A stretch of DNA of 64,000 nucleotides, taken from IMG/VR virus record IMGVR_UViG_3300022468_000500; one strand, given 5' to 3'. The notes below the pieces were generated by a model, which was given only the letters and a program-made list of their open reading frames with translations, searched no databases and was not told the origin of the DNA. The translations under genes were made by a program, and so were the position numbers. This DNA comes from a virus (Duplodnaviria; Heunggongvirae; Uroviricota; Caudoviricetes). Shown here in pieces: positions 1 through 64,000 of this stretch (its first letter is position 1; every line of letters starts with the position of its first letter).

Positions 1-12
1 GGTAATGGATTC

Positions 13-384
13 TCACTCCATGAGTCCATCAGAAATACCAATACCGAATACGTACTTTAGATGTGAACCTGCATGATCTGCAGATACAGTGCCTAGATTG
101 TAATTCGTGTACTGGCCTTCATCAAAAGCACGTAGTGCCCTTAGATTGCCGATCTTCTTGCTGAATACATCATCCTTGCTGCAATACACAGCAGAGACTT
201 GATAGTTACGACAGTTTTTCATGTCTGGACGTAATGGAAGATAAGCGATAGTCAGACCTCCCTTAGGTGTGCCTGAGTGTCGGTTAAATACGTGTGCAAG
301 ACGTACTCCTTGACCACGTACTAGGTTTTCTAGCAGATAGTCGTATTCGTCTGCATGATTTAGCATAAATTCTTTAATATTCAT
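13..384 (-). CDS. hypothetical protein
   Basis: 123-aa ORF; stop overlaps start of downstream ORF by 11 nt (operon-like packing). Confidence 0.4.
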   Translation of the reverse strand: MNIKEFMLNHADEYDYLLENLVRGQGVRLAHVFNRHSGTPKGGLTIAYLPLRPDMKNCRNYQVSAVYCSKDDVFSKKIGNLRALRAFDEGQYTNYNLGTVSADHAGSHLKYVFGIGISDGLME

Positions 385-886
385 AGTTCTTCTTTAGGGT
401 TTCTAGAGAGATTGGAGTAAAGTTGATCTGTTCCACGGATACGCAAATATACCGTGGATCAGGGACACCATCTAACATCACCTTGTTAGAGTGCAGGTGT
501 CCATGAATGTTCGCCTTCCAACGAGAAAGCGATTGAGGGTGAATGGGAATGTGTGTAAGAATGAACTTATCTAGTTGATGGCAGGCACGCACATCCTTAA
601 AATAAGGAGTGTAAGCGCTCAGCTTTTCAATATCGTGGTTACCCTTGATAAGTACCTTTTCGCCGTTAACGCGACCAAAGAATGGGATATTTCGCTTGTG
701 CATAGCAAGATCACCCAGTACGTATACCTTGTCTTGCGGACGTACTGCACTATTCCAGTTCTGTTCTAGTGCAGCATCCATTTCTTCTACACTAGTAAAG
801 GGACGAAGCGAATCGCCTTCGTTAGTCTTAAAATTAAGACAGTTAGCATGCCCAACGTGTAGGTCGGCAATCAGAAAGATATTCAT
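374..886 (-). CDS. calcineurin-like metallophosphoesterase (Ser/Thr phosphatase-like)
   Basis: Motifs DLHVGH, GDL, GNHD, GHLH in canonical order. Confidence 0.7.
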   Translation of the reverse strand: MNIFLIADLHVGHANCLNFKTNEGDSLRPFTSVEEMDAALEQNWNSAVRPQDKVYVLGDLAMHKRNIPFFGRVNGEKVLIKGNHDIEKLSAYTPYFKDVRACHQLDKFILTHIPIHPQSLSRWKANIHGHLHSNKVMLDGVPDPRYICVSVEQINFTPISLETLKKNYEY

Positions 887-1073
887 GTAAAAACCATTAT
901 GTAAAAAGCTACAGATGTTAGAGTTACTACTAATATGAACTTCAACATGACTTTGTATTATTGTTTGAAGTAATAATTATACTAAATTATTACTGTTGAA
1001 TCAAGTATAAAATTATCTAATCAAATACGATTCACTATTTGATTAGATAGCCGACGTATCGGCTATCTTTGTA

Positions 1074-1913
1074 TTACTTACGAGTATCTACAATCGGAGT
1101 GTTGGCACCAATAACCGTTGCACGGCTACCATTCCAACGTTGTGCTTCGATATAATCAATAAGGTCTTTGCTAATAGACTGTGCTACTAGACGGTTGGCT
1201 TTTGCTTCCCCTTCTGCAGCAATTACCTTAGCGTCTGCTTCACCACGAGCCTTTTCTCGTTCGATTTGAGCTTGCGCAGTAGCAGTCTGTAGTTCGTTTT
1301 CACGTTGTTGAGCAGCTTGTGTAGCCTCAATCTTCTTATTAATAGCGCTAGTAATATTAGGCGGTAGACGTAGTGAACTTACTAGATAAATCTTTTCAAC
1401 GTCGATGCCGATATCAGCTACCTGAGAACGTACACGATTAGTAACCGAAGTCATAAGGGCCTCTTTAGAAGGGCCATTAATTTCTGCAACATCCATCTTT
1501 GAGGATTCGGCGTTCATTGCATCACGAACCATATTACGCAGGTATAGGTCAGAGATTTCATTAATACCTTTACGATACTTTTGAAATACAGTATCTGCCT
1601 TATCAGCCCGTACAGAGAACGTAATACCTACGTCAGCATTGATCTGCGTACCCTCACGGTCTTGGAATCCAATAGATTCGTCCCGACCATTAGCATTAGC
1701 CCAAGTATCTGTTTGCGAGAATGTTGGAAATAGATACATTTCCTCGTTCCAGCCAAGCCAGTATTTACCTGGCCCCACTACTTCACCAGTGACGCCTTTA
1801 TCGCCACCATACATATCGAATTTAACACCAACGTTACCTGCTGGTACCTTACTGCACGCGGCTAGAAAAGCCAGAAGCATAACCGCGAAAGCTAGACGAA
1901 TTGAACGAATCAC
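1074..1913 (-). CDS. SPFH/band-7 domain lipoprotein
   Basis: Signal peptide with lipobox LAAC; A/Q/E-rich coiled C-terminus typical of prohibitin/HflC-like proteins. Confidence 0.5.
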   Translation of the reverse strand: MIRSIRLAFAVMLLAFLAACSKVPAGNVGVKFDMYGGDKGVTGEVVGPGKYWLGWNEEMYLFPTFSQTDTWANANGRDESIGFQDREGTQINADVGITFSVRADKADTVFQKYRKGINEISDLYLRNMVRDAMNAESSKMDVAEINGPSKEALMTSVTNRVRSQVADIGIDVEKIYLVSSLRLPPNITSAINKKIEATQAAQQRENELQTATAQAQIEREKARGEADAKVIAAEGEAKANRLVAQSISKDLIDYIEAQRWNGSRATVIGANTPIVDTRK

Positions 1914-2158
1914 TGTGATTTTTCCTTTTTGTTACGGAATAGAAAATAATAAAGAGCGGAAACTGGGATGCTTAGCATAATTACTAAAGCAATTAATACT
2001 GGTACTGTGCCTTTAGCTGACATTAGCCAAGGCAGCAAGAAACCGAATAAAATTACTATAGTGATAAAACCCAGTAAACTTAAGAAGAACTTTGTTTTAG
2101 TCATTGTTGATTTATTAGGAGGTCCTCGAAACATCTTGTTGAAGAATAGTAAAAACAT
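1910..2158 (-). CDS. small membrane protein
   Basis: Two hydrophobic helices; start overlaps upstream ORF stop. Confidence 0.4.
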   Translation of the reverse strand: MFLLFFNKMFRGPPNKSTMTKTKFFLSLLGFITIVILFGFLLPWLMSAKGTVPVLIALVIMLSIPVSALYYFLFRNKKEKSQ

Positions 2159-2213
2159 TATATGATTTCCGAATCAATGAAGTAATTATACGCCAATTGA
2201 CCTCACTCTTCAA

Positions 2214-2252
2214 GTAAGAAAACCCAGACTTCATTTGGTAAAGTCTGGGTTT
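2214..2252. terminator. bidirectional rho-independent terminator
   Basis: aaacccagactt...aagtctgggtttt perfect 12-bp stem flanked by A and T runs. Confidence 0.6.
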
Positions 2253-2366
2253 TGTTAACATTTATCCGCTTACTTTATGCGGAGACCACTACGCGGGCCA
2301 GTGTAATTACGCGGACGCCGAGACATAGTCTCACCTGTAACGCCAACAGGACCTAAGGTAGGTTAG

Positions 2367-2702
2367 TTAAGACTCTGAGCCAGGCTTAGAGTCTAATACT
2401 TCTTGCAGCACACTATTAATGAAATCTACGTGTGCTGATGCCACTTTTAGATAATCAATAACATCCTGCTTATTTCTAGGGATTTTGAACTTTAGTTCAT
2501 CTACTACGTCTAAGGGCTTAGGGTAGTGTGCTACACCATACTTATCAATTACAGGTTCATCTTGTGTATCTGTAAATATAGACGCGGTCCATGCTACTGT
2601 GCCTTCAATAGCAGCCTGATGTTCTGGAGGACAGCTAGTGTACTCAGCGTCCTTAAAAGTAATTAATACTGGAATCAACCAGGCACTAGGTTTTAGTTGC
2701 AT
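2367..2702 (-). CDS. hypothetical protein
   Basis: 111-aa ORF. Confidence 0.4.
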   Translation of the reverse strand: MQLKPSAWLIPVLITFKDAEYTSCPPEHQAAIEGTVAWTASIFTDTQDEPVIDKYGVAHYPKPLDVVDELKFKIPRNKQDVIDYLKVASAHVDFINSVLQEVLDSKPGSES

Positions 2703-2765
2703 TTTATAAATATAATAGATCAGGCCTCGGGACTCAAACCCGCTTGGTTTAAAGGATGTGCCTCA

Positions 2766-2840
2766 CCTGAATAAATGGTAGTCAGTGGGAATTTCGAAAT
2801 CCCGACCTTCGCCGTGTAAAAGCGTTGCTCTGCCTCTGAG
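2766..2840 (-). tRNA. trnV(uac): tRNA-Val(UAC) candidate
   Basis: Hand-folded cloverleaf: acceptor AGTCGGT/ACTGACT, D stem GCTC/GAGC, anticodon loop TTTACAC, T-loop TTCGAAA, encoded CCA. Confidence 0.55.
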
Positions 2841-2856
2841 CTAACCGACTATTATT

Positions 2857-3342
2857 TTAGAATGAAGTAGAAGTAGGTTGTGGTTGAACGAATTCACCAC
2901 CACGAACTTGTAGGAAAACGTAATACTTACCAGGATTCAGTGTTGCTAGACGCTTAGCTTCTTGACGAGCTAGTGCAGCTGTAGTGTGTACAACTGGTTC
3001 TGCAGACATTGAAAATCCACCGCTTACGCTAAAAGATGCAACGATAAAACCGTTTGCATTAGTGGCTTGTAGTAGTGCTTGTACGCTGTTGATTGAAGTC
3101 TTGTTCATAGTATTTGAATCGTATAGTTTAGGGTTGTAATTAGGAGCATAACCAGATTTAGCGATTACATATACACAATTGCTAGCTGGTTTAGGGAAAG
3201 ACTGATTGACGTAGTCAAGTAATTGTTGATCGGTAGCATGTTTTAGACACTGAATAGTGCCTGCTGGCGAATAGCTAGAACGTGTTACAGGGTTGTATAA
3301 ATATACAACATGAGTAACTAGATTTTTATTATTAATATTCAT
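2857..3342 (-). CDS. hypothetical protein
   Basis: 161-aa ORF. Confidence 0.4.
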   Translation of the reverse strand: MNINNKNLVTHVVYLYNPVTRSSYSPAGTIQCLKHATDQQLLDYVNQSFPKPASNCVYVIAKSGYAPNYNPKLYDSNTMNKTSINSVQALLQATNANGFIVASFSVSGGFSMSAEPVVHTTAALARQEAKRLATLNPGKYYVFLQVRGGEFVQPQPTSTSF

Positions 3343-3354
3343 AGTTGTTGTTAT

Positions 3355-3430
3355 TGGAGCAATCTGTCGGACTCGAACCGAACTACGGATGGGTGGAAGC
3401 CATCAATGTAACCATCAACACTTAGATTGC
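3355..3430 (-). tRNA. trnG(ucc): tRNA-Gly(UCC)
   Basis: Acceptor GCAATCT/AGATTGC perfect; anticodon stem GATGG/CCATC with loop CTTCCAC; T-loop TTCGAGT; encoded CCA. Confidence 0.7.
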
Positions 3431-3435
3431 TTATG

Positions 3436-3512
3436 TGGTATGAGCATAGGGATTCGAACCCTAATCCTCTGGATGGCAACCAGAGATAATAGCCAGGTTA
3501 TACGATGCCCAC
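3436..3512 (-). tRNA. trnG(gcc): tRNA-Gly(GCC) candidate
   Basis: T arm TAGGG-TTCGAAT-CCCTA; anticodon stem TCTGG/CCAGA with loop TTGCCAT; acceptor has G-U pairs; CCA encoded. Confidence 0.55.
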
Positions 3513-3519
3513 ATAATTA

Positions 3520-3825
3520 TTAAAAAGGAATGTCGTCGTCGAAATCGTCAAAACCATAACGATTGCCATAGTGCATATCTTTAGGAATCCAAGGTTTAAT
3601 CTCTTCTTTAAGATACTGTTCCATGTCTTTCTTAGTCTTTTCCGACGCAATCATTTCAGATACGATAGGATCGAACTTAGTTCCTGCATTCCTCTGTAGC
3701 CATAGAATATAATCAGGATCAGACGTTATAATCGAGTCAACGCGACATTTTGTGTATTTGCCAAACGTAAAGAAGTCAAATGGACCTAAACTTGCAGGCT
3801 TTAACTTTGTAAAAGACTTAGACAT
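3520..3825 (-). CDS. hypothetical protein
   Basis: 101-aa ORF. Confidence 0.4.
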   Translation of the reverse strand: MSKSFTKLKPASLGPFDFFTFGKYTKCRVDSIITSDPDYILWLQRNAGTKFDPIVSEMIASEKTKKDMEQYLKEEIKPWIPKDMHYGNRYGFDDFDDDIPF

Positions 3826-4034
3826 TACAGTTTAATATCAATACTACCGACCGCTTCTTTGTAAGCGTTTTTACAAGTTACAAAAGCATTACCAGATGGA
3901 CTGATAAGAATCTCGAATACGCCCTCACGATCTTTACAAATACTGAGAGCTTTATTAAGAGTGTGCTGACCTATATACTTGCTGCAACCAACAAGACTGC
4001 ACGCCAAAATCAATGAAGTAATTATCGTTTTCAT
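3825..4034 (-). CDS. small lipoprotein
   Basis: Likely start at MKTIITSLILACSLVGC (signal plus lipobox); ORF-track N-extension probably not translated. Confidence 0.4.
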   Translation of the reverse strand: MKTIITSLILACSLVGCSKYIGQHTLNKALSICKDREGVFEILISPSGNAFVTCKNAYKEAVGSIDIKL

Positions 4035-4152
4035 AGACATAATTATACAGAATTTGGATATACAGATCAAGTGTAAATTTTCTAATCTAATACTTATCTA
4101 AAGATCGTTAGATAAGTATTAGATTAGAAGGCACCAGAGTGCCTTCTGTATA

Positions 4153-5523
4153 TTAACCTACACGTGCACGAATTTCTGCAAACGTTGTAGTGTTAACTAA
4201 ATCGCCATTTACATAGCGAGTACGTAGTTGATCGTGTTCTAGCGCTTCATCGGTTAGTGGCACATTGACCAGTTCACCTGCGTCATTACGGACCACACAG
4301 AATAGCCCACGTAGGCTAGACTTTCCGGAGTCAGTAATAGGGTCCTTATAAACGTCACGCCATTCAGACTCACCAGCTACCTTAATAGCTGAGCACTTCA
4401 TAGCAAACTTACAGGTGTCACGATTTACCATTTGTAGTAGTGCACCACCTTGACCGAACAATACGTTATCAGCACTAAATCCAGCCATCTTCATGCAAAA
4501 AAGAATGGAACGAATGTTAGCGTGGTTGATACCATCGCCTTGTAGTACACGAACATTATTCAGTACACGATAGCCCTTACTATTAGTAGTGCTACCAAAA
4601 TACTTTTCTAGGATGTATAGACACTTTACTACCACTTCACTAGGTTCGCCCGAGTCGGGTCGAACAACAAGCATAGCACCACTAGCAAGGACTTCGTCCT
4701 TTAGCACAGTACCCCATAGCTTGCAGGCTTCGTAGATATTATAGCTATCACTAACTGCTGATACAATACCTCCTTGCACAGCATTCTTACGAACCATATT
4801 GCGGTAGGCTTCTACTTCGTTTTCACGACCCCAGCTGGTCACAGTGCTGTGTTCCATAGCAGGTACAGAAAAAGCTACATTGGTATCGCCATATACTTCT
4901 TCAATGTCTAGCATTGAGATAGCAGTATCTGTACCACGGAATACTGCTAAGTGAGCTGAGCCGCCAATACGTGCACTTTCGCCGCTAGAAACGCCGCGAG
5001 CACCGAAATCATGTAGTTTGAAGTCGATAATGCTAGGATCGCCTGTTTCTTCTAGGTACTTCTCGATAATACGACGACTAGCTAGACTATTAGACGCTAC
5101 CGTAGTAGGGTACCAAATAGCACGTAGCAGCATAGTTTCGAAGAAACTAGTTAGCCAACCAGACTTCCAATCAGTATTAACTACTGTTAGCATCACGGTA
5201 CCTGGCTTTACGATAGTACCCTCATCTAGTGCCTTGATATGTAGAGGTAATACGCCACCATATTCATTAACAATGTAATCCCAGCCAGCACGGTTAAACG
5301 GTTCGCCATGTGCTGTGATAATACGTTCTGCCTGATCTACTTCGGCCTTAGTAATAGGATTAGCAAGCCAGGTCTTGAGGAAACGTTGCGTTCCCATCAT
5401 TACGAGTTCATCATACTCCCCGCCCCGAGAAGCAATGTATGAATAAACATATTCAGTACCTGGAGGATACTGATTAAACTGAGAGAACTTATAACTATCA
5501 GCCTCTAGAATTCGATTTTGCAT
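4153..5523 (-). CDS. nadV: nicotinamide phosphoribosyltransferase (NAMPT/NadV)
   Basis: Near-complete set of NAMPT signature blocks: DSYK, YPPGT, KLHDFGARGVSS, GTDT, SVPAMEHSTVTSWG, SDSYNIY, RPDSGEP, NSKGY, QGDG, FGQGGALLQ. Confidence 0.92.
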   Translation of the reverse strand: MQNRILEADSYKFSQFNQYPPGTEYVYSYIASRGGEYDELVMMGTQRFLKTWLANPITKAEVDQAERIITAHGEPFNRAGWDYIVNEYGGVLPLHIKALDEGTIVKPGTVMLTVVNTDWKSGWLTSFFETMLLRAIWYPTTVASNSLASRRIIEKYLEETGDPSIIDFKLHDFGARGVSSGESARIGGSAHLAVFRGTDTAISMLDIEEVYGDTNVAFSVPAMEHSTVTSWGRENEVEAYRNMVRKNAVQGGIVSAVSDSYNIYEACKLWGTVLKDEVLASGAMLVVRPDSGEPSEVVVKCLYILEKYFGSTTNSKGYRVLNNVRVLQGDGINHANIRSILFCMKMAGFSADNVLFGQGGALLQMVNRDTCKFAMKCSAIKVAGESEWRDVYKDPITDSGKSSLRGLFCVVRNDAGELVNVPLTDEALEHDQLRTRYVNGDLVNTTTFAEIRARVG

Positions 5524-5544
5524 AGTAAAAACTCCTTTTACTTA

Positions 5545-5736
5545 TTAATAATTTTTAACAATTACTTTATTGCCACAAGCCGGGCACCTAATAAAGTAAA
5601 CACGTTCACAGCCCCCGCCCCAGTCTTTATCGTCGTAGTATTGAACTTCAGACTGGACGTATTCTAGCTTACTAGAGCAGTTACGGCAAGTGCACTTGCG
5701 AACAAATTTATCATTCTTTCCAACAATGGCTACCAT
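5545..5736 (-). CDS. zinc-ribbon protein
   Basis: CxxC...CPACG pattern. Confidence 0.4.
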   Translation of the reverse strand: MVAIVGKNDKFVRKCTCRNCSSKLEYVQSEVQYYDDKDWGGGCERVYFIRCPACGNKVIVKNY

Positions 5737-5994
5737 TTACAGCTTTCGATAAGTTAGCACAATGAAGTTAGTATAATCACTAGAATCATATGAATCGTAC
5801 GTAAGACATTCGGTGTGAATGTACTCTGAAGTAATCCTAATATCTTCAGGTGTAGCGTCTGGCCAATTATTTTTGATAACCTGCATAATAGCTGCTAAAT
5901 CGTAATCATCTGCAGCATTCAAATAAATTACTGTATCAGTATTGTCTGGCCAGTAATCCTTAATACACCCATTATTGCGATATGAATAACCCAT
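5737..5994 (-). CDS. hypothetical protein
   Basis: 85-aa ORF. Confidence 0.35.
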   Translation of the reverse strand: MGYSYRNNGCIKDYWPDNTDTVIYLNAADDYDLAAIMQVIKNNWPDATPEDIRITSEYIHTECLTYDSYDSSDYTNFIVLTYRKL

Positions 5995-6061
5995 TGCTTT
6001 CCTTTATCACTGTATAGACTATATTATACAGAAATACAGTCTATACTTCAAGACAATAATA

Positions 6062-7105
6062 TCAAACGCGAACGAATGATTGAATAATGTCGTAGTGATC
6101 CTCAAACAAATTAGCTGACTTAACTTGGCTGATCGGTACCCATTCAGCCTTTGCGGCGTCATCCATGCCTTTGACCTTTGGTAGGTCAATGCTATCTGTT
6201 AGCTTAATGAAATGAGCGTGTGTAATCGTACGACCACGGGCACTACGATCAATGTGATCAAACACCTTAGTAGTTACAATACTACCTTTTAGCACCTTGT
6301 CTGGTACTTTTAGACCAGTTTCTTCACGTAGTTCACGAATACAAGCAGATTCAATACTTGCATCTGTACCGGCATTGAAGAACCCACCAGGCAGTGCCAT
6401 TAAACCTTTGCCTGGTTCTGACTTGCGCTCAATCATTAGTACGTGACCAGATTGAACAACTACCGCATCTACAGTAACGAACACAGGAGGATAAGCTAGA
6501 CCCTCGAACTGTTTCTTGTAAGCTGTAATGTACTCACGTTCACGAATAAGTTGATCGTATTCTTTACTATTTAGGAAACCTGACAGAAACGGCATCGAAC
6601 TTGTGGGAATCACACCTTCGATGAACTTTAGGTTCACATTGCGACGGAAATAAATATCGCGAATAGTGCTGGCATCAAGCGGTTCTAGGAGCTCAACATT
6701 TTCTTGCTCCCATTGTGGAAACCACCGTAGGTAATCGCTAGAGCTATCCTTAATATGGCCTATTACACCGATGCGATCACCAGTATAACTGTACTTACCT
6801 ACTAGTTGCTGAATACGAGAAATCCAAGCATTATCATCATAAGCAGTGTCAATGTTACCTAGAATGGTAAACGATGCGTCATATGTTTCGCTTAGACGAC
6901 GCTCTTTAATCGCTCCAATTATTAGTGCTTGGCGCTCAACGAAATTAAACGGATTTTTGTAGGTACGTGGACGATCAACTGATCCCACAATGACAATAAC
7001 GCGCTTGGCAAGTTGCGCAGCGCGTTTCAGGGTTTCTACGTGCGCACTATGTAACATTTGGAAACGTCCAATATACACTAATACGTCATACTTCTTTTGG
7101 GTCAT
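6062..7105 (-). CDS. nadM: bifunctional NMN adenylyltransferase / Nudix ADP-ribose pyrophosphatase (NadM-like)
   Basis: N-terminal nucleotidyltransferase motif GRFQMLHSAH; C-terminal Nudix box GGFFNAGTDASIESACIRELREETGL. Confidence 0.85.
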   Translation of the reverse strand: MTQKKYDVLVYIGRFQMLHSAHVETLKRAAQLAKRVIVIVGSVDRPRTYKNPFNFVERQALIIGAIKERRLSETYDASFTILGNIDTAYDDNAWISRIQQLVGKYSYTGDRIGVIGHIKDSSSDYLRWFPQWEQENVELLEPLDASTIRDIYFRRNVNLKFIEGVIPTSSMPFLSGFLNSKEYDQLIREREYITAYKKQFEGLAYPPVFVTVDAVVVQSGHVLMIERKSEPGKGLMALPGGFFNAGTDASIESACIRELREETGLKVPDKVLKGSIVTTKVFDHIDRSARGRTITHAHFIKLTDSIDLPKVKGMDDAAKAEWVPISQVKSANLFEDHYDIIQSFVRV

Positions 7106-7193
7106 TCTAAACTCCTTAGAACGTGGTTAATAATAAAGACGGTGTTGGTTATGTTGTTTTAACAACTTGGCAGAATCCGTCAACTGCGCATTT

Positions 7194-7267
7194 TGGTAGC
7201 AAGGTAAGGAATCGAACCTTCGTCGCTCGATTATCAGTCGAGTGCTCTGCCATTGAGCTACAATGCC
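7194..7267 (-). tRNA. trnI(gau): tRNA-Ile(GAU)-like with acceptor-stem mismatches
   Basis: D arm TAGCTCAATGGCAGAGC, anticodon stem CTCGA/TCGAG loop CTGATAA, T-loop TTCGATT, CCA encoded; acceptor GGCATTG vs CCTTGCT has two internal mismatches. Confidence 0.45.
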
Positions 7268-7273
7268 ATTGTT

Positions 7274-7348
7274 TGGTAGGGTCGCTGAGATTCGAACTCA
7301 GTTCTCATCCGTTAAGAGCGGAGGCTTCACCGTCAAAGTTTCGTCCCT
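7274..7348 (-). tRNA. tRNA candidate (anticodon possibly CUU, Lys)
   Basis: T arm CTGAG-TTCGAAT-CTCAG, acceptor AGGGACG/CGACCCT (one mismatch), CCA encoded; anticodon assignment uncertain. Confidence 0.4.
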
Positions 7349-7351
7349 ATG

Positions 7352-7537
7352 TTACATTTTATCCGGATCGGTAGCGTTTTCTAGATTTTTTAGAATATCC
7401 TCTAAAGCATCAGCAGTATATGGTTGGTCTTTATCAGTAAGAGCACCACCCATAGTCACCACATCGGCTACTAAAGCTACAGGAGTAGTAACTACACCTA
7501 GAGCTGCTTTAGTTAGAGAATTAAATAGGCCAAACAT
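7352..7537 (-). CDS. hypothetical protein
   Basis: 61-aa ORF. Confidence 0.3.
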   Translation of the reverse strand: MFGLFNSLTKAALGVVTTPVALVADVVTMGGALTDKDQPYTADALEDILKNLENATDPDKM

Positions 7538-7689
7538 TTATTTACCTTTAAAATTATATTGCGACATACAAATACCGAGCTATGCTCGTACAAGATTCAT
7601 CTCTCTGCATGCTATTACTGTGTTCTTGTCACACGCAAATAGAAAAAACGAGAACAAATCGCATTAGAAAGAGCACCAGCTCATAAGCC

Positions 7690-7760
7690 TAGGAATCGAA
7701 CCGCGGCCTCTTGGGTTTTGGTAAGAGAAGTATCTAACACTATCACTACGTTTATATGAA
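7690..7760 (-). ncRNA. degenerate tRNA-like element
   Basis: TTCGATTCC T-loop motif but no consistent cloverleaf. Confidence 0.25.
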
Positions 7761-7804
7761 ATAGGTGAGAACAGTAAAGTTGGGTATTGTCCTCCTTGAC
7801 CACT

Positions 7805-7885
7805 AGGACACGATGGAATCGAACCATCTCGGGCTTTTAATACCAATAAAAATGAAGTAACCAACTTAAACACTACACCATATGA
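7805..7885 (-). ncRNA. tRNA-like element (T arm GATGG-TTCGATT-CCATC) with unresolved 5' half
   Basis: Perfect T arm; 5' region carries the GTAGTGT...GTTACTTC box seen in other tRNA-like elements here. Confidence 0.3.
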
Positions 7886-7994
7886 AAACATTAGTATTGC
7901 TTTCATATGATGTAAACATCATATGCTTTCGTTCGACAATTTCCGGCTCTAATTGCCGTATGTGGTTCACGAAAAAGTTTATAAAAGATACTTG

Positions 7995-8069
7995 CTGGGT
8001 AGACTGGGGTCGAACCAGTGACCTAACGGTTAACAGCCGTTCGCTACTACCAACTGAGCTACAACCCAG
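7995..8069 (-). tRNA. trnN(guu): tRNA-Asn(GUU)
   Basis: TAGCTCAGTTGGTAG D arm, anticodon stem AACGG/CCGTT loop CTGTTAA, T arm ACTGG-TTCGACC-CCAGT; CCA not encoded. Confidence 0.65.
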
Positions 8070-8079
8070 CAAGTATCTT

Positions 8080-8769
8080 TTAAAATTTTTGATAAACAGT
8101 AAACCCTTTGCAAGACTTACGTGTTCCTGCTAGCATTCTTGACACATTTGAAGAATGATTAGTTGTACCTAAATATTCTCTGCAAAAGTCTTTTATACAA
8201 AATAACTCTATTAGTGAGTTATCAGGAGCTTTTAATATAGCTATAGCGTTTTGCCTATATTTATCAGTATTACTTCTTGTTTTCGAAGTCATTAAATGAT
8301 ATTCTTTAGAATACTTTTTTAACCATAAGTGATTTTTACTGTTATGCATATCACTTACTAAGGTAGTAGGTACTCTACATTTGGCAGCTATTTGTGGAAT
8401 TGTTAACTCACCTTTATACAACAGTGAAAAAACTCTTAAAATAGTTATACCTGAGTACTTTGATGCATTACTATTAGGACCAAAACCTACTATACCGGGT
8501 GCTACTATACATAAGCCGGAATTTAATGCATTGAATTCATTTGTCCAAAAAACTTCTTTGTTCGGTAGTTCGTCTATACTACATTCTTCTAAAATTATGA
8601 AATCTGGGTTACCATATTTGTTGTATGCATCTTGTACTTTATAGTTAGAATGCTTATTTGTATTCAGTTTTCTAAAATGTTCGGACTTTCTTTGGGTTAG
8701 ATTTTGAGATAAACCTATGTAAATTAAATCCTGTTCCCACCAATATAAAGCATATATTCCTGAATTCAT
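8080..8769 (-). CDS. GIY-YIG homing endonuclease
   Basis: MNSGIYALYWW...LIYIGLSQNLTQRKSEH GIY-YIG motif; start placed at internal Met matching the 53122..53751 paralog and clearing the adjacent tRNA. Confidence 0.7.
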   Translation of the reverse strand: MNSGIYALYWWEQDLIYIGLSQNLTQRKSEHFRKLNTNKHSNYKVQDAYNKYGNPDFIILEECSIDELPNKEVFWTNEFNALNSGLCIVAPGIVGFGPNSNASKYSGITILRVFSLLYKGELTIPQIAAKCRVPTTLVSDMHNSKNHLWLKKYSKEYHLMTSKTRSNTDKYRQNAIAILKAPDNSLIELFCIKDFCREYLGTTNHSSNVSRMLAGTRKSCKGFTVYQKF

Positions 8770-8770
8770 A

Positions 8771-8847
8771 TGGTCCCTAACGTAGGATTCGAACCTACAT
8801 CCCACGGCTTCGTAGACCGGGATACTCTCCAATTGTACTAATCAGGG
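8771..8847 (-). tRNA. trnR(acg): tRNA-Arg(ACG)
   Basis: Acceptor CCCTGAT/GTTAGGG, anticodon loop CTACGAA, T arm GTAGG-TTCGAAT-CCTAC, CCA encoded. Confidence 0.65.
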
Positions 8848-8908
8848 ATTATTGGTTTTTGATATATCAATTATACTTGAAAACTCAATAGAAATCAAGT
8901 ATGAATTT

Positions 8909-8985
8909 TGGTAGTCATAGGAGGAATCGAACCTACCAACCTTCTCCGTATGAAGGAGCTGCTCCACCGTTTGAGCTATACGACC
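8909..8985 (-). tRNA. trnM(cau): tRNA-Met(CAU)
   Basis: D arm GCTC-AAACGGTG-GAGC, anticodon stem CTCC/GGAG loop TTCATAC, CCA encoded. Confidence 0.6.
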
Positions 8986-9231
8986 TTAAAAAATAACTTT
9001 TGATACTTCGAAACAATGAAGAACGTGAAAGTCGTAGCCTTCTGCAGCTAGCCACCTATTTATTTCTGTAATAGGTTTACCACTAAAAGTGAAGTCGATA
9101 CACTGCTCTTCTGTGCATGTAATATCGTAGTCCTTCATGAGCTGATAAAGACCAGAAAGGTAATTTTCTGCTTTTACAAACTCCACAATAAGACCATCAT
9201 CTTCTAAAAGCTTAAATACGAATTGTTTCAT
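8986..9231 (-). CDS. hypothetical protein
   Basis: Start moved to internal Met (MKQFVFKLL); ORF-track N-extension is tRNA-Cys sequence. Confidence 0.35.
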   Translation of the reverse strand: MKQFVFKLLEDDGLIVEFVKAENYLSGLYQLMKDYDITCTEEQCIDFTFSGKPITEINRWLAAEGYDFHVLHCFEVSKVIF

Positions 9232-9239
9232 AGTGTTTT

Positions 9240-9314
9240 TGGAACCGCCTCTCAGAATCGAACTGAGCTTCAACCGGTTTGCAATCGGTGACCTGGCCAA
9301 CTGGTTCAGGCGGC
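9240..9314 (-). tRNA. trnC(gca): tRNA-Cys(GCA)
   Basis: Acceptor GCCGCCT/AGGCGGT, anticodon loop TTGCAAA, T arm CTCAG-TTCGATT-CTGAG, CCA encoded. Confidence 0.65.
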
Positions 9315-9320
9315 ATTAAT

Positions 9321-9563
9321 TCAAAGTTCTAGTACAGAAACCCAGTCTTCGTCGGTCATGTACGTTTCCACGAATTCGTCCACACTAGACATATGTGGAA
9401 GTGTGCCATCTGTATACATTTGTAATAGCTCTGCATTATTCAAATGTACAATTACAGCATGAATATCACTATTCGCTTCAACTATTTCATGTATTAGAGC
9501 ACCTTCAAATAAATCAAAGCGTGCTACTGCGAATTTCATAAGTCGGTTTCCAGAGTTTTGCAT
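9321..9563 (-). CDS. hypothetical protein
   Basis: 80-aa ORF. Confidence 0.3.
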   Translation of the reverse strand: MQNSGNRLMKFAVARFDLFEGALIHEIVEANSDIHAVIVHLNNAELLQMYTDGTLPHMSSVDEFVETYMTDEDWVSVLEL

Positions 9564-9891
9564 ATTTAACTACGTTAGGGTATTCAAATCTAGGGCACAA
9601 AACTGCTGCAACAATTGTCATACCATAGTTGCGTTCAGTGGTTAGAGACACCTGCTCTTCTTTCATAATTCTGTTCATTTCGGCTTGATTAACCTTGCAT
9701 ACGCACTTCTTATAGCTTTCGCGCAGCCAGTGCTTATACTCAGGAATATTCTCAAAATGCCTGTGTGCTGATAATACAGCATGTGCCACAACGACTGGAA
9801 CCATGTGGTCGTCTACAGTGTCTAGAACAAAGATATACTCTTTTAGCTTACTTAGTTCTGCTGTTAGTTCATCAACTTCTGTCTGTGTCAT
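9514..9891 (-). CDS. hypothetical protein
   Basis: 125-aa ORF. Confidence 0.4.
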   Translation of the reverse strand: MTQTEVDELTAELSKLKEYIFVLDTVDDHMVPVVVAHAVLSAHRHFENIPEYKHWLRESYKKCVCKVNQAEMNRIMKEEQVSLTTERNYGMTIVAAVLCPRFEYPNVVKYAKLWKPTYEIRSSTL

Positions 9892-9897
9892 ATTATT

Positions 9898-9972
9898 GGT
9901 TGCGTACCCCTGAATCGAACAGGTCCTGAGGCTTATGAGACCCCTGTGCTTCCATCACACCCGGCCGCGTTA
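9898..9972 (-). ncRNA. tRNA-like element (T-loop TTCGATT, CCA-like end) without foldable acceptor
   Basis: 3' half is tRNA-like; no complementary 5' acceptor found. Confidence 0.25.
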
Positions 9973-10401
9973 AATTTCTAAATAATCGAAGTCTCTATTA
10001 TACGCTGATTTGACGAGTCCGTCAAGCCAGAATTTTGTCAACTTGTCGCAAGCTACTCTAGCTTGAAATAATAGTGCATCCATCTCAAATGGTTGCGATC
10101 TAAAATACTTACGAATAGCTGTGTTATACTCAAATTGATCGAACATAGATAGATCACTACCGGTAGATAAATCGAATCTACCAGTTAAATGCTGAGTATA
10201 ATGCCTGTACTCATGAGCCATAATACTAGCAAGTGTAACTTGCCCTTCATTTTCCCTGTCTACTACGACTAGGTCCCGTGAACCAGTATTGTAGTATCCG
10301 CTGTACTTCTGACCTGTATAAGGCTCTATGATTACTCGTGGAGGGTCGATACCTTTTCTTTCTGAGAGAGGTATCCATGTCAGACGTTCTGTTGAATACA
10401 T
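9970..10401 (-). CDS. HExxH-motif protein (possible zinc metallopeptidase)
   Basis: MAHEYRHY motif. Confidence 0.4.
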   Translation of the reverse strand: MYSTERLTWIPLSERKGIDPPRVIIEPYTGQKYSGYYNTGSRDLVVVDRENEGQVTLASIMAHEYRHYTQHLTGRFDLSTGSDLSMFDQFEYNTAIRKYFRSQPFEMDALLFQARVACDKLTKFWLDGLVKSAYNRDFDYLEI

Positions 10402-10472
10402 AGGTTATTGTCCGTAAAACATTAATTATACAGACAATAAGCAATGAAATCAAGTATTTAATTTCAAATTTA

Positions 10473-10565
10473 TGGCGGAAGGAGTGAGACTCGAACTCAC
10501 ACACCCATTTCTGAGCCTTCGGTTTTCAAGACCGCTGCCGCTAGACCAACTCGGCTAACCCTTCC
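10473..10565 (-). tRNA. trnS(uga): tRNA-Ser(UGA), class II
   Basis: 93 nt with long variable arm; acceptor GGAAGGG/TCCTTCC; D arm GCCGAGTTGGTCTAGCGGC; anticodon stem CGGT/ACCG loop CTTGAAA; CCA encoded. Confidence 0.65.
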
Positions 10566-10567
10566 AT

Positions 10568-10828
10568 TTATCCTCTAACAGTAGAGGTTACTTTAACCTC
10601 TACTGTTGTATTCAACTTTACATTAAGTTCTTCGCCAAGAGCGTAAAACTTAACAGCTTTTTTATTTACGTATTCTTGTAGCAGATTAACATCTGAAACC
10701 ATAGCAAATTTTTCTACAGTTACTGGATAACTGGCATTATAACTACCACGATTACCCTCATATGGATCATAATGATGCTCTGTCTCTTGCCACGTAACTA
10801 AAAATTTATTCGGTTTGTTGCTTAGCAT
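10568..10828 (-). CDS. hypothetical protein
   Basis: 86-aa ORF. Confidence 0.35.
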   Translation of the reverse strand: MLSNKPNKFLVTWQETEHHYDPYEGNRGSYNASYPVTVEKFAMVSDVNLLQEYVNKKAVKFYALGEELNVKLNTTVEVKVTSTVRG

Positions 10829-11396
10829 ACTCTTTTTCTAATGCTTCGGCACGTAGATGCAGTCGAAGCTCAACTTCGTCGCTATGCATCCAAATGTCCT
10901 TATTATCTAGTAGACTTTGAATTTCTTCCGGTGTTAGGAAATGCTTGTAAATATCGCCTAGGAACTTAGTAGACCATTCACGTTCAAATACTGCCTGGTC
11001 GTATTGTTCTCCACCTTTACCTACAATGCCACCGCTATAGTTGTGGAACATCCATAAAGAATGAGGAGTAATTTCCCAAGAATCAGCACATAGGAAGATC
11101 ATAGTTCCAGCACTCATGCAAGAACCCTCAACACTACAGGTAACGTGTGCTTGTGTCTCGCCTAGAACTCTAGTAAATTGAAGAGCTGTATCTACATCGC
11201 CACCACCAGTATTAAGGTGGATTTTAACGCTATCATCAGGACCGGCATGACGAATTTCGTTAAACCATTCTACATAGTTATCTGGACTAAGAATAGGACC
11301 ACTAAGATAGTATTCCAGGCTTTGTGCTAGATTACGCTTAAATGAGTTACTACCCATTCCACTTAACATTGCTAATCCATCTAGGTTATCGTCCAT
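10806..11396 (-). CDS. ClpP-like serine protease (S14 family)
   Basis: HLNTGGGDVDTALQ...GSCMSAGTMIF resembles the ClpP core around the active-site Ser. Confidence 0.55.
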   Translation of the reverse strand: MDDNLDGLAMLSGMGSNSFKRNLAQSLEYYLSGPILSPDNYVEWFNEIRHAGPDDSVKIHLNTGGGDVDTALQFTRVLGETQAHVTCSVEGSCMSAGTMIFLCADSWEITPHSLWMFHNYSGGIVGKGGEQYDQAVFEREWSTKFLGDIYKHFLTPEEIQSLLDNKDIWMHSDEVELRLHLRAEALEKEYAKQQTE

Positions 11397-11617
11397 AGTA
11401 GCCCTTATTATAATTATGAAAATGACTAGGCCGGTGGGGTATCCGCTCTTTCGATTCAGTCGAGGTCGCTGCCCATCCTCCGTTTGCTTTCCTTACCTAA
11501 TCGTGCTAGCAATTCTTGATACCCAAGCTAATAGTATCACGTCCTAGTGGCCTAGAGACTTATGGATGCTCTAGAGGAATTTAAACAGGGATTGCAACCT
11601 GTTCGAGCTATTTTCTT

Positions 11618-11692
11618 TGGTACTGCGTACGAGAGTCGAACTCGTGTGAACGGAATGAAAGCCCGCTATCCTAACCACTAGATGAACGCAGT
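11618..11692 (-). tRNA. trnE(uuc): tRNA-Glu(UUC)
   Basis: Perfect acceptor ACTGCGT/ACGCAGT; D arm TC-ATCT-AGTGGTT-AGGAT like E. coli tRNA-Glu; anticodon loop CTTTCAT; CCA encoded. Confidence 0.65.
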
Positions 11693-11697
11693 ATATA

Positions 11698-11777
11698 TGG
11701 TGCTCCCACCGGGAATCGAACCCGGTTCTCTCAGGTGAAAGCTGAGGATCCTATTACCATATGTAGACGACAGGAGC
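11698..11777 (-). tRNA. second tRNA-Glu(UUC)-like gene with enlarged D-loop
   Basis: Acceptor GCTCCTG/TGGGAGC, anticodon stem CTCAG/CTGAG loop CTTTCAC, T arm CCGGG-TTCGATT-CCCGG, CCA encoded; 80 nt. Confidence 0.45.
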
Positions 11778-11784
11778 ATATTGT

Positions 11785-12099
11785 TTAAATTTCGAGCCAG
11801 GTATCATCGCCGCCTACGCGGAGACCATCGTGCTCGTCGGGGTTGTAATCTTCGAAATGGCCTTCGATATTATCAGTGTAATGATCATCGCTATAATCAG
11901 CTTCTTCATCATAATCCTCAGACATTTCAGACTCAGGGTAGTACCCGAATGATTCAGCATGTTGCTTTGCAGCTTCCCATGCGTAATCATCCAGTTCATC
12001 TTGAGTCATGTCAACAGGAACGAGATAGAATTCTGCGCTATCAGTGCCTGCACAGCCTGCGTACATACGCAGAACCATTTTCTTAAATTCTTGTTGCAT
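11785..12099 (-). CDS. highly acidic small protein
   Basis: About 35% D/E with aromatic residues (DELDDYAWE...EDYDEEADYSDDHYTD); DNA-mimic-like composition. Confidence 0.45.
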   Translation of the reverse strand: MQQEFKKMVLRMYAGCAGTDSAEFYLVPVDMTQDELDDYAWEAAKQHAESFGYYPESEMSEDYDEEADYSDDHYTDNIEGHFEDYNPDEHDGLRVGGDDTWLEI

Positions 12100-12290
12100 G
12101 ATATTCTTTAATTATTGAAAGATATAATTATATCTAATTTATACTGTTTGTTCAAGACAAAATTTATAATGCTGAGTCCGACTATACGAAGGTTTCAGCC
12201 TCGCATTTCTACATATGCCTATACACCTAGTCAGGGCTTTAATGCTGTAACTTCGTGACTAGCGAAGTGCGGGCTCACCATTATAAATTT

Positions 12291-12379
12291 TGGCGGAAGA
12301 TAGAGGGTTCGAACCTCTGCGCCCCGTTAGGGACTTCGGCTTAGCAAGCCGACGCTTTTACCAATTCAGCCAATCTTCC
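12291..12379 (-). tRNA. trnS(gcu): tRNA-Ser(GCU), class II
   Basis: Perfect acceptor GGAAGAT/ATCTTCC, anticodon stem TCGGC/GCCGA loop TTGCTAA, long variable arm, CCA encoded. Confidence 0.65.
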
Positions 12380-12595
12380 GAATATACGAGAACAAGTCGA
12401 AAATACTACAACGGCTTGCGCCACTCGTGTCCTAAACCACTAGACGATAACGGCTTATACTGCCGTTACGGGGATTCGAACTCCGGTTCCGAGTTTGAAA
12501 TGAAGTAAGTATTACCTACACTACGTATGTATGAGAATGTGAGAACAAAGCAACAACAGAGATTTTAGCGCTCTAACCAACTGGGCTACTCGGGC

Positions 12596-12690
12596 TATGT
12601 GCCCAAGGTAGGATTCGAACCTACGACCTCTCGATTAATAGTCGAAGTAACTGTTATCTAACACTACACATAAAAACTGCACAAGAACAG
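12596..12690 (-). ncRNA. tRNA-like element (candidate Y-RNA-like module) downstream of the Ro60 gene
   Basis: Perfect T arm GTAGG-TTCGAAT-CCTAC and GTGTAGTGT/GTTACTTC box but no canonical acceptor or anticodon arm. Confidence 0.3.
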
Positions 12691-12767
12691 AGCTAAACAG
12701 AAATGCTTTCGGCTGGGACCAGCTGCTATACCAATTCGCATACTCCGCAGGTTTTACGCCACGAGAG

Positions 12768-12850
12768 GTAGGACTCGAACCTACAAACGCTTGTTTGAAG
12801 TAACCGTTTATTTCACTATGTGCGTATGAGTTAGCCTAGAATAAGTTAGT
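12768..12850 (-). ncRNA. tRNA-like element (candidate Y-RNA-like module)
   Basis: T arm GTAGG-TTCGAGT-CCTAC; anticodon arm replaced by tetraloop hairpin AAAC-AAGC-GTTT; GAAGTAAC box. Confidence 0.3.
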
Positions 12851-13076
12851 ATAGTGCAATGCCACCAGATGGCAATTTTTCCTGAAGAGAAAAATAAAGA
12901 ATCGAACTTTGAAGTAACTATACAATTCGCAAAGGCTTAGAAAATGGTAGCAACAGTAATGAAATAGTGTGTTTCTGCATAGGTGAAGTAACTATTTCGG
13001 ACAGCATACCATGTTCTAAGCCTTCGCAGGCTTAGAGTACCACTCTTAATAGGACTGACTACCTACACGTGTGGAT

Positions 13077-14402
13077 TTATAGACCAGAAGCTTCTAGCTC
13101 CTGGATGTAAGAGATAACAGCTTCTGAGAAGCCATTAACCTTTTCGTAACCAGCAACGTTGCCAACACCGTTTTGGCAATTGGATACGTTAACAATATAG
13201 TTCTTACCACCGTTCTTAGCTGCTGGCAGTGGATCATGTGTTTGTTCGTCAGTGAACACGATAACACGAGCATGTGGATAGCGAGAGTGAACGTCGCGAA
13301 CCGCAGTACCTAGGTGAGTGCCTCCGTGAGGTTGGCTAGCACTTAGTTGCTCACGTAGTGCGAAACCGCGACCTGCGTTATTCAGATACTTGATCTGATT
13401 AGAGAAAGTAGCAATGGTCACATCTTCACAGATTTCCTGTGCAAGCATAGCTAGAGCAGCAGCTGCATCGAAACGATCTAGCTCTGACTTATCGCTAACC
13501 TTAGGGCCGAACATAGAACGGGACACGTCTACTAGTAGAACGGTCTTACCACGTAGCTTAGGCAGATCAGTACATGACTTGAACATCATGCCTTCTAGCA
13601 GTTCGCTAAGCTGAGGTACATGCTGACGAGCAGCAACGTAACGGAAAGGCAGAACCTTAGATACGTTAACAGTACTTGCGTATTCAGCCATTAGCTGCAT
13701 AGAAACACCACTTTGTACCATATTACGAAGGTTACGGATGAATGCAAGAGCACCCAGCTTGTTTTCCTTCATAAGACGAGTGAACGTCAGACCCTTATCC
13801 GCACCAGCAGACAGTTCAACTTCCCAAGTATCTGGAGTTACCAGAGCCTTATCGGCTACCTTCTTGAACAGGATTTCCTGTTCTGCAGAAGCTGGCTTAG
13901 GGTGAGTCAGGAACATAACATCACGAATGGTGATGGCAGCAGAATTCTTATCCCACTTAGCTAGGCTGTATTCATTGAACTTAGCGAATGCCATTGCCAG
14001 GCCCTTGCGGACTTGGTTGGAGATAGCGCACTTCTTTTCCTGCCAGTAAAGTGCTAGGAAAGTACCCATTTCGTCTGGACGCTGAATCACGGTAGCCAGA
14101 TCAGCTGCCTTCAGGTTACCACGACGAGCTAGTTCACGAGCCAGCAGCAGAGGTACGTGACGAAGATTGTGCTTCGTACGCGCTTCGATCATAAGCTCAG
14201 CTACAGCAGTAGGATGACACTTAGGAACAAGCGTAGAAATTAGTTGTGCTGAAGTAACACCGTCAACATAGAAGGTATCTTCGAACAGCATAGAAGCTAG
14301 CACCATACGACGCAGCTTAACCATATCAGGTTCAGTACGCGTTGCTAGGCCTTCATAGTTTTTAACCATAGGAGCTACAACACGACGATTTACATTAGCC
14401 AT
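13077..14402 (-). CDS. rsr: Ro60-like TROVE-domain protein with C-terminal vWA domain (Rsr ortholog)
   Basis: 441 aa; N-terminal helical TROVE-like region; C-terminal vWA with MIDAS motif DVSRSM, as in Ro60 and Rsr. Confidence 0.75.
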   Translation of the reverse strand: MANVNRRVVAPMVKNYEGLATRTEPDMVKLRRMVLASMLFEDTFYVDGVTSAQLISTLVPKCHPTAVAELMIEARTKHNLRHVPLLLARELARRGNLKAADLATVIQRPDEMGTFLALYWQEKKCAISNQVRKGLAMAFAKFNEYSLAKWDKNSAAITIRDVMFLTHPKPASAEQEILFKKVADKALVTPDTWEVELSAGADKGLTFTRLMKENKLGALAFIRNLRNMVQSGVSMQLMAEYASTVNVSKVLPFRYVAARQHVPQLSELLEGMMFKSCTDLPKLRGKTVLLVDVSRSMFGPKVSDKSELDRFDAAAALAMLAQEICEDVTIATFSNQIKYLNNAGRGFALREQLSASQPHGGTHLGTAVRDVHSRYPHARVIVFTDEQTHDPLPAAKNGGKNYIVNVSNCQNGVGNVAGYEKVNGFSEAVISYIQELEASGL

Positions 14403-14691
14403 TTTAATTTGCTTTCTTTTTGTTAAATTTAGTTAGTTTTAGAGATAGATGTTAATCGTAAACAGTTGCACACTTATTTAATTTTTAGCCAGATAACTCA
14501 GTGCATAAAACTGGGGTTCTTGTTTTAACTGTCAAGTCAGGTTGCTAACAAATTATTTCTAATAGTCAGCGGCTAGTATAATGAAGTAACTGTATTTAAT
14601 GAAACTGCTTTCGCTCATCTCAAACTGCAATACTATCTTCTAAAACATTAATTATACAGATTTTTGATTATGATTTCAAGTTTAAATTTAC

Positions 14692-14947
14692 TATGGTCAC
14701 TCAACGCTTGAATTTGAGGTCGCCCCGCTCTTCATGGCTGGTCCTTGCATTAGCCGGCTTTTCAAGTATTTCAGTTGTTCCACTGTAGCGACTGTGACCA
14801 TATCTAGTAACACTAATTAGGAGTAAGGCTCAACTTAAACCTCCCACACTGCACAGGTTCTTTACCCTATTGTGCCCCGTCTTTCACAGCAGTAGTTGAG
14901 CTTCTGCTGTACCTCACAGATAAGTGTTAATTAGTGTTACTAGATAT
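14692..14947 (-). ncRNA. highly structured nested-hairpin RNA element upstream of the Ro60 gene (Y-RNA candidate)
   Basis: 18-bp perfect inverted repeat atctagtaacactaatta / taattagtgttactagat enclosing about 95 nt with inner IR gctcaact/agttgagc; additional IR atggtcac/gtgaccat. Confidence 0.4.
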
Positions 14948-15023
14948 GGTAGGTGTGGAGGGATTCGAACCCTCGGTAGTCCGGTTAAAAGCCGGGTGCT
15001 TTAAGCCTCTAAGCTACACACCA
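14948..15023 (-). tRNA. trnK(uuu): tRNA-Lys(UUU)
   Basis: D stem GCTT/AAGC, anticodon loop CTTTTAA, T arm GAGGG-TTCGAAT-CCCTC, CCA encoded; T1-T72 terminal mismatch. Confidence 0.55.
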
Positions 15024-15041
15024 ATAATTTTGTTGAACGAT

Positions 15042-15242
15042 TTAGCCGTCCCAACCTTCGTCAATGTTGATAGTGATTCCGTCGCCTTCTACAATATAAC
15101 CGTCACCTTCGTCCATAGCAATGTCCTTTCGGTTTAGTTCTCCGCGCTCGCTCTTGTAGGGTCGAGTGTGAGACCCTGCATGACGCCGCATTGCATGCGC
15201 AACATAAGGATTGCGTTGTTTAATCTTTAATTGTTTGCCCAT
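15042..15242 (-). CDS. hypothetical protein
   Basis: 66-aa ORF. Confidence 0.3.
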   Translation of the reverse strand: MGKQLKIKQRNPYVAHAMRRHAGSHTRPYKSERGELNRKDIAMDEGDGYIVEGDGITINIDEGWDG

Positions 15243-15384
15243 TATATTTCCAAAGAATAAGAATTATACATGAAAGGGAAACTTTAATCAAGAATAAATT
15301 TTCGCAACCCTTATATTGTTTTACTGTTTTGTCCAGCGAATATAAGTATTATACGCGCTTTATAGACACAAATCAAGTGTAAAT

Positions 15385-15864
15385 TTAGCCAATCAAATCG
15401 CCTAAATTATTAATTGTTTTATCCACTAGTATGTTAGGAGTACGATACAGGGGATGGCAATCGTGATACGCAGTTATTGTCAATCTAGTAGGGTATGAGA
15501 TTCTTGGCTCATTGCTGATAGTCCAAGGACCCCAGTCTAATCTACCAGTAATACGGTAGTAGCCTAATGAATCTTTTTTAACTACTTCTACAGGAATTGG
15601 TGTACTCGAAACACCACGTAAATCTGTAAGCACTGCATAGGCGCCGACAAACGAACAAGTTCGAGTTTTCATCATGTTGCCATATACAACGATGACGCCT
15701 TCTTTTGTAATTGGATATGCATCCACTACTTTGAACTCAGTTAGTACTGGCATCCATCTTTGTTCAACAGATGGGCCATAAGCCAACACACTAAATAGCA
15801 TCATAAGCGCTAGTAGTACTGTTGTAATAGCGGCTAACAGAGCACGAATAAATCTGGTTTTCAT
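15385..15864 (-). CDS. membrane-anchored protein
   Basis: N-terminal hydrophobic helix ALLAAITTVLLALMMLFSVLAY. Confidence 0.4.
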   Translation of the reverse strand: MKTRFIRALLAAITTVLLALMMLFSVLAYGPSVEQRWMPVLTEFKVVDAYPITKEGVIVVYGNMMKTRTCSFVGAYAVLTDLRGVSSTPIPVEVVKKDSLGYYRITGRLDWGPWTISNEPRISYPTRLTITAYHDCHPLYRTPNILVDKTINNLGDLIG

Positions 15865-16064
15865 GCTGGTAACACCTTTAATCCGTATTTAAATATCCAG
15901 GCTAACAAGGCGAGTACGGCACTGCCTAGTGTTAAAATGCCCCAAATTAGAGCTTTATCTCTATCTGATTGCAAACTTTTCAGTTGCTGGTTAGTAGTAC
16001 TGAGTTGTGCTTGTAAAGTCTTTACTTGCTCCTGCAAAACAGCTATGTTGACTTGGTCCGACAT
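15861..16064 (-). CDS. small coiled-coil membrane protein
   Basis: N-terminal heptad-rich segment plus C-terminal TM helix; overlaps downstream ORF start. Confidence 0.4.
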   Translation of the reverse strand: MSDQVNIAVLQEQVKTLQAQLSTTNQQLKSLQSDRDKALIWGILTLGSAVLALLAWIFKYGLKVLPA

Positions 16065-16172
16065 TAGACTTCTCCCTAAAGGTTTCTGTGCTCATATTTG
16101 TGATCCTTAAAAAGATGCACGAACAAAAGCACGCCAGGCATTTCTACCTAGCGTGCTATTACTCGTTATGAG

Positions 16173-16248
16173 TGGCAGGGGACCTAGGACTCGAACCTAA
16201 ACCGTGACAGTCAAAGTGTCATGTGCTGACCAATTACACTAATCCCCA
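16173..16248 (-). tRNA. trnQ(uug): tRNA-Gln(UUG)
   Basis: Anticodon stem TGACA/TGTCA loop CTTTGAC, T arm TTAGG-TTCGAGT-CCTAG, CCA encoded. Confidence 0.6.
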
Positions 16249-16251
16249 GTA

Positions 16252-16728
16252 TTACACATCCCAGGCAGTCTTACCGACGTACCCAGAATTCCTAGCAGGA
16301 AAAGACTTCATTAATTCGTCTAATCCTGCGTTTACTTCTAGTACAAGCGTTGGATGCATGTACTCAAAATTGTCTGGAACATTCCAGACAACAGACTTTC
16401 GTTCAATATCTTCGTTATATCCTGTACCTGCAAAAGTACGAAGCGTTTGTACCTTGTTTTCTTCGTTAACAAAAACAATCTTTTGAGCCCACTCGATAAG
16501 ATTCGCACTAACAGGTACTAGGGCATACGTAGCAGAGCCAGCAGCACGAGCATTAACACCACGTCCACTAGAAACGGTAGCTGCTGTAGCAGAGCGAAGG
16601 ATGCCAGCACTGCATACGAATAGCACGCGAGGAAAACTTCCTTGATACGGATTATCATATGGAGCAGTCAGTTCAAAAATCTTATCAGTTAATGTTTGTT
16701 GTGTCATATAAAACTTTTTTCCAGCCAT
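16252..16728 (-). CDS. low-molecular-weight protein tyrosine phosphatase-like (CX5R P-loop)
   Basis: VLFVCSAGILRSATAA matches the LMW-PTP/ArsC CX5R(S) signature. Confidence 0.6.
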   Translation of the reverse strand: MAGKKFYMTQQTLTDKIFELTAPYDNPYQGSFPRVLFVCSAGILRSATAATVSSGRGVNARAAGSATYALVPVSANLIEWAQKIVFVNEENKVQTLRTFAGTGYNEDIERKSVVWNVPDNFEYMHPTLVLEVNAGLDELMKSFPARNSGYVGKTAWDV

Positions 16729-16960
16729 TCAACTTCAATGTTTTAGATGGTGGTTCATCATTAAGCCAGCTAACTGTTAGATACCTATTTCTAGTTGTTT
16801 GTACTAGATCATCAGTTAGTTTGACGATTTTTGAAGTCCAAATACGTTGTCTTTTTGTTGATTTCTTTTTTGATGAATACTTTAAAGGTAGACCAGATAG
16901 GGTCATTTCCCCTAACTCGTTTTCATCTAAATAACATTGTTCTAAAATTATTGTATTCAT
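16685..16960 (-). CDS. hypothetical protein
   Basis: 91-aa ORF. Confidence 0.35.
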   Translation of the reverse strand: MNTIILEQCYLDENELGEMTLSGLPLKYSSKKKSTKRQRIWTSKIVKLTDDLVQTTRNRYLTVSWLNDEPPSKTLKLNGWKKVLYDTTNIN

Positions 16961-17049
16961 AATAATTGGTGGAATATATCGGACTACGTAGTTACCGACA
17001 ATCTAGGGCTACTGCCTAAATCAGTTCGACGTTACTGCTATCCCATAAA

Positions 17050-17125
17050 TGGTGGACCGTGTGGGAATCGAACCCACCGATAACTGCTTGCAAAGCAGTC
17101 AAGAACCCCAGCTCAATCACAGCCC
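17050..17125 (-). tRNA. trnA(ugc): tRNA-Ala(UGC)-like
   Basis: Anticodon stem ACTGC/GCAGT loop TTTGCAA, T arm GTGGG-TTCGATT-CCCAC, acceptor GGGCTGT/ACGGTCC with G-U pairs; irregular D arm. Confidence 0.5.
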
Positions 17126-17317
17126 ATTTAATTCATAACACTGGTAGGTACTTTTAGCACTCTGGGCACATAAGTAGTTTAGGTCAACGTATGACGTATC
17201 TGCTTCTTACGAAATCGGATTGCAAGCCCAATATACAGAACCTATGCATCACCCGTACACTATCCTAGGTTGTACGTTCTTTAGCATTAACTATGTTCAC
17301 CAGTGTGATGAATTAAA

Positions 17318-17402
17318 TGGTCGGAATGGTAGGATTCGAACCTACGTGTGCATTACGCCTTGCTCCCAAAGCAAGTGACTAACCAGACTAGCCTACACTC
17401 CG
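17318..17402 (-). tRNA. 85-nt tRNA with Pro(UGG)-type anticodon loop and a 13-nt variable arm
   Basis: Acceptor CGGAGTG/CATTCCG, D stem GGCT/AGTC, anticodon stem CTTGC/GCAAG loop TTTGGGA, T arm GTAGG-TTCGAAT-CCTAC, CCA encoded. Confidence 0.45.
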
Positions 17403-17568
17403 ATATCCTAGTTATCCGATCTAGGAACGTCGCCATGCTAATTTTAGCTGACTAGGGCCGAACTCTCATCCACCTGTTGTTTCGTCTTATTTATCGCACA
17501 ACAACTATTGCGATTTATATAATTATACAATGTTTGAAAGATCAGATCAAGTCTGAATTTTCAATGCC

Positions 17569-18045
17569 TTACCAGTAATAAGGGACACTGGTCTCACCAC
17601 GAGCAACTCTAGGAGTTTCTACATCCAATAGTTCCAGCTTTACGAAGTTTTCATCAGTTAAGCTGTACCAAGTGTACTCGTAATTGCAAATAGTGATCCA
17701 AGAGTATCCTGAAGCACTAATATCTGCTTTTTGGACTTCGCGTTCCCACATGCGTCCTTTACGACGAAGTGGGCGGTTAACTAAAGTACGAACCCACCAG
17801 CCGGGAGTTTCGCCAACCCATTGATATTCACTGCTATAGTCTTTACGTTTTTTCTTCGTGAAGACTCCGGGCTTTTCTACGCTAAATGAACGCTCGATCT
17901 CGTAGGGAGCACACTCTACGTAACGACCAGTACTGTAATTGTATTCTCTGTTAACAACTGCAGTATAAGGTACGCGTTCATATTCGTCAATTGCGTGATC
18001 AGGAAAACGTAGTTTCCAGTGACGATCTTTGTAAGTTCTGCTCAT
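17569..18045 (-). CDS. hypothetical protein
   Basis: 158-aa ORF. Confidence 0.4.
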   Translation of the reverse strand: MSRTYKDRHWKLRFPDHAIDEYERVPYTAVVNREYNYSTGRYVECAPYEIERSFSVEKPGVFTKKKRKDYSSEYQWVGETPGWWVRTLVNRPLRRKGRMWEREVQKADISASGYSWITICNYEYTWYSLTDENFVKLELLDVETPRVARGETSVPYYW

Positions 18046-18093
18046 ATATGCTCCTGTAAAATTGAAATTTAATACAATCGCATAATGTTCTCC

Positions 18094-18555
18094 TTACGGT
18101 TTAAATTTGTGTAGATACACTGTATTATTAGATAGTGTTTGTTCAATAATGGCTAGAACAACTTGCTCATTTAATCCGCCTAGCCCTGCTCCGATCAGAT
18201 AGGGAATATGAATCGGTAGCTTAGTACCTTTTACGGTTTCAAGGCAAGACTCTAGTGCGTCATAACTAGCATACTTTTTACCATCTTTACCATAAAATTC
18301 TTGGGTAAAGCAATTAGCAATGTAAAACTCTTTATTTCGGAAATCGGGGTAGTACGTTACCACTCTTCCTAATAAATTCTCTGAATCATGCCAATACTTT
18401 TTACATAACGCAGCATACGGAATAAATATGTTTGGATACTTATCACGTAGCTGTTTGGCTACACCACTACCCATTACGCCTTGGCAATTAACACCTTGAA
18501 GGATAACACCTTCAACTACATCACATATATTACTGTTTTCTTTAATTTCAATCAT
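18094..18555 (-). CDS. macro domain protein (TARG1/OARD1-like ADP-ribose processing)
   Basis: GVNCQGVMGSGVAKQ and IGAGLGG motifs resemble the HCISEDCRMGAGIA and glycine-rich loops of TARG1-type macrodomains. Confidence 0.55.
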   Translation of the reverse strand: MIEIKENSNICDVVEGVILQGVNCQGVMGSGVAKQLRDKYPNIFIPYAALCKKYWHDSENLLGRVVTYYPDFRNKEFYIANCFTQEFYGKDGKKYASYDALESCLETVKGTKLPIHIPYLIGAGLGGLNEQVVLAIIEQTLSNNTVYLHKFKP

Positions 18556-19187
18556 TCTACTGTGAATTTATTATGTTTTCTGCTATTATCTGCTAAACTA
18601 AGGTATTGTAAATTCTCCAAAACGTGTAAGCCACTAACTAATTCGCCTTGAAGCGGTACAATATGATCTACTGTCATATTCTGCGGACAATTATTATAAA
18701 ACTGTTTAATTAAATCTAACTGTGCCCAAGTAGGCGTTCTTAGTAGCTTATTAGATCTGTATTCAGATTGTCTGCCTGCTTGTGTAGATCCAGTAGTACT
18801 TGTATGGCAGGTTTTGCAATAAGCATTGATGCCATTTTTCTGAGATTTATTAGCTCTAAATTCAGAATACTCGTACACGTTTTTGCAATGACTACAATAT
18901 TTATGCCCTACACTATTTAGTATATATGTACATGGCTTACAACCCGTAGTAGTAATAACACGGCCAGGAAATAATTTTTTAAGCAGTTTTGCTGTAGAAT
19001 TGACTGATAACCCTAATTGATTAAGATTATACGTATGTTGGGATATAGTCTTGATAAAGTGTTCTACTGATAGCGGACACTCTTTATTACCATATTTACG
19101 CGCGTTATTGCCAGCTTCTTCTATTATAGAAATATAATTAGCGGAAACTATACCTATAGCTTCCGATATTGCAGTTAGTTTATCCAT
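18552..19187 (-). CDS. HNH homing endonuclease
   Basis: Cys-rich zinc-finger region plus DHIVPL...N...N HNH core. Confidence 0.7.
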   Translation of the reverse strand: MDKLTAISEAIGIVSANYISIIEEAGNNARKYGNKECPLSVEHFIKTISQHTYNLNQLGLSVNSTAKLLKKLFPGRVITTTGCKPCTYILNSVGHKYCSHCKNVYEYSEFRANKSQKNGINAYCKTCHTSTTGSTQAGRQSEYRSNKLLRTPTWAQLDLIKQFYNNCPQNMTVDHIVPLQGELVSGLHVLENLQYLSLADNSRKHNKFTVE

Positions 19188-19259
19188 TGAGGTCTCCGTT
19201 ATAACATTAATAGTATATTATAACACTAAACTCATGAATTGTCTACTCCAAATTTTGTG

Positions 19260-19340
19260 TGGTACCGAGGGTGGGAATCGAACCCACATTAACTACCTTA
19301 TCTGGATAGTGCTTACGAGTGTATAAGGCTCGCCCTTAGG
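19260..19340 (-). ncRNA. tRNA-like element (intact T arm GTGGG-TTCGATT-CCCAC and CCA end, no pairing 5' acceptor)
   Basis: 3' half is tRNA-like; 5' half does not pair. Confidence 0.25.
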
Positions 19341-19368
19341 CCAATATTAGCAACCCCGGAGTATGTTT

Positions 19369-19445
19369 TGGTACCAAGGGACGGAATCGAACCGCCGACG
19401 CATAGATTTTCAATCTACCGCTCTTCCGTCTGAGCTACCGAGGTA
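19369..19445 (-). tRNA. trnF(gaa): tRNA-Phe(GAA) with two acceptor-stem mismatches
   Basis: Aligns position-by-position to E. coli tRNA-Phe (TAGCTCAGACGGAAGAGC, loop TTGAAAA, T-loop TTCGATT, CCA); acceptor ACCTCGG/CCTTGGT mismatched at 4-69 and 5-68. Confidence 0.55.
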
Positions 19446-19772
19446 TTAAATGTCAATAAATTCGATTGGAAGACGTAACTGCATTGCTAGACTAAGTTCT
19501 GCACGTACACCTGTTGATTCGTCCCATCCTGGGAAACGAATAATAATTACCTTATCACAGCGACGCATTAAGTCAACACAGAAGTCTTGCCAGAAATGGT
19601 AATCAGTACCTAGATTAGGATTTTCTAAGCAAGCATAGTGATTAACTAGACCTGAAACTAGGAATTGTCCCTGGTTAGCTAACATATAGTCAGCACTAAT
19701 GCGGGCAATATCTCGCATTAGTTGGTTTTTATCAGAAATGTTACTATATGGAGCGCAGACGTATGCTAGCAT
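19446..19772 (-). CDS. hypothetical protein (possible nucleoside 2-deoxyribosyltransferase-like fold)
   Basis: VIIIRFPGWDESTG...E pattern. Confidence 0.3.
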   Translation of the reverse strand: MLAYVCAPYSNISDKNQLMRDIARISADYMLANQGQFLVSGLVNHYACLENPNLGTDYHFWQDFCVDLMRRCDKVIIIRFPGWDESTGVRAELSLAMQLRLPIEFIDI

Positions 19773-20251
19773 TAATTAAACCATTCAGGTGGATTACGAT
19801 TAGTCCAAGTCGCAATATCGCGCTTGTCGCGACAGTAGTAAGCGCGATAAGCGTCTACTACGTCAGGAATTTGTTTAAAATCATCATGAACACACTTAGG
19901 TGGTTCAGTAAATGGTACGTTAGGAATATCCGGATATGGCCAATCACGTACTTTTAAAATAGTAGCATGAGTTTTGTTATGGTCATAACGATATTGTGCT
20001 TCTTCGTTAAGAGCATCCATTAAATCCATTAAGTACAGATAATTATTAATGGAAGAACGAACCCAAATAGCACAGGGATGATTTTTGTGAGTTAACCTAT
20101 AAAGATTAGGAATAGACTCAGGCTCATAATGATGTAGATGAAGAGCGGAAGCTAATAGCTGACCACCTTCTAGAATCATTTTATTCACATGCTTATCACA
20201 ATGTGCTTGAGCGCATTTTGTAATGTCTCGATCAAGATAAAATATGTTCAT
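19772..20251 (-). CDS. conserved Cys/His-rich phage protein
   Basis: N-terminal MNIFYLDRDITKCAQAHCDKHVNKMILEG block; family not assigned. Confidence 0.4.
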   Translation of the reverse strand: MNIFYLDRDITKCAQAHCDKHVNKMILEGGQLLASALHLHHYEPESIPNLYRLTHKNHPCAIWVRSSINNYLYLMDLMDALNEEAQYRYDHNKTHATILKVRDWPYPDIPNVPFTEPPKCVHDDFKQIPDVVDAYRAYYCRDKRDIATWTNRNPPEWFN

Positions 20252-20299
20252 AGCCTATATTATACAAAATATGAACAATCCAAACAAGAAAGAAAATCT

Positions 20300-20380
20300 T
20301 GGGGTGAACCGGGGAATCGAACCCTCTCTACCTGTTTCACAGACAAGTGTGCGACCACTACACTAGGAACACTATAAAAC
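20300..20380 (-). ncRNA. degenerate tRNA-His(GUG)-like element
   Basis: Anticodon stem CTTGT/ACAGG loop CTGTGAA and TAGTGTAGTGGT D region, but weak T stem and non-pairing acceptor. Confidence 0.3.
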
Positions 20381-20394
20381 TTATATTTTACTCT

Positions 20395-20480
20395 ACTTAA
20401 GGGATTGAACCTTAATGAATCCACTCAACCTGCGTATAATTGTGGAACGCCTGACGTTATAGAGTAAAATAAAAATTCTG
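20395..20480 (-). ncRNA. tRNA-like element with 10-bp terminal stem
   Basis: T arm TTAAGG-TTCAATC-CCTTAA; termini ttttactcta / tagagtaaaa pair over 10 bp. Confidence 0.25.
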
Positions 20481-20486
20481 ACCTCT

Positions 20487-20580
20487 AAGGAGTGGACTCG
20501 AACCACTGACCTTTACGTTGGATTTAAATTGCATATGCAAACCGTAACGCTCTTCCATCTGAGCTACCATGAGGATTTGG
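20487..20580 (-). ncRNA. tRNA-like element with palindromic insert in the anticodon region
   Basis: Canonical D arm TAGCTCAGATGGAAGAGC and T arm AGTGG-TTCGAGT-CCACT, but stem TTACG/CGTAA encloses 28 nt (ATTTAAAT plus TTGCATATGCAA palindromes); acceptor halves do not pair. Confidence 0.3.
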
Positions 20581-20673
20581 CCGTTTAGTCCGATAACGTC
20601 CAAGAGTCGCCGACCCTCTACTATGTAGAACGTCTTTCTAGCCTAAGCTAAGGACGCACGTAGCCCTATTTTG

Positions 20674-20757
20674 TGGTACGACCGGAGAGACTCGAACTCT
20701 CACTCCGAAGAATCAGGACCTAAACCTGACGCGGCTACCAAATTACGCCACGGTCGC
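20674..20757 (-). tRNA. trnL(uag): tRNA-Leu(UAG), class II
   Basis: Acceptor GCGACCG/CGGTCGT, anticodon stem TCAGG/CCTGA loop TTTAGGT, variable hairpin CTTCGGAG, T arm GAGAG-TTCGAGT-CTCTC, CCA encoded. Confidence 0.65.
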
Positions 20758-20767
20758 ATTAATGTAT

Positions 20768-20995
20768 TTAAAAGTCGTAGTCATCTACTTCAGCAGAAGT
20801 AATATTTACAACAATTTGTTTGTGATCAGTTTGGTCTTGGTCTACACCATCCCAATCGACTTCAATAGGTGTGATAGCCATACCTTTTAGGACACTAAAC
20901 TTCACTTTTCCATCCATCATTTGTTTACTAAGCCAGTTAGTGAAGGCAACGGCTTCAGCCTGATTTTCGAACGATTCAATTACTACTTTACACAT
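20768..20995 (-). CDS. hypothetical protein
   Basis: 75-aa ORF. Confidence 0.3.
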   Translation of the reverse strand: MCKVVIESFENQAEAVAFTNWLSKQMMDGKVKFSVLKGMAITPIEVDWDGVDQDQTDHKQIVVNITSAEVDDYDF

Positions 20996-21411
20996 TATAC
21001 AAGCCTTGGAATTGATATAGCACAGTGTACCATTGCCGACTTATTGTAGTCGTTAAAGGCAGACTTTGTAACCATATCTAGCATGGTTGCTGTTGTAGGA
21101 ACGATGCCTTGTTCTTTTTCTTCAATATCATCTACGTTGTAATTACCACCGTAGAAAAACGTTGTAGTAAAATAGTGGTTGCCGTCATCACCGAAGATAA
21201 TTCCAGCGTAAATAGGAACTAACTGTTGTGGGTCTAACGTAATTCCTACTTCTTCGTAGACTTCACGTACTACTGCCTGTACATCAGTTTCACCATCGTC
21301 TACTTTTCCGCCAGGAAAGCCTACTAGGTCAGAGTCTCTGCGAGTGACTGCTAGAATTTCGTCTGAACCTGACGGGATGATTGCACAAACTGCACGTTTT
21401 ACTTGTCGCAT
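20995..21411 (-). CDS. Nudix hydrolase
   Basis: Nudix box GGKVDDGETDVQAVVREVYEEVGI. Confidence 0.75.
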   Translation of the reverse strand: MRQVKRAVCAIIPSGSDEILAVTRRDSDLVGFPGGKVDDGETDVQAVVREVYEEVGITLDPQQLVPIYAGIIFGDDGNHYFTTTFFYGGNYNVDDIEEKEQGIVPTTATMLDMVTKSAFNDYNKSAMVHCAISIPRLV

Positions 21412-21881
21412 ACTAGCATATCCCTTACTTTATCTAAGACTTTGCCCATTAAGTTCTGGCCTAACCATGTTTCTTCGTTTTGCGCCCTAGGGTCGCTGGC
21501 CGTTAGCCCAATACCCCAGATACAGTCGTAAGGGCTTGCTTCCACCATTGTAGTGCCGACCGTAACTAATAGTGCTTCTTTTAGCTTGGGATTTTGTGAA
21601 AATTTAGCGTAAAGGCCGTCCACCATTATGCCAAATCTAACCTTAGACCAGACTGCGTCGTCGTAGTTTCGTACTTGACGCCCTAAATTCTTTTGAGTCT
21701 GAGGATCATCAGTTAGCATAATTAGCTCAGCTGTTGGTATATCTCCAAAAACTACAGCCTTCATAAACATCATATACTGTTCACCACGAGTAAACGTAGT
21801 ACCATCGACTACAAACACACTAGGATACCAGTTAGAGAATGGTGTTCTGTTATTCCAGAAAAATGTAAATTGTTTATTCAT
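21399..21881 (-). CDS. NADAR-domain protein (YbiA-like N-glycosidase)
   Basis: FFW...PFSNW...GEQYMMFMKA...LGRQVRNYDD...EASPYDCIWGIG pattern matches the DUF1768/NADAR family. Confidence 0.75.
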   Translation of the reverse strand: MNKQFTFFWNNRTPFSNWYPSVFVVDGTTFTRGEQYMMFMKAVVFGDIPTAELIMLTDDPQTQKNLGRQVRNYDDAVWSKVRFGIMVDGLYAKFSQNPKLKEALLVTVGTTMVEASPYDCIWGIGLTASDPRAQNEETWLGQNLMGKVLDKVRDMLVCDK

Positions 21882-22022
21882 AATTTGTATCGTTTTGCTT
21901 TCTCATCCAGTCTCCGTACTGGTCGGCATTTAGGCGGATGTATACACTATTACAGGGCTGTTTCTTCCCTAACCTAAATCTCGATGACCGCCCGATCCTA
22001 GTCACTTCGGAAACGATAAATT

Positions 22023-22105
22023 TTGGTACCCCCGCTCGGGTTCGAACCGAGAAAAACCCACGGTCTAAACGTGGTAGCTGTGCCAATTTGCATTTGTCAC
22101 AGGGG
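22023..22105 (-). ncRNA. irregular tRNA-Leu(UAG)-like element with enlarged D region
   Basis: T arm CTCGG-TTCGAAC-CCGAG, anticodon stem CCACG/CGTGG loop TTTAGAC, acceptor GCCCCTG/CGGGGGT; D region about 6 nt too long. Confidence 0.35.
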
Positions 22106-22115
22106 CATTAATTTT

Positions 22116-22199
22116 TGGTACGAGGGACGGGACTCGAACCCGTACGCACAAGGCGGCAGAGTTTAAGTCTGCTGAGGCTACCTGATTACTCCACCCTCG
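22116..22199 (-). tRNA. trnL(uaa): tRNA-Leu(UAA), class II
   Basis: Acceptor GCGAGGG/CCCTCGT, anticodon stem GCAGA/TCTGC loop CTTAAAC, long variable arm, T arm ACGGG-TTCGAGT-CCCGT, CCA encoded. Confidence 0.65.
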
Positions 22200-22520
22200 C
22201 ACATAATGAAACCTGCTAGTCTACCGAACTAGCTTCTCCTTTCGTACCATCACAGTATTAAGGCTTCGTCAAGCCCGAAAGCGCATTGAATATATGCTAA
22301 GGTTTAATTATGTGCACTAAGCCAAAGTCGAGAACAACTTAATGCGTGTAAGATAGTTTTAAAACAACCGATGAACCAATTACGGGCTCTGGAGACTCTT
22401 ACGTTTTCCTGCTAATTAGGCAGGCCTCTATTCATAGTTAGGTGAGTCGCAGCATTCTCACTAATTACGGACCTACTACTGTTCTGATACCCTTAAGTGG
22501 CCACAATACGGGTCAGCGTA

Positions 22521-22901
22521 CTAACTAATAACTTTACGCCCGTGGGTTAAAGTTATTAACTCACCACGTTTACTTTCTTGCCAAGTCTTAGACCAAGGGC
22601 CACGAATACTAAAAGCCCAAGACGTATCTCGTGCTAGAATTTTATGGAAACATCCACGAGGGGTCCATTTGGGAATAAAACTCGGTTCCCAATCTTTGAA
22701 GCCACCTTCTACGAATACTTCCCGTACTGAACCTGATAACCACCAAGTCAGTGCGTTAAAGGCATGATTGTGAAAGGCTTCACGACTTCCCTTAGAAAAT
22801 CGTAGAAACACAATGGAAAATCCAGCTTTCCATTCGATCAACCAGTAACCTGTAACACCAGAATCTTTGCCACCATCGTGGCTCTTTTTAAAGAATTCCA
22901 T
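22521..22901 (-). CDS. hypothetical protein
   Basis: 126-aa ORF. Confidence 0.4.
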   Translation of the reverse strand: MEFFKKSHDGGKDSGVTGYWLIEWKAGFSIVFLRFSKGSREAFHNHAFNALTWWLSGSVREVFVEGGFKDWEPSFIPKWTPRGCFHKILARDTSWAFSIRGPWSKTWQESKRGELITLTHGRKVIS

Positions 22902-22915
22902 AATATTAATAAATT

Positions 22916-23005
22916 TGGTGGAGGCGGAAGGACTTGAACCTTCACAGTCTTATTTGTGTGCGGCTGATTTACAGTCAGTTGAGCTCTCCAGCGCTCAGCA
23001 CCTCC
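22916..23005 (-). tRNA. trnY(gua): tRNA-Tyr(GUA), class II
   Basis: Acceptor GGAGGTG/CGCCTCC, D stem GAGC/GCTC, anticodon loop CTGTAAA, long variable arm, T arm GAAGG-TTCAAGT-CCTTC, CCA encoded. Confidence 0.65.
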
Positions 23006-23319
23006 AAAGAATCCACAAGCTCAATGGTGGCTTGTGAATCAGAATTTTTCAATTTTTCAACAAATGACTCGTAAACGTATGCAATACTAGCAGACATTCG
23101 CTGCGATGTTTTATATAGCTGGTATACTGATTCTGTTGGACCAGTTACTAGGTAATACTCGCCTTTATCTTCAACTTTAGTGATTCCGCTGTTGAGTTTC
23201 CACGAAGTACCTTGAGTGTATCCGCCTGCCCAACCAGCAAGAATTTTATTTACCACCCCATACTGGGGTGAACGGAACCGGACAACCACCCAGCAGTCAG
23301 GAGTGTAAACGTTGTTCAT
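22975..23319 (-). CDS. hypothetical protein
   Basis: 114-aa ORF; last 30 nt overlap the 5' part of tRNA-Tyr. Confidence 0.4.
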   Translation of the reverse strand: MNNVYTPDCWVVVRFRSPQYGVVNKILAGWAGGYTQGTSWKLNSGITKVEDKGEYYLVTGPTESVYQLYKTSQRMSASIAYVYESFVEKLKNSDSQATIELVDSLEVLSAGELN

Positions 23320-23325
23320 TTTAAA

Positions 23326-23634
23326 CTACCATTTAATTAGTGTGGTATGCATTAGAGACTGATGCTCTGGAATATTGAATCCAGCTGCTAATAGTTCTTC
23401 TTTTACTTTATCAGTCAGCCAATAATTCTCTATATAAGCGTATTTATTGCCTGTTTTACTGCAACGTTTAATATCGCCAAAAACTCTTTTTCTAGCTTTC
23501 TTTTGATGATTTACCGAAGTCTTAGCGTTTCTAAGTTCTATAGCTTTATTAAGAAGTCTTGGATTTAAACCGCCGAAGCGCATCCGCATCAAGACTAGCA
23601 TAAGTGCGAAATTTATCTTTGCCAACTTCATCAT
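23326..23634 (-). CDS. hypothetical basic protein
   Basis: 102-aa ORF, K/R-rich. Confidence 0.35.
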   Translation of the reverse strand: MMKLAKINFALMLVLMRMRFGGLNPRLLNKAIELRNAKTSVNHQKKARKRVFGDIKRCSKTGNKYAYIENYWLTDKVKEELLAAGFNIPEHQSLMHTTLIKW

Positions 23635-23888
23635 AGAATTTTTCTGCCATGTTACGGAGAGAATTAGCTCGATCAGCAGTTAGCACAGGCTCGTAGCGCC
23701 ACATGAACGCATCAACCAGAAATTCTTTGCTATACGCTGCTGCCATTACATTCTCCGATTTAAAGAATAATTATATAACGATTAAGCTGCGTAATCAAGT
23801 AAAGAGTTTTGAATGTCACATAGTGACAATTATCGAAAAGAGTAGTAATTATACAGCATTGATCAGCTAGGGTCAAGTGTAAATTTTA

Positions 23889-24182
23889 CTATCTGCTTAA
23901 CTTCCAATTAATAACTCTTTCCCAGAATGATGGTTTTACTACTATAGGTCGATTCTGATAATCAGTAATAATTTTTGAAATGTCTACTACTGCTTGGTCA
24001 ATAACGTCTTCATCTACAGAGTAGAGTACATAGCAAGTAACACTGGGATTACGGCTGGTACCATATTCCATTTTAGACAATACTTCGATTCCGGTATTGC
24101 TATAACCTTTTAGCCTACAGTATTTATCTATCGCTTCGGTTAATTCTCCTGGCACGGAGAATGTATAGGTATTATTGGACAT
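23889..24182 (-). CDS. hypothetical protein
   Basis: 97-aa ORF. Confidence 0.35.
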   Translation of the reverse strand: MSNNTYTFSVPGELTEAIDKYCRLKGYSNTGIEVLSKMEYGTSRNPSVTCYVLYSVDEDVIDQAVVDISKIITDYQNRPIVVKPSFWERVINWKLSR

Positions 24183-24188
24183 AATGTT

Positions 24189-24264
24189 TGGTACCTCGTG
24201 AGAGACTCGAACTCCCGACCAATGATGTAGAAGATCACGGCTCTATCCACTGAGCTAACGAGGT
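24189..24264 (-). tRNA. trnR(ucu): tRNA-Arg(UCU)
   Basis: Perfect acceptor ACCTCGT/ACGAGGT, D arm GCTC-AGTGGATA-GAGC, anticodon loop CTTCTAC, CCA encoded. Confidence 0.7.
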
Positions 24265-24349
24265 TTGTTAAGTAATAATTATACAGATTTAAACAAACTG
24301 AATCAAGTCAATTTGTTTAAATCTGAACAGTCCGGAGACTGTTCAATTA

Positions 24350-24556
24350 TCAGATTTGATGCGCTAAAATCAATATCATTAACACATATAAGACTAATGT
24401 AAATACTGCTTGCAAGAAAGATGAAACAGCGCTTTCTTTGTCGTATGCACGCACGTACTGACCCATCTCCTTAAGATGAATACGTATAGCATTGAATGTA
24501 AGGTACGATCCAGCCAAAGCTAAGATAATACCACATACTACGTCAAAAGTACTCAT
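24350..24556 (-). CDS. small membrane protein
   Basis: Two hydrophobic helices. Confidence 0.35.
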   Translation of the reverse strand: MSTFDVVCGIILALAGSYLTFNAIRIHLKEMGQYVRAYDKESAVSSFLQAVFTLVLYVLMILILAHQI

Positions 24557-24876
24557 TCTACGCTTTCTGCAGAATTAACATAAGGATAGAAGTTACGTTG
24601 TTGCACTTCGTCCTGTACGTATTCCCACATTTCGTGTTCTGGAGTCAGTTCCTCTATTGAGTTCACCGAATGTGCCGCATCCTCTTCTAGCTCACCACCA
24701 TCCTCGCGATCTTCTTCATATTCAGTAGAAAACAGATCACGCATGTCCTGATCCATGAACTGCTCAGCCAATTCCTCTGCTTGAGCTTCATTTCGTGCGT
24801 AGACTAAGCAATGTGACGCACCACCACACCATTGCGAAGATTCGTAAGAGAGGATGAAAAGCTTTACGTCAGACAT
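24553..24876 (-). CDS. acidic protein
   Basis: D/E-rich 107-aa ORF. Confidence 0.4.
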   Translation of the reverse strand: MSDVKLFILSYESSQWCGGASHCLVYARNEAQAEELAEQFMDQDMRDLFSTEYEEDREDGGELEEDAAHSVNSIEELTPEHEMWEYVQDEVQQRNFYPYVNSAESVE

Positions 24877-24941
24877 TTTTGTTTATTTGTTGTGTTAAAG
24901 AATAATTATACAATATCTTAGCAGCACACTCAAGTATAAAA

Positions 24942-25172
24942 TTATACTTGTTTTGAGAAAGATATTTTGTAGGTAACAGACTCTAAAGTTTTTAGCACTT
25001 CAGGATAATGGTCGTAAAACCTAATAAAATTGTCAGCTGCTTCTTTAGTTTTGAAGAAATTAGCTCCCTCAATACTGGCCCTGTATACGTGGCCTCTGTG
25101 ATCTAAAGCCACGTATTTATCAGTACCAATAAAGTGCACTACTGTTCTAGTAATTACATCTACTAATTCCAT
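24942..25172 (-). CDS. hypothetical protein
   Basis: 76-aa ORF. Confidence 0.35.
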   Translation of the reverse strand: MELVDVITRTVVHFIGTDKYVALDHRGHVYRASIEGANFFKTKEAADNFIRFYDHYPEVLKTLESVTYKISFSKQV

Positions 25173-25639
25173 TACTTATCCAGTGCATCTAGTTCTACAT
25201 AGAAAATATGGTAACCAGCGGTACGTGCAATATCCTTTTCGGTTACGCCCTTTAGACGACGAATATCGCTGTTATGACGTAGGTCACACTTCTTGACCTT
25301 AATTGCGTCTTTATTAGCAACTACACGTTGCTTATACTCATCATGAGTTTCGCCAGGCATTTTGGTTAGAGCACGAACAGCCGTAATTACACGGTCAGAC
25401 ATACCTTCTTCACGTAGACGTTTAAAAGTAAACCTCTTATTATCTTCTACTACGTCATGTAACAGTGCAATACACTGTAGTTCTTCATCATCTGTCTTTA
25501 GATAATGCATGACTTTCATAGGATGAAGGATATAAGGATGTCCGCCTTTATCAAACTGTCCTTCATGTGCTTCCATCGCAAGACGAAGCGCCGTTTCTAA
25601 CATTGTACGTTTTTGCATTTTAGATTTCCGTATAGTCAA
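25172..25639 (-). CDS. HD-domain (p)ppGpp hydrolase-like protein (small alarmone hydrolase-like)
   Basis: HEGQFDKGGHPYILHP...IALLHDVVED matches the SpoT/RelA-type HD hydrolase motifs. Confidence 0.65.
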   Translation of the reverse strand: MTIRKSKMQKRTMLETALRLAMEAHEGQFDKGGHPYILHPMKVMHYLKTDDEELQCIALLHDVVEDNKRFTFKRLREEGMSDRVITAVRALTKMPGETHDEYKQRVVANKDAIKVKKCDLRHNSDIRRLKGVTEKDIARTAGYHIFYVELDALDK

Positions 25640-25847
25640 TTCTCAGATACACCATTTCTACCGTTTCACGTTCTTCTGCAGACATTGGGTAATTAACAAC
25701 TTCTCCACTAGAAGAAAAGTACTTGGCTTTTACTATGTCTACTGGATATGGTCTATTTTCGTAAAACGGTGGCTTTTCAGCAGCCACATAACTACGAGTA
25801 CCAATATAGCGAAGAACTATAACTTCCCGATCTGCAATGTGCGGCAT
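25620..25847 (-). CDS. hypothetical protein
   Basis: 75-aa ORF. Confidence 0.3.
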   Translation of the reverse strand: MPHIADREVIVLRYIGTRSYVAAEKPPFYENRPYPVDIVKAKYFSSSGEVVNYPMSAEERETVEMVYLRIDYTEI

Positions 25848-25907
25848 ATAGTTATTTCCTAAAATTAAATTATACAGCTTTTAAGTATATAATTCAAGAA
25901 TGAAATG

Positions 25908-26126
25908 TCAGTCGCCATACCAAGAACTACAAATATGACAGATAGGGCTACCATCTAAATCGGGCTTTAGTTCTTTTGGTTTCAACCAGGTATTACAGCT
26001 AGAGCAGCATGTTAATGTTGTATTTGTAGCTACGAACTCCACATTGGTACCTAGCAGCTTTGCAGCTTCACGAATAGGTAAGTTAGTACGGTATAGAGTA
26101 CGATCAATCTCAGACATTACGGTCAT
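25908..26126 (-). CDS. zinc-finger protein
   Basis: CCSSC...CHIC pattern. Confidence 0.35.
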   Translation of the reverse strand: MTVMSEIDRTLYRTNLPIREAAKLLGTNVEFVATNTTLTCCSSCNTWLKPKELKPDLDGSPICHICSSWYGD

Positions 26127-26766
26127 CTTGGGTATAGCGGTCTTTGTGTAGAATAAAAGTTAGTAAGAATAGAACATTGCAACCAACGTGTGCAATGTGG
26201 CTTAGACCACTCTCTGGATCATTGTCTTCGCCTCTAACCCATGCAAACAAGTGTCTTAGCATGGCATTAAAAGGTCTGGTCCACTTAAACCCGTTACCTT
26301 TAGCCCAATTGTTCTTATCGTATTTAGCTGCACCAAATTCTAGAACTTTAAGAATTTCTTCTGTTGCATCTAATGGTAGTAAGCTCCAATCGGCTTTACC
26401 ATGATCAAACTTAACAGCTACTAAAGGAATATCTGCCGCAGTAGTTCCTGTAGGCTGGACTTTCTCTGATTCTTCTACTAGGTCCATAGCTATATCTAAA
26501 ATACTAGTAGGTACTGGTTCTGCCTTATACATTGCTGGAACTTCAGTAATTACTTCATGGGAAGCTAAAGTTGGCAGATTTACTAGTGTAGGGTCTGGTT
26601 CTACACCTATGGCATTTAGATACGTGTCTGTTACTTCTTCGAAACTAGCAATACCATCTAGTAAAGTATCAGGCACTTCTGGTAACGGTGTGACCTTTGG
26701 CGGTTCTGTAGCTAAAAATTGTAATGGACGTGTTAGGTCAAACGGTTTGTGTTTCATGGTGAACAT
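26110..26766 (-). CDS. phage nucleotide-pyrophosphohydrolase-like domain protein
   Basis: C-terminal block YDKNNWAKG...LRHLFAWVRGEDNDPESGLSHIAHVGCNVLFL resembles a conserved phage MazG-like domain. Confidence 0.35.
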   Translation of the reverse strand: MFTMKHKPFDLTRPLQFLATEPPKVTPLPEVPDTLLDGIASFEEVTDTYLNAIGVEPDPTLVNLPTLASHEVITEVPAMYKAEPVPTSILDIAMDLVEESEKVQPTGTTAADIPLVAVKFDHGKADWSLLPLDATEEILKVLEFGAAKYDKNNWAKGNGFKWTRPFNAMLRHLFAWVRGEDNDPESGLSHIAHVGCNVLFLLTFILHKDRYTQDDRNV

Positions 26767-26815
26767 AATAATAAAACGGGCACAGGCATAATTATACTAC
26801 TAATTGTGCCTATTG

Positions 26816-27049
26816 TCAAGACTGTATTTCTTTTGGTAGGAACAGCTTAGGTAACCTACATTTGTTGTGTTTCATCAGAGCTGTTAGCTCTTTATTAATC
26901 TCAGGCTTTGGTAACCCTTTTTCTCTATAATAAGCAAAGTAGATTGGTAAGAGTTTGTCAGTGATAAGCTCTTCCAAGCCCTGCACGTATTCGGTAGTAT
27001 GTTTCATAAGCCCAGTTAATATTAGGTGGATTTTGTAATTATAACACAC
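26816..27049 (-). CDS. hypothetical protein
   Basis: 77-aa ORF; last gene of the minus-strand block. Confidence 0.35.
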   Translation of the reverse strand: MCYNYKIHLILTGLMKHTTEYVQGLEELITDKLLPIYFAYYREKGLPKPEINKELTALMKHNKCRLPKLFLPKEIQS

Positions 27050-27152
27050 GAGGTCGTAATGATCAATATAAAAATTTTAATGGCCATTGGCGCAAGCGCA
27101 ATACGTTTAGCTGCATAAACCGTAACTACTACATATACCTTTGGCAATTTCG

Positions 27153-27181
27153 CACTTGACTTTGTTGTGTCGATATAGTAT
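27153..27181 (+). promoter_or_regulatory. sigma70-like promoter TTGACT-N17-TATAAT at the strand-switch
   Basis: ttgactttgttgtgtcgatatagtataat upstream of the first plus-strand gene. Confidence 0.55.
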
Positions 27182-27248
27182 AATTAATGTTCATTAGGTA
27201 GAGATACATCTTCCTTTAACAATTGTTTTTAACATTCAAGGATTTACA

Positions 27249-27494
27249 ATGTTGCTGATTCAACGCCTAACACAAGGTTCTGTGCGCGTTACTGAAACAG
27301 ATGAATATGGCTTAGTTACTAAGCTGGAGCATGTGCCACCAACTTCTCTAGAACTTCAAGCTGCTAGGGCGTTGATTCGGGATCAGCAGATTATTGAAGG
27401 ATTGCTGAACATGCTACAACAAGCAGCTACTGATCTTCATAATTCCGAACAACGTTTCGCTGATCTAGTTAACGGAGCAAATCGTGCAAATTGA
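27249..27494 (+). CDS. hypothetical protein
   Basis: 81-aa ORF. Confidence 0.35.
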   Translation: MLLIQRLTQGSVRVTETDEYGLVTKLEHVPPTSLELQAARALIRDQQIIEGLLNMLQQAATDLHNSEQRFADLVNGANRAN

Positions 27495-27655
27495 TACATA
27501 CACTAAAGTTGAAGGAAAGCTGATAAAGTGGGAAGTAGTAGCTAATAGCTACGATGAAGCTATTAGTGCAGTAAAGCAAGTAATGCAACTACCTCGCACT
27601 AAACCTGTTCTAGCTTCTGTATACCTAGGCCCTGCTCAACAAGAACTATTCTAAA

Positions 27656-27877
27656 ATGATTTTTAAACCTAAAGCACAAAAACTACTTATTACTGAGATT
27701 GAGGAAGCTGAACGTAATTTGCTTCGGGCCACTATCAATCAACAAAAGGCTGTTACAGCCATTACCAACGCAGAGGCTGACTTAATGATTAAGAATGCAG
27801 AACTCGCGTATTACAAAGGGCTAGTATCCTCTCTTAAAGGAATGCAAGTTACTAATTATCAATCAACAAATGATTAA
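27656..27877 (+). CDS. hypothetical coiled-coil protein
   Basis: 73-aa ORF. Confidence 0.35.
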   Translation: MIFKPKAQKLLITEIEEAERNLLRATINQQKAVTAITNAEADLMIKNAELAYYKGLVSSLKGMQVTNYQSTND

Positions 27878-27906
27878 GGAGTAATAATACTCCTATAAGG
27901 AGTATT

Positions 27907-28338
27907 ATGAAAAAATCCATTTTAGCACTTATTGCGGCTTTGTGCTTTACAATGTCTAATGCTAACGAGCCTTCGCTCGTTAGCCATGAAGAAGTAGAAT
28001 GCCTAGCCAAAAATATCTACTACGAAAGTAGAGGCGAAGGCCGAATAGGTATGCTAGCTGTTGGGCAGGTTACACTTAATCGTACAAAACATCCAAACTT
28101 TCCAAATACTATATGCGGAACAGTTTACCAAAAGTATCAGTTTAGCTGGACTCAGACCAGAGAGGGTCGTAGAAACCCTACTCACTTCGCTAAGGCTAAA
28201 GCTATTGCAGTAGAGGTACTGTCAGGGGAGCACGAGTTAAAAGACTTTCCTGCGCTTTACTTCCATAACAATTCAGTTACCCCTAAATGGCGTCTCAAGA
28301 AAGTAGCTATTATCAAAAACCACCACTATTACAAATAA
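27907..28338 (+). CDS. SleB/CwlJ-like cell-wall hydrolase with signal peptide
   Basis: NIYYESRGEG...AVGQVTLNR...FPNTICGTVYQKYQFSWT matches the SleB hydrolase signature; N-terminal signal peptide. Confidence 0.6.
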   Translation: MKKSILALIAALCFTMSNANEPSLVSHEEVECLAKNIYYESRGEGRIGMLAVGQVTLNRTKHPNFPNTICGTVYQKYQFSWTQTREGRRNPTHFAKAKAIAVEVLSGEHELKDFPALYFHNNSVTPKWRLKKVAIIKNHHYYK

Positions 28339-28530
28339 TATGATTCTCTCTATTAAAGAAGCTGCTGCTTTGCTTACAAAAATGGCTAAATACGTACCTG
28401 ATGAAGATGTGGAACTTAAGTTCCTAGAAGGCCTTCCAGTAGAGGTACAACCTAAGAAGCCTAAAGACATTTTGTTCGCTGAATTGGTACCAGGAGAGCC
28501 TATTCTCAGGGTAAATCGTCCTCATTAATT

Positions 28531-29283
28531 ATGAAAATTCAACTTGTTTCCGACCTGCATTTAGAGTTTTATCGAGATCATTGGAATGATCATCCTATCT
28601 TCATAAATCATGAATGGCCTAATGCTGATGTAATCGTAGTTGCCGGAGACTTTGCTGTAGGTCCTAGTTCTGTAATTGCGGGCCTACAGAAGCTACGTAA
28701 AGTATACAAAAATGTTATTTACGTACCAGGCAACCACGAGTATTATGGCTATCGTGTTCGTGAATTCGATGCTGTACTACAAAACCTTAATAATGAAGGT
28801 ATTCATTTCCTAAACCCTGGAAATGTTAAAATTGGCGATACGACGTTTATTGGAGCCTGTCTGTGGACTAACTTCCGTGACGATCATTTTGCTAAATTAG
28901 CTGCTAAAGATATTATTAGTGATTTCTATCATATTAAAGAGTTTAGCACTAGTGCTGCCGTAGGTCTGTACACTGCGCATCTTGACTATATCAAGCGAAT
29001 GTACGAGGCTACTCCAGGTAAGAAAGTGATTATTACTCATTTTCTTCCTGCTATTGAAGCTATCGATCCTCAGTATATGAGGAATCCTGATTCTTCGTTA
29101 AATAAGTATTTTGCTAATGATCTAGGTGACTGGATTGCTGACATGCAAGATACCACTTGGATGTTTGGTCATACCCATTCGAGTGTAGATAAGCTTCTAG
29201 GGGATACTAGAATTGTTGCAAATCCTTACGGCTATTATCCTGAGGCTGTAAACAAAAACTTTAAGGTAGATTTCGTATTATGA
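28531..29283 (+). CDS. calcineurin-like metallophosphoesterase
   Basis: SDLHLE, VAGDFA, GNHEYYG, GHTHSS motifs. Confidence 0.7.
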   Translation: MKIQLVSDLHLEFYRDHWNDHPIFINHEWPNADVIVVAGDFAVGPSSVIAGLQKLRKVYKNVIYVPGNHEYYGYRVREFDAVLQNLNNEGIHFLNPGNVKIGDTTFIGACLWTNFRDDHFAKLAAKDIISDFYHIKEFSTSAAVGLYTAHLDYIKRMYEATPGKKVIITHFLPAIEAIDPQYMRNPDSSLNKYFANDLGDWIADMQDTTWMFGHTHSSVDKLLGDTRIVANPYGYYPEAVNKNFKVDFVL

Positions 29284-29488
29284 TCACAATCCCTGACTTA
29301 CAATATGCACATTGGTTGAGCCTAGAAGGCAAGAGTTCGGAACTTTCAGCATTGCTGGATAAACTTCTAGCTAGGCTGGAACAGAATAAGCCTACTAATT
29401 CTGATTAATTATAAAGCCCGATTAATTCGGGCTTTATTCTATAATTTCTTATTTGATTTTATAGAATAAAGTCTGTATAATTGTTTAT

Positions 29489-29812
29489 ATGAGCGATACA
29501 CGATTTAAAATTCAAGCAACTTGTTACGATGCTAAAGGCAGGATTCTGTCGAAAGGTCGTAATCAATATAATAAAACCCATCCACTTCAGGCTCATTTTG
29601 CCAAACTAGCAGGCGAGCCCTACAAGATTTATCTCCACGCAGAAATTGCAGCTATTCTTAAAGCAGGGGGTAAAAAGATTCATACTATTAAAGTAGAACG
29701 CTATACTAGTGATGGCTGTTCTGCTAATGCTCAACCCTGTCCAATTTGTCAAATGGCTATTAAGGCCTTTGGCATCAAACGTATTGAATATACAAATGAC
29801 TACAAGCCCTGA
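29489..29812 (+). CDS. CMP/dCMP deaminase-family zinc enzyme
   Basis: HAE...PCPICQ zinc-binding signature. Confidence 0.65.
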   Translation: MSDTRFKIQATCYDAKGRILSKGRNQYNKTHPLQAHFAKLAGEPYKIYLHAEIAAILKAGGKKIHTIKVERYTSDGCSANAQPCPICQMAIKAFGIKRIEYTNDYKP

Positions 29813-30062
29813 CACTTTTTGTATTAGCATTCGACACACTTTACCTGATGAAGTAGCTGTAGAAATTACTGATCGTATTACTGGTATCTTTAGCTATAAT
29901 ACTGTAAAGGTAAAAGAACTCGACTTAGATAAGCTCGAACAAGAGCTACTCGTCACGATTCGAGCATTTAAAGCAAAGAATCGTGACGACTGGGGTGATA
30001 TTTATCGACTTACTAAAGATAGTACCAATCCCTGGCTAAAAGGTAATACTAATGAACAATGA
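29796..30062 (+). CDS. hypothetical protein
   Basis: Start placed at MTTSPD overlapping the upstream stop (ATGA-type junction). Confidence 0.35.
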   Translation: MTTSPDTFCISIRHTLPDEVAVEITDRITGIFSYNTVKVKELDLDKLEQELLVTIRAFKAKNRDDWGDIYRLTKDSTNPWLKGNTNEQ

Positions 30063-30258
30063 TGTTGATTCAACAGCAACTACTGCTGTTGACAAAGGTT
30101 ACCACTGGAAACGTATTACTAAAGATACTCCGCGTGGACAGAAATACCAGCTTATTAATCGAGCTGCAGGCGTAGCCATTTACTCTATTCTTAGAGAGAA
30201 TGACACGTTTTTCACACATTACGCTAAGCTACCAACGTTTGAGGATGACGATGTTTAA
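30052..30258 (+). CDS. hypothetical protein
   Basis: 68-aa ORF. Confidence 0.3.
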   Translation: MNNDVDSTATTAVDKGYHWKRITKDTPRGQKYQLINRAAGVAIYSILRENDTFFTHYAKLPTFEDDDV

Positions 30259-30511
30259 ATTTATTTTCTATATTACGCTAGCTGCGGCAATAGCTGGCAC
30301 AGCTTGTGGTAAACGAGAAAGTACTCCTAAAGTTGATACGTCTTGGGGTATAGATAAGTGCATAATGAAAGAAGAATTTAGAATGTGTGTTGCATCTTTA
30401 GGCAAGACTAGTCCTATTCCTAAAGATGCCGTAGAGCAGTGCGAAAGTGCTGCTAGAACTTTGTCACGTACTCGTGAATATCTTATTATTCCTGAATGTA
30501 AAGGCTACTAA
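30251..30511 (+). CDS. small lipoprotein
   Basis: MFKFIFYITLAAAIAGTAC signal peptide with lipobox. Confidence 0.4.
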   Translation: MFKFIFYITLAAAIAGTACGKRESTPKVDTSWGIDKCIMKEEFRMCVASLGKTSPIPKDAVEQCESAARTLSRTREYLIIPECKGY

Positions 30512-30665
30512 ATGAAAGGTGTTCAATATAAAAAGCATTTTCTAGCCAAAGGTTCTGATGCCTATGAAATGCTAGAAGCGTCTAAGAAGGATCCAGATGT
30601 TCTTAAAAAGCTGGACAAACATCTTAAAGACGTAGATCAACGTGCAAAGGACTTACTAACTCGAT

Positions 30666-30851
30666 ATGACAAAACGTAAATCTTACAACGAAATTGTTAA
30701 AACTTCTATGCTTGTTAGCTGTCTAGAATACGACGCTAATGGGGCTATCTACTTTCAAGAAAAGTGGGTAGATGAAAATACAGTATATTTAGCAATGTTT
30801 CCTCCTGGGTATGTACTACCAATGACTATTGAAAGTTACCAACTTGACTGA
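30666..30851 (+). CDS. hypothetical protein
   Basis: 61-aa ORF. Confidence 0.3.
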   Translation: MTKRKSYNEIVKTSMLVSCLEYDANGAIYFQEKWVDENTVYLAMFPPGYVLPMTIESYQLD

Positions 30852-31077
30852 TAAAGTATACGGACCTTATAAAGTTACTTTTGCCGGACCCGGCGTTTAC
30901 GCCAGTATTGGGGAATTACCACCAGAATTAGAAGGCAAATCAGTACTTTTAAAAGTTTTAGACGAAGACCTTTACAACTCTGCTGTGCGCACATTGCATA
31001 GCTTAGGCTATACTTACCATAATGGTGAAATGTGGAAGCCTCCACTCGGAAAAAGACAAGAATATGTTACACGCTAA
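30829..31077 (+). CDS. hypothetical protein
   Basis: 82-aa ORF. Confidence 0.3.
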   Translation: MKVTNLTDKVYGPYKVTFAGPGVYASIGELPPELEGKSVLLKVLDEDLYNSAVRTLHSLGYTYHNGEMWKPPLGKRQEYVTR

Positions 31078-31261
31078 TTTAGCTTACACACTAGCGCTTC
31101 CCTTGGAATCCGATAAACTAGATTATCTTATTAAAGGTAATCTAGATACTCGTCGTTTCAGTGTAGGTCGAATCTCTACAAAAGCACAAGAAGAATTAAC
31201 CATTTTAGGTTACAAAGTAGTGTATGATCCTAAGCGGGATGAATACATGGTTTCATGGTAA
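31022..31261 (+). CDS. hypothetical protein
   Basis: 79-aa ORF. Confidence 0.3.
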   Translation: MVKCGSLHSEKDKNMLHANLAYTLALPLESDKLDYLIKGNLDTRRFSVGRISTKAQEELTILGYKVVYDPKRDEYMVSW

Positions 31262-31269
31262 GGAAATAA

Positions 31270-32067
31270 ATGATTTCAGCAAAAGTAATTAAAGACTCAG
31301 TAAATTTACATGGTAATCGAATTACCACTATGGAGATTGAAGCCCATCGAATGATTTGGGCAGAATTCATGACCCATCGAGCTTTCTCTCGTAATGCTTC
31401 CAGTTCACGAGCCATTCCTGTGGAACAGGTAATTAAGCGTGTACGTGAAGCGCCTGCTATGCCAGTATTCTGGGGTAAAAATCAGCCAGGTATGCAAGCA
31501 GCAGTAGAAATTACCGGTGACGAGCTAGAAGAAGCTCAGAAGGTCTGGATTTCAGCTGCAATGGCTGCTGCAAAATATTCAGAAGATATGGTACGTCTAG
31601 GCATTCATAAGCAGATTGCTAATCGTATCACTGAACCGTTCACGTTCATTAAAGCTGTAGTAACTGCTACCGACTGGGATAACTTCTGGAACCTTCGTTG
31701 TCACAAAGATGCTCAACCAGAAATTCGTGCTTTAGCTGATTTGATGCATACTGCGTACGTAGAGTCAATTCCGCATGGGTTAGCACAGGGCGAGTGGCAC
31801 CTGCCCTATATTGACGAAACTGATATTGATATGGCAGGTTACACTCTTGACGAGCAGATCGCTATCTCTGTATCAGCATGCGCCCAAGTATCTTATCGTA
31901 AGAATGATCTTAGTCTAGAAAAGGCTACTAAAATCTTTGATATGCTACTGAAGGCCGAAGTTCCTCATGCTAGCCCATTTGAACATGTAGCAATGGCTAG
32001 TTATGGTGAGCAATATTTTGCCAACTTCTGTGGTTGGGAATCTTATCGTTATCAATTAGGATGGTAA
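31270..32067 (+). CDS. thyX: flavin-dependent thymidylate synthase ThyX
   Basis: ThyX signature RHRAFSRNASSSR (RHRxxxxxS) and typical length. Confidence 0.8.
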   Translation: MISAKVIKDSVNLHGNRITTMEIEAHRMIWAEFMTHRAFSRNASSSRAIPVEQVIKRVREAPAMPVFWGKNQPGMQAAVEITGDELEEAQKVWISAAMAAAKYSEDMVRLGIHKQIANRITEPFTFIKAVVTATDWDNFWNLRCHKDAQPEIRALADLMHTAYVESIPHGLAQGEWHLPYIDETDIDMAGYTLDEQIAISVSACAQVSYRKNDLSLEKATKIFDMLLKAEVPHASPFEHVAMASYGEQYFANFCGWESYRYQLGW

Positions 32068-32071
32068 ATAA

Positions 32072-32338
32072 ATGAACGCAAGAGACGCTTATAAAAAGAC
32101 AATTGATTCAGATTTAGATCGAATTCAGTCTGTTATCAATCAAGCTGCAGCAGATGGTAGGCACGAAACACTATATCGTTCTGAAAACCCTTTTAAGTTA
32201 GAAGTCACTGAAGCTCTAGAGGAAGCTGGTTACGTACTAACTCGGTATGCTCCTACTCCAATGGATCGTACTGATGTATATGAACGTGCTAATTCATATA
32301 AGTATGTGCTAGGTATTTCTTGGTACAACCCAGAATGA
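32072..32338 (+). CDS. hypothetical protein
   Basis: 88-aa ORF. Confidence 0.35.
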   Translation: MNARDAYKKTIDSDLDRIQSVINQAAADGRHETLYRSENPFKLEVTEALEEAGYVLTRYAPTPMDRTDVYERANSYKYVLGISWYNPE

Positions 32339-32724
32339 ATAACGATGAACTAAAAGATAATTTAGCAGTTGATCTATTAGCTGTTCAAATTAAACGTAAA
32401 CTAGCTAAGGCTCGTGAAGACGGTAAAGGTGGTTGGGATACGGATAGTTGTCCTAACGAGTACCTTAGCGGGCTACTTCAGTGCAACGTGGAAAGCGGTG
32501 ACCCTGTAGACGTAGCAGCCTACTGCGCCTTTTTAGTAGCTCGTGGTGAAACTATCAAAGTTAAAACGCAAGAGCAGGCTAGACTTGATAAGCTAGAAAA
32601 GAGTTATACAGAATTGGGGAGACAGTTAGATGCTTTTGTGAAATCTGCTAATAAGTTAGTATTAAAGCTAGAAAGTATGGAGAATCTAGATGGTTCTGCC
32701 ATTAAGATTCTAGCCGATAATTAA
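32320..32724 (+). CDS. hypothetical protein
   Basis: 134-aa ORF. Confidence 0.35.
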   Translation: MVQPRMNNDELKDNLAVDLLAVQIKRKLAKAREDGKGGWDTDSCPNEYLSGLLQCNVESGDPVDVAAYCAFLVARGETIKVKTQEQARLDKLEKSYTELGRQLDAFVKSANKLVLKLESMENLDGSAIKILADN

Positions 32725-32730
32725 TCATAT

Positions 32731-32768
32731 AAGCCCTCATCATTTTTAGTGGTGAGGGCTTTTTTACT
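32731..32768 (+). terminator. rho-independent terminator
   Basis: agccctcatc...ggtgagggc stem followed by tttttt. Confidence 0.6.
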
Positions 32769-32821
32769 TGATTTTTTCCTAAAAACAGCGTATAATATAG
32801 AATAATTCGGAGCGGAATAGC

Positions 32822-33082
32822 ATGATAAATATACTTAGTTTACCACTTATTTATTGGGTTGTATATGGTTTAGTAGTAGCTTTACCAATTATGGTACTTA
32901 CGGTTACTAGAGTGTTTAAAGAAGATATCACTGTAGCCGGTTTTATACTTCTAACTTTTGTTGCGGTTATACCAGGTACTGGATTTGGTATTAGCGCACT
33001 GATTGTTATGTTATACGTGTTTAGCAAAATCTTAAACCTACCTATCTCGTCTAAGATTCTATTTAAGAAGGTTAAGAAATGA
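32822..33082 (+). CDS. small membrane protein
   Basis: Three hydrophobic segments. Confidence 0.35.
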   Translation: MINILSLPLIYWVVYGLVVALPIMVLTVTRVFKEDITVAGFILLTFVAVIPGTGFGISALIVMLYVFSKILNLPISSKILFKKVKK

Positions 33083-33339
33083 AATTTGATAAATCTATGA
33101 TTGGTCGCCGTGTAATGGAAAATAGCACTGGTGATGAAGGTATTGTTGAGTGTGAACGAGAACGTTACATTAATGACCCGTGCGATAGGGTATTCGTAAA
33201 ATGGGAAACAGGGGCTGAAAGAGGTTACAGGCTACATATACTTTTGGACAGTCTTACATTTGTTGATTCTGTCGCAGCTAGTCCAGAACCTGAATTTATT
33301 GAAATCAACGGCAAACGCTACAAATTGGTACCGGTATGA
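33079..33339 (+). CDS. small protein, tandem paralog A
   Basis: MKFDKSMIGRRVMEN...YKLVPV; paralog of the next ORF. Confidence 0.4.
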   Translation: MKFDKSMIGRRVMENSTGDEGIVECERERYINDPCDRVFVKWETGAERGYRLHILLDSLTFVDSVAASPEPEFIEINGKRYKLVPV

Positions 33340-33605
33340 AATTTACTGAAGATATGATCGGTCGTCGTATAAAAGAAATCGGCACAGGCGATGAAGGGAT
33401 AATTTTTTCTGTATTCAAGGACAAATTTGGAACTATTGATTCTGAATGTGTATACGTTCAGTGGAGCTCTGGTGATTACACTGGAGAAACTTTACACATT
33501 TTACTTAATGAAGTTGTATTTATTGATTCTACAGCGAGCACACCCGATGCTAATGCTGTACTTGTAGAAATCGCCGGCGTTAAGTATAGATTGGTACCAG
33601 TATGA
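33336..33605 (+). CDS. small protein, tandem paralog B
   Basis: MKFTEDMIGRRIKEI...YRLVPV. Confidence 0.4.
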   Translation: MKFTEDMIGRRIKEIGTGDEGIIFSVFKDKFGTIDSECVYVQWSSGDYTGETLHILLNEVVFIDSTASTPDANAVLVEIAGVKYRLVPV

Positions 33606-34009
33606 ACTTTATTGAAAACGTAAGCATGGAAAACATCAAACGTGCATGTCACTTTGATCCTGGTCCAAATTCTATGCTTATTCAAATTGTGGACCCCGAT
33701 CACGATTTTCCAGAACCTCTCTTTAAGTTCAAAGCTGTACATAAGTTCAAGTTTTGGGACGAGGAAGAGCCTGGTGACTGCACGATTTCGGATGGACAAG
33801 CTCTAGCTATTGCACAATGCCTGCGTCAAGCTCTTGCTGCACGTATGAACGTAATTGTTCATTGCCATGCAGGTCTTTGCCGTAGCGGAGCTGTTGCAGA
33901 ATGCGGAATCTTTATTGGGTTCCAAGATACGGAAGTTAAGCGCATTCCTAACTTGCTCGTGAAGGGTAAGATTATGAAAGCACTAGGATTTAGTTATGAA
34001 ACTGATTAA
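33602..34009 (+). CDS. dual-specificity/tyrosine protein phosphatase
   Basis: VIVHCHAGLCRSGAV = HCX5R(S) catalytic loop. Confidence 0.7.
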   Translation: MNFIENVSMENIKRACHFDPGPNSMLIQIVDPDHDFPEPLFKFKAVHKFKFWDEEEPGDCTISDGQALAIAQCLRQALAARMNVIVHCHAGLCRSGAVAECGIFIGFQDTEVKRIPNLLVKGKIMKALGFSYETD

Positions 34010-34286
34010 AGACTTACTAGAAATTATTAGAGCTCAGCAGGAATACATTGATGCTATTCCTACTGAAACAGCTGCAGTCTTTCCAGCTATGCCGGGCTTT
34101 GACCGTGATTGGGCTGATACGGTTGTATCAGATGCGGAACTTGTACTAAAGCATATGGCTGATGTAGAGTGCGCAATTTGTGGAGATGGATCAGCTAGGG
34201 TCCAGGTAACTCGCTACTGTTCAGAATGTACTAGCGACTATGCTGGTGTCTCAGAGTATCTAGCTTCAAAGATTTTAAGCAAATGA
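33996..34286 (+). CDS. hypothetical Cys-rich protein
   Basis: 96-aa ORF. Confidence 0.3.
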   Translation: MKLIKDLLEIIRAQQEYIDAIPTETAAVFPAMPGFDRDWADTVVSDAELVLKHMADVECAICGDGSARVQVTRYCSECTSDYAGVSEYLASKILSK

Positions 34287-34552
34287 AATCATACGTTCAA
34301 CCTGTACCAGACCACTGTGATCGCATTATCTGGCGTGGTCATTATTACCATTTACCTTTATGTACAAAAGATACTATCAATATTGTGACACCTGTGGCTG
34401 GCTCCGAGGACACGACGTTGGATGCCCACGAGACCCATATAACCCTTAAGTGGTGTAAGGAATGCGGAGAAGGAGTTACAAACTTCTGTAGGTCTAAAAT
34501 GGATGATGAATGTCCAATGAACTTTAGTAAGCCACCAAATGCAAAACTGTGA
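34283..34552 (+). CDS. hypothetical Cys-rich protein
   Basis: 89-aa ORF. Confidence 0.3.
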   Translation: MKSYVQPVPDHCDRIIWRGHYYHLPLCTKDTINIVTPVAGSEDTTLDAHETHITLKWCKECGEGVTNFCRSKMDDECPMNFSKPPNAKL

Positions 34553-34736
34553 ACATCGTTTTATTACTAGCACCTTTGAACTAGGTGTGCATTGCTCTAC
34601 ATGTAAAGAACCTCTAGTGGGCTTCTTTTGGCCTGTGTCTCGTAATACACTGGCTGGTAAACTGTTGTACAGTATGTACAAAGACACTGACCAAAAAGAA
34701 CAGGAAAAGTTAGATGACTTCATTAAACACGGATGA
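34539..34736 (+). CDS. hypothetical protein
   Basis: 65-aa ORF. Confidence 0.3.
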   Translation: MQNCEHRFITSTFELGVHCSTCKEPLVGFFWPVSRNTLAGKLLYSMYKDTDQKEQEKLDDFIKHG

Positions 34737-34989
34737 ACTACCTTTCAAACACATTGATTTAAATTGCACAGACCCTGCTCTATTATGGGCTGAGATTTTC
34801 CACTTACGTGAAGCTATCTCTGGTCCTCCAGGCTTTGTTTCTTGGAAGGATGCTGCAACATATGAGCGTTCTCTTAGAAAGAAAATAGAATCTAATATTC
34901 CTGAGTTTATGCAAGTTAGTATGGCTCCTACATATGAGTTTGCTAACGGTTGGAATGCTTGCGTATCCACTATGAAAGCTATTAAATGA
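34714..34989 (+). CDS. hypothetical protein
   Basis: 91-aa ORF. Confidence 0.3.
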   Translation: MTSLNTDELPFKHIDLNCTDPALLWAEIFHLREAISGPPGFVSWKDAATYERSLRKKIESNIPEFMQVSMAPTYEFANGWNACVSTMKAIK

Positions 34990-35125
34990 AAAAGACGGTT
35001 CTAGCAGTATCAATTGCCGCTATGCTTGGTGGTTTAGCATTTCCGGGACAAACCGAGTATGGATTTGCTATACACTATTACTATCCACGAGACTATAGCT
35101 TTGGCGAATTAGCACTAAAATATTT

Positions 35126-35392
35126 ATGATTTACCCTTGTACTTATCCGAAATGTAACTGTGGGCATGCTGATGGCCCTCCTTGCGAAGCCGATCATGCT
35201 TCACTGGTTGAGGAGCTGCAACGGCAGGTTGGCGCAGAGATGATTAATATTACTACCACAGTTTGGTATACTGATGAATGGTTAGCTATTCCCGGTATTT
35301 GGCAATCTGTGGCGAATGAACGTGATCGACTAAAGGCTGAAGTGGATACATTAAGAGCGGAACTTGATACAGCTAGAGGTAACTGGAAATGA
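35126..35392 (+). CDS. hypothetical protein
   Basis: 88-aa ORF. Confidence 0.3.
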   Translation: MIYPCTYPKCNCGHADGPPCEADHASLVEELQRQVGAEMINITTTVWYTDEWLAIPGIWQSVANERDRLKAEVDTLRAELDTARGNWK

Positions 35393-35637
35393 TGACAGAA
35401 GAAGAAATCAGAAAGATCGTAGAGTTATGCGCTGCAGTATGTGACAGCCGTTCTAGGTCTTTGAGCCGTGACAATTTATTCGTTGCGGCAAACGAGGCTA
35501 ATAAATGCGCAGGTACTGTGCGTGCTGAGGTAGGGTCTATTCTATATAAGATGTTGTCTCAGACCGATGCATGTTGGTGTTGCAAAGATGGCTACGCAGG
35601 TCAATATTGCACTGTTTGTAAATCTGTTAAGTATTAA
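35389..35637 (+). CDS. hypothetical Cys-rich protein
   Basis: 82-aa ORF. Confidence 0.3.
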   Translation: MMTEEEIRKIVELCAAVCDSRSRSLSRDNLFVAANEANKCAGTVRAEVGSILYKMLSQTDACWCCKDGYAGQYCTVCKSVKY

Positions 35638-35638
35638 A

Positions 35639-35866
35639 ATGGATAAAGAAACTAAAAATGTTATTTCCCTAGGTATCATATGTGCGGCACTAGGTGCTGC
35701 TTTGGGGTTTGGTTGGGGCTTTATTCATGGAGCTGGATACATTCGTGAAAAGTGTGAAACAACTAATGTGTTCTATTATAAGCACACCAACACTACGTAC
35801 TATTGCGCTAGCGAACAACAACTAAAGGAAGTACAAAATGATCTCAGTACGCGTCGTACAAGATAA
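35639..35866 (+). CDS. small membrane protein
   Basis: Start placed at MDKETKNV; hydrophobic ISLGIICAALGAALGFGWGFI. Confidence 0.35.
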   Translation: MDKETKNVISLGIICAALGAALGFGWGFIHGAGYIREKCETTNVFYYKHTNTTYYCASEQQLKEVQNDLSTRRTR

Positions 35867-36083
35867 ATTTGAGCCTAATAAGACTTATCCAGTTATTACG
35901 CCTGGTGGTATTAAAGAGCTATCAGGCGAACAAATTCTAGCTCGTCAGCGTGAAGAGAAAATAATCTTGACTAAAGCGGACTATTTTGATATAATTAATG
36001 AAATCAAAGCGATAAAGGAAAAATTAAATGAGCTTCAAAATGGCAGATACGGATGTAGTAAAGACTGCAGTAACTGCGGCTAA
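35838..36083 (+). CDS. hypothetical protein
   Basis: 81-aa ORF. Confidence 0.3.
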   Translation: MISVRVVQDKFEPNKTYPVITPGGIKELSGEQILARQREEKIILTKADYFDIINEIKAIKEKLNELQNGRYGCSKDCSNCG

Positions 36084-36618
36084 AAACTCTCTTAATCCTG
36101 GATGGCACGACTACGTAGCTAATGCTCGTGACTTTAGAGTAGACACTTTCGTGGTACCTAAAAGCGGTTTTGGCCTGACGGACGTAGGTGTTCGAGTAAC
36201 ACATATCCCAAGTGGTAAATTTGTTGAAAGCTGTAAAGAACGTAGTCAGCTTAGAAACAGAGATGCTGCATTCAGTGAACTTATTGAAATTCTAAAGGAA
36301 GATAACAAAGTGCAAACTGTCCCAATTACTACACCTAAAATTCCTAGTAAATCCGTAGTGCTGGACATGTATGAGACTGCCACTACTAAGTGGCTCGATA
36401 AAGCTATTGACACCATTTCGGAGCTGTTAAAGTCTCCTAAATGGATTTTTGAAAATGCTCAAACAGGTCCTACTCGTTGGCAACTTAATCTTTCTGGTTA
36501 TCCATCTAATGGAGATATTAAAGCGCTAGGTAAGGAACTGAATGATGCTGGGTGGCTTACGTTCGAAATTCGACAAAGTAATGAAGGTAACACTCAAGTA
36601 ATTCTGTATAAGGATTAA
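36028..36618 (+). CDS. release-factor (RF-1/PCRF) domain protein lacking the GGQ motif (ArfB/PrfH-like)
   Basis: SGFGLTDVGVRVTHIPSGKFVESCKERSQLRNRDAAFSEL aligns to the RF catalytic domain ([41 protein letters not shown]) with GGQ replaced by GFGL. Confidence 0.55.
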   Translation: MSFKMADTDVVKTAVTAAKNSLNPGWHDYVANARDFRVDTFVVPKSGFGLTDVGVRVTHIPSGKFVESCKERSQLRNRDAAFSELIEILKEDNKVQTVPITTPKIPSKSVVLDMYETATTKWLDKAIDTISELLKSPKWIFENAQTGPTRWQLNLSGYPSNGDIKALGKELNDAGWLTFEIRQSNEGNTQVILYKD

Positions 36619-36620
36619 TC

Positions 36621-36809
36621 ATGGCAAGTAAAGATTCATTGCTACGAGCAGTAAAAAACTATGAAGAACTGATTGATTGGCTTGGTGAGGCTGTCGCGCC
36701 TCAAGTTTCGGGCGAACCACGAACTAAAGTGCTACAGGCAATTAAACTAGGTTACAAAGATGTGGCTGTTCTAACAACATTTATTGAGGATAATGTAGAT
36801 GAATCCTAA
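36621..36809 (+). CDS. hypothetical protein
   Basis: 62-aa ORF. Confidence 0.3.
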   Translation: MASKDSLLRAVKNYEELIDWLGEAVAPQVSGEPRTKVLQAIKLGYKDVAVLTTFIEDNVDES

Positions 36810-37032
36810 TATTGCTGGCCAAGCCTATATTTTGCGAGGAGTAGCACTACAGGTAGCAAAAGAGACTTACAAGGACTTTCTAAGTACTCTAGAGGCTGAA
36901 GCCCTTAAAGGTAACTTTCAATTAGTGGTTCCCAAAAGTCTTATAAAAGATGATAGCCTATTAAACGTGCTAATTCATCTAGGCTACGATGTTGAATCAC
37001 ATACCTCAGAAACTGTAGCAATTAGATGGTAG
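36799..37032 (+). CDS. hypothetical protein
   Basis: 77-aa ORF. Confidence 0.3.
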   Translation: MNPNIAGQAYILRGVALQVAKETYKDFLSTLEAEALKGNFQLVVPKSLIKDDSLLNVLIHLGYDVESHTSETVAIRW

Positions 37033-37274
37033 CACCTAAACACAGCCAACTAACTGTTCTACAAGCGGCCAAGCTGCTTGTAGAAACAGACTTAGCTTGG
37101 GAAGACATTTCTGAGCAAACCAAGATACCTGTAGCGACACTAAGGGACATTGCAGCCAAGAGACGCTACAATGTCCCTTTTTCAGTTGAACAAATGACAA
37201 AAGTTAGGAAACCTAGAGATGGAATCACCTTCGACTTGCTCCAATACGCCTTCCTCCCACGTTCTGGTGATTGA
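37026..37274 (+). CDS. hypothetical protein
   Basis: 82-aa ORF. Confidence 0.3.
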   Translation: MVAPKHSQLTVLQAAKLLVETDLAWEDISEQTKIPVATLRDIAAKRRYNVPFSVEQMTKVRKPRDGITFDLLQYAFLPRSGD

Positions 37275-37536
37275 CACACCTAAAACCCGTACTGCTACTT
37301 TTACTAGCATGTTTGAGCAGTGCTATCTGGGTAAAGGTAACACAGTAGTTGTAAGTACACCAGAACTAAACATTGAGCGTGTCATTACAGCTATTAATAA
37401 GTCCATGATTTTTATTGATGAATGCCCACCATGCCAACCCGCCGTAATAACTAATCAGGACGATCATCGTTCCAAGGACAACTTCCGACCAGCCAGTGAC
37501 TGGAACTACCTGCAACTAAGGAAAAAGAAATGGTAA
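37219..37536 (+). CDS. hypothetical protein
   Basis: 105-aa ORF. Confidence 0.3.
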   Translation: MESPSTCSNTPSSHVLVIDTPKTRTATFTSMFEQCYLGKGNTVVVSTPELNIERVITAINKSMIFIDECPPCQPAVITNQDDHRSKDNFRPASDWNYLQLRKKKW

Positions 37537-37823
37537 AGACTAAGCAAGAATTATACAAAGAGTTTGATGTTGCTAGACGTGAACTGAACGCTGCTCAAGC
37601 GCATGAACGTGAGTACCTAAAGCAACTACACCAACACATTCAGCAATCTCTGGAAAATAAGGCCTTCGAGATAGCAAAGCTCAAAGGCCCGTACCCTTTC
37701 CTCGATATTACTTACTGTGATTTTTATTTTATGGACTCTGGAATTGATGTTTCAATGTACGACGGTAATGGTGACTACGTAGACGAATGCCTAGTAACTT
37801 GGGAAGAATTAAATGCAGACTAA
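37530..37823 (+). CDS. tandem paralog family member 1
   Basis: C-terminal DECLVTWEELN shared with members 2 and 4. Confidence 0.45.
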   Translation: MVKTKQELYKEFDVARRELNAAQAHEREYLKQLHQHIQQSLENKAFEIAKLKGPYPFLDITYCDFYFMDSGIDVSMYDGNGDYVDECLVTWEELNAD

Positions 37824-38103
37824 AGACACATACTTTCAATTCGTCAGCGAACAAACAGCACTGCGTGAAAAGTTCTACAGTGACATAAAAGACCTTCATG
37901 CTAAATACGATAGTATTGAAAAGAAACTAAAGGCTAAGGCTTTTGAGGTTTCCGAGCTCAAAGAGCAGCGTATTCTACTAAGTGATGATGACGTACGCTT
38001 CTACTTCCACAATCATGGAGTCGAAGTAGTTATGGTAGATTACAACGGTGATTACATTGACGAATGCCTAGTAACCTGGGAACAACTAAATGACCCTACA
38101 TGA
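37813..38103 (+). CDS. tandem paralog family member 2
   Basis: ...VDYNGDYIDECLVTWEQLNDPT. Confidence 0.45.
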   Translation: MQTKDTYFQFVSEQTALREKFYSDIKDLHAKYDSIEKKLKAKAFEVSELKEQRILLSDDDVRFYFHNHGVEVVMVDYNGDYIDECLVTWEQLNDPT

Positions 38104-38359
38104 GCAATTTGTAACTACAAAACAAAAGCTAGCTGAACTTCATAGGCAGTGGTGTCAAACATACGCTGCACGTGCTGACACCTCAGAGCTAGATAAAAAG
38201 ATTTACGAGCTGAACCGTGAGGTTGCATGGGTGTATTACCATGTACGTAACAATCTAGCACTTGACGCTAAGGACGAGCTGTTCATGACGCCTGATTGTG
38301 TCTCTGTTAGGTACAGTTATCAAGCTACTACGATGTATAAATGGAGTGACGTAGAATGA
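38090..38359 (+). CDS. tandem paralog family member 3
   Basis: Starts MTLHEQF from the conserved junction ctaaatgaccctacatgagcaat. Confidence 0.45.
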   Translation: MTLHEQFVTTKQKLAELHRQWCQTYAARADTSELDKKIYELNREVAWVYYHVRNNLALDAKDELFMTPDCVSVRYSYQATTMYKWSDVE

Positions 38360-38637
38360 CCCTACATGAGCAATACCTAGCGTTTGCTTCAGCTAGTAAA
38401 ATTTTAATTGATGAAGAGAACCGCAAGTATGAGGCTCTTATTAAAGAACACAACAACATTGAGGATAGATTGGCTGTTGCAGCAGTAGCTTTTCTAAATC
38501 GTACTGGTGTTCCTGTAGCTAAGGAAGACTTAGAGTTTTACTTCAGCGATAGAGGTGTTGATGTTGGAATTTTCCAGGAAGATAAATTAGTAGCCGAACA
38601 CCTAGTAACTTGGGAGAAACTAAATGACCCTACATGA
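38356..38637 (+). CDS. tandem paralog family member 4
   Basis: MTLHEQY...HLVTWEKLNDPT. Confidence 0.45.
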   Translation: MTLHEQYLAFASASKILIDEENRKYEALIKEHNNIEDRLAVAAVAFLNRTGVPVAKEDLEFYFSDRGVDVGIFQEDKLVAEHLVTWEKLNDPT

Positions 38638-38899
38638 GCAATTTCAAAGACTAAAGCTAGACGAAGGCATCCTGACTAAAGAATGGAAACGCATCTTCGA
38701 TCAAAACCCTCAACAAGCTGAAGACTTCTATCTAGAGCATATTGACCCTGTTCAATTAAAGCTACTGGCTCTAGAGAAAGAAGTGCTAAAAGCTCTAAAG
38801 TACGATGCAGGCACAGAGATTGTACTTAGTCACAGCCTAATCAGCGTATACCCTAAGGCTTTCCACAATGGCTACCACTATCACTGGACGATGGTATGA
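38624..38899 (+). CDS. tandem paralog family member 5
   Basis: MTLHEQF... Confidence 0.45.
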   Translation: MTLHEQFQRLKLDEGILTKEWKRIFDQNPQQAEDFYLEHIDPVQLKLLALEKEVLKALKYDAGTEIVLSHSLISVYPKAFHNGYHYHWTMV

Positions 38900-39219
38900 C
38901 CCTACGTGAGCAATTCAAGAAGCTTAAAAACGACTTACAGTCCAGTCTGCCTGACCTGGATATTCATACTGTAACCTTCAGCGATGCAGGAATCACTTAC
39001 AAAGATTGGTTCGGTCAACCAAAGCAGATCAGCTGGGGTCGGGTTGACACGCTAGACTTCAGAACTCTGGCAATTGAGCGAGCTAGAGTAATGTACAAAG
39101 TCACAGAAAACCCTAAGGCAATCGCTATTTCTGATAAAGAGGTCGAGCTAGAATTCTCCAATTTTAGGGTTATCCTCACTAAAGAGTTTTTGCTAGACAA
39201 AGCTGTAGTTTATCGCTAA
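38896..39219 (+). CDS. tandem paralog family member 6
   Basis: MTLREQF... Confidence 0.45.
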   Translation: MTLREQFKKLKNDLQSSLPDLDIHTVTFSDAGITYKDWFGQPKQISWGRVDTLDFRTLAIERARVMYKVTENPKAIAISDKEVELEFSNFRVILTKEFLLDKAVVYR

Positions 39220-39244
39220 TTCCATATGCTGAGAAAAATGAGCT

Positions 39245-39272
39245 TGCTAAATATCTTTGCGTGTGATATAAT
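39245..39272 (+). promoter_or_regulatory. promoter TTGCTA-N16-TATAAT with extended -10
   Basis: ttgctaaatatctttgcgtgtgatataat. Confidence 0.5.
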
Positions 39273-39561
39273 TTATTATAAGATTAGCTAGACAAGATAA
39301 TCAAAGAAATACACTAAACCGAAAATCTTAAGATTTTACAAATTGCTCCCCAGCTCGCGTCCCCAAAAGCAATTTGAAAAAACTCCAAAGATTTCTCGGT
39401 TTTGGAGTATTTCGTAAGAAAGAGCGAATAGCCACGTGTTATTAAAATAACATTAAAAATTCACATTATTTATGTTTTAATCCATAAATTTTTACTTACT
39501 ACGGGCCAACGCGCTCGTTTTGCTTTTTCTGCTTTCAAAATCTAAGACGAAAATAACATTC

Positions 39562-39590
39562 TTGATCGCATTGACCCGCTCTGATATAAT
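39562..39590 (+). promoter_or_regulatory. consensus promoter TTGATC-N17-TATAAT
   Basis: ttgatcgcattgacccgctctgatataat; followed by hairpin ctagccacatcttgatcggctag plus tctttt at 39622-39652. Confidence 0.6.
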
Positions 39591-39650
39591 TTACTCATGC
39601 GACAAACATCGCATACCCTCTCTAGCCACATCTTGATCGGCTAGGGTCTT

Positions 39651-39678
39651 TTACACCAATTCCTAGCTCTTGTATAAT
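39651..39678 (+). promoter_or_regulatory. promoter TTACAC-N16-TATAAT with extended -10
   Basis: ttacaccaattcctagctcttgtataat upstream of the 39743 gene. Confidence 0.5.
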
Positions 39679-39742
39679 TTTAGCTAGCAAGCTTTTAAAA
39701 ATTAGCAATGCAAGATAAGCTAGGGTCACAAAGGAAAATTAA

Positions 39743-40633
39743 ATGTCAACTAAATTATCTCGAATCAACTGGCCTGCCCTAGCTGCCACACTAACCCCAC
39801 ATTTACCAGATTTACACTTTCTAAAGACCAATCCGAATATTCTAGATGTTCATGTCATTAGTAAAGACCCAGACGTAATGCCTCAACTCATGTTCCTGAT
39901 TGGGAATAGGTTCAAACCTATAATGAGTACTGAAACTGGTAAATATAGTTTTGCAGCTACTTCAGCAGAAATGGTACGTGCAGTTCAAGCCCAAGAAGTA
40001 ACTTGGGATGGTACAAAAAACTCTAGTCCTATTAGCTTTAACGCTCTACGTGGAATGCTGATGCTAATGAAGATTAACCCACGCGGAGTTATCATGCCTG
40101 CAGGGACGACTCAATCAAAAGCGCCCGGAACAGGCTTTTGTAGCTTCGTACCTCTAATTTTAGCAGCTTGGAAACGTCATCAAAAAATTAAATACAGTGA
40201 GTGGGACTGGCAAGAACCTCTAGAAGCTCGTAGAAAGCTCCTAGATAAGGACTTTGCTGAGTACTCTGAATACTTTAATAAGCCAGAAGTAATTGATCAA
40301 TTTAGTGTAGAAGAACTACAACAGTTCAGAGATCAAGCACGTGTAGTAGCCAGTACTGGCAGAATTAACGCGCCAGAAGCTACTGCGATCATTACTAAAC
40401 AACGCGACCCAGCATTTAAGAGTCTGCCCAAACTACTACAATTCAGCCTATTACAATTATGGGCTTGTTGCCCTCATCTTTGGAACGAGAGTATGGTTAC
40501 TAATATTCTAAGTCTAGATGAGCCTCTAGTTTCGAATTACAGTGAATTTAGCAAAGCACTATTCGAAGCCCCGAGTTACAATGAGCCTACTTCAGCTGAA
40601 GTGTCGAATGTGGACTACTCACAAGCATTTTAA
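39743..40633 (+). CDS. hypothetical protein
   Basis: 296-aa ORF behind three tandem promoters. Confidence 0.45.
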   Translation: MSTKLSRINWPALAATLTPHLPDLHFLKTNPNILDVHVISKDPDVMPQLMFLIGNRFKPIMSTETGKYSFAATSAEMVRAVQAQEVTWDGTKNSSPISFNALRGMLMLMKINPRGVIMPAGTTQSKAPGTGFCSFVPLILAAWKRHQKIKYSEWDWQEPLEARRKLLDKDFAEYSEYFNKPEVIDQFSVEELQQFRDQARVVASTGRINAPEATAIITKQRDPAFKSLPKLLQFSLLQLWACCPHLWNESMVTNILSLDEPLVSNYSEFSKALFEAPSYNEPTSAEVSNVDYSQAF

Positions 40634-40636
40634 CAC

Positions 40637-40936
40637 ATGGACAAAAAACAACAATTAGAGTACATGGTAGAGCAATATAAGGCAGGAAAGCCTGTAGAGG
40701 AAATTGCACTACATCTAGAAACTACACCTCGTAGCGTTATCGCGCGCTTAAGTGCACACGGATGTTACGTCAAAAAGGTTTACAAGACGAAACAAGGCGA
40801 AGAACCTAGGTCTAAAGCCGACATGGTCGAAGCGATCGCCACATTACTAGGGGTTAATCTCGACCTCCTAGAGAGCATGGAAAAATGCAATAAAAGTGTA
40901 TTAAAACTATTAGAAAACGCACTAACTCCTAAATAA
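40637..40936 (+). CDS. A2-like HTH DNA-binding protein (paralog 1 of 4)
   Basis: Shares the TPRSVIARLS...KKVYKTKQGEE...KCNKSVLKLL architecture with 44139..44447, 46167..46568 and 50716..51063. Confidence 0.5.
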   Translation: MDKKQQLEYMVEQYKAGKPVEEIALHLETTPRSVIARLSAHGCYVKKVYKTKQGEEPRSKADMVEAIATLLGVNLDLLESMEKCNKSVLKLLENALTPK

Positions 40937-40966
40937 ATAAAGCCCCTGAATCGTGAGACTCAGGGG
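40930..40966 (+). terminator. rho-independent terminator
   Basis: agcccctgaatcgtgagactcaggggct followed by ttttc. Confidence 0.6.
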
Positions 40967-41247
40967 CTTTTTCATTATTAAGCGGTATTATTCAAGTCCG
41001 CCGTTCAAGCAGATAATTTTTGGCGCCCACAGCGAGAAAGGGCGCAGAACAGATTTAAAAAATAATTCTCGCGGGTATATTGACCTACCCAACTTCTGCG
41101 GACAGCTCCGCCTAACAATTTTATTGACATAATGGCTCCATAATTTGCCCTTTCGACCCTATCTGATCGAATCTCACTCATACTCATAAATTGCTCCCGC
41201 CCTGTGAAAATTTTCAAAAGCTGAGCAGAGTAATCGCACGGTAAAGG

Positions 41248-41331
41248 CAGAGTAAAAATAAACTTTACTCTGCGATTACTCTGTGATATAATAGCAGAGT
41301 AAAAAATAATTTTACTCTGCACTTTACTCTG
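41248..41331 (+). promoter_or_regulatory. operator-flanked promoter: two 25-bp palindromes bracketing a tgatataat -10
   Basis: cagagtaaaaataaactttactctg (41248-41272) and cagagtaaaaaataattttactctg (41295-41319) flank TATAAT at 41287-41292; extra half-site tttactctg at 41323-41331. Confidence 0.55.
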
Positions 41332-41343
41332 CAAGGATTTCCC

Positions 41344-41724
41344 ATGAATGAACTAACTTTCCCAAAATTCTACAATGTTGATGAACTTCTACGTATGCTC
41401 GTGGAGGGTCAGGATGTGCTAGAATTCACAGGCTACGCCAGTGAAGCCGCACTAGCCAAAGCACTAAGCAAATACTGCCCAAATAGACCAGCTAAGGCCG
41501 GCGTACTTGCCTACTTACGATCACTGAGCCCCAAAACAACAAAACCAGGCTTAGGTACGCCAATGACAAGAATAGTAAAAGGCAAAGAATATGTGTACGC
41601 TTTATTAGACGGTGATAACATAAGCTATGTACGTCCAGTAGAAAGTGACCCAGATTACGAAGATCGTATCATGCACTACAAGAAAGACCTAGGCCTTAGT
41701 GTATTCGACGAACTGCCCGCGTAA
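41344..41724 (+). CDS. hypothetical protein
   Basis: 126-aa ORF downstream of the operator-flanked promoter. Confidence 0.4.
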   Translation: MNELTFPKFYNVDELLRMLVEGQDVLEFTGYASEAALAKALSKYCPNRPAKAGVLAYLRSLSPKTTKPGLGTPMTRIVKGKEYVYALLDGDNISYVRPVESDPDYEDRIMHYKKDLGLSVFDELPA

Positions 41725-41854
41725 CGATTAAAATTACGGAGGTTTAGCACTTGAATTGGCGCAGCCACACTTTATTATAGCACGGCGGCCGCGGCTTTGT
41801 CAACTGCATAATTCAAAGAGACTCTCCAATTGGTAAAACAAACGAGCAAAACAA

Positions 41855-41925
41855 AGCCCACTAAGATAGCAAGTCTTAGTGGGCTTTGAACAGTCGGGAT
41901 GGCCATCCCTGTCAGTTTTTTACGC
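41855..41925 (+). terminator. tandem terminator hairpins
   Basis: aaagcccactaag...cttagtgggctttg, then gggatggccatccc followed by tgtcagtttttt. Confidence 0.5.
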
Positions 41926-44138
41926 AAAATAATAAGTAAATGTAGACACCAGACCACCCATTACAGATGCCAGGGAATCGATACCCTGATACTTCTTATT
42001 ACTTCACTTGGCTGAATCATCACAGCCCTGTACGTAGCCAGTACTCGGGAGCATGTTAGGGACATTGCTCAACCCACCTAGGATTTTACGTACTTGTTGT
42101 ACGGATGACTTATTATAGGCCATCTGCCCTCAGATTTCACCAGAGGTTAGTAACGTTAGCAGGTGTTAGCTTCCTGATAAAGCTGAATTTGGCCCAGCTA
42201 TAGGCTAACTAGTTTACTAGTATATAGCGTCTTTTACAGCTTAACGCCGCTGTTTGAGTTATACGTACTCCACGCATCTGCGTACTTCATGGCGAACCTT
42301 CGGCAGAGAGTGCATGTTCTGACCCTGTCTTATCTATCTAGTAAATAAGGAGTCACAGTAGACGACCACCACTGAGTTGCTATTTAGAGTCGTACAACCA
42401 CCGACTAGAGGAGCCATATTTTTTGTCTGGGCCGCGACAGAGGACAATTGTTTTTACCGGTCAGCATGCATGACCGCTAGTAGTTTAACGCCCGGTAGCT
42501 GGGCGGCCAGCTCCTACTTAATTCGGCAGCTGGACGGTAGATTGATATAAAGCACATATGACTCTAGGAGACTTGCCGCGATACACCAATAATGCTAGTA
42601 GGTAAACCATTCCATACATTTCCCGGTTGAAAGTCCGGACGACTTAGGTTAGTCGATAGCATAGATATATTCTCTTAAGAGTATGTCACTAGCTAGTGAC
42701 TCTATATCCTGACCCTAGGTGAGCAAGTCGTGAACCAGTGTGGGCCGGTTCAGCAAGACTCGCCCGAGAGCTAGAGTTTCGAGCATTTTAGCAATCTACG
42801 CATACTGGGTTATGCGCAAGTAGGGGAGAACTACTATGCAAGGCTGCTCATCATCAGAGGGTCACCTTAACTCAAAACTTATTGGTCCACGCAGTACGAG
42901 TCGTCTAGTCGAGGTTACTGATCTTGTGTACCGCTTAACCAGTATGTAAATGTTTCATGTTCCAGGTATAATAAGGTCTGCCGACCTCGTTAACATTTCA
43001 CACTACAATCATTCACTCCATAGGCCGATACAGACTCGCCAGTAGCTGTCTTTCGATCTTACTCTAGCAACGGCAGCTGCCACTGCGTGGGCCAATAAGA
43101 CCTGGCACTTAAGCCAGAACTCACTGGGGCTGTGCACCGGTTTTAGTACCTGCACAATTAAGGACGTTACCGCTGTCCACCAATCAACCGTTCGGGTAAG
43201 CCATTACTAGGTTGATTTAATTAATAAATTGTCATTATAATTGAAGAACGACAGGGCGGTTATTTTAGACTGCCCGCGCGCTACGATGAGCGACTAAAAA
43301 TAGACTTTGCCAATTGACGAAACATCGACTAAAATACCATGACCTATTTGAGACAAGCGCTCGCTACAACATGGTAGAGTCATCTATACTTTGCCGTATT
43401 TCAAGTCAGACAGCTTCATAGTAAACAGTTAACTTCATTGCGTTGGTCTACTTACGGCACAGCAGCTACGGCGGCTCAGATTAGACACTAGTTAGGTTGG
43501 TGAAGTTCGTTACGGTCTGCTGTCTGACTTTATATATCAATTATACAGTCTTTAAGTAATCAAGGCAAGTAAGAATTTTCTGAGTACGTTACGAATCATC
43601 GTATTGCCTTGACATACATTATTATACCAAATTACACAACACAGATCAAGTTCAAATTCTAAATCCTTTATGATAAACAACTGAACAAAACCTAAATTCC
43701 TCTTATATACTCTAAATTAATCTCTAATAAGATCGTTTATCGCATATCGTCCGCCTTTCTCGGTTGTTTTTGATATTCTCTTTATCACTAAAGAAACTTT
43801 ATTATACAGCGCTTTGGCTGTCTTATCAAGTACAAAATTCGAAATGCTTCGGTCAAGCCACCCACAATATCTAAAGTCTAAGTAGTTAGATATTTCCAAT
43901 CAGGCCGGAATCGCCGTGGTCGCTTGCCGAAGCTCTGAGGTGTGTCATTAATAACCTCATTGGTTTCTACTCTGACCCTATCTGGTTTGGATGGGGCACC
44001 ATCGTGGTGAAAGGACACTTGAAGGAGGTAATATGAAAATGGCAACCAAGGATAACCGCCAGGAAACTTTAGTTATTTCATAAGCTACGCGGCCAAGACG
44101 CAGCACCAGTAGTGTCAGAGTAGAAAGCGATGAAATCA

Positions 44139-44447
44139 TTAGAAGCTTAGAGAACCTGGTTGCTTATTCCTAAGAGAAGCAAGTACAAGTTCTAACGCTT
44201 CGTGGTTAGCTTTTTCTAGTGATGCAATTTTAGCACGATCGCAGCCAGAGATACCTGCAATACGATCCACCAGATCAGCTTTAGTTGTTCGTGAAGTTTT
44301 GTTAGGATTACTAGAGATAGGTTTGCCGTTGCTTAGGTACATAGCGACAGTGCCGGCCGTGATACCACAGATTCTAGCAATATCGCTGACAGCAGCACCA
44401 TCAAACCACAGCGAATTAACTCTGTCTCTCATCTGGTCTACTGTCAT
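44139..44447 (-). CDS. A2-like HTH DNA-binding protein (paralog 2 of 4)
   Basis: ICGITAGTVAMYLS...KADLVDRIAGISG...LEKANHEALELVL parallels the other paralogs. Confidence 0.45.
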   Translation of the reverse strand: MTVDQMRDRVNSLWFDGAAVSDIARICGITAGTVAMYLSNGKPISSNPNKTSRTTKADLVDRIAGISGCDRAKIASLEKANHEALELVLASLRNKQPGSLSF

Positions 44448-44448
44448 A

Positions 44449-44679
44449 CTAGCTATTCCTCGACTTTATATATCTATTATACGCTGATTTACCAAGAGAG
44501 TCAAGTAAACTTTTATCAATCTCAATCAGTGTAAACTCTTTTTGTCTCGCTAAGCCTATATTATACAGATTTGTAGTTCGCTTTGCAAGATCAGAATTTG
44601 AAACGTAATCAGTGTAGTATTCCCCACTGAATGGGCAAAGCGCTATAGTTTTTACTTGTCTGTTATTCATATTGCCCAA
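44449..44679 (-). CDS. hypothetical protein
   Basis: 76-aa ORF. Confidence 0.3.
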   Translation of the reverse strand: MGNMNNRQVKTIALCPFSGEYYTDYVSNSDLAKRTTNLYNIGLARQKEFTLIEIDKSLLDSLGKSAYNRYIKSRNS

Positions 44680-44839
44680 ATCACTGTAATCTAGCCTATA
44701 TTATACAATAAATGACAAAATCAGTCAAATTTATGATTTTAAACGTGTTTTTGGCCTAAAAATTAACAATTTTGCATGTTTTTCGCTGTTTTTGTGAATT
44801 TAACCTCATAATTATGCGCTTATTTCGTTCAAAATACGA

Positions 44840-45110
44840 AGTTTTTGCACTTGAACCTAGCTGATCTAGATGCCAAGGATTAGCACTAGCTTTCATTTTC
44901 ACATGAGTTTATCCACTAACCCGCACGTAATGCCAAGATTTTGCACTTGCCAAGGTTTTGCACTGGCGCAACCCACCTAACCGGTGAGTTGCAACTAAGA
45001 CGACTTGGTCGCGACTTGAGCGTATACGTCGCGAATTGAACGTATGAGGCACGAATGCAGTATTTTAGTCGTAACGCATACGTATTAGTCACGAATTAAA
45101 CGTATGAGTC
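44840..45110. repeat. direct-repeat cluster (TTTTGCACT / TGCCAAG repeats, DnaA-box-like tttatccac, four about 20-bp iteron-like repeats GTCGCGAMTTGARCGTAT)
   Basis: ttttgcact at 44843, 44938, 44956; tgccaag at 44871, 44931, 44949; tttatccac at 44908; tandem gtcgcgacttgagcgtat / gtcgcgaattgaacgtat / gtcgtaacgcatacgtat / gtcacgaattaaacgtat at 45009-45109. Confidence 0.5.
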
Positions 45111-45198
45111 GTGACCGATCAGTCACCGCACCAGATATGACCCACCCATTATAGCACGAAAAACAATACCCCTACGAAAAATAAGTTATAAATATTCC

Positions 45199-45227
45199 TT
45201 GCACAAGCCTGGAGCTTGAGGTATAAT
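45199..45227 (+). promoter_or_regulatory. cassette promoter TTGCAC-N17-TATAAT (copy 1 of a repeated unit)
   Basis: Preceded by conserved ccctacgaaaaataag UP-like block. Confidence 0.55.
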
Positions 45228-45233
45228 TTTGGC

Positions 45234-45300
45234 GCACCCAAATGCGAATGATTCTCATTCGCTGCCTGGCCGAATAAGAATCATTCCACCAGGTACACGT
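45234..45300 (+). ncRNA. candidate small RNA (promoter-hairpin-terminator cassette copy 1)
   Basis: Begins a few nt after the -10; contains hairpin gcgaatgattctcattcgc; ends at terminator 45301-45333. Confidence 0.3.
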
Positions 45301-45333
45301 AAAAAAGCCCGGACAATCCGGGCTTTTGTCTTT
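45301..45333. terminator. bidirectional rho-independent terminator
   Basis: aaaaaagcccggacaatccgggcttttgtcttt. Confidence 0.65.
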
Positions 45334-45679
45334 AAAAATCATATTCGTCAAAATACGGGGCATAGCTTTTACCCGTATGTCGATCAATAAAATTCGGGTT
45401 AATACCACGCCATTTATTAGCCCAGTATTTAGCGCTGCGTTCGTTCAGAAAAACCTGAACTGGCCTAGCGTCATATTCATAACCGGTAACGCCACGGTCG
45501 GCCATCGAGAATTCCGGTCGATAAGATTTTGTCTTAAAGATGGAATAAAAGGTATCATTCCAATCCTTCGGAACCCTTGCGCGAATAATAACCTTTTTAG
45601 GGTTACCACAATGATCCAAAACCCAAACGGATTTACCGGCTTTAATGTCGGCTTTGCGTGCGAGTGAATGACGGGACAT
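45332..45679 (-). CDS. hypothetical protein
   Basis: 115-aa ORF; first gene of the high-GC module. Confidence 0.4.
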   Translation of the reverse strand: MSRHSLARKADIKAGKSVWVLDHCGNPKKVIIRARVPKDWNDTFYSIFKTKSYRPEFSMADRGVTGYEYDARPVQVFLNERSAKYWANKWRGINPNFIDRHTGKSYAPYFDEYDF

Positions 45680-45687
45680 ATAACCCC

Positions 45688-45918
45688 CTAATTTAAGACA
45701 ATGGGAAACTTAACAACCCGTTGAAGCCATATAACCTCAACGCGGGAATAATCCGTATAGTTATCAATGCCAGCATTGAAAAACCGGAATTTATCCAAGT
45801 AATCCGCCGCTTTGTTGATAATCAATGCGCGGGCATCCTGAACTGACAAACCGTTAAATTCGGTAATCCCGCCCATTTCATCAAAGTTAACCGTCAGCAT
45901 CGCCATGATTAAAACCAA
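45688..45918 (-). CDS. hypothetical protein
   Basis: 76-aa ORF. Confidence 0.35.
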   Translation of the reverse strand: MVLIMAMLTVNFDEMGGITEFNGLSVQDARALIINKAADYLDKFRFFNAGIDNYTDYSRVEVIWLQRVVKFPIVLN

Positions 45919-46092
45919 TTAATCGAGGGGAAAACCATGGACAGATAGCCCAAAATCGTAAAGAGCCCCAAAACGGTAAAAATCAAACCAACGGCTTTAG
46001 AAAACAAATTCTGGCCAGAAAAAAGAAACCACAAACCAAACACAAACATAGCCAGAAAATCGAGAATGAGAATCAGTTGCAAAGACATAATG
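45913..46092 (-). CDS. small membrane protein (59 aa)
   Basis: My own translation MSLQLILILDFLAMFVFGLWFLFSGQNLFSKAVGLIFTVLGLFTILGYLSMVFPSINWF; below the ORF-track cutoff. Confidence 0.3.
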
Positions 46093-46166
46093 CCCCCATG
46101 AAAAAATCTTTTGCATGGCTATTATACCATGCAAAAGGGTTTTTCAACCCTTTTGTTTTTGCCCGG

Positions 46167-46568
46167 TTATTCCGGGGCATGCCCGTTATCGGCGGCCATC
46201 TGGTCGGCGGTGGCGTCATCGTGCGCCGTGCTGACGGATTCAGACAGGGCCTTGAAAATGGCGGCCAGTGCGGTTTTGTTGCATTTCGTCAGCGAATCGG
46301 TGTCGTTTTCGTTCAGGCGGAGAATCGCGCCGATTGCGTCCGCGTGGTCATCCTTTTTAACCGAAGGTTCCCCGTTTTTGGTGGTGTAAGCCTTCTTTTT
46401 GTAAACCCCTTCGCGCGACAGCTTCGCCACGATGGAGCGGGCGGTCTTGCCCAGTTCAGCGGCCAGCTTTTCCACGGTTTCCGCCGTAGGGTTTGCCACG
46501 TAGGCTTGCACCATGCTGGCGGTTTGTTCAGCGGTATAGTTCACGGCCTTTTCAGTCTTAGCGGTCAT
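46167..46568 (-). CDS. A2-like HTH DNA-binding protein (paralog 3 of 4)
   Basis: VEKLAAELGKTARSIVAKLSREGVYKKKAYTTKNGE...TKCNKTALAAIFKAL. Confidence 0.55.
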   Translation of the reverse strand: MTAKTEKAVNYTAEQTASMVQAYVANPTAETVEKLAAELGKTARSIVAKLSREGVYKKKAYTTKNGEPSVKKDDHADAIGAILRLNENDTDSLTKCNKTALAAIFKALSESVSTAHDDATADQMAADNGHAPE

Positions 46569-46744
46569 TTTGAAGCATCCTTAAAAATGGATTGTAACAC
46601 AAAATCTTAGGTTTTATTTTTTTATCGCCCTTTGCTGCGATATGGGTTTATTATAACACGGTTTTTTAGCGCTTTGCAAGTATTTTCGGAATTTATTTTT
46701 TCTTTCCTTTTCTCGCGTTGTGCCAGTTTCCCGGCATGTGTAGA

Positions 46745-46775
46745 TTATACATGAATCCCGCCGCCAGGTATGACC
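46745..46775 (-). promoter_or_regulatory. minus-strand promoter with extended -10 (plus-strand catgtgtagattatacatg)
   Basis: Reverse complement reads ...catgtataatctacacatg; same box recurs at 49975. Confidence 0.4.
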
Positions 46776-46993
46776 CTACGAAAAATAGGTTTTTATTGAC
46801 AATGCACCAGGTTTAGCGTATGCATGCGGCCAGGCCTACTGCTATCATTTTAATAGCAAAATCGGCGCCTGCCCTATTATAGCACACAAACCTGGCCCTG
46901 TGTCAATACCCTACAAAAATAAAGTTATTGACAAGTCGCCAGGCTTGATGTACCAAAAATTTGTAAATGATTCTCATTCCACCAGGTACACGT

Positions 46994-47023
46994 AAAAAAG
47001 CCTCGATTAATCGAGGCTTTTTA
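46994..47023. terminator. bidirectional rho-independent terminator
   Basis: aaaaaagcctcgattaatcgaggcttttta. Confidence 0.65.
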
Positions 47024-47374
47024 GTAACTGGGGGCCATTATACCATCATATTCTACGCCAGTTTCTAAGGATAGTAGCTTTGCCAGTGATTTAAATTCTT
47101 TACCATGCCCATAATCCCAAAATCCGTTTTCGGCTTGCCATGCGTGAATTAACTCATGCAAAATAACTTTAATTGGATCATGCGCTTTAATCGAATAGTC
47201 GATTACATGATGTTGCCCGAATTTTTCAGTGTATGCAAAGGTATAGTAACCTAACGCAGTATGCGCAACTTTATCGACTTGCTTTCTTATTATCCGCTTA
47301 TGTTCTTTATAAACGATGCGCCGTTTTAGGTCCAAAACCTTAAGCGCCTTTTTAACCAGTTTACTGTTTTCCAT
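47021..47374 (-). CDS. SprT-like zinc metalloprotease-motif protein
   Basis: HELIHAWQAENGFWDYGHGKEF; paralog of 51182..51583. Confidence 0.5.
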   Translation of the reverse strand: MENSKLVKKALKVLDLKRRIVYKEHKRIIRKQVDKVAHTALGYYTFAYTEKFGQHHVIDYSIKAHDPIKVILHELIHAWQAENGFWDYGHGKEFKSLAKLLSLETGVEYDGIMAPSY

Positions 47375-47412
47375 AATAGATAATGCCCCGGATTATCTCC
47401 GGGGCATCCTCA

Positions 47413-49143
47413 TTACATGAAAATAATCTGTCGCTGGCCGTTAACGTAGGTTACCACGTTTGCAAGCTGCCAGCTACTGGGGCCAATGTTATAACCCATT
47501 TCCAGCGAACCCGATACGCCCGCAGTGTAGCATGCGCCGGTAATGCTGGGGGTGTGTGTATGGCCCGTATTCATGGGGATTCCCAATGTACGGAACTGGG
47601 CAGGGCTGCCCCGGCTGCCGTTGATACCCGTATGTCCATGACAGCCCATTTCAACGCCCGCCATCATAACGGATTCGTCAGTTTCATGGAATACGATTTG
47701 TTGCGAGTATCGGCCACCCCCGATTTCATAATATGCGAATTTCAGCATATTAAAATCAGAATTGCCAGTTTCTGCAATATGCGTATAAAGTGCAGTAGTG
47801 CAGCGCAAGTAAGTCAGCGCGTTTACTGGGTCCGTTTTGAAGTCGGCATTTTTCAGCCACGTATTAATCGCCAGATCATGATTCGATTCGATAACGTGGA
47901 CATTTACCCCAGTTTCTGCAATCGCGTCAATAATGCGCGCCACGGTTTTAACGTCGCCCTCTACCGTATTATTAGCCACGGTTTGCGCGAACATAAAAGC
48001 GCAATCCTTAACGTTATGATGGTTCCGGCTGGAAAAATCCATTACATCATGCAAAAGCACGTTTTCAGGCTGAAACCGGGCAATTTCAGCGCGGATTTTA
48101 TCGAGATTTTCAGCAGTCATTTTTTCCGCGTGAATATCCCCGAATTGCAGCGCTTTTACATCGCCATCTGTCTGGTTAAATGCCCCTTGCGCATTAAAAA
48201 ACATATCCTCATCAAAGAAACCGGTAGATTCTGGCATCAGCTCCAATTGACGCACCACGGCCGGACCAGTACCGCGAGTATCGACAACCAAAGCGCCAAT
48301 GTTATGTTCAGTAGCGGCCACCGCGCCAGCTTTGCGCGTGATGTAATTACGCTTTGTAATGCTGCCCGTCGAATACAGCACCTTACCGCGTGCATGCTTG
48401 AGCGAAGCCGTGCATTTGAGGGAGATTTTCACAGCCGGGATGATAATGTCAATGCCTGCGGGCGTGATACCCTCGAAACCCGAAAGCGGATTTTTTGCCG
48501 TGGGCAGTACGTTTGCCTGTGCAACAAAATCAATTTTGCCCGCGATACGGATTTGTTCATTGACAATGTATTGCACAATTTCAGGGGCATAATAAATGCC
48601 ATCCTCGAATTGTTCCACGGATTGGAACCCGTTTTTGTTGTACGTGGTTTTTGCCACCAGCAACCGCGCGCCAGTATGTTCACAGTAAGAACGCAGCGCA
48701 CCCAGCATTACCGCATCCACATCGGTGTTATTTTGCGCCGTAGTTACCACGTACAACCCAGCAGGCAATTCGGTCACATGCGCGCCGGCATCATCTACGC
48801 CAGCAGAAACCGGCTTTGCTGCGTCCTTTTCTTGCTTTTCGATGGCTTTGCGCGCCTTATCCTGTGCCACCAGATGACGCCGCAGGGTTTCGCTTTCCAG
48901 AATCGCATTAACTGCCTCGATTGGCTGATTTTCGTAATCGGCCAATTGCATCATTTCCTTGACAATTTCGGCCTTTTTATCGGCCTTCTTTGCGCGGAAA
49001 TAGCCCAGAGTTTGCGCAGTAATGATAACTTCTTTTTCGTTCATGGTTAGCCTTAAAATACCGGATACCGCCGGATTATCGCGGATTGTAGCGTTTTGCT
49101 GCAATGAGGAAATTATAACACGGTTTTTTGAGGAAACCGCCAA
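47413..49143 (-). CDS. A1: A1-like large metallophosphoesterase-domain protein (T5 pre-early A1 analogue)
   Basis: 576 aa; C-terminal half has ordered calcineurin-like motifs GDIHA, HDVMDFS, ESNHD, CHGHTG, GHTHTPS; size and context resemble T5 A1. Confidence 0.65.
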   Translation of the reverse strand: MAVSSKNRVIISSLQQNATIRDNPAVSGILRLTMNEKEVIITAQTLGYFRAKKADKKAEIVKEMMQLADYENQPIEAVNAILESETLRRHLVAQDKARKAIEKQEKDAAKPVSAGVDDAGAHVTELPAGLYVVTTAQNNTDVDAVMLGALRSYCEHTGARLLVAKTTYNKNGFQSVEQFEDGIYYAPEIVQYIVNEQIRIAGKIDFVAQANVLPTAKNPLSGFEGITPAGIDIIIPAVKISLKCTASLKHARGKVLYSTGSITKRNYITRKAGAVAATEHNIGALVVDTRGTGPAVVRQLELMPESTGFFDEDMFFNAQGAFNQTDGDVKALQFGDIHAEKMTAENLDKIRAEIARFQPENVLLHDVMDFSSRNHHNVKDCAFMFAQTVANNTVEGDVKTVARIIDAIAETGVNVHVIESNHDLAINTWLKNADFKTDPVNALTYLRCTTALYTHIAETGNSDFNMLKFAYYEIGGGRYSQQIVFHETDESVMMAGVEMGCHGHTGINGSRGSPAQFRTLGIPMNTGHTHTPSITGACYTAGVSGSLEMGYNIGPSSWQLANVVTYVNGQRQIIFM

Positions 49144-49159
49144 ACCTGAAAATTATTTT

Positions 49160-49636
49160 TTAATGCCCCTGTTTCGATGGTACATAAACCCCACGGATTC
49201 CGAAGCGGTCGCAAACTGCTTTCAGGTATTGGATATTATCTTCATAAAAGACAAAATCCGCAGCCTTAAAAGGTTTCAGGTTGAAAAACCGCGCCAGTCC
49301 GTTGATTTTCAGGGTTTTCCCCGATTGATTATCCCCCGGCTTACGTGAGATAAAATGATCTGGCATGCCCAGCACGTTATTCACAAATTCCCAATCGGGG
49401 GCATGCATTTCACGCGCAGTAGCGATAACCGTAAAGCAATTTTCATCGCGCAGGTCCGCCCGGTATTGTTCCGCAAGGGGCAAAAGGGAATCATCCATTG
49501 CCAGATGCTGATTTTCGCGCCAATGCGCTAAGTCGATGCGTTCGCCCGCATCATCAATAATGGTCCGATAACGATGGCTGGAATCCACAATTGTCCCATC
49601 CATATCGTAAATTGCAACACGATTAATTTTAGCCAT
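49160..49636 (-). CDS. dmp: HAD-family 5'-deoxynucleotidase-like protein (dmp-like)
   Basis: IYDMDGTIVDS HAD motif I; start placed at MAKINRVAIYDMDG. Confidence 0.65.
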   Translation of the reverse strand: MAKINRVAIYDMDGTIVDSSHRYRTIIDDAGERIDLAHWRENQHLAMDDSLLPLAEQYRADLRDENCFTVIATAREMHAPDWEFVNNVLGMPDHFISRKPGDNQSGKTLKINGLARFFNLKPFKAADFVFYEDNIQYLKAVCDRFGIRGVYVPSKQGH

Positions 49637-49643
49637 GATTGAA

Positions 49644-49907
49644 TTATACCACGTAGTTAAAGAAGCCAATAACGTTTGCCGTGAAATAAACCCCTTGCAG
49701 CGCAATAAAATTACGCTGGCGATACATCACAGCAGAGAAAAGGAGACAAGCGCTAGACAGAAGAAAAAACGGATACCCGTATTTTCCCAATGCAAGGGCC
49801 ACCAAAAACGCGCCAATAATACCGGCTGCGGTTCCAATGGTTTCAATGAATTTAAGTTTAGTCATAATAAGCTGCAATAGCCCCATTATATTCTGCCACG
49901 GTTGCAA
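49644..49907 (-). CDS. small membrane protein
   Basis: Two or three hydrophobic helices. Confidence 0.35.
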   Translation of the reverse strand: MQPWQNIMGLLQLIMTKLKFIETIGTAAGIIGAFLVALALGKYGYPFFLLSSACLLFSAVMYRQRNFIALQGVYFTANVIGFFNYVV

Positions 49908-50034
49908 AAGTCAAGCCCTTTTCCTTCGCCCATTTTGCGAACTCCTGGTGCTCTTTCGTGCTGTATCGTTTTGTCATGTGTAGATTATAGCGAGAAAATC
50001 CAGCGTATTTTTAACCCTACAAAAATAAGCTATT

Positions 50035-50063
50035 ATTAAATTCCTTGCACGCGCCAGGTTTGT
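50035..50063 (+). promoter_or_regulatory. cassette promoter TTGCAC-N17-TATAAT (copy 3)
   Basis: taaccctacaaaaataagc UP block, extended -10 tgatataat; transcript region has hairpin gctatcaaaatgatagc. Confidence 0.5.
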
Positions 50064-50177
50064 GTGATATAATTTTGGCGCACCCATGCTATCAAAATGA
50101 TAGCTTGAAAAGATATGACCCACCCATTGTACCATAAAAGACGCCTAAAATAATAACCCTACAAATAATAAGTCTCT

Positions 50178-50206
50178 TGCACGCGCCAGGAATACGTGCT
50201 ACAATT
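50178..50206 (+). promoter_or_regulatory. cassette promoter TTGCAC-N17-TACAAT (copy 4)
   Basis: taaccctacaaataataag UP block; followed by gcgaatgataatcattcgc hairpin and gcaaagccctttcgggctttgc hairpin (50248-50295). Confidence 0.5.
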
Positions 50207-50294
50207 ATGACGTGGTAATGTGGGCCCAAAATCGGCGCACCCAAATGCGAATGATAATCATTCGCATTTGATGCAAAGCCCTTTCGGGCTTTGC

Positions 50295-50645
50295 TTATGA
50301 GGCACCGAAGAACCAAGCGATAGTATCCGCTTCGTTTTCAAGATTCATATCAATATTTTGACCACCGGATTCAGTGCGGCGAGACATAGTTTGCTCGTTA
50401 AACCAGCGATCGAGCGCCAAATACTGGCCCACCTTAACGCGGAATTTGTCGTCTTTGCTGCATTGTGCTACAGCAAAACGCACGAATTCAGAATCGAGAC
50501 GGTTAGGTACAGCCGGGACCACAACCACCACAATCCCATGGTCCGGGTAAGTGAACATTGCACCACCCGCCGCCAGCAGTTGTTTTTTCAAAAACTTGCG
50601 TTCGTCGCGTTGTTCAGCGGTCAACTTAGGGGTATTCTTTGCCAT
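50295..50645 (-). CDS. hypothetical protein
   Basis: Start placed at MAKNTPKLTAEQ. Confidence 0.4.
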   Translation of the reverse strand: MAKNTPKLTAEQRDERKFLKKQLLAAGGAMFTYPDHGIVVVVVPAVPNRLDSEFVRFAVAQCSKDDKFRVKVGQYLALDRWFNEQTMSRRTESGGQNIDMNLENEADTIAWFFGAS

Positions 50646-50715
50646 GATTGAAAATTTCCAGAAAAAGTTAAAAAGGTTTCTGCTACGTGGGCACAATGGC
50701 CCACGGCGGCCAGGA

Positions 50716-51063
50716 TTAGTCGTTCAAGGGCTTGCTATTCGCCAGGGCAAGCATTACCGCTTTCAGCGCGGTCTTGTTCGCCTTAGTCAACGAATCTGTA
50801 TCAGCTTCGGACAGCTTGAGGATTCGCCCGATGGTTTCGGCGTGAGTGTCTTTCTTAACCGGCTTTTCGCCAGTCTTCGAGACATATTCTTTCTTTTTGT
50901 AAATGCCCATACGGGACAGCTTCGCCACAATCGAGCGGGCCGACTTGCCCACCAGTTCACCCAGTTGTTCTACGGTGTAGCTACCGGATGTGTAACCATC
51001 ACGCAGGATGGTTTCTTGTTCAGCGGTGTAGTTCGCTACCTTTTCAGCTTTTGCGGTTGCCAT
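50716..51063 (-). CDS. A2-like HTH DNA-binding protein (paralog 4 of 4)
   Basis: LGELVGKSARSIVAKLSRMGIYKKKEYVSKTGE...TKANKTALKAVMLAL. Confidence 0.55.
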   Translation of the reverse strand: MATAKAEKVANYTAEQETILRDGYTSGSYTVEQLGELVGKSARSIVAKLSRMGIYKKKEYVSKTGEKPVKKDTHAETIGRILKLSEADTDSLTKANKTALKAVMLALANSKPLND

Positions 51064-51181
51064 TATCGAAGCTCCTGTTAGGATGTATCACGATTTACGG
51101 GTTTTATGCAGTTCCCGATTACTGCCTATGTGTCTATTATATCCCTGTTTTCCCTACTTTGCACAATCTTTTTATTTTATT

Positions 51182-51583
51182 TTATTTTATTTTCAGATTG
51201 TGATAAGTATTAGGGGGCAATCCATATTGCACCATCATGGATTTCCATAACGGGCCGTGGGCTTGTCGTTTAGTGGCAGGCGCCGTCCAGCACCCGTACA
51301 GCAAACGGTCAGCCGCATGGATTAATTCATGGGCTAGAATTTCCAGCACCATTTTACGTTTATTTTCCTCGAACTGATACAGCTTAAAGCTCAGTTCAAT
51401 AAAGCTCGCATCATGCTCGCACCATCCCGCAGTCGTGCGCAAGCGTGCATTAATTCTAAGCTCGGGCGCTTTATGTGCTGCCAGTGCTGGCCATAAGCGA
51501 ATCATTCGCGCCCAATGCTTACCCACATATGGGATAACTTCAGCATACATCTGATCTTTAGTCATGCTGATATTATACCCCAT
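51182..51583 (-). CDS. SprT-like zinc metalloprotease-motif protein
   Basis: LAHELIHAADRLLYGCW. Confidence 0.5.
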   Translation of the reverse strand: MGYNISMTKDQMYAEVIPYVGKHWARMIRLWPALAAHKAPELRINARLRTTAGWCEHDASFIELSFKLYQFEENKRKMVLEILAHELIHAADRLLYGCWTAPATKRQAHGPLWKSMMVQYGLPPNTYHNLKIK

Positions 51584-51970
51584 TCGACCCTATCTGATTC
51601 AGTGTTACAAACTGTTACACCTATCAACGCGCATCCATAAAGCCACGTTCCCATTCATGCCATTCTGCCGTGCCCATAGCATAAGGGTTAGAGTGTGTAC
51701 GCTGTACGCCTGCGGGTTGATTCTTAATAATCATCCACGTATTGCGCCCGCCGATGTATGCTTGGGACATAGTGTTACCCTTAGTTGTATCGTTGCACAT
51801 GATACGATTATATCACGGTTTCATTACGCATACAAAGTAGTATGCGAAAGGTCCGCCGATAAGTACAGCCATAAGGCATGCATGTATCAGATCACGCGCC
51901 AGGTACTGCAGTTCTTTTTTCATCATGGTATGAATTCTAACACAGAAAAATTGAAATTTGCAAAAGAAAA

Positions 51971-52047
51971 GTGTAACAGTTTGGGGTGACAGCTTTACAA
52001 ACTGTTACACATTATTCCTTGCGAAATTTTGTCAGGTGTGGTACAAT
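51971..52047 (+). promoter_or_regulatory. 12-bp inverted-repeat operator (gtgtaacagttt ... aaactgttacac) followed by promoter TTGCGA-N17-TACAAT
   Basis: IR at 51971-52010; -35 at 52019, -10 at 52042 with TG extension; TGTTACA half-sites also at 51604 and 51614. Confidence 0.45.
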
Positions 52048-52183
52048 AGTAGAGGGGATATTAGACTGTTGTTTCCATACCACACCGGTGGCCCTCCGTC
52101 ACGTAAACTTATAGAATTTTTCCACAAAAGTATTTTGTACGCAGAAGCATAGCTAGACGCCCCAATCGCCCCATATTCCCCAA

Positions 52184-52699
52184 TTACCACCTACGCCCCA
52201 ACCATGCTTCCATTTTCTCAAACTCAGGTTTGGAAATATTCAACGCCTGAAGCCACCCCTCGAAGTATTCCACAAGTTGATCGCTTTTCTCATGCGTCCC
52301 AAGATGATACTTCCTGAAGTCCTTGTAGTTCTGTACTTTGTCGGCACACAGCATATCATTCACAGCCGGTATAACTGATAGCTTGATAGGTTTCCCAACT
52401 TCCCCAAGAAGATGCCGATTAGTCACATTGCGGTACTCTAGAGCGTAGAATAACACATTTTTGCTCATGTATTCTCCCACTAGCGCAATGTTATTCTTTA
52501 GGTCCTCGTCATTCTGCAGCATAGGGTGGACGATGTAAGCTGCAATAGCTTCATCGTCTTTAATGTTAAGGTACCTTAACATTAAATCTGCACCTTCATG
52601 AATGTGATTCATTAAAGGCACCTTACTTCTAGCGGTCGTTCTATTTCCATAGAAAACTCTAATAAGTTTATATGCCTTCTTTATCTCTTCATAGTACAC
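52184..52699 (-). CDS. hypothetical protein (possible HD-like fold)
   Basis: 171-aa ORF; HIHEGADLM...IVHP weak HD-like pattern. Confidence 0.35.
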   Translation of the reverse strand: MYYEEIKKAYKLIRVFYGNRTTARSKVPLMNHIHEGADLMLRYLNIKDDEAIAAYIVHPMLQNDEDLKNNIALVGEYMSKNVLFYALEYRNVTNRHLLGEVGKPIKLSVIPAVNDMLCADKVQNYKDFRKYHLGTHEKSDQLVEYFEGWLQALNISKPEFEKMEAWLGRRW

Positions 52700-52846
52700 G
52701 TAAAAATCTCCCTAGTTTAGTCCACCAATGATTTTGTAGATTAGTATGTGCGATACTCAGTTGAATGTGGTCGTTAAACATCTTAACGAATCCAGGATTA
52801 TCAAACAGCTTTAGCATATCATCGTATGCTTTGTCTAGTTGTTCAG

Positions 52847-53152
52847 TCATAGCGGTTTTCTAAAGTCCAACTGTGGGTAGATTCCTTCACACGTATTACT
52901 AATAGGCCTAGGTCTAGTTACTCGCATATCTACTGTAATAGGCTTTTTTGGACGCAGAAAGAAATCTATTACCGTAGATTTACTAAGCCTAGCATTAAAT
53001 TCATCTTCAGTAATTCGTTGCTCATACCACGACCACTTGAAGTTCTTACGATCCCAGCCGTCGGGGTCCATGACTACATGTTGATGGATTTCGTTCCATT
53101 CTTCGCTTGTTTTTAGATCAATCATAGTTTTGCTCTCATCTTTTTGTACCAT
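52847..53152 (-). CDS. hypothetical protein
   Basis: 101-aa ORF. Confidence 0.35.
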   Translation of the reverse strand: MVQKDESKTMIDLKTSEEWNEIHQHVVMDPDGWDRKNFKWSWYEQRITEDEFNARLSKSTVIDFFLRPKKPITVDMRVTRPRPISNTCEGIYPQLDFRKPL

Positions 53153-53751
53153 GGTAATTTATTGAAAGTGTTGATAGCTTTCATCCGCTCCCAGAAAACC
53201 TCATCTAGTGCACGGTACATGTCTCTAGCAGCTTTTAGTTCTGCTCTTAGCTTGTTAATAATCTCAGGGTCTTTTAGCTGATTTTCAGCATCAATAGCTC
53301 TAGCTTCTTGTTCATCAGCATAGTATCCTACCTTATCTAGTTGTTCCTCTAAGCTAGTAATTTCGACCCTACACGAGCGAAGATCAGCAGTAACTTCTTT
53401 ATAGGTATTTAAAACCTTCTCAATAGGGTCAAACGTACTAGAGTTTTGTAGAAGGTAGCTTACTGCTTCCCAGTTGTAGCGATCTGGCTTAGGGTAGTTA
53501 GTATTAAGCTGAGGACGTAGAGCGTGGATGAAATATGCTTCAAACATGTCTAGGTAGTCTGGATGACAGTTTAGCATCACGGTAAAGTGTGCTACTCCTA
53601 GGTTCATGTTGTAAGCTACCTGAAGCTTACGAGCTGCTCTATTCATCAGAAAGTCTTTTTGATGCTCGTCCCATCTAGTGCCGAGGTTGATTGACTGTCC
53701 GATGTAGAACTCCCCTCTAGGAAATTCTATCTTATAAATGCCTGAGTTCAT
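53122..53751 (-). CDS. GIY-YIG homing endonuclease
   Basis: MNSGIYKIEFPRGEFYIGQSINLGTRWDEH. Confidence 0.7.
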   Translation of the reverse strand: MNSGIYKIEFPRGEFYIGQSINLGTRWDEHQKDFLMNRAARKLQVAYNMNLGVAHFTVMLNCHPDYLDMFEAYFIHALRPQLNTNYPKPDRYNWEAVSYLLQNSSTFDPIEKVLNTYKEVTADLRSCRVEITSLEEQLDKVGYYADEQEARAIDAENQLKDPEIINKLRAELKAARDMYRALDEVFWERMKAINTFNKLPWYKKMRAKL

Positions 53752-53930
53752 TACTTTCCTTAAAATGATATTATACGACTTTTCAGAAAGGGTTACAAGA
53801 TAGAAATTTTTGTTGTACTTGCTTGTGTTGGTTCTGAACCGAAATTATTAGGTTGTTTACGTGGTCTCGGTGGCTAGAATTATTGGGAACTCCGTGATAC
53901 TTGAGTGCAATATTCTTGCTTGCGAGTTGG

Positions 53931-53965
53931 TCGTTGAACGTGTATAATTTATCCTAGACGTTGTA
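53931..53965 (+). promoter_or_regulatory. promoter TTGCGA-N17-TGTATAAT for the late-module first gene
   Basis: ttgcgagttggtcgttgaacgtgtataat; strong RBS ggagg 8 nt before ATG 53990. Confidence 0.5.
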
Positions 53966-53989
53966 AATTAACGTCTAAATGGAGGTATT

Positions 53990-54967
53990 ATGGAACAACA
54001 ACTCCCAATTCTATCTGAAGAGGTAGATAAGGAATGCAAACCATACGATACGTATGGTTTGAAAACGAAGGAAGACAAAATGGAACATATTGTAACACAG
54101 GCACCTAGTAATGATGCTGCCCTAATTGCTGCACTAACCGCTAATCGTGGTGGTGGTGACGGCCTAGGTTTTGGCGGCATGGGTATGGGCGGCCTGTTAG
54201 TCGGCGCTCTATTAGGAAGCAACGGAGGTCTCTTCGGCGGCAACCGTAACAACGTAGAAGGCGTAGTAACGCCTACAATGCTATCTAGCTCACTAGATGG
54301 CGTAATGGCCAACAGCAACAACACGGCTATTCAAACCAAGCTAGGTACTATTGAAGCAGCTATCCCTTATAACGAAGCACAAATGCAACTAGCTTTAGCT
54401 GGTAGTACTGCAAGTATTCTAGGTGCTGCACAGCAAAATGCACTATCTATTGCTAATGGTGTCGCTAACACGAACCAGTCAATTAACAACGCTATTGCGA
54501 CTTCTCTAGAGTCACAAAACCGTCTAAAAGACAATATTACTAGCACAGGTGCAGCTAATCTAGCCGCAACTAACCAAGTAGGTAACCAGGTACAGCAAAA
54601 TGCGTTCATTCTTGCCCAAGCTATTACAAATGATGGCGAGCGTACTCGTGCTCTTATTACTAGCCAGTATGAAGCTAATCTACAGCGTGAACTAACAGTA
54701 GCACAAAATGCTCTAACAGAACAGCGTAATGCTGCTCGTGTTCGTGAAGTAGAAGTGAATGTTACAAACAACGCTACAGCTACTGCTCAACAATCACAAG
54801 CGCAATATCAACAACAGCAACAATTACAACTATTAGTGCAACAAAATGCTCTAATTAGTAATCTAGCTAATGATATTCAAATGGTACGTCAAGGTCAAAC
54901 TATTTTCAATAGTGGAACCATGGCAGCTAGTGGTACTCAAGCAGCCGCTAACACACGCGTGAACTAA
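53990..54967 (+). CDS. low-complexity Gly/Gln/Asn/Ala-rich protein (structural or decoration candidate)
   Basis: 325 aa with GGGDGLGFGGMGMGG glycine block and long Q/N/A-rich region; own promoter and terminator. Confidence 0.4.
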   Translation: MEQQLPILSEEVDKECKPYDTYGLKTKEDKMEHIVTQAPSNDAALIAALTANRGGGDGLGFGGMGMGGLLVGALLGSNGGLFGGNRNNVEGVVTPTMLSSSLDGVMANSNNTAIQTKLGTIEAAIPYNEAQMQLALAGSTASILGAAQQNALSIANGVANTNQSINNAIATSLESQNRLKDNITSTGAANLAATNQVGNQVQQNAFILAQAITNDGERTRALITSQYEANLQRELTVAQNALTEQRNAARVREVEVNVTNNATATAQQSQAQYQQQQQLQLLVQQNALISNLANDIQMVRQGQTIFNSGTMAASGTQAAANTRVN

Positions 54968-54969
54968 GA

Positions 54970-55003
54970 TAAATAAGCCTCCTCTTTAGGAGGCTTATTT
55001 TTT
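54970..55003 (+). terminator. rho-independent terminator
   Basis: aagcctcctctttaggaggctt followed by attttttgg. Confidence 0.65.
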
Positions 55004-55064
55004 GGCTTGACATTTTTTAGGGTACGTGATAGACTAAGGGGAATGAGATTTTCGGAGAATAATA

Positions 55065-55562
55065 ATGAGTACTACTAAGAATCTGCCAGCTAGAACCCCT
55101 GCAGAAGTTTTAACAATAGCACCTGAAGCACTAGAAGTAGCTAATACTTATCTTCAGTACCAAGACATTAAAGAAACAGCAAGATTATGCGACATTCCTA
55201 CTCAGCTTGTAGCTGAGATATTGTCGCGTCGTGAAGTTAAGGCTTATATTGATGAAGTCTTTATTAACGTAGGTTTTAACAACAGGTTTAAAGCCCGTGC
55301 TGCAATGGATGCTTTGCTTACTAAGAAGTTCCAAGAAATGGAAGAAGCTGACGTTGGTAGCAGCAAAGATATTACAGAATTAATGGCATTGTCACATAAA
55401 ATGACAATGGACCACATTAACGCCCAGATTAAGTTAGAAGAACTGAAAGAAAAGAACATTAAGAATCAATTAAATGTTCAGATTAACAATAATGCCGAGG
55501 GTGGTGGAAGTTCATACGAAAAACTACTACACGCCCTAATGGGTGAAGGAAGAACAGTCTAA
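55065..55562 (+). CDS. terminase small subunit candidate
   Basis: 165-aa ORF immediately upstream of and abutting the large terminase; helical, HTH-like N-terminus. Confidence 0.45.
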   Translation: MSTTKNLPARTPAEVLTIAPEALEVANTYLQYQDIKETARLCDIPTQLVAEILSRREVKAYIDEVFINVGFNNRFKARAAMDALLTKKFQEMEEADVGSSKDITELMALSHKMTMDHINAQIKLEELKEKNIKNQLNVQINNNAEGGGSSYEKLLHALMGEGRTV

Positions 55563-56881
55563 TGCTATTTATCTCTAGACCCGACATTAGCCCAGATACG
55601 CTTACAGAGTACCCACAGTCTACTAGGTTCATTAAGCTACCTATTAAACCGTATCTGAAGCTATTACCTGCTAAGGACCCTGACACAGGACTTCCTTCTA
55701 ATGCATGGGAACAAATCAATCGCCCTCAAACAGCACTAATTAATGCGTTAAATAATCCGGCTTACCGTTTTATTTGCGCAGCTTTGTCACGTCGTCTTGG
55801 TAAGACCTACATTTGTAATATTGTAGCACAACTTGTAGTACTAGTACCAGGCAGTAACGTACTTATTATTTCCCCTAACTATTCTCTATCTAGTATTTCG
55901 TTCGAACTACAAAGAACACTAATTAAACAGTTCGACCTAGAAGTAACCCGTGACAACTTAAAAGATAAGGTTATTGAATTAGCAAATGGCTCCACAGTAC
56001 GTATGGGTTCCGTTGGTACTGTAGACTCTGTACTAGGTCGTTCTTATGACCTAATTCTGTTTGACGAAGCAGCTATTTCTGAACATGGCGAAGAAGCCTT
56101 CAACATTCAATTACGTCCGACCCTAGATAAGCCAGGTGCTAAAGCTGTATTCATTTCTACTCCTCGTGGTAGAATGAATTGGTTCTCAAAGTTCTTTGAT
56201 CGCGGACTTTCTGACGAGTACCCAGAATGGTGCTCACTACAAGCAGACTATACTGAAAATCATCGTATGTCTGAAAAGGACGTAGCAGAAGCCAGAAAGA
56301 GTATGTCTAAAGCCGAATTCGAACAAGAATACATGGCTTCATTCACTAGCTTCCAAGGACAGATTTTCAACTTTGACCCTACTCATGTACAGGATTATGC
56401 ACCCGAAGATAAGGCAGAACCATTAGCAGGTCTAGACCCAGGCTATAAAGACCCTACTGCTATGGTAGTTATAATGTACCATCCGATTACAGATTTGTAT
56501 TGGATTGTAGACGAGTACCAAGAAGAAGGACTTACTACAGCTGTACACGTAGAAACTATAAAACCTCTTCTGGAAAAATGGGAGGTAGACACAGTTTTCG
56601 TAGATAGTGCAGCAGCCCAATTTAGTGCCGACTTAGCTTATGAGTACGATATTGCTACTGCCAAAGCTAAAAAGGACGTACTACCAGGTATTGCCAAAGT
56701 TCAGAATATCATTGAACAAGGAAAACTACGTGTAGCCCCACACTGTACTAACGTTCTAGCTTGTCTAGACCAATACAGATGGGACCCTAAGGATAGCTTA
56801 CAGAAAGAGCGTCCAGTACACGACAAGCATTCACATATGGCAGATGCCATCAGGTACTGCGTGTACTCGTTTGTAACGTAA
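55562..56881 (+). CDS. terL: terminase large subunit
   Basis: 439 aa; Walker A-like ALSRRLGKT; ATPase then nuclease-domain layout; located before portal. Confidence 0.8.
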   Translation: MLFISRPDISPDTLTEYPQSTRFIKLPIKPYLKLLPAKDPDTGLPSNAWEQINRPQTALINALNNPAYRFICAALSRRLGKTYICNIVAQLVVLVPGSNVLIISPNYSLSSISFELQRTLIKQFDLEVTRDNLKDKVIELANGSTVRMGSVGTVDSVLGRSYDLILFDEAAISEHGEEAFNIQLRPTLDKPGAKAVFISTPRGRMNWFSKFFDRGLSDEYPEWCSLQADYTENHRMSEKDVAEARKSMSKAEFEQEYMASFTSFQGQIFNFDPTHVQDYAPEDKAEPLAGLDPGYKDPTAMVVIMYHPITDLYWIVDEYQEEGLTTAVHVETIKPLLEKWEVDTVFVDSAAAQFSADLAYEYDIATAKAKKDVLPGIAKVQNIIEQGKLRVAPHCTNVLACLDQYRWDPKDSLQKERPVHDKHSHMADAIRYCVYSFVT

Positions 56882-56911
56882 AAATATCCCTCCGCAAAAA
56901 TGAGCTTGACC

Positions 56912-56945
56912 TCACACGTTTACTAGGTTATAATTTGAACATCAC
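56912..56945 (+). promoter_or_regulatory. promoter TTGACC-N17-TATAAT in front of the HNH gene
   Basis: ttgacctcacacgtttactaggttataat. Confidence 0.5.
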
Positions 56946-56966
56946 GAAAATTGCATAAGAAAAATA

Positions 56967-57386
56967 ATGGCAGTTAACACTAATAAACGTATACCGGTCA
57001 AGCACATCCGGGATGGGGCTAAAGCAGCCTATAACAAACAGGCTCACTGCTACATTTGTGGCACTAGTGAAGAATTAGAATTGCATCACACGCACTCTCT
57101 TACCCTGCTACTAAATAAGTGGGCAAAAGAAAAAGGCTATGATCTTTCGACTGACGAGCTAGTTTTAGCTATTAGAGACGAGTTTATTCAGGAACACCGT
57201 TACGAGTTATACGATGCAGTTTATACCTTATGTAATCCGCATCATGTAAAACTTCACAGTGTGTACGGAAAAGCTCCTCCACTAAGTACGGCGGATAAAC
57301 AAAGCAAATGGGTAGAAGTTCAAAAGTCCAAGTTCGATGGTACGTATGTAGCACCTAAGACTTCGTTATTTGGAGCCTTTACATAA
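56967..57386 (+). CDS. HNH homing endonuclease
   Basis: CYICGTSEELELHHTHSL ... CNPHHVKLH HNH zinc-finger core. Confidence 0.75.
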   Translation: MAVNTNKRIPVKHIRDGAKAAYNKQAHCYICGTSEELELHHTHSLTLLLNKWAKEKGYDLSTDELVLAIRDEFIQEHRYELYDAVYTLCNPHHVKLHSVYGKAPPLSTADKQSKWVEVQKSKFDGTYVAPKTSLFGAFT

Positions 57387-57395
57387 GGACGAATA

Positions 57396-58589
57396 ATGGG
57401 ATTTTGGAACAATATCAGAACCAAGCTTAATCCTGCGCAAGTAGAGATTAATAGAGAGCAAGGTGATCAAGGCAGTGATCAAAAGATTACTTACTTACAA
57501 GCCTTCGATAAATTAGAATCAGTAAATCGCGGCGTTAATATGATTGTTAACGCTTGCGCATCTTTAGAGTACGATGTTAAGGATAAGCTCCCTGATAGCG
57601 TAGCTCCTACACTAAGACAAAAAGCTGTACATCAGCTACTAAATTTCAGACCTAACCCTTACCAATCTATTCAGGATTTAAGAACCGCAGTGTTCCTAGA
57701 CTTTATTTTAGAAGGTAACGGTTTCATGTATTACGACGGTGCGTTCTTATACCACCTACCTGCTAAGTCAGTAGAAGTCCTTTCAGATCCATTAACCTTT
57801 GTAAAAGGGTATAAGTATGGTGAAACGACCTTCAAAGCAGATGAAGTAATTCATATCAAAGATTCAAGTTCAACGTCAATTTACCGTGGCACTTCTAGAT
57901 TGAAGTCTGCGGAACGCAACATTGAAATTCTGTACTCGATGCAGAAATTCCAGCAACAATTCTTTGATAACAATGCGATCCCTGGTCTTGTGTTTAGTTC
58001 CGAAAATACTCTTAGTAACATTGCTAAAGAAAAGACCATATCGCATTGGCTTCAAAAGTTTAGTCCCAAAAATGGTGCTAGACGGCCAATGATTCTAGAT
58101 AGCGGGTTAAAGCCAGTTAAAATCTTTGAAACAAACTTCAAAGAAATGGACTTTGACGTATCTATCAAAACACACGATGTAAAAATATTAAAGAGTCTAG
58201 GAGTACCTCCAGTACTACTAGATGGCGGCAATCAAGCCAATATTTCTCCAAACATGCGCCTGTTCTACTTAGAAACAGTATTGCCAATCGTACGTAAGTA
58301 CGTATCAGCATTAGAACGCTACTTTGGTTACGACATTGAAGCTATTACAACAACAGTTTCAGCATTACAGCCTGAACTAAGAGAATTAGGAGCCTTCCAT
58401 ACTGGTCTAGTAAATGGTGGCGTTATTACCCCTAATGAAGCACGTGCAGAGTTACGCTTCAAGCCTATCGCAGGACAGGATGAAATCAGAGTACCTGCAA
58501 ATATTGCTGGGTCCGCTGCTAACCCTTCTGAAGGCGGGCGTCCTGCCGGTAAAAAGCCGACAGCAGCACCAGACGAAGAAGACAACTAA
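57396..58589 (+). CDS. portal protein candidate
   Basis: 397-aa ORF between terminase and capsid genes; acidic Gly/Pro-rich C-terminus. Confidence 0.6.
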   Translation: MGFWNNIRTKLNPAQVEINREQGDQGSDQKITYLQAFDKLESVNRGVNMIVNACASLEYDVKDKLPDSVAPTLRQKAVHQLLNFRPNPYQSIQDLRTAVFLDFILEGNGFMYYDGAFLYHLPAKSVEVLSDPLTFVKGYKYGETTFKADEVIHIKDSSSTSIYRGTSRLKSAERNIEILYSMQKFQQQFFDNNAIPGLVFSSENTLSNIAKEKTISHWLQKFSPKNGARRPMILDSGLKPVKIFETNFKEMDFDVSIKTHDVKILKSLGVPPVLLDGGNQANISPNMRLFYLETVLPIVRKYVSALERYFGYDIEAITTTVSALQPELRELGAFHTGLVNGGVITPNEARAELRFKPIAGQDEIRVPANIAGSAANPSEGGRPAGKKPTAAPDEEDN

Positions 58590-58597
58590 GGACTCTT

Positions 58598-60535
58598 ATG
58601 AAAACTAAGGCGTTTGCCAAAGATAAGATTCTACACCTTGATAGCGTATTCCTAAAAGAAGATTCGGCCGAAGGCCCAGTTTTTATTAGCGGATACGCTT
58701 CTACTGTAGATATCGATAGAGCTAATGACGTTGTTCCTGCTCATGTGTGGGCTAAGGGCATCGAAAATTACCTAAAGAATCCAGTTATTCTAGCGCAACA
58801 TGACCATTCAAAGCCGATCGGTAGAATGGAAGAGCATAGAATTGACGAAAAGGGCCTGTGGATTAAGGCCAGAATCTCCCCTGCAGCAGAACATTATTTT
58901 GGACTAATTAAAGACGGTGTAGTTACCGCCTTCAGTATTGGTTTCAGAGTTCTAGACGCTGCTTACGATCACATTACAGATGTATTTGTGGTAAAAGAGC
59001 TAGAGCTTACTGAAATCAGTGCAGTAGCTGTCCCTTGTAACCCTAACACGCTGTTTAGTTTATCAAAAGCATTTGATAGCGAACAAGCGTATAACGATTT
59101 TAAAAAGCAATTCACACCCGAAAGCTCGTCAGCTAAAGGGCTCGACTCCTCAACGGAAGTGGATAGCACAAACCCTAAAAAGGAATTTAATATGAATGAA
59201 GACGAAATCAAGGCTATGGTAGCTGCTGCTGCTAAACAAGCTGCTGCCGATGCACTGGCAACTAAGGCTAAGGCTGATGCCGAAGCTGCTGCAGCTGCTA
59301 AGGCTAAGGCCGATGCTGATGCTGAAATTGAAGCTCGCGTAAAGGCAGCTGTAGCTGCTTCTGTAAGCTCAGGTCAATCCGGTGCAGAAAAGCTACTAGC
59401 TGAAGTTGAAAAGCGTATCAACGACGCTACCGAAGCTAGCAAAAATGTTCTAGCTGGTCTAGAAGCTGAACTAGCTCAAAAGGCTAGCGAACTAAAGGCT
59501 ATCCAAGAATCAAAGATGAAGTTTGGTCAAGATGGCGCAGGTTCTACTTATACAGAACGTGAAACAGCTTTCCTACTAAGTAAGATGAGCGGTAAGAGCA
59601 TTGAAGCAACCAAGTATGGCCGCTCAGTGATCGAAAAGGCTGGTCCTCACCAAGCAAGTCAAACATGGGAAACAGAAGTATCCCTAAACATGGAAAACGA
59701 AGTACGTCGTCGTCTAGTAGTAGCTCCTACGCTACGTCAGATTCAGATGGCTACTAACGTAATGACCCTACCTATCAACCCAGAAGCTGGTTATGGTACA
59801 TGGGTAACGAACGCACAGTTCGGTACCTCTGCTTCAGCTGGTGCGGCTCAAACCCATCAACTAAAAGAACTAACTATCAACGCGTACAAACTAGCTACTA
59901 GTGAATACCTAGCTTACGAAGAAGAAGAAGATAGCCTATTAGTGCTAACTCCTATCATCCGTGACGCTATGATTCGCCGTGTTGCTAAGTCCGTTGATAA
60001 GGCATTCCTAGTAGGCGTAGGTTCAGGTGCTGATCCAGTTAAGGGTCTAGCTATGTTCGACACAGTATCAGCTGTTACGTCACCAGTTGCTAATAAGGCA
60101 ACCGTTGCTAACATGATTGCTCTACGTAAGGACCTAGGTGCATGGGGTCTATCTCCATCAGAACTAGTGTATGTAGTTTCTACAGACGTTTACTACGATC
60201 TATTAGAAGACACGCTATTCCAGACAGTAGATAAGATCGGCGATAAGGCTACTCTACTAACTGGTCAAATCGGTGCTATTGGTAACACTCCAGTTATCGT
60301 AAGTGCTGAACTACCAGCTAAGGCTTCTGGTTCTACTGGTGCTGCTACTAACGTAGGCGCTCTAGTTTATCACAATGGTAACTTCCTAGTAGGTAACCAA
60401 CGTGGTATGCGTTTTGATACACAAGACCTAGTTGAAACACAACGTAAGGTAATGGTAGCTAGTCTACGTACTGGTCTACAACAAGTTACTACTAACCTAG
60501 GCGGTGCAGTATCCGCTTTCCGTTGGGTAGTGTAA
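58598..60535 (+). CDS. fused prohead protease - scaffold(delta) - major capsid protein
   Basis: 645 aa without internal stop: N-terminal about 190 aa HK97-type prohead protease-like; central A/K/E-rich coiled segment; C-terminal about 330 aa capsid-like; strong terminator follows. Confidence 0.65.
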   Translation: MKTKAFAKDKILHLDSVFLKEDSAEGPVFISGYASTVDIDRANDVVPAHVWAKGIENYLKNPVILAQHDHSKPIGRMEEHRIDEKGLWIKARISPAAEHYFGLIKDGVVTAFSIGFRVLDAAYDHITDVFVVKELELTEISAVAVPCNPNTLFSLSKAFDSEQAYNDFKKQFTPESSSAKGLDSSTEVDSTNPKKEFNMNEDEIKAMVAAAAKQAAADALATKAKADAEAAAAAKAKADADAEIEARVKAAVAASVSSGQSGAEKLLAEVEKRINDATEASKNVLAGLEAELAQKASELKAIQESKMKFGQDGAGSTYTERETAFLLSKMSGKSIEATKYGRSVIEKAGPHQASQTWETEVSLNMENEVRRRLVVAPTLRQIQMATNVMTLPINPEAGYGTWVTNAQFGTSASAGAAQTHQLKELTINAYKLATSEYLAYEEEEDSLLVLTPIIRDAMIRRVAKSVDKAFLVGVGSGADPVKGLAMFDTVSAVTSPVANKATVANMIALRKDLGAWGLSPSELVYVVSTDVYYDLLEDTLFQTVDKIGDKATLLTGQIGAIGNTPVIVSAELPAKASGSTGAATNVGALVYHNGNFLVGNQRGMRFDTQDLVETQRKVMVASLRTGLQQVTTNLGGAVSAFRWVV

Positions 60536-60547
60536 TTTAAATTAAGG

Positions 60548-60580
60548 ATCTGGTTTCAACCAGATCCTTTTAACAAGGCC
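60548..60580 (+). terminator. rho-independent terminator after the capsid gene
   Basis: ggatctggtttcaaccagatcc followed by ttttaac. Confidence 0.6.
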
Positions 60581-60609
60581 TCAATAGCCTTGTTAAAAGG
60601 AGAACAAAC

Positions 60610-61170
60610 ATGGGACTTCCCTTAGTAACTTTAGCCGAATATAAAGCGTATGCAGGGATCGCTAACCCAAAAGAAGATGCTGATATTGAGCTCCTTATAG
60701 TCAAGATCAGTGCATACGTTAAAAACCTATGCCGCAGAACTTTTATCGACTATGCTAGCACTCCAAAAGTAGAGATTCATAGTGGCGGTTTCAGTAACAT
60801 TATTACTGAAGAATACCCTATCTTATCTGTAAATAGCGTAGAATCAAGCTCTGATTACGGAGCTACTTATACAGCTTACACTGACTTCGTACACGATAAA
60901 CGTAGAGATGAAATCGTGTGCACCAATGGGATTTTTCCAGAAGGTGTTAACGCATTAAAGGTTACATACACTGCCGGGTTCGCCGCAATACCTGAAGACT
61001 TAAAACTAGCTGTATTTGACTTAATTACTTACTACCGTAAGAATGATTCTAGTATTCACTCGACTAAAGCACCAGGCACAAATGCTGTGCAGATTGAATA
61101 CATTACTAGTTCCGCCTTACCTATTCATATTCGTAGAGTGCTTGAACTATATATAGCGGATTACACATGA
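60610..61170 (+). CDS. head-tail connector/adaptor candidate
   Basis: 186-aa ORF directly after the capsid gene. Confidence 0.35.
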   Translation: MGLPLVTLAEYKAYAGIANPKEDADIELLIVKISAYVKNLCRRTFIDYASTPKVEIHSGGFSNIITEEYPILSVNSVESSSDYGATYTAYTDFVHDKRRDEIVCTNGIFPEGVNALKVTYTAGFAAIPEDLKLAVFDLITYYRKNDSSIHSTKAPGTNAVQIEYITSSALPIHIRRVLELYIADYT

Positions 61171-62366
61171 GAGCAGATAAAGTAGTAGCCCATTTGCTAG
61201 ACATTATTAAAAAGGACTTTAAAGTACCTTCTAATGATGACTATCACGTAATTGATGTATCTTACCAGACATTAAAAGTATCAGATATTAATCTGACCCT
61301 AGCTGATCACAAGCTACTACTTGACGCTTTCCAAGAAGATTTTGTATTTAGTGTAAACTTATCAAAATCAGTTCGTATAATTAAGGACATAGCAACTTCA
61401 AAAGACTTTATTACTTTTGTAAACGACCCAACCTATGGTCAGTTTATTCTAGGTAGAAGTTTTAGTACTATGCAGACCAAAGTTGCAGCTATTTTACAAA
61501 GAGTAAACGCTAGTGCAGCTTTTTCTGGCGGAGAAGGTATAGCAGGTGTAGAGCTTGGACCACCGACACCTTTATCTACTAAAGCAGTCAAACTTATCTC
61601 TAGACTACCGCTAAGTGCGGCCAAACCAATACTACGAGAATTAGACGAACTTTATAGCACGTACAATATTACAGCCTCCTATGCTTTCGATAAGAGCGAA
61701 GTAGACCTAAGTAATATTTTAGGTACTGCTGCCATTATAGTTAGTATTAGAAGTGAAGCATTTAGCTCAGCGTATAAGCAAGCAGAAGCTAAACTAGTTA
61801 AGAGTATAGTTAAATATGTATCATCGGAAGAATTCGTTGACGGTTTAGTAACTTCAACGCAAGGATTCGATTCCATAGTTAATAATATTGCCTCTCTAGT
61901 AGTAAAAGCAGTTTCTGGTAAGCCTATAGCTCCTAAACAAAAAGAAAAAGCCACTTCTAAGGGCAACGTTAAACCCAAGCACGTACCACAAGCATCAGTT
62001 AGCAGGTTACCCCCGTTACGAGATAAATCAGGTAAGTTCTATTCTTTAGCCAGTTTACAAGTATTACTAGATTTAATGCTTGCTGACCAAGTTAAAAAGA
62101 ACATGGGTGACGGTACTAGAAAAGATATTTTAAACTACAGAACTGGCAGATTTGCCGAATCTGTAAAAGTTGATAGGCTTACACAGTCTAAAACAGGTAT
62201 GATTACTGCGTTTTACACGTATATGAAATACCCGTATCAAACATTCGAGCCTGGATTCAGACAAGGTAGTCCAGCATCTAGAAACCCAAAGTTACTGATA
62301 AGCAAATCTATTCATGAAGTAGCAGCTACTCAGGTAGCTAACAGACTAAGAGCATTACCAGTATGA
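61167..62366 (+). CDS. structural-module hypothetical protein
   Basis: 399-aa ORF, overlapping starts and stops within the late operon. Confidence 0.35.
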   Translation: MRADKVVAHLLDIIKKDFKVPSNDDYHVIDVSYQTLKVSDINLTLADHKLLLDAFQEDFVFSVNLSKSVRIIKDIATSKDFITFVNDPTYGQFILGRSFSTMQTKVAAILQRVNASAAFSGGEGIAGVELGPPTPLSTKAVKLISRLPLSAAKPILRELDELYSTYNITASYAFDKSEVDLSNILGTAAIIVSIRSEAFSSAYKQAEAKLVKSIVKYVSSEEFVDGLVTSTQGFDSIVNNIASLVVKAVSGKPIAPKQKEKATSKGNVKPKHVPQASVSRLPPLRDKSGKFYSLASLQVLLDLMLADQVKKNMGDGTRKDILNYRTGRFAESVKVDRLTQSKTGMITAFYTYMKYPYQTFEPGFRQGSPASRNPKLLISKSIHEVAATQVANRLRALPV

Positions 62367-63094
62367 GTATAGGTATTTATAGACTAGTATTTAGTGGCAC
62401 TACTAAGTGTTATATAGGACAGTCCGTAAACATAGAAAAAAGATACTTGCAACATATTCAGTCTTTTAAAAATAGAACTGCCACTAAAAAGCTAATTGAT
62501 GCTCATACTTTATATGGGTTACCTACATTAGAAATTTTAGTAGAATGCGAGATAATAGAACTTAATGATAACGAAGAGTTAGCTATCAGTATCTTTGATG
62601 CTGTAAATAACGGGTTTAACACATACAGTAGTGCCACAGAAACACCATATGGCAAAGGCTTAGACGCAGGTAATTCTAAATATACAGAAAATGAGTTGCG
62701 TCAGGCATACTTACTGTTAGATACTCAATATAGTCTAACATATCAGGAGATATCAGATAAAGTCGGTATACCTAGCTATATAGTAGCTAATTTGGCAAGA
62801 GGGGATAGCCATGAGTGGCTAAAACTTGAATACCCTGAAATAGCCGCGTATCTGGCCTCCGATACCGCAAAAGCCGTAAGGAGAGACATAAGTAGTACGG
62901 CTATAATGACTAAAAATTCTGCTAGTGCACGTGGTATTCAATATCCATCATTGAAACATAAAGATGGTAGAATAGCTTCTAATATTGAAAATATGCGACA
63001 ATTTGCTAGAGATAACGATCTTAGAGCAAATCACTTAAATGAAGTGGTGCATAGAAAGAGAAAATCATGCGGAGGATGGTCACTAAATGAGTAG
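62363..63094 (+). CDS. GIY-YIG homing endonuclease
   Basis: MSIGIYRLVFSGTTKCYIGQSVNIEKRYLQH. Confidence 0.7.
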   Translation: MSIGIYRLVFSGTTKCYIGQSVNIEKRYLQHIQSFKNRTATKKLIDAHTLYGLPTLEILVECEIIELNDNEELAISIFDAVNNGFNTYSSATETPYGKGLDAGNSKYTENELRQAYLLLDTQYSLTYQEISDKVGIPSYIVANLARGDSHEWLKLEYPEIAAYLASDTAKAVRRDISSTAIMTKNSASARGIQYPSLKHKDGRIASNIENMRQFARDNDLRANHLNEVVHRKRKSCGGWSLNE

Positions 63095-63569
63095 AAGAAC
63101 ATCTATAGTTAATGCTATTGTAGAAAAGCTTAAAATAATTGATGGTACTGGAGATTTTAAAACTAATCTATACGATCAAGCACATGCTAAACTTGTATTT
63201 TGGGATAGCGTGGCCACTATGCCATCTGTTTATGCAGTGGCCGGAGCAGAACAGCGTGAGTATCTACCGGGTAATTTTGCTTGGGGATTCTTAAACGTAG
63301 CTCTTAAAGTGTATTGTAAAGGCGAAACCGCCCAAAAAGAGCTCGAAGATCTTTTAGAAGATATTGAGCGTGTTATCAATGCTAACCGAGTACTACAATA
63401 TGGGCCTTCAGTTCCTGCGTATACTCCGCCAGACCCTGTACCGCCTACAGTTTATGAAGGCGAAACTACAGAGATTCTGATAACTTCTATAATTACTGAT
63501 GAAGGTTTATTGGACCCATACGCAGTAGGGGAAGTTAATCTTCAAGTACGTTATCAAATAGTAATTTGA
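63087..63569 (+). CDS. structural-module hypothetical protein
   Basis: 160-aa ORF. Confidence 0.35.
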   Translation: MSRRTSIVNAIVEKLKIIDGTGDFKTNLYDQAHAKLVFWDSVATMPSVYAVAGAEQREYLPGNFAWGFLNVALKVYCKGETAQKELEDLLEDIERVINANRVLQYGPSVPAYTPPDPVPPTVYEGETTEILITSIITDEGLLDPYAVGEVNLQVRYQIVI

Positions 63570-63656
63570 TAGCCCTGATAGAGTAATAATACCGCCGCAG
63601 ATAAATATCTAGCTAGAGTAACACTGCTCTATCCTATATAAAAAGGAAATGAAATA

Positions 63657-64000
63657 TGTCATTTAATCTAATCCGTAATAGTCGTGTATTCTTCACGACT
63701 AACGTGAATGCGGAAACTGGTGTAGTTAATACTACTGGTTTCCTGCCAACTAACACTCGTGAAATTCAAGTGCTAGACGGTTTTAGTTTCAGTCAGAATA
63801 CGACAAGTGAAACTGTTACGCTAAACGAAGCAGGTGCGCTACCTGTTCGTGGTCAGCGTTCCTTCAACACCGCTCTAGAACCCGTGGACTTCAGCTTCTC
63901 TACTTATATGCGTCCTGCTGATGGTGGAGTTAACATTACAGCCGAAGAAAGCGTACTATGGAACTCACTACTAGGTACAGGTAATATTGGTGGTGCAGGT
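63657..64000 (+). CDS. partial CDS (N-terminal 114 codons), tail-tube-like candidate
   Basis: ATG at 63657 after RBS aaggaaatg; runs off the window end; position after head-completion genes. Confidence 0.3.

Follow-up and report, generated by a model that had tools for sequence, protein, structure and literature searches.

NARP2 is an NAD+ reconstitution pathway defined in earlier work (bioRxiv 10.1101/2024.02.11.579819), and published results indicate that it makes excess NAD+ even when no defence system is present. Adpp has been described as a Poa1p-like ADP-ribose-1''-phosphate phosphatase which counters RES-type NAD+ cleavage (bioRxiv 10.64898/2026.01.28.702374); both its phosphatase activity and its anti-aRES phenotype are published, and aRES was already overcome by NARP2 alone in published assays. 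Phage NADAR proteins, one of them from the T5-like phage Bas32, neutralise DarTG1 (PMC11257639), and every NADAR assayed in publications, YbiA included, hydrolyses ADP-ribosyl-guanine. All tested toxSAS toxins were neutralised by phage small alarmone hydrolases, and the residues conferring (p)ppApp specificity on Aph1 have been defined. The co-occurrence of Macro, NADAR and Nudix domains in phages, with NADAR beside NadM/NadV, was reported in 2022 (PMC9503650), and published statistics place the co-occurrence of such domains above chance.

The phage and its NARP2 gene pair

The stretch of DNA analysed here (the window; 64,000 nucleotides, IMG/VR record IMGVR_UViG_3300022468_000500) comes from a T5-like siphovirus with a genome of approximately 106 kb. 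In protein comparisons of the structural genes, its fused protease-capsid was 36% identical to the T5-like counterpart, and T5 tail terminator and p143 domains were also found; an identical copy of its macro protein is present on JGI contigs of up to 106,137 bp. Six ORFs had been singled out in the original prediction as an NAD+/ADP-ribose/alarmone toolkit. ORF calling recovered all six on the minus strand, their coordinates matching the prediction exactly, and HMM searches (Pfam and NCBIfam), comparison with solved relatives and structure prediction (AlphaFold/Foldseek) agreed with all six domain-family calls. The genes are scattered across 21 kb, with tRNA genes, homing endonucleases (of the HNH and GIY-YIG types) and unknown ORFs in between; the block also encodes at least 21 tRNA genes, Ro60 with a YrlA-like RNA and a PTH2-like ORF. 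That this is an early region can only be inferred, from the co-orientation of the genes, from sigma-70-like promoters lying mostly on the minus strand and from a T5 A2-like gene in a relative which is transcribed in the same direction as the block.

The gene for the first step of NARP2 (4153..5523, minus strand) encodes a nicotinamide phosphoribosyltransferase (NAMPT) of the NadV/Nampt type, with Pfam matches to NAPRTase (2.5e-49) and NAMPT_N (4.8e-26), a match to phrog_448 (6e-151) and a score of 577 bits against the cut-off of 405 for the NCBIfam equivalog PRK09198. The second step is assigned to NadM (6062..7105, minus strand; Pfam CTP_transf_like and NUDIX), a bifunctional NMN adenylyltransferase/Nudix protein of the ADP-ribose pyrophosphatase type, which among solved structures is closest to the NadM-Nudix enzyme 2qjo (2.6e-74), with 2qjt at 8e-62. 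It scores slightly below the cut-off of the NCBIfam bifunctional NMNAT/Nudix model (365 bits vs 397), its HxGH motif reads HSAH, and its Nudix box is a 24-residue variant, both features being common to its 120 closest homologues. Two small minus-strand ORFs lie between the pair: one of 85 amino acids (5737..5994) which is conserved in place, is 93% identical in the relative L046 and matched no Pfam family at E<=1e-3, and one of 63 amino acids (5545..5736) found at the same position in the relatives L046 (86% identical) and L047 (54%). NadM and NAMPT themselves are 98% and 93% identical, respectively, to their L046 counterparts, and the two genes adjoin in 14 of the 16 IMG/VR loci fetched with NadM, as they do in L046-L048.

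The phosphoribosyltransferases of NadM-linked loci score 368-524 bits against the window NAMPT, compared with 151-234 bits against a Namat of NARP1, and the window protein is 29% identical to Barbavirus Namat; no Prs/Adps-like gene was found in the window. By family the pair is NARP2, bearing out the prediction of an NAD+ reconstitution route, with enzymatic activities expected from those of characterised homologues. NAMPT would convert nicotinamide and PRPP to NMN, which NadM would adenylate to NAD+, and the pathway could thereby restore NAD+ after depletion of the TIR, SIR2, SEFIR or RES type while also supplying the lineage's own NAD+-dependent DNA ligase. In relatives, the gene for this ligase starts approximately 3.5 kb beyond the counterpart of the first ORF in the window. 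Its proximity, together with the defence-independent overproduction of NAD+ by published NARP2 and the presence in the block of the tRNA genes, Ro60 with its YrlA-like RNA and the PTH2-like ORF, favours a different interpretation of the whole set as metabolic or housekeeping support rather than counter-defence, with NARP2 lifting NAD+ for the ligase in replication; we consider this unlikely.

Macro, NADAR, Nudix and HD proteins

The macro domain protein (18094..18555, minus strand) was placed in the Poa1p/Adpp-like family by sequence, profile and fold. Its Pfam Macro match is marginal (23.8 bits vs 22), but its sequence matches Poa1p (8.8e-9) and DarG (3.3e-6), searching solved structures with a profile of the family confirmed the placement, and the top Foldseek matches to its AlphaFold model (pLDDT 93.6) were Poa1p, DarG, BT1257 and TARG1. 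The same family includes the macro protein encoded in the macro-Adps-Namat operon of Barbavirus. Asn23 (N22 in DarG) is conserved without exception, while Gln85 stands at the site of the catalytic lysine (DarG K80, AdfM K78, TARG1 K84), a substitution present in all 83 homologues and in 60 more that were examined. Gln20 sits where Poa1p has His23; His occurs here in 76 of the 83 homologues, and the five others with Gln20 all lay away from NAD+ genes in the sample.

The domain had been predicted to be TARG1-like and to counter toxins such as DarT. The fold class held, but a role against DarT2 is unlikely because the catalytic lysine of DarG2 and TARG1 is replaced by the invariant glutamine. It is highly improbable that the protein is a TARG1/DarG2-like DNA ADP-ribosyl glycohydrolase reversing the thymine ADP-ribosylation of DarT2, in the manner of AdfM, a known phage DarG2-like macro protein. 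DarG macro domains are among its best matches in both sequence and fold, the conserved Asn23 would fit, and NCBIfam and PADLOC DarG models match the protein across their macro part; however, the DarG model reaches 52 bits against a cut-off of 250 and is covered only at positions 15-146 of 338, the protein has no C-terminal DarT-binding domain, and the family sits in NAD+ synthesis operons and not beside DNA-metabolism genes. Most likely, as in the Adpp family which it matches, the macro protein would be a phosphatase or related hydrolase that forms ADP-ribose from ADP-ribose-1''-phosphate, which RES-type cleavage of NAD+ produces, or from a comparable small derivative of ADP-ribose. Because NARP2 alone suffices against aRES in the published assays, it is not obvious that this phage needs an Adpp activity. 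As a housekeeping enzyme the protein would instead clear ADP-ribose-1''-phosphate arising from tRNA or RNA repair; Poa1p, its best characterised homologue, functions in tRNA splicing, but no enzyme that could produce the compound (Tpt1/KptA, an RNA ligase or a 2H phosphoesterase) was found in the window.

The NADAR protein (21399..21881, minus strand; Pfam NADAR 1.5e-48) is of the YbiA class, with 8bau (2.8e-21) and YbiA 2b3w (2e-7) as solved relatives, and its catalytic residues Glu34, Lys41 and Glu114, mapped from PMC11543638 and PMC11125620, are intact. It passes NCBIfam TIGR02464, 'riboflavin biosynthesis intermediates N-glycosidase' (156 bits vs 73.7), which is consistent with a YbiA-type housekeeping function in clearing reactive riboflavin intermediates; against this, the hydrolysis of ADP-ribosyl-guanine is shared by all tested NADARs including YbiA, and those tested from phages counter DarTG1. 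A predicted ADP-ribosyl N-glycosidase, the protein would most likely remove ADP-ribose that a DarT1-like transferase has attached to DNA guanine, or release it from a soluble ADP-ribose conjugate, by analogy with the tested phage NADARs, and its proposal as an anti-DarT factor agrees with the published neutralisation of DarTG1.

A minimal Nudix hydrolase (20995..21411, minus strand; Pfam NUDIX 9.6e-14) shares 13 nt with the NADAR gene, an overlap retained in the relatives L041 and L126, and is translationally coupled to it. It has a full Nudix box (Gly35-Ile57) and just 7 detectable homologues. Processing of ADP-ribose adducts had been proposed for this protein, but no ADP-ribose signature was found in sequence, NCBIfam or fold comparisons, and its nearest relatives by both sequence and fold are MutT, Ap4A hydrolase and RppH. 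The similarity to MutT and RppH would suit a housekeeping role in sanitising nucleotides or processing RNA 5' ends.

The HD protein (25172..25639, minus strand; Pfam HD_4 4e-8), which probably starts at Met8 (25618) or Met13 (25603) and not at the TTG, is a stand-alone Aph1-like small alarmone hydrolase matching Aph1 (7smg) at 9.3e-26, compared with 1e-9 or weaker for Rel/SpoT enzymes. Five of the six Aph1 signature residues are kept (D24/R96/D116/R119/Y134, corresponding to D30/R105/D125/R128/Y143); the sixth, K133, is Gly142. Like Aph1, the protein has Asp where (p)ppGpp hydrolases have the guanine-stacking Arg. The expected membership of the HD alarmone hydrolases was therefore confirmed but the expected (p)ppGpp preference was not, the residues fitting a predicted (p)ppApp/toxSAS-type (3'-pyrophosphate) hydrolase better; nothing was found linking the protein to cyclic nucleotides, the other substrates suggested for it. 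It would most likely hydrolyse (p)ppApp made by toxic small alarmone synthetases and possibly also 3'-pyrophosphorylated tRNA ends. These (p)ppApp-specific residues speak against a housekeeping function in damping the stringent response.

Conservation, co-occurrence and proposed role

Gene order across the whole set is preserved in two or three related phages from metagenomes (L041/L046 and L047/L126), and the set is syntenic in a relative with 78-90% DNA identity. Between the window and a relative, dN/dS values of 0.03-0.19 indicate purifying selection on the HD protein (95% identical; 0.03), NADAR (85%; 0.09), the second Nudix hydrolase and the macro protein, the last being the fastest-evolving member (63-66%; 0.19). 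The more distant relative L048 retains NARP2, Ro60 and the tRNAs, but its syntenic block has no gene for the HD protein, NADAR, Nudix, macro or DUF1937; the five are therefore lineage-specific additions and the set is not an obligatory unit. The genes of the window phage lie scattered, were gained stepwise and do not form one operon.

Such a pattern, with homing endonucleases interspersed and each gene's best matches coming from different phage lineages, could also be produced by unrelated morons gathered in a tRNA region that is hyperplastic and deletable, with the shared theme reflecting only how frequent these domains are in large phages (NAMPT-like proteins were carried by 2021 of 50,697 phage records, macro by 785, NADAR by 731 and HD by 297). 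We regard this as very unlikely, given the strong purifying selection on the members tested, the above-chance co-occurrence in published statistics and the recurrence of subsets as compact, overlapping same-strand operons in unrelated phages (NadM-NADAR-Macro-NAMPT in L100, NadM-NAMPT-Macro in L002, a related arrangement in L052 and the Barbavirus operon). Of 44 independent clusters of macro homologues, 16 have a NAMPT-family gene no more than 10 kb from the macro gene, the distance being at most 3 kb in 10 of them and at most 500 bp in 4; Adps with a phosphoribosyltransferase was found in 11 clusters, NadM with a phosphoribosyltransferase in 5, and only NADAR and/or NadE in 4.

Anti-defence phenotypes have been demonstrated for homologues of each family, and we somewhat favour the interpretation that this co-oriented, tRNA-rich block holds accessory counter-defence genes acting in parallel against NAD+, ADP-ribose or alarmone immunity. 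The infected cell would be kept usable while host immunity attacks NAD+ or employs ADP-ribose or alarmone chemistry. Free ADP-ribose would be a product of the macro reaction as well as of the NADAR reaction, and the Nudix domain of NadM could cleave it to AMP and ribose-5-phosphate, feeding PRPP synthesis.

Novelty had been expected of the combination and of its macro, NADAR and HD members, but the co-occurrence has been in print since 2022, tested counterparts from phages exist for Macro, NADAR and small alarmone hydrolase alike, and nearly every part has a published one. The less-described aspect is an Adpp-like macro protein (and NADAR) accompanying NARP2 instead of NARP1.

A candidate seventh member, overlooked in the original prediction, is a DUF1937 (nucleoside 2-deoxyribosyltransferase-like) protein (19446..19772, minus strand; Pfam DUF1937 8e-9, phrog_355). 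Its gene adjoins the macro gene in the relatives L041 and L126 and in the T4-like contig L127, lies inside the NadM-DUF1937-..-Macro-NAMPT arrangement of L052, and has a dN/dS of 0.07.

The phage lineage and its accessory block

The window derives from the genome of a T5-like siphovirus. An open reading frame (ORF) of 645 amino acids (58598-60535, plus strand) matches, at approximately 36% identity, two genes that adjoin in T5-like phages, those for the prohead protease and the major capsid protein, and is, judged from its sequence, apparently a fused protease-capsid gene; T5 tail-terminator and T5 p143 domains were found in further ORFs of the window. There was no near relative among 50,697 phage records (megablast, 20 kb), where tRNA matches only were returned, and no close relative in IMG/VR, where NadM proteins were at most 56% identical and macro proteins at most 48%. 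The lineage has no cultured relative, and relatives were reached only via exact-protein look-ups in metagenome assemblies. The longest of the JGI contigs on which the exact macro protein of the window was also present measures 106,137 bp, pointing to a genome of approximately 106 kb.

A close relative among these, a metagenome scaffold from ENA (105,701 bp), has 78-90% DNA identity to the window and keeps the gene order MazZ, HD, NADAR/Nudix, DUF1937, macro, Ro60, ClpP-like, NadM, NAMPT, while the same genes were found on two contigs in a second relative (SRR11802610). Values of dN/dS between the window and the ENA scaffold were 0.03-0.19 for every gene tested.

All genes in 13-26766 lie on the minus strand, interleaved with tRNA genes. 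ARAGORN identified 21 of these among the accessory genes (2776-24264, minus strand), three extra tRNA-like matches were found with Rfam (7277-7348, 20489-20568 and 22919-23005), and the same block contains 18-24 tRNA genes in the relatives. The accessory genes, all on the minus strand, include those for an SPFH/Band 7 protein (1074-1913), a ClpP/NfeD-like protease (10806-11396) and a Ro60/TROVE protein with a vWA domain (13077-14402), as well as an ORF with a weak PTH2-like match (9514-9891). Ro60 is 95% identical in the close relative and is retained even in a more distant relative (L048); just downstream of its gene there is a match to the YrlA-like bacterial Y RNA (12547-12657, minus strand), which scored 36.7 bits, under the gathering score of 69 (E = 1.4e-5 in a 4-kb search). 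The block also encodes a MazZ-like protein of 218 amino acids (26110-26766, minus strand), 98% identical in the close relative, in which the last 100 residues align with the N-terminal domain of dATP/dGTP diphosphohydrolase (4.6e-29); no PurZ-like gene was seen within the window. Among other observations, one window ORF has an RF-1 (peptidyl-tRNA hydrolase-type) domain and two have SprT-like domains, and a stretch of approximately 2.4 kb (41724-44139) has no ORF of at least 90 amino acids on either strand.

The original prediction described this block as an early region. Its genes are co-oriented, and 16 of the 19 sigma-70-like promoter matches scoring at least 10/12 are on the minus strand. 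In the close relative the same direction of transcription runs on to genes for a T5 A2-like protein and an NAD+-dependent DNA ligase (18919-19287 and 20519-21044 on locus L046), which were also located in the second relative (12739-13107 and 14520-14587 on locus L047); the ligase gene of the relatives starts approximately 3.5 kb past the counterpart of the window's first ORF. By comparison with these relatives, the phage of the window very likely has both genes just beyond the window, and by analogy with T5 it can reasonably be inferred that the accessory block is the early region.

An NAD+ reconstitution pair of the NARP2 type

All six ORFs under study lie on the minus strand at precisely the coordinates originally given for them, and profile searches, with which PHROGs agreed, placed each in the family originally claimed. 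The NAMPT gene (4153-5523, minus strand) matched the Pfam families NAPRTase (2.5e-49) and NAMPT_N (4.8e-26) and scored above the cut-off of the NCBIfam equivalog PRK09198. The NadM gene (6062-7105, minus strand) encodes CTP_transf_like and NUDIX domains, and its product matched the solved bifunctional NMNAT/Nudix proteins 2qjo (2.6e-74) and 2qjt (8e-62); from PDB and NCBIfam names, we take the Nudix domain to be an ADP-ribose pyrophosphatase. The nucleotidyltransferase motif of NadM is HSAH, with alanine for glycine, and HxAH was found in approximately 105 of the 120 closest homologues. Its Nudix box has a 2-residue insertion and aspartate for the first glutamate, with REx2EE intact, and a box of 24 residues was found in all 120. 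As these variants are common to the closest homologues, they were regarded as features of the clade and not as decay.

Two published pathways have to be weighed for this pair, as NARP1 (Adps and Namat) and NARP2 (Nampt and Nmnat, present in approximately 1.1% of phage genomes) both use an enzyme of the NAMPT family (bioRxiv 10.1101/2024.02.11.579819). The NadM gene ends 538 bp upstream of NAMPT on the same strand, a pairing that is conserved in all relatives and was found in 14 of 16 related IMG/VR loci. No Prs/Adps-like domain, and no Tpt1/KptA or ADP-ribosyltransferase domain, was found in window ORFs of at least 90 amino acids or in the smaller ORFs of the block that were scanned. The window NAMPT has 29% identity to the Namat of Rheinheimera Barbavirus, and the scores of the phosphoribosyltransferases of NadM-linked loci against the window enzyme were 2-3 times those against bona fide NARP1 Namat. 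The NadM partner 0.5 kb away, the lack of Prs/Adps and the higher scores of the NadM-linked enzymes together identify the pair as NARP2, and the predicted route of NAD+ reconstitution by NAMPT and NMNAT is thus borne out at the level of protein families and partner genes. Like the NARP2 of Vibrio phage KVP40 (NadV/NatV), the window has a NadV-type NAMPT and a NadM-type NMNAT/Nudix protein on the same strand and no Adps; it differs in having two small conserved ORFs between the two genes. It also differs from T5-like phages of E. coli such as Bas30, which carry NARP3 (PnuC and NadR; PMC13464706), in being a T5-like siphovirus with NARP2.

Assignment of the macro, NADAR, HD and second Nudix proteins

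The macro protein (18094-18555, minus strand) gave a marginal match to Pfam Macro (23.8 bits, the cut-off being 22), and the fold was confirmed in four ways, namely sequence matches to Poa1p (8.8e-9) and the DarG macro domain, a profile built from 60 homologues, an AlphaFold model (pLDDT 93.6) and Foldseek, for which the top matches of the model were Poa1p (6lfr, rank 1), DarG, BT1257 and TARG1. By both sequence and fold, the closest characterised homologue is yeast Poa1p. The protein had been called TARG1-like, which is correct for the fold class, as the Foldseek matches include TARG1, but not for the active site: Gln85 aligns with the catalytic lysine (K80 in DarG, K84 in TARG1, equivalent to K78 in AdfM), the sequence there being FTQEFY compared to PTKKHW in M. 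tuberculosis DarG. The DarG K80 position is occupied by glutamine in every homologue examined (60 database and 83 IMG/VR sequences), and Asn23, which corresponds to the active-site asparagine of DarG (N22), is invariant among homologues. Both residues, asparagine and lysine, are present in AdfM, the phage macro protein that has been tested against DarT2 (PMC13309987, from which the residue roles in DarG, AdfM and TARG1 are also taken). Because the catalytic lysine is replaced by an invariant glutamine, membership of the DarG2/AdfM group was rejected, and with it an enzyme of the DarG2/AdfM/TARG1 type.

A second macro activity is known from phage counter-defence. The RES-domain defence aRES cleaves NAD+ to nicotinamide and ADP-ribose-1''-phosphate, the latter of which cannot be used by NARP1, and approximately 15% of NARP1 operons carry Adpp, a Poa1p-like macro phosphatase that regenerates ADP-ribose; NARP2 by itself defeats aRES in assays, and only NARP1 operons were screened for Adpp (bioRxiv 10.64898/2026.01.28.702374). 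The window protein most plausibly belongs to this Adpp/Poa1p-like family. In common with the family of Adpp (Vibrio phage Gary KNV71_gp137) and Poa1p, it has glutamine and not lysine at the DarG K80 position, and it belongs to the same macro family as the NARP1-embedded Barbavirus gp035, which was used as a proxy for Adpp and has the same Asn/Gln/Gly signature. It differs from Adpp in accompanying NARP2 and not NARP1, in being encoded 11 kb from NadM and so not adjacent to the NARP2 pair, and in having glutamine for histidine at position 20. This Gln20, which is shared with the close relative (locus L041), takes the place of Poa1p His23, which is mutated in the structure 6lfs (PDB); the second relative (locus L126) and 76 of the 83 homologues have histidine, which is kept by all NARP-embedded homologues, while the other Gln20 variants in the sample never adjoined NAD+ genes. 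The macro gene is the fastest-evolving of the set.

The NADAR protein (21399-21881, minus strand) is a stand-alone protein of 160 amino acids (Pfam NADAR 1.5e-48), for which the best solved match was the stand-alone oomycete protein 8bau (2.8e-21), followed by E. coli YbiA. The catalytic pair of the superfamily (E88/K95 of the E. coli C7 NADAR) is present as Glu34 and Lys41 in the motif GEQYMMFMK, with the +7 spacing kept. In published work, classes of NADAR are distinguished by a last-strand residue, which is Glu in YbiA, Asp in DarT1-linked proteins (DarG1) and His in T4 AdfN. The window residue is Glu114 (MVEAS, aligned with LYEAS of 8bau and LVEHT of YbiA), which places the protein in the YbiA class, apart from DarG1 and AdfN, and it passes a curated NCBIfam model named for a riboflavin-intermediate N-glycosidase. 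ADP-ribosyl-guanine has been reported to be hydrolysed by every NADAR class tested, and DarTG1 is neutralised by NADARs of unrelated phages, T5-like Bas32 among them (PMC11257639). This published activity makes an anti-DarT1 role plausible for the window protein, which shares the fold and the Glu/Lys pair with YbiA and the phage anti-DarT1 NADARs (T4 AdfN; Bas32 and Bas60; PMC11257639), has an acidic last-strand residue and, as in Bas32, is carried by a T5-like phage. A soluble ADP-ribose derivative would be an equally possible substrate, by analogy with NADAR genes inside a NARP2 operon (locus L100) and, as noted by Iyer et al. (PMC9503650), beside NadM/NadV.

The HD protein (25172-25639, minus strand; HD_4 in Pfam) probably starts at Met8 or Met13 rather than at the TTG codon. 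It had been proposed to be (p)ppGpp-hydrolase-like, with a possible link to cyclic nucleotides. Its place in the HD alarmone hydrolase family was upheld (His61-Asp62 and Glu65-Asp66 are present), although not the guanine specificity, and no sign of a link to cyclic nucleotides was found. Among solved structures, Aph1 (7smg, 9.3e-26) was by far the closest match, with the Rel/SpoT hydrolase domains at 1e-9 or weaker. Five of the six residues of the Aph1 signature are kept (D24 as D30, R96 as R105, D116 as D125, R119 as R128 and Y134 as Y143), the exception being K133, which is G142 in the window protein. D24 and R119 set the adenine specificity of Aph1, which accepts ppGpp when they are mutated (PMC10083569). 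The guanine-stacking arginine of the (p)ppGpp hydrolases (R43 in TtRel) is Asp30 here, in the sequence GQFDKGG compared to GQFRKNG and EQYRKSG in Rel enzymes; on this residue and the Aph1 match, a (p)ppGpp hydrolase was rejected in favour of the Aph1 type. Stand-alone small alarmone hydrolases of phages neutralise all toxic alarmone synthetases tested (PMC7229694), and together with the Aph1 residues this argues that the protein would be better labelled a putative (p)ppApp / toxSAS-product hydrolase. With Aph1 (PDB 7smg; PMC10083569) and the hydrolases of PVP-SE1 and SSU5 (PMC7229694), it shares a single HD domain of approximately 145-155 amino acids, the HD...ED motifs and a stand-alone phage gene; it differs from Aph1 in the glycine at K133 and in its genome, which is of a virulent T5-like type and not a prophage. 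Neither next to the HD gene nor elsewhere in the window was there a gene for a (p)ppApp synthetase toxin or a RelA/SpoT synthetase domain (ORFs of at least 90 amino acids and smaller block ORFs scanned).

The second Nudix protein (20995-21411, minus strand; NUDIX in Pfam) has a complete Nudix box, and its nearest matches by sequence, NCBIfam model and fold are MutT, Ap4A hydrolase, RppH and the like and not ADP-ribose pyrophosphatases; the fold match to MutT/RppH is generic and comes from a shallow-alignment model with an only moderate pLDDT of 76. In the ADP-ribose pyrophosphatase subfamily a proline follows the Nudix box by approximately 16 residues, and the window protein has Phe73 at +16. 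Neither finding supports the ADP-ribose-processing role first suggested for it. Its detectable homologues number only seven, of which five come from the same phage lineage. A 13-nt overlap of its gene with that for NADAR, kept in three related phages, is all that ties it to the NAD+/ADP-ribose theme, and the NADAR-Nudix pairing was not found outside the lineage (locus L022; none of 44 clusters of macro loci). A candidate seventh member, a DUF1937 protein (nucleoside 2-deoxyribosyltransferase-like; 19446-19772, minus strand), is encoded with a 1-nt overlap with a conserved ORF of 159 amino acids (19772-20251, minus strand). It may belong to the same theme: the gene is beside macro in the window lineage and in a T4-like contig (L127, 2992-3798) and lies within a NadM...NAMPT operon in locus L052 (6269-6721). 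A search of solved structures with DUF1937 gave a weak match to an uncharacterised protein only.

Gene neighbourhoods and a possible extension of NARP2

The macro family carries a strong genomic signature. Its neighbours were counted within 10 kb in 82 IMG/VR loci with macro homologues, which formed 44 clusters at 70% macro identity. A NAMPT-family gene with Adps (NARP1 type) was present in 11 clusters and with NadM (NARP2 type) in five, NADAR and/or NAD synthase only were present in four, and the remaining 24 had no NAD+-related gene. Overlapping same-strand operons were found with the order NadM-NADAR-Macro-NAMPT (L100, 7401-11135), NadM-DUF1937-..-Macro-NAMPT (L052), NadM-NAMPT-Macro (L002, 7103-10438) and, in a group of 28 loci, NAMPT-like-Macro-NadE (NAD synthase), the last having Adps-like matches within 10 kb of macro. 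Further macro-bearing NAD+ gene clusters were located in L064 (5419-10453), where the macro gene is again inside a NadM-NAMPT operon, and in L069 (8262-11228). In the cultured Rheinheimera Barbavirus the macro, Prs-like and NAPRTase-like genes are contiguous. The literature examined describes NAD+ clusters with this macro family for the NARP1 association only.

In large phages, Macro, NADAR, Nudix and NAD+ salvage genes have been reported to co-occur, with placement in early regions and NADAR beside NadM/NadV (PMC9503650), and co-occurrence was judged here from those published statistics together with the counts in the fetched loci. NARP2, phage NADAR anti-DarT1 factors, phage small alarmone hydrolases, Aph1 and Adpp are likewise all already published, so the novelty originally claimed for the combination was not sustained. 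Less expected are the host phage, a siphovirus, and the association of an Adpp-like macro protein, NADAR and DUF1937 with NARP2. The domains surveyed by Iyer, Burroughs, Anantharaman and Aravind in 2022 were mostly in myoviruses, with Macro in approximately 1% of siphoviruses and NADAR in approximately 1% of non-myovirus phages (PMC9503650), whereas the present siphovirus lineage carries all of them.

The set does not behave as a fixed unit. In the distant relative L048 (NadM 64% and Ro60 61% identical; 24 tRNA genes), MazZ, NadM, NAMPT, Ro60 and ClpP are kept in a syntenic 21 kb from which HD, NADAR, Nudix, macro and DUF1937 are absent, which indicates that NARP2 belongs to an older genomic backbone, to which the "eraser" enzymes were added later. 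The latter are maintained by selection and thematically coherent, yet are not an obligatory co-inherited system. Of the layered anti-defence set in the original prediction, the six families stand and the roles of the macro, HD and second Nudix proteins are revised. One accessory region would combine four published strategies, namely NAD+ reconstitution, clean-up of ADP-ribose-1''-phosphate, removal of ADP-ribose from guanine and hydrolysis of (p)ppApp, so that the phage is useful both as a naturally occurring case of layered counter-defence and for the divergent variants of these enzymes that it supplies.

As the work on Adpp covered NARP1 operons only and NARP2 alone defeats aRES, the macro genes in NadM-NAMPT operons (L002, L052, L064 and L100) and in the window lineage are left unexplained, and the question is raised why macro and NADAR occur inside NARP2 operons if NARP2 is sufficient against RES-type depletion. 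Tentatively, and as a proposal that we consider rather unlikely, the Adpp-like macro protein, NADAR and perhaps DUF1937 could be recurrent accessory parts of NARP2 and not only of NARP1, which would amount to an "extended NARP2". Macro and NADAR would then convert ADP-ribose-1''-phosphate (from RES) and ADP-ribosyl base adducts to free ADP-ribose, which the Nudix half of NadM would split into AMP and ribose-5-phosphate, refilling the PRPP consumed by NARP2. An answer to the question above would reveal whether ADP-ribose derivatives are fed back by phages into the pool of PRPP and NAD+; otherwise, existing knowledge is confirmed and not changed.

A last observation concerns mobile genes in the block. 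An HNH endonuclease gene (18552-19187, minus strand; 8080-8832, minus strand, was noted alongside it) has a 4-nt overlap with the start of the macro gene. In the close relative a tRNA-Met gene occupies this site and an HNH homologue is found upstream of NadM, and a GIY-YIG gene is in different places in the two phages. Both genes look like mobile homing endonucleases, and their movement might account for the far greater divergence of the macro gene (63-66% identity) compared to most other genes of the block.

Follow-up and report, generated by a model that had tools for sequence, protein, structure and literature searches.

A probable YrlA-type Ro60/Y-RNA module in the tRNA cluster of a phage distantly related to T5

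Conservation of Ro60/Y RNA particles extends from bacteria to humans, and human Ro60 is an autoantigen in lupus and Sjögren syndrome. The function of these particles in bacteria and phages is poorly defined. The locus described here raises the question of whether a Ro60-like gene and the structured DNA on either side of it, found in a 64-kb window (the whole stretch of phage DNA that was analysed), together encode such a particle. We conclude that the locus is very probably a bacterial YrlA-type Ro60/Y-RNA module, lying in the tRNA cluster of a ~106-kb phage distantly related to T5.

The gene, rsr (13077-14402, minus strand), encodes a 441-residue Ro60 ring protein, an ortholog of Ro60/Rsr, in which a TROVE/HEAT-repeat ring is joined to a vWA domain. 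Pfam TROVE (PF05731) matches the product with an E-value of 1.1e-9 (38.5 bits against a cutoff of 23), and PHROG 850, annotated as 'RNA-binding protein', matches it with an E-value of 1e-35. The vWA domain with MIDAS motif DVSRSM described in the initial annotation is borne out by Pfam VWA_2 (E 2.1e-7), with the motif at residues 292-297. D292, S294, S296, T362, and D385, which make up the MIDAS DxSxS plus T and D, are invariant across 32 homologs. In a phmmer search of the PDB, Ro60 of phage phiLo (9KOP/9L5Y) aligned with residues 13-438 at an E-value of 3e-22. The AF2 model (pLDDT 83.7, pTM 0.73) retrieved Ro60 structures at all of Foldseek ranks 1-13 in the PDB. The nearest solved structure was again phiLo Ro60 (9KOP; TM 0.78, 24% identity), with the Xenopus, human, and Deinococcus Ro proteins at TM 0.58-0.63 and 15-17% identity. 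TROVE is present in the precomputed annotation of 120 of the 120 homologs listed, and the Ro60 clade to which the protein belongs numbers over 7,800 homologs at E <= 1e-20. The initial annotation had called this ORF a phage Ro60 ortholog, naming beforehand failure in TROVE profile or fold searches as the outcome that would count against it; the ORF is recognized by both. An annotation search showed neither RtcB nor RtcA, the RNA-repair genes, accompanying the rsr locus.

Directly 3' of rsr, on the same minus strand, lie five head-to-tail Y-RNA-like units, U1 to U5 (13013-12381), followed by a tRNA-Ser gene. The array starts 64 nt and ends 696 nt 3' of the rsr stop codon, within the ~4 kb criterion used for YrlA. 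Two further units, X7861 and X7750 (7882-7643), are 5.2-5.4 kb from rsr, just beyond that distance. The 21 tRNAs called by ARAGORN in the window are all on the minus strand, as are rsr and the units. The flanks of rsr are indeed ORF-free, as first described, with no minus-strand ORF of at least 40 aa in 12380-13076 or 14403-14946.

Common to all seven units is a two-stem module that covaries and carries conserved boxes. Read 5' to 3', each consists of an outer stem, a bulged U with RGYG, and an inner stem of 7 bp, both stems being variable; the invariant UUACUUC comes next, followed by a variable head and the 3' box YUGUUCY. The bulged U with RGYG sits where the published GNCGAA box does and is a variant of it. 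Among the unit stems, 22 of 31 fold as outer stem, 1-nt bulge (a U in 20), and RG/CY pairs, and the spacers between units are AU-rich and 4-10 nt long. The GAAGTAAC box, which reads GUUACUUC as RNA, occurs nine times on the minus strand of the window and once on the plus strand, with six of the nine minus-strand copies in 12000-15100. Four copies of the bipartite box TAGTG-N7-12-TTACTTC are present, each of them on the minus strand, compared with an expectation of 0.12. The letters GTAGTGT appear when the minus strand is read (ACACTAC on the plus), so that both boxes lie on the RNA strand of rsr. The recurring box reported initially on both sides of the gene is real within the array, whereas the upstream hairpin units lack it.

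The heads range from absent to fully tRNA-like. Those of U3, U4, and U5 have the permuted tRNA layout that defines YrlA, with a T arm, a closed acceptor-like stem (AS), and a D arm; counted over the seven units, such a head is present in three to four. U1 has no head, the heads of U2 and X7750 are degenerate, and X7861 lacks the AS. The perfect T arms noted initially lie on the minus strand at 12608-12624 (GTAGGATTCGAACCTAC) and 12768-12784 (GTAGGACTCGAACCTAC), and a third was found at 12469-12485.

U4 (12534-12672, minus strand) is by layout a canonical YrlA-type Y RNA. Its outer stem AUGUG/CACAU is followed by box 1 (UAGUG), the inner stem AUAACAG/CUGUUGU, and UUACUUC, after which come a V hairpin, the T arm, the AS, UA, the D arm (GCCCAGUUGGUUAGAGC), and box 2 (UUUGUUCUC). 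The head pairs as GUAGG-UUCGAAU-CCUAC, CUUGGG...CCCGAG, UA, and GCCC-AGUUGGUUA-GAGC, with G15:C48 as the tertiary pair. U3 (12676-12824, minus strand) likewise combines its T arm with a closed acceptor-like stem and a D-like arm, and its A15:U48 is Levitt-compatible. U5 (12381-12529, minus strand) carries T arm, AS, and D arm and ends 1-6 nt short of tRNA-Ser(GCU) (12291-12379, minus strand), which was called by ARAGORN and scores 63.9 bits with Rfam tRNA. U2 (12831-12938, minus strand) has UGCGAA as box 1, and RNAfold gives its head a 4-bp T-like hairpin (AAAG-UUCGAUU-CUUU) and two more hairpins. U1 (12942-13013, minus strand) is a short unit, a stem module with UUACUUC in which both boxes are degenerate; it lies in an extended inverted repeat of 21 nt at 90%, pairing 12929-12949 with 13007-13027. 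Between tRNA-Asn and tRNA-Ile, X7861 (7760-7882, minus strand) has a T arm and a D-like arm, and X7750 (7643-7754, minus strand), in tandem with it, has AUACUUC as its box.

Two custom covariance models together recover all seven units. U3, U5, X7861, and X7750 were left out of the training set of R1, which finds them at E-values of 9e-9 to 1e-3, all on the gene strand: U5 with 47.1 bits (E 8.8e-9), U3 with 37.9 bits (E 1.4e-6), X7861 with 35.5 bits (E 5e-6), and X7750 with 25.9 bits (E 1e-3). R2, built solely from 12 units of other phages, finds X7861 (30.7 bits, E 2.8e-6), X7750 (26.9 bits, E 3.9e-5), U2 (24.2 bits, E 2.4e-4), U4 (22.2 bits, E 1e-3), and, marginally, U1 (18.8 bits, E 0.0099), spanning E-values of 3e-6 to 1e-2. 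Orthologs of U4 in the related loci L010, L018, L007, L004, L003, L001, L016, and L005 score 70-147 bits by R1, and the U2 ortholog in L010 scores 31.7 bits by R2. Two other matches were set aside. An R2 match at 51958-52025 on the plus strand (18.3 bits) lies on the opposite strand, forms a plain hairpin that lacks UUACUUC, and was judged a false positive. An R1 match at 20452-20550 on the minus strand (E 0.26) is no Y RNA either; it overlaps a tRNA-like gene whose anticodon region is expanded.

The scan with the Rfam Y_RNA and YrlA models proposed in the initial annotation came out divided. In a local search, YrlA (RF02553) matches U4 along the entire model (positions 1-114) with 36.7 bits (E 1e-5), and it gives U3 17 bits; the gathering score is 69 bits, so the best match reaches about half of it. 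The metazoan Y_RNA model has no match in 12200-15100 in E-value mode. The sequence features of YrlA are partly present. The units have the long stem between 5' and 3' ends, and U3, U4, and U5 have the full head (T arm, closed acceptor-like stem, UA, D arm, and tertiary-pair nucleotides). The literal GNCGAAN0-1G motif is missing in U1 and U3-U5, and the minus-strand pattern G.CGAA.?G matches at no box position. At the place of GNCGAA the units have U-RGYG-WW, which is UAGUG (UAGUGWW) in U3-U5 and UGCGAA in U2; the relatives L001 and L002 have GGCGAA(A/G) at the box 1 position.

Covariation supports the same architecture. In an alignment of 47 units, which was fitted to the model so that its paired percentages are inflated, 91.9% of cells are paired, compared with 58.6% after shuffling and 40-45% after sliding, and by helix the share is 94.9% for the outer stem, 94.5% for the inner stem, 97.6% for T, 91.6% for AS, and 90.0% for D. 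Double changes occur at all 34 pairs, and the outer and inner stems show all four Watson-Crick types at most positions. The V hairpin is kept tentative, and was not accepted as a firm helix, because it is 77.5% paired by this inflated measure with almost no covariation. Of 55 UUACUUC sites, 24 have a perfect partner of 7 bp with the 3' box after it, compared with 2.4% of random positions. In the close relative L010, whose Ro60 is 91% identical, U1 shows a compensatory A-U to G-C change in its inner stem, the T stem of U3 changes from GUAGG/CCUAC to GUGGG/CCCAC, and U5 has compensatory changes in its T, AS, and D stems. Profile and fold searches, covariance models, and covariation all support the initial proposal of Y RNAs with a terminal stem and a tRNA-like domain beside rsr.

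The same architecture, usually in several copies, accompanies this Ro60 clade in Caulobacter phage CcrColossus, Xanthomonas phages, and bacterial MAGs. Same-strand, multi-copy units adjoin the homologous Ro60 in CcrColossus (6 matches), Xanthomonas phage MET23-P3, IMG/VR contigs, and 11 of 16 bacterial MAG loci. Rfam YrlA stays below threshold in the named phages too (CcrColossus 42.3, MET23-P3 52.3). Judged from these sequences, tandem multi-copy arrays of predicted Y RNAs with graded heads are common in the clade. Near and distant DNA searches of 50,697 phage records had no match to either the locus or the upstream hairpin units, and relatives of the locus among these records were found at the protein level only.

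How the array is transcribed bears on whether the units are separate RNAs. A sigma-70-like promoter, TTGAAA-17-TATAAT (14679-14651, minus strand), matches at 11 of 12 positions, is the best promoter-like site of 11900-15400, and is conserved in L010; it is the likely start of a transcript of rsr, the Y RNAs, and tRNA-Ser. It is followed by the rsr 5' leader, U0 (14403-14650, minus strand; 74% identity with L010). U0 was considered as an eighth unit and is kept as leader: it has neither box 1 nor box 2 in register, and both models miss it. The units could on this layout be cis-acting structures in a long 3' UTR or leader of the rsr mRNA, for instance stabilizers against 3' exonucleases or autoregulatory binding sites for Ro60. 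No promoter or terminator-like site was found between the rsr stop codon and U1-U4; the array has a single terminator-like site on the minus strand, inside U5 (12410-12425); the U0 leader bears one CAGUUACUUC copy (14583-14592); and U1 overlaps alternative pairings with a hairpin just past the stop codon. We nevertheless regard this explanation as improbable. X7861 and X7750 are bona fide units 5 kb from rsr, between tRNA genes, and in other phages the array is upstream of rsr. The units are packed like the genes of a tRNA operon, the array ends at a tRNA, and the characterized homologs, YrlA and phiLo Yrl1/2, are discrete RNAs (PMC4201824, PMC12135203).

The setting also invites the suggestion that the units are decayed or permuted tRNA genes, or segments of tRNA precursors, with no functional link to Ro60. 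They sit in a same-strand cluster of more than 21 tRNA genes, their T arms are near-canonical, and Rfam tRNA matches over U4 with 25.9 bits. This match is below the 29-bit threshold, however, and the acceptor positions are mispaired. ARAGORN called no tRNA in 12380-13076 or 7643-7882, and none of the units forms the canonical cloverleaf with open acceptor stem, anticodon arm, and standard order. Their acceptor stem is closed and their arms run T, AS, D; the boxes and stems that covary are not those of tRNA, and the units recur specifically by Ro60 in unrelated phages and bacteria, even where no tRNA cluster is nearby (MET23-P3). Because of the lack of an ARAGORN call, the permuted order, and the recurrence of Ro60-type stem boxes by Ro60 genes, we consider a tRNA-precursor origin of the signal very unlikely. 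Equally implausible are boxes that act as transcription or processing signals, such as a phage promoter TAGTG-N9-GTTACTTC or RNase sites: a bipartite motif with a fixed spacing of 15-16 nt does precede each unit, but we reject a promoter because the intervening and flanking bases vary while staying perfectly complementary to their distal partner, and the motif does not occur ahead of the window's 21 tRNA genes or its protein genes and is conserved in phages of unrelated lineages and on bacterial chromosomes, always with Ro60.

Upstream of the promoter are two conserved structured RNAs that are not recognizable as Y RNAs. For UpA (14803-14950, minus strand), the structure and perfect closing stem of the ~140-nt unit first described are real, while the stem has 23 bp rather than 18 and the boxes attributed to it are missing. 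The stem, a perfect 23-nt inverted repeat (14797-14819 with 14928-14950), takes in the ACCA end of tRNA-Lys, and the 145-nt unit folds at -54.3 kcal/mol (z -5.5). Compared with L010, its 50 pairs include 3 compensatory changes, 3 G-U, and none broken, the G-U wobbles being valid solely for a minus-strand RNA. UpB (14690-14806, minus strand) has a 9-bp closing stem, a perfect 9-nt repeat (14692-14700 with 14794-14802), and 33 pairs with 2 compensatory changes, 2 G-U, and none broken in the same comparison. Neither UpA nor UpB, nor an element 3' of tRNA-Ser, has an Rfam family in E-value mode, and R1 and R2 have no match to UpA or elsewhere in the pair (14690-14950). As they lack the boxes and model matches and have homologs in the closest relative only, UpA and UpB are not assignable to the Y RNA family.

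For the YrlA-type module, we propose the following mechanism. One precursor comprising leader, rsr, U1-U5, and tRNA-Ser would be transcribed from the sigma-70-type promoter. Host tRNA-processing and single-strand endonucleases would cut the AU-rich spacers, and RNase P would act at tRNA-Ser, its site setting the 3' boundary of U5. A released unit would use its boxed stem to dock onto the outside of the Ro60 ring, in the manner of the Xenopus Ro/Y RNA structure, and its variable head would project outward as the effector-binding or tethering end. The RNP might then recruit a host 3'-5' exoribonuclease (PNPase) or another factor that binds the tRNA elbow, and remodel or degrade structured RNA during infection. 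The effector and the benefit to the phage are suggested by analogy with D. radiodurans, Salmonella, and Thermus phage phiLo. Different heads could give one Ro60 several alternative partners.

A more speculative extension, which we rate as possible but doubtful, holds that the differences among heads are purposeful. Up to seven Y RNAs may then form a toolkit and not redundant copies, each head (absent, T alone, T and D, or a complete permuted tRNA whose V hairpin resembles an anticodon loop) recruiting a different host tRNA-binding factor. As an alternative, the heads could be decoys that bait tRNA-targeting defence nucleases or modification enzymes while the phage tRNA cluster is expressed. 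Linked to this is a reading of origin: the boxed stem (outer stem, U-R-G-Y; GUUCYC, outer stem) may keep the acceptor/U8-R9-G10-Y11 and T-loop remnants, these may be the ones predicted by the dimeric-tRNA origin model, and phage tRNA clusters may be the birthplace of such Y RNAs.

With this locus, a phage distantly related to T5 joins the carriers of Ro60/Y-RNA modules. Comparison with ~30 related loci sharpens the definition, for a large clade of phages and bacteria, of what is by sequence conservation the probable Ro60-binding module: the bulged U with RGYG, the invariant UUACUUC, and the 3' YUGUUCY. The Rfam YrlA model detects RNAs of this clade below threshold only, and arrays with graded heads make it tractable to ask which partners the tRNA-like head recruits. 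Phage loci that pair Ro60 with Y RNAs have already been published (PMC4201824, PMC12135203), so the module does not represent a new type of system.

The closest counterparts are the YrlA-type systems, comprising Salmonella YrlA/YrlB, M. smegmatis YrlA, and the mycobacteriophage and CcrColossus predictions (Chen et al. 2014, PMC4201824; Rfam RF02553). In 254 bacteria and 22 phages, YrlA has been reported on the Ro60 strand and within 4 kb of that gene (PMC4201824). Binding by Ro60/Rsr in vivo and modification of the T and D loops by TruB and DusA are further marks of the YrlA type. As here, these RNAs lie beside Ro60 on its strand, can number more than one per locus, and have a long 5'/3' stem with a conserved box in the 5' strand. 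Their head, too, is a circularly permuted tRNA mimic that runs from the T arm through the closed acceptor-like stem and UA to the D arm, and its 15:48 pair is Levitt-compatible. The CcrColossus Ro60 is 41% identical to the rsr product, and its locus has the same UUACUUC-type units. The YrlA box is GNCGAAN0-1G, whereas here it is U-RGYG-WW (UAGUG in the window); the invariant UUACUUC is additional, and so is a conserved box, YUGUUCY, on the 3' side. The published papers state that in the RNAs of Salmonella and M. smegmatis the 5' strand alone is recognizable. The present locus further differs in having seven units, five of them in tandem, with heads from none to a full tRNA mimic, and in lying inside a phage tRNA operon without RtcB/RtcA.

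Phage phiLo (PMC12135203; PDB 9KOP, 9L5Y) also encodes a Ro60 with adjacent Y-RNA-like genes. It provides an experimental precedent, as its Ro60 binds two phage Yrl RNAs and forms a ternary complex with host PNPase (PMC12135203). Yrl1 and Yrl2, recognized by their CGAA motif and stem-bulge-stem shape, are located upstream of the gene, have no reported tRNA-like heads, and number two compared with seven here; phage lineage and host differ as well. The D. radiodurans Rsr/Yrn1/PNPase complex (RYPER) and metazoan Ro60/Y RNA share with this locus a ring protein and a modular RNA, in which a bulged Ro-binding helix (predicted here) formed from the RNA ends is combined with a distal effector module, and the tether-and-gate mechanism proposed above is drawn from them. 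In Yrn1 and the metazoan Y RNAs, both strands of a GGUCCGA-type helix are conserved, and the metazoan RNAs have no tRNA-like domain.

All features listed in the initial annotation were found, each on the minus strand. The rsr ORF (13077-14402, minus strand) encodes a 441-aa protein with Pfam TROVE (E 1.1e-9) and VWA_2 (E 2.1e-7) domains. A phmmer search of PDB sequences gave a sole match, the Ro60 of Thermus phage phiLo (9KOP/9L5Y; E 3e-22, residues 13-438), with the metal-site (MIDAS) motif LVDVSRSM of the rsr protein aligned opposite LVDVSGSM of phiLo Ro60. When an AlphaFold2 model computed from 32 homologs (pLDDT 83.7) was compared with the PDB using Foldseek, the best 13 matches were Ro60 proteins only, from phiLo (TM 0.78), Xenopus, human, and Deinococcus. 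The proposed Ro60-like ORF thus passed both the TROVE profile and the fold searches on which that proposal depended. Residues D292, S294, S296, T362, and D385 show no variation in the homolog alignment. The family exceeds 7,800 proteins at E <= 1e-20, and tblastn finds matches in 96 phage records, including Ralstonia RsoM2USA (48% identity), Xanthomonas phages (47%), and CcrColossus (41%), with others among Brevundimonas and Caulobacter jumbo phages, to which CcrColossus belongs, and crAss-like phages.

The rsr gene lies among 21 tRNA genes on the minus strand (2776-24264; ARAGORN). Its flanks are free of minus-strand ORFs of at least 40 aa (12380-13076 and 14403-14946), and T arms are present at 12608-12624, 12768-12784, and 12469-12485. 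The 697 nt from the rsr stop codon to tRNA-Ser(GCU) consist of five head-to-tail Y-RNA-like units on the minus strand with 4-10 nt spacers: U1 (13013-12942), U2 (12938-12831), U3 (12824-12676), U4 (12672-12534), and U5 (12529-12381). Across the whole window, the box GAAGTAAC (RNA: GUUACUUC) has nine minus-strand copies, six of them within 12000-15100, and one plus-strand copy. The bipartite motif TAGTG-N7-12-TTACTTC occurs four times, on the minus strand only, against 0.12 expected by chance.

U4 aligns end to end with Rfam YrlA (36.7 bits, E 1e-5 in a local search; gathering score 69), and U3 matches it weakly (17 bits). Read in order, U4 begins with the outer stem AUGUG/CACAU, UAGUG, the inner stem AUAACAG/CUGUUGU, and UUACUUC. 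Next come a hairpin bearing a 7-nt loop, the T arm GUAGG-UUCGAAU-CCUAC, the closed stem CUUGGG/CCCGAG, UA, the D arm GCCC-AGUUGGUUA-GAGC, an A-rich linker, and UUUGUUCUC. YrlA is defined by the circularly permuted tRNA order of T arm, closed acceptor-like stem, and D arm (PMC4201824; bioRxiv 10.1101/312249), and U4 has this order. The nucleotide 5' of the T stem varies together with D-loop position 15: C accompanies G in U4 and U5, and U accompanies A in U3, a pattern that matches the Levitt-pair covariation described for YrlA. The V hairpin (12636-12648, minus strand) has an anticodon-loop-like 7-nt loop, as do orthologous units in four compared loci; it reads CUAUUAA in the window, CUGUUAA in L010, L018, and L003 (the loop of tRNA-Asn GUU), and CUCUUAA in L007.

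Two custom covariance models served as independent tests of the units. R1, trained on five canonical units including U4 and its ortholog in L010, detected U5 (47.1 bits, E 9e-9), U3 (37.9 bits, E 1.4e-6), and two more units at 7882-7760 (X7861; 35.5 bits, E 5e-6) and 7754-7643 (X7750; 25.9 bits, E 1e-3), with unit matches on the minus strand throughout. R2, which covers the stem module only and was trained on 12 short units from other phages with the window and L010 left out, recovered X7861 (30.7 bits), X7750 (26.9), U2 (24.2 bits, E 2.4e-4), U4 (22.2), and U1 (18.8 bits, E 0.01). All seven units were recovered by at least one model trained without that unit, U1 being the weakest. R2 also gave 18.3 bits to a hairpin at 51958-52025 (plus strand), GUGUAACAGUUUG...CAAACUGUUACAC with flanks UUUGCAA/UUGCGAAA; it lacks UUACUUC and was rejected as a Y-RNA unit, being probably an unrelated hairpin or terminator.

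The closest relative found, the Logan assembly contig L010 (Ro60 91% identical), has the same succession of tRNA-Lys, rsr, five units, and tRNA-Ser. Relative to the window, its U3 T stem shows the compensatory change from GUAGG/CCUAC to GUGGG/CCCAC, and compensatory changes also occur in the T, closed acceptor-like (AS), and D stems of U5 and the inner stem of U1. In 47 units aligned to R1, a fit that is biased toward pairing, standard pairs fill 91.9% of cells, against 58.6% in shuffled controls (none of 500 shuffles was as high as the real alignment) and 40-45% with slid partners. Double changes occur at 34 of 34 pairs. The paired fraction is 94.9% for the outer stem, 94.5% for the inner stem, 97.6% for T, 91.6% for AS, and 90.0% for D; the V hairpin is 77.5% paired, with slight covariation. 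An alignment-free check pointed the same way: of 55 UUACUUC sites, 24 could pair perfectly over 7 bp with a partner that lies no more than 230 nt away and precedes the 3' box, compared with 2.4% of 4,500 random positions. The inner-stem 7-mers at UUACUUC sites differ nearly everywhere. The rsr protein is a Ro60, and the RNAs beside it have this architecture.

Of 31 units, 22 have ends that form an outer stem, then one bulged nucleotide (a U in 20 of them) and two RG/CY pairs; an internal loop of asymmetric shape comes next, and after it the 7-bp inner stem. The invariant UUACUUC immediately follows the inner stem, and the 3' box YUGUUCY immediately precedes the 3' strand of the outer stem; no description of either was found in the Y-RNA literature searched. 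Ro60 recognizes metazoan and Deinococcus Y RNAs by a conserved, bulged helix that the two RNA ends form, and by analogy the boxes are a putative Ro60 contact in the window units. The 5' box is UAGUG in 12 units, UGGUG in seven, UGGCG in five, and UAGCG in four. Because some relatives have UGGCGAA(A/G), containing the published GNCGAAN0-1G, in the same box, the UAGUGWW of the window is a position-equivalent transition variant of this motif that departs from the literal consensus. For the RNAs of Salmonella and M. smegmatis, Chen et al. (PMC4201824) state that of the two strands the 5' one alone can be recognized. The box1 heptamer GGUAGUG of the L003 and L004 units equals the sequence that human Y1 and Y4 carry after their Ro-binding GGUCCGA (GGUCCGA-A-GGUAGUGA, GGUCCGA-U-GGUAGUGG; human Y RNA primers, PMC13501136). 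This identity may be a coincidence, since Rfam Y_RNA has no match in the window.

Upstream of rsr, the structured unit initially proposed as part of the module stands as a stem and structure, its perfect repeat measuring 23 nt, but was not recognizable as a Y RNA. In this element, UpA (14950-14803, minus strand), the closing repeat pairs 14797-14819 with 14928-14950, and a perfect 9-nt repeat (14692-14700 with 14794-14802) closes the adjoining UpB (14806-14690, minus strand). Compared with L010, both are about 90% identical with no predicted pair broken, UpA showing three compensatory and three G-U changes and UpB two of each; two changes in the UpA closing stem yield G-U and U-G, valid in minus-strand RNA only. 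A third element directly 3' of tRNA-Ser (12292-12158, minus strand), closed by a 23-nt 91% inverted repeat, keeps 41 pairs in L010 at 73% identity, with 10 compensatory changes, five G-U changes, and no broken pair. All three lack the boxes, gave no match to Rfam, R1, or R2, have no homolog outside L010, and were not counted as Y RNAs. They lie at transcription-unit ends, before sigma-70-like promoters (14679-14651 and 12155-12127), and may be RNase III sites, 3' stabilizers, or unrelated small RNAs. The 23-bp UpA stem takes in the encoded ACCA 3' end of tRNA-Lys(UUU) (14947-15023, minus strand), and its 3' arm AUAUGGU doubles as the 5' side of the stem that closes UpB, so the predicted pairings of the tRNA-Lys 3' end, UpA, and UpB are mutually exclusive and may form a processing switch or RNase III site.

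Multi-copy units on the Ro60 strand recur in the IMG/VR contigs L001, L003, L004, and L006-L009 and in the metagenome contigs L011-L015, whose Ro60 proteins are 60-63% identical and likewise lie in tRNA clusters. CcrColossus has six R1 matches upstream of its TROVE gene and Xanthomonas phage MET23-P3 three, with four UUACUUC units, all on the Ro60 strand; among bacterial MAG loci, 11 of 16 contain units, likewise on the Ro60 strand, in up to five tandem copies. Rfam scores across these loci are 17-52 bits, every one sub-threshold. Given this recurrence, graded-head arrays are a property of the Ro60 clade and not a peculiarity of the window. PMC12135203, on the basis of Chen et al. 2014, already names CcrColossus among phages that have both a Ro60 homolog and Y RNA-like ncRNAs. 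The annotated "tRNA-Gln" of CcrColossus (L016 2173-2240; JX100810.1 109217-109284) lies inside a 69-bit R1 match (L016 2169-2335) and contains box1 and UUACUUC; the tRNA annotation is probably wrong, and the feature a Y-RNA-like unit.

The window comes from a distant T5-like siphovirus, whose fused prohead protease and major capsid protein is 36% identical to those of T5-like Salmonella phages. The 645-aa ORF at 58598-60535 (plus strand) matches head maturation protease (PHROG 80) and major head protein (PHROG 617), and the two appear to be fused, because its tblastn matches in T5-like phages cover two adjacent genes. Contigs with proteins of the same 90% cluster reach 106 kb. A tRNA-like gene at 20489-20568 (minus strand) has good D and T arms and a long anticodon-region insert; Rfam tRNA gives it 33 bits over model positions 6-65, and ARAGORN does not call it. 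Other Rfam-only tRNA matches lie at 7277-7348 (30.8 bits) and 22919-23005 (37.2 bits). Protein genes in the tRNA cluster (minus strand) encode a nicotinamide phosphoribosyltransferase (4153-5523), a NadR-like cytidylyltransferase/NUDIX protein (6062-7105), a Macro-domain protein (18094-18555), an HNH endonuclease (18552-19187), and a ClpP-like protease (10806-11396); the NAD-salvage pair and Macro domain suggest counter-defence functions. Two long predicted ORFs, 47383-49050 (plus strand, 555 aa, no PHROG match) and 47413-49143 (minus strand, 576 aa), overlap almost totally on opposite strands.

For the module, we infer co-transcription, processing, binding, and an effector. Among promoter-like sites of the region, the best, TTGAAA-17-TATAAT (matching at 11 of 12 positions), lies 250 nt upstream of rsr and is kept in L010; no terminator-like site was found between rsr and U1-U4, the one minus-strand site in the array being inside U5 (12425-12410). 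A single precursor of leader, rsr, U1-U5, and tRNA-Ser would be expected from this arrangement. Cleavage of this precursor would occur in the short AU-rich spacers and, through RNase P, at tRNA-Ser. Each boxed stem would then be bound by Ro60 with the unit heads pointing outward, and the RNP would bring in an exoribonuclease of the host, or some other factor that binds the tRNA elbow, and act on structured RNA during infection, by analogy with Rsr/Y RNA/PNPase of Deinococcus and Salmonella and Ro60/Yrl/PNPase of phiLo (PMC4201824, PMC12135203).

Phage Ro60 with Y RNAs is already known and will not surprise the specialist; of note here are the additional conserved boxes and the presence of seven different units within a tRNA operon, and, as a by-product, a Y RNA subfamily that is both divergent and widespread becomes better defined. 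By most criteria, the locus is a YrlA-type Ro60/Y RNA module. It differs from the strict form in the literal GNCGAA consensus and in the Rfam gathering score, below which the units of other phages of this Ro60 clade, including CcrColossus, also fall; it shares with YrlA-type modules the Ro60 fold, same-strand adjacency, the terminal stem, and the T-AS-D head.

Follow-up and report, generated by a model that had tools for sequence, protein, structure and literature searches.

What function could a long stretch without genes serve in the genome of a tailed phage? In the window analysed here (the whole 64,000-nt stretch of DNA), positions 41725 to 45300 form a 3.5-kb gene-poor spacer at a convergent junction, where the A1/A2/dmp module meets the early genes. 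The pausing and resumption of DNA injection by T5-type phages has been an open problem for decades, and the noncoding border is its prime suspect, treated purely as DNA. The original prediction took the core of the spacer (41960–43540) to be featureless, perhaps foreign, and its right end to resemble a replication origin or a T5-like boundary.

The spacer carries two small conserved genes. The single A2-like coding sequence first predicted (44139–44447, minus strand) does encode a 102-aa helix-turn-helix protein, with homologues at 50–67% identity in related phages. However, its kinship to A2 is distant and transitive: it matches a 99-aa protein (40637–40936; E = 8e-6), which in turn matches the A2 PHROG, but not the 133-aa A2 directly. 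The gene that had been overlooked, encoding 73 or 74 aa (44449–44670, minus strand), was called in metagenome contig L003 and is kept in all relatives, as a 74-aa gene in L017–L022 and L024. After this correction, the gene-free stretches of the spacer are 41725–44138 and 44671–45331. The second ends in a hairpin terminator (45300–45331, minus strand) that closes the dmp-A1-SprT-A2-115aa operon and is kept in L017 and L022. ARAGORN detected no tRNA or tmRNA in the spacer.

Our data agree with the original prediction that the core holds no ORF of 60 aa or more, the longest in any frame of 41960–43540 being at most 57 aa. When TAG, TGA or TAA was read through, open frames in the core reached at most 148 codons, so that coding under a recoded stop codon was rejected, and no positionally conserved ORF was found in the core among relatives. 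The core also lacks repeats, as predicted, with no direct-repeat family and just five short inverted repeats. The claim of a near-even composition, unlike that of the flanks, is correct in direction (A.266, C.233, G.223, T.278 in the core;.299/.210/.200/.291 for A/C/G/T in the whole window), but the contrast is modest, at a GC content of ~46% vs 41% in the flanks. At the dinucleotide level, the core is poor in AA and rich in TA and AG.

This slightly deviant composition is what one might expect of foreign, junk or decayed coding DNA. The comparison with relatives argues otherwise. Seven related phage lineages, sampled independently, share the core in colinear and conserved form (comparisons covered only six to seven lineages), and we consequently regard it as native. 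Three metagenome contigs (L002–L004) are 100% identical to the window, and L011, L012, L014 and L017–L024 keep a gene-free gap of 2.1–2.4 kb that separates the A2-like gene from the convergent one. Compared with L017, the region of the predicted core RNA is ~95% identical over aligned columns, against 85% for A1, 89% for A2, 65.5% for the A2-like gene, 73% for the 74-aa gene and 53% for the 126-aa gene; overall, flanking-gene identities between lineages span 51–89%. Likewise, the RNA regions of L023 and L011 are 90% identical, and the A2-like protein of L023 is just 50% identical to that of the window. The core is thus the most conserved sequence of the region. Its indels are unrelated to frame and no protein remnant is detectable in it. 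One insertion of ~90 nt (42088–42177, minus strand) occurs in the window lineage only, being missing from the alignments of L011, L012, L014, L017 and L021.

Wider searches gave little. The spacer and 25 kb around it had no match in 50,697 phage records (nucleotide searches, near and distant modes), and the flanking proteins had no relatives in IMG/VR. A search of IMG/VR and JGI metagenomes with A1 yielded distant relatives only (L005–L010); neither blastn nor nhmmer found any sequence shared by their gaps and the core. Conserved 22- and 32-mers had no exact match in IMG/VR and GTDB genomes, nor did two hammerhead-based patterns, except in L005's own contig.

The core had also been described as free of promoter boxes. 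In context, three conserved tandem sigma-70 promoters on the minus strand are directed into it. These are P1 (TTGATA-17-TATAAT, 43801–43829; conserved in L011 and L023), P2 (TTGATC-17-TATAAT with an extended −10 TG, 43621–43649; conserved in L011 and L023) and, closest to the predicted RNA start, P3 (TTGCCT-17-TATAAT, 43540–43568; conserved in L011, L021 and L022). Between the A2-like gene and P1 lies a conserved untranslated stretch (43830–44138, minus strand; 85% identical to L017) with 32-nt inverted-repeat arms at 43949–43980 and 44110–44141. At the other end of the core we found an intrinsic terminator (41842–41888, minus strand), composed of a 15-bp G+C-rich hairpin (41888–41852) and the U-tract UUUUGCUCGUUUGUUUU, which is present on the minus strand only. 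The U-tract is invariant, the stem shows four compensatory pairs, and terminator and promoters were recovered again in L023. Together, these signals delimit a predicted noncoding RNA of ~1.69 kb (41842–43533, minus strand), running from ~7 nt downstream of the −10 box of P3 up to the terminator U-tract; its length in relatives would be 1.36–1.7 kb. Just past the terminator there is a perfect consensus promoter (TTGACA-18-TATAAT with TG; 41774–41803, minus strand), conserved in all relatives. In the window it points antisense into the 126-aa gene, and in L021 an 83-aa ORF lies downstream of its equivalent.

The predicted RNA appears to be structured. The RNAalifold consensus fold comprises 291 pairs, with 94.2% of cells paired; 62 of these pairs changed on both sides, vs 32.8 ± 3.7 in shuffles (0/500) and 5–12 in slid controls, although the structure was predicted on the same alignment that was later scored, which inflates the covariation counts. 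Column shuffling gave z-scores of −3.9, −5.6 and −8.7 for three blocks, and the two most conserved blocks (alignment columns 27–340 and 701–960) had no stability beyond shuffled columns (z = −0.3 and −1.5). The 3′ domain (41888–42089, minus strand) is predicted to adopt a multi-branched fold of 55 pairs, 11 of them changed on both sides vs 5.2 ± 1.6 in shuffles, and its helix 5 (columns 84–97 with 158–172 of alignment A4) has several invariant G·U pairs. Indels take out entire hairpins, which are gained or lost between lineages. A covariance model of the 3′ domain (R1) found matches in the close clade only, and none outside it. Over the whole window, only tRNAs reached an Rfam gathering threshold; no relevant family was reported for 41600–45400 with E ≤ 10, and the models for GOLLD, ROOL, group I/II introns, rRNA, RNase P and tmRNA did not match the spacer.

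Which strand would be the functional one? Consensus folding energies are nearly equal (−278 kcal/mol for the plus strand vs −295 kcal/mol for the minus strand). Such near-symmetry would suit an alternative in which the spacer, together with its core, works as one DNA-level cis element, a counterpart of T5 Repeat Region 3 serving as injection stop, terminal-repeat boundary or packaging-related tract, and in which inverted repeats matter as DNA hairpins or protein-binding sites rather than as RNA. However, the ratios of G·U to A·C pairs in strand-neutral folds (8:4 and 13:2), along with the invariant G·U pairs, speak for an RNA of minus-strand sense, pointing to selection on one transcribed strand. 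The bracketing of the core by conserved promoters and a strand-specific U-tract terminator also speaks against a DNA element, and neither long-range nested helices nor a hammerhead core would serve an obvious purpose in double-stranded DNA.

The hammerhead-like element sits in the most conserved block of the core. It is a three-way junction of type I topology (42706–42862, minus strand), the lone descriptor hit in 64 kb on both strands, where the null expectation is 0.05 per 64 kb. Stem I (42862–42858 with 42710–42706) leads into CUGAUGA (C3–A9, 42857–42851) and an extra U (42850), followed by stem II (GAGCA/UGCUC, 42849–42845 with 42785–42781), G12A13A14 (42780–42778), stem III (ACUCUAG/CUAGGGU, 42777–42771 with 42718–42712) and C17 (H17 = C, 42711), with cleavage predicted at 42711|42710. 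The core nucleotides CUGAUGA and GAA are all present and invariant in the relatives examined. All three helices are found, with the pairs G10.1–C11.1 and A15.1–U16.1, an unpaired H17 and a GUC cleavage triplet. U·G and C–G pairs swap between lineages in stem III, and stem I has three contiguous pairs in the window and L017, four to five in other lineages. In L005, a relative at a greater distance, the syntenic gap contains a canonical hammerhead, without the extra U that the window clade carries between A9 and G10.1. The minimum-energy fold of L005 is the hammerhead fold; in that of the window, a rival helix, UGACCCU:AGGGUCA, is preferred and masks the cleavage site. Hammerhead_3 (RF00008), the sole Rfam family reported for the 211-nt stretch, scored 12.9 bits for the window sequence and 19.4 bits for that of L005, both far short of the gathering score of 48.5. 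Taken together, the models make a built-in self-cutting hammerhead motif in the core RNA probable. The element shares its core nucleotides, three-helix junction, type I topology and phage intergenic setting with the hammerheads found between genes of phages and prophages (Perreault et al. 2011, PMC3088659; Rfam clan CL00010). It differs from known hammerheads in its very long insertions (28–58 nt in the stem II loop, 51–95 nt inside stem III), in the extra U of the window clade, in scoring under every Rfam threshold, and in lying mid-way inside a much larger conserved RNA instead of beside a gene.

Other assignments were rejected. A type III register, taken from the Rfam alignment, needs an upstream stem III partner, GAGU, that is not conserved in L011, L021 and L022. 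We also dismissed the idea that the over-represented UAGGGUC heptamer marks sites of trans-cleavage in phage messages: many of the sites are on the strand that is not transcribed, and the bases following the heptamer mismatch stem I. A default-filter match of hammerhead model R2 in L006 (19989–20093, 18.4 bits) is devoid of CUGAUGA and was regarded as spurious. Overall, the core can hardly be called featureless: it combines promoters, a terminator, structure-preserving substitutions and a hammerhead-like junction, and is the best-conserved element of its neighbourhood.

Hammerheads flanking prophage genes have been proposed to trim messages, and Perreault et al. (2011, PMC3088659) describe phage hammerheads with a presumed role in the processing of long transcripts. 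By analogy, the 74aa/A2-like operon could end in a long 3′ untranslated or processing region that makes up the gap, or the gap could hold several small RNAs, with the hammerhead trimming messages. Promoters farther upstream (44728, 44588 and 44504) could indeed read through into the gap, and the gap of L005 is split into two promoter–terminator units. Yet three dedicated promoters stand immediately before the core, conservation and covariation span the full 1.4–1.7 kb, well beyond the ribozyme, and no gene lies on the same strand between the cleavage site and the terminator. We consider this reading distinctly unlikely, and favour a dedicated RNA gene.

At the right end of the spacer, the predicted direct repeats are real, and both the iterons and the tandem array exceed chance. 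Four 17-nt iterons (AGTGCAAAAYCTTGGCA on the minus strand) occupy 44833–44967, a block invariant in six sequences; searched as CCAAGRTTTTGCACT, there are four at 44837–44964 and one more at 41737. The tandem ~20-bp repeats are confirmed as an array of ~20-nt units (TCRCGACTMATACGTTTAAT) at 44995–45110, with six copies here and eight in L017; copy number varies, and in L022 a different array takes its place. Contigs L018, L019 and L021 start inside this array, which explains the breaks by the array itself, and the contig ends near 44.9–45.2 kb are thus no evidence of a genome terminus. The polarity of the TAGGGTC heptamer was similarly discarded as a boundary marker, as relatives show mixed orientation beside the spacer. 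Next to the array is a promoter/operator module (45133–45290) with the palindrome AATGCGAATGATTCTCATTCGC at 45241–45262, a half-palindrome at 45271–45290, a minus-strand extended −10 (TGCTATAAT) and a plus-strand TTGCAC-17-TATAAT. Its part 45133–45262 is duplicated at 50034–50265, ahead of the dmp-A1-A2 operon. That the same module heads this operon suggests a joint switching of the pre-early genes with the small genes and the downstream RNA.

Is the right end an origin? Iterons, an AT-rich stretch (44450–44900, GC ~32%) and a DnaA-like 9-mer do come together at 44700–45110. The 9-mer, TTATCCACT (44909–44917), is present as predicted and invariant, but it is single and one base from the DnaA consensus; the spacer contains no consensus TTWTNCACA box, and the whole window has 4 vs 7.8 expected. 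Compared with an iteron/DnaA-type origin, then, iterons and AT-rich stretch are there and the DnaA-box cluster is lacking. In addition, T5 origins lie in the middle of the genome (bioRxiv 10.1101/866236), and the duplication before the A1 operon is how a regulatory module would behave. The origin-like label is therefore not upheld, and a foreign, junk or decayed core next to a replication origin seems to us very improbable.

The resemblance to T5-type borders proved more instructive. The noncoding border region is the presumed site of the T5 injection-stop signal (bioRxiv 10.1101/866236; PMC10644984), and the long noncoding regions of Salmonella phage Spc35 and Vibrio phage X1 occupy the same kind of convergent junction as the spacer. 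The palindrome AATGCGAATGATTCTCATT is also clustered in the noncoding border region of both phages, and the right-end palindrome recurs in L005 and L022. AATGMGAATNATTMTCATT occurs in the window at 45241 and 50244–50268 (0.02 matches expected), at five sites in Spc35 (8570–9067) and in five copies in X1. Relative to the A1 module, Spc35 and the window agree in order, with GTGCAAA-type iterons coming after the AATGMGAATNATTMTCATT palindromes, and the window iterons resemble, without being identical to, the TGTGCAAATCCGAC ×8 of Spc35; the comparison of these repeat families covered Spc35 and X1. Like Repeat Region 3 (iss) of T5, BF23 and Spc35 (Davison 2020, bioRxiv 10.1101/866236; PMC10644984), the spacer is a long noncoding tract at the junction of A1/A2/dmp and early genes and is better conserved than the neighbouring ORFs. 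The T5 injection-stop region has ~8 DnaA/DnaA* boxes, in pairs 3 bp apart, placed within inverted repeats on either side of a 52-bp spacer (bioRxiv 10.1101/866236; PMC10644984), whereas here there is the single 9-mer, no paired consensus boxes and no IRD′-spacer-IRC′ inverted repeat. The genes of the module run in the opposite order (dmp-A1-A2 here vs A2-A1-dmp in T5), and the spacer additionally contains the two small genes and a structured core of 1.7 kb, free of repeats and equipped with promoters and a terminator of its own; such additions have not been described for T5. Position and motifs thus support the predicted T5-like boundary or injection-stop tract at the right end alone, and the sequence comparison supports 44833–45290 as the likely counterpart of the T5-type first-step-transfer border repeat region.

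For the spacer as a whole to be a DNA element, position and the shared palindromic and iteron motifs would fit, in agreement with T5-type phages and X1. Since the untranslated repeat regions of T5 are also highly conserved, more so than the adjacent ORFs (bioRxiv 10.1101/866236), conservation alone cannot separate an RNA from a DNA-level element. The T5-type motifs, however, are confined to the right end, and the core, with no direct repeats and almost no palindromes, does not look like Repeat Region 3. Along with the strand-specific signals described above, this makes an exclusively DNA-level role unlikely.

We therefore think that the core is probably a gene for a large structured noncoding RNA with a predicted internal hammerhead, adjoining a T5-type regulatory repeat region. 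Host RNA polymerase would start at P1–P3 on the minus strand, transcribe ~1.7 kb devoid of a reading frame and stop at the intrinsic terminator (41888–41842). The transcript would fold into many conserved helices, and in its central invariant block the type I hammerhead-like junction would cut at 42711|42710, giving halves of ~823 and ~866 nt that may be expected to act as RNAs. The right end would supply the promoter/operator module and arrays of protein-binding repeats. As to function, our best guess is an abundant early RNA that aids host take-over or counters host defence.

GOLLD and ROOL are large, ornate, phage-associated noncoding RNAs. The core RNA is similarly large, multi-domain, structured and noncoding, in a phage with many tRNA genes, and in both cases function cannot be read from the sequence. 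It would be ~2–3 times longer, though, shows no sequence or structure match to them (both Rfam families were in the library searched), adjoins the pre-early A1/A2 module rather than lying among tRNA genes, and has a hammerhead-like core. More speculatively, this uncultured T5-like clade may possess a giant self-cutting RNA (1.4–1.7 kb) of an unknown class, transcribed at the border of the DNA injected first, whose halves act directly as RNA in take-over, anti-defence or the control of second-step transfer.

Irrespective of the exact role, these results show that a phage gap annotated as gene-poor and featureless can be the most constrained sequence of a genome, and that a hammerhead-like core with very long helix insertions escapes the standard family models used in ribozyme searches. 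If our reading is true, the RNA would rank among the largest non-ribosomal structured RNAs known in bacterial viruses, joining the short list of very large structured bacterial and phage RNAs with mysterious roles. It would also mark the first time that an RNA is proposed to play a part at the T5 injection-stop border, where a conserved transcription unit for a predicted self-cleaving large RNA, adjoining the border repeats, would offer a concrete, testable component.

The window, DNA of an uncultured T5-like phage, has 21 tRNA genes and encodes, at 47413-49143 on the minus strand, an A1 protein with 38-39% identity to A1 of T5-like phages, accompanied by an A2 homologue (46167-46568), a SprT-like protein (47021-47374) and a HAD-type dmp-like protein (49160-49705). 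The genes for the small and large terminase subunits, the portal and a protease-capsid fusion lie to the right of this A1 module, from 55065 onward; the apparent fusion is a single 645-aa ORF (58598-60535) with matches to head-maturation protease families as well as to major head protein families. By terminase, the closest cultured relatives are Vibrio Demerecviridae (48% identity), and no nucleotide similarity to the gene-poor spacer (41725-45300) or to the surrounding 25 kb was found in any phage record searched. Genes are on the minus strand to ~27 kb and on the plus strand at 27.9-41.7 kb, and those of the A1 module (~54 kb to 44.1 kb) are again on the minus strand, so that the spacer is the convergent junction between the A1 module and the early block.

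Along transcription, the pre-early order in the window (46167-49705) is dmp, A1, SprT-like, A2, which is inverted with respect to the A2, A1, dmp order of the T5-type phages Spc35 (124-3828) and Vibrio phage X1. The proteins of four neighbouring small paralogous genes at 37813-39219 apparently all begin with MTLHEQ, as read from the DNA by hand, and the shared start sequence of these genes repeats about every 268 nt. Just upstream of the 126-aa gene that converges on the spacer, a unit of 11-12 nt (TTTACTCTGC / GCAGAGTAAA) is present about six times, in both orientations, and forms nested hairpins (41225-41335); the same motif is found at the end of one relative's contig, L023.

Over the whole spacer, the window is matched at 100% identity by three contigs of JGI metagenome 3300022305, and the core (41842-43533) is therefore not an artefact of the window. 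Homologues of the flanking proteins, with 50-79% identity, were found in Logan and ENA assemblies. In all of the contigs concerned (L011-L014 and L017-L024), a 74-aa gene is followed by the A2-like gene and then by a gap of 2.1-2.4 kb free of genes, with the convergent gene beyond the gap wherever the contig reaches that far, except in L021. The original prediction had recognized the A2-like gene (44139-44447) as the only CDS of the spacer, overlooking the 73/74-aa gene at 44449-44670. The relatives' gap aligns to the window over its full length. Between the window and L017, the aligned columns of the RNA core are ~95% identical, a value derived from 76.1% overall identity and 340 gap columns and referring only to columns present in both phages; the corresponding identities are 89% for A2, 85% for A1, 73% for the 74-aa gene, 65.5% for the A2-like gene, 53% for the 126-aa gene and 51% for the 115-aa gene. 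Differences between lineages in the core are clustered in blocks, and entire hairpins are present in some lineages and absent from others. As had been noticed from the sequence, the core has no sizeable ORF (the longest is 57 aa), no direct repeats were found in it, and its bases are more balanced than those of the rest of the window. No ORF common to the lineages was found in the core, and recoding of any stop codon opens no long frame there.

The core is best read as a gene for a large structured RNA, running from promoters to terminator. Directly upstream, on the minus strand, stand three tandem sigma-70-type promoters, P1 (43829-43801), P2 (43649-43621, with an extended -10) and P3 (43568-43540), all kept in relatives. 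The core ends with a 15-bp G+C-rich hairpin (41888-41852) that is followed by a U-rich tract on the minus strand only; the U-tract is invariant, and the stem shows four compensatory pairs. The predicted RNA would extend from ~43533 to ~41845, roughly 1.69 kb, and would be shorter in relatives lacking some of the hairpins. Just beyond the terminator lies another sigma-70 promoter (41774-41803, minus strand), which matches the consensus perfectly, has an extended -10 and points into the 126-aa gene in the antisense direction; L021 lacks that gene and has an 83-aa ORF after the promoter.

RNAalifold, applied to seven sequences, gave -295 kcal/mol in the minus sense vs -278 in the plus sense, with 291 predicted pairs and 94.2% of cells able to pair. 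Changes on both sides were seen for 62 pairs, vs 32.8 ± 3.7 after shuffling (0/500) and 5-12 when partners were slid by 1-3 columns, the fold having been predicted from the same alignment that was later scored, with six to seven lineages only. For the 3' domain alone, 11 of 55 pairs were changed on both sides, vs 5.2 ± 1.6. Against column-shuffled controls, three variable blocks gave z = -3.9, -5.6 and -8.7, and two nearly invariant blocks only -0.3 and -1.5; the single-sequence fold of the 5' half gave z = -3.0. When folds were made strand-neutral by disallowing G·U, the mismatches read in the minus sense were G·U rather than A·C by 8:4 and 13:2, and several G·U pairs of one 13-pair helix are invariant. 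The main rival explanation is that the core acts as DNA, as the T5 repeat regions do. We consider this less likely because the core is free of repeats, its terminator is predicted to function on one strand only, G·U pairs exceed A·C mismatches in the minus sense, and it contains a ribozyme core.

This ribozyme core lies in an invariant central block of the RNA gene. Along the minus strand, the block reads GACCCU, CUGAUGA (42857-51), an extra U, stem II (GAGCA / UGCUC, with a loop of 28-58 nt), GAA (42780-78), stem III (ACUCUAG / CUAGGGU, with a 51-nt conserved hairpin between the strands), C 42711, the predicted cleavage site (42711/42710) and AGGAU, the 3' strand of stem I. Every conserved hammerhead core residue is present in type I order, with G10.1-C11.1, A15.1-U16.1 and a GUC cleavage triplet, and this core is invariant among the relatives examined. 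Between lineages, U·G and C-G pairs replace each other in stem III, and most lineages have an additional A-U pair in stem I. A descriptor search of both strands of the 64 kb returned the central block as its sole hit (random sequences, 0.05 hits per 64 kb), and the RNAalifold consensus, made before the motif was spotted, already had a three-way junction at this place (helices 18, 19 and 21). In Rfam, only Hammerhead_3 was reported, with 12.9 bits for the window and 19.4 bits for the more distant contig L005; both scores are below the gathering score of 48.5, so that the curated threshold does not assign the motif to the family. The minimum-energy fold of the window favours a competing helix, UGACCCU:AGGGUCA, in which the cleavage site is buried.

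L005, whose A1 is 60% identical to that of the window, has a syntenic gap with its own promoters and terminators and no detectable sequence in common with the core. This gap contains a canonical type I hammerhead, without the extra U and with stems I, II and III of 5, 5 and 8 pairs, and here the minimum-energy fold is exactly the hammerhead. When a hammerhead model of the window clade was run with no filters, the L005 site ranked first (11.3 bits, E ~0.016). In the best-supported reading, the core RNA of the window probably self-cleaves. Hammerheads are known from phage intergenic regions (PMC3088659); we found no description in the literature of one centred within a conserved 1.7-kb RNA. After its hammerhead-containing unit, L005 has another promoter-to-terminator unit (14362-15045, ~620 nt, no ORF), which may be a second noncoding RNA.

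There are 28 copies of the heptamer TAGGGTC in the window (5.0 ± 2.2 expected; e.g., at 4338, 23868, 42711, 43974 and 61295) and 16 in L005 (1.6 expected); L006, L007 and Spc35 have none. Below ~36 kb of the window every copy is on the plus strand, and above 41 kb nearly every copy is on the minus strand, independently of gene direction. Some are part of a longer GATCAGCTAGGGTC motif or of TTGACCCTA -35 boxes, four derive from the starts of paralogous genes, and one is the hammerhead cleavage site.

The repeats at the right end of the spacer (44833-45290) are real, and the region is strongly conserved among relatives. Reading down the minus strand from 45331, there are an operon terminator, two copies of a palindrome (the one at 45241-45262 is AATGCGAATGATTCTCATTCGC), a promoter with an extended -10, a 20-nt tandem array (six copies in the window, eight in L017), four AGTGCAAAAYCTTGGCA iterons with an invariant TTATCCACT among them, and the AT-rich promoter region of the 74-aa gene. 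The DnaA-box-like 9-mer that had been pointed out is present, but it is single and one base away from consensus. Because 45133-45262 is repeated at 50034-50265, immediately upstream of the dmp-A1 operon, we take it to be a promoter/operator module. The two copies (~130 bp) stand 5 kb apart as direct repeats on either side of the dmp-A1-SprT-A2-115aa operon, their identity varying between segments from 70 to 94%; the upstream copy of L017 is a tandem triplicate, inside which the 105.7-kb scaffold terminates. The contigs L018, L019 and L021 start within the 20-nt array, so assembly breaks at this array are uninformative on genome ends. At ~320-500 of L022 (columns 320-480 of alignment A3), the array is replaced by GAATGATTCTCATTTACAAA units, which are multiple copies of the T5-type palindrome half-site. 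Four paralogous A2-type helix-turn-helix DNA-binding proteins are encoded within 10.5 kb (40637-40936, 44139-44447, 46167-46568 and 50716-51063) and are candidates for reading the palindromes (e.g., AATGCGAATGATTCTCATT) and iterons.

Junctions of the same type as the spacer are found in Spc35 (noncoding gap 8528-10240, with the left terminal repeat ending at 9573) and in Vibrio phage X1 (84751-86198). The T5 counterpart of this gap is "Repeat Region 3", the candidate injection-stop signal (bioRxiv 10.1101/866236), and the equivalent noncoding stretch of BF23, also long, is at 8.6-10.3 kb (PMC10644984). The palindrome AATGMGAATNATTMTCATT has five sites in the Spc35 border region, five copies in the X1 gap and three in L005, and forms an array in L022. 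In Spc35 the palindromes are followed by eight TGTGCAAATCCGAC iterons, and since the window has palindromes and iterons in the same order, its right end is probably the counterpart of the T5-type border repeat region. The original likening of the spacer to such a border is supported, by position and motifs, for the right end only. The paired DnaA boxes stressed by Davison for the T5 border are absent from it. In Spc35, 10194-10222 (minus strand), just downstream of the last early gene, is a perfect consensus promoter (TTGACA-17-TATAAT with TG); it points into the border, so the T5-type border may also be transcribed.

The best-supported arrangement is thus an RNA gene located directly beyond a conserved regulatory/repeat tract that is probably homologous to the T5 first-step/second-step border region. 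We infer the production of the RNA, its cleavage and its role. Expression would be very early and high, judging from the site beside the A1/A2 module, the shared operator module and the three strong promoters of host type, and a function in host take-over, in anti-defence or in the DNA-transfer switch would be plausible.
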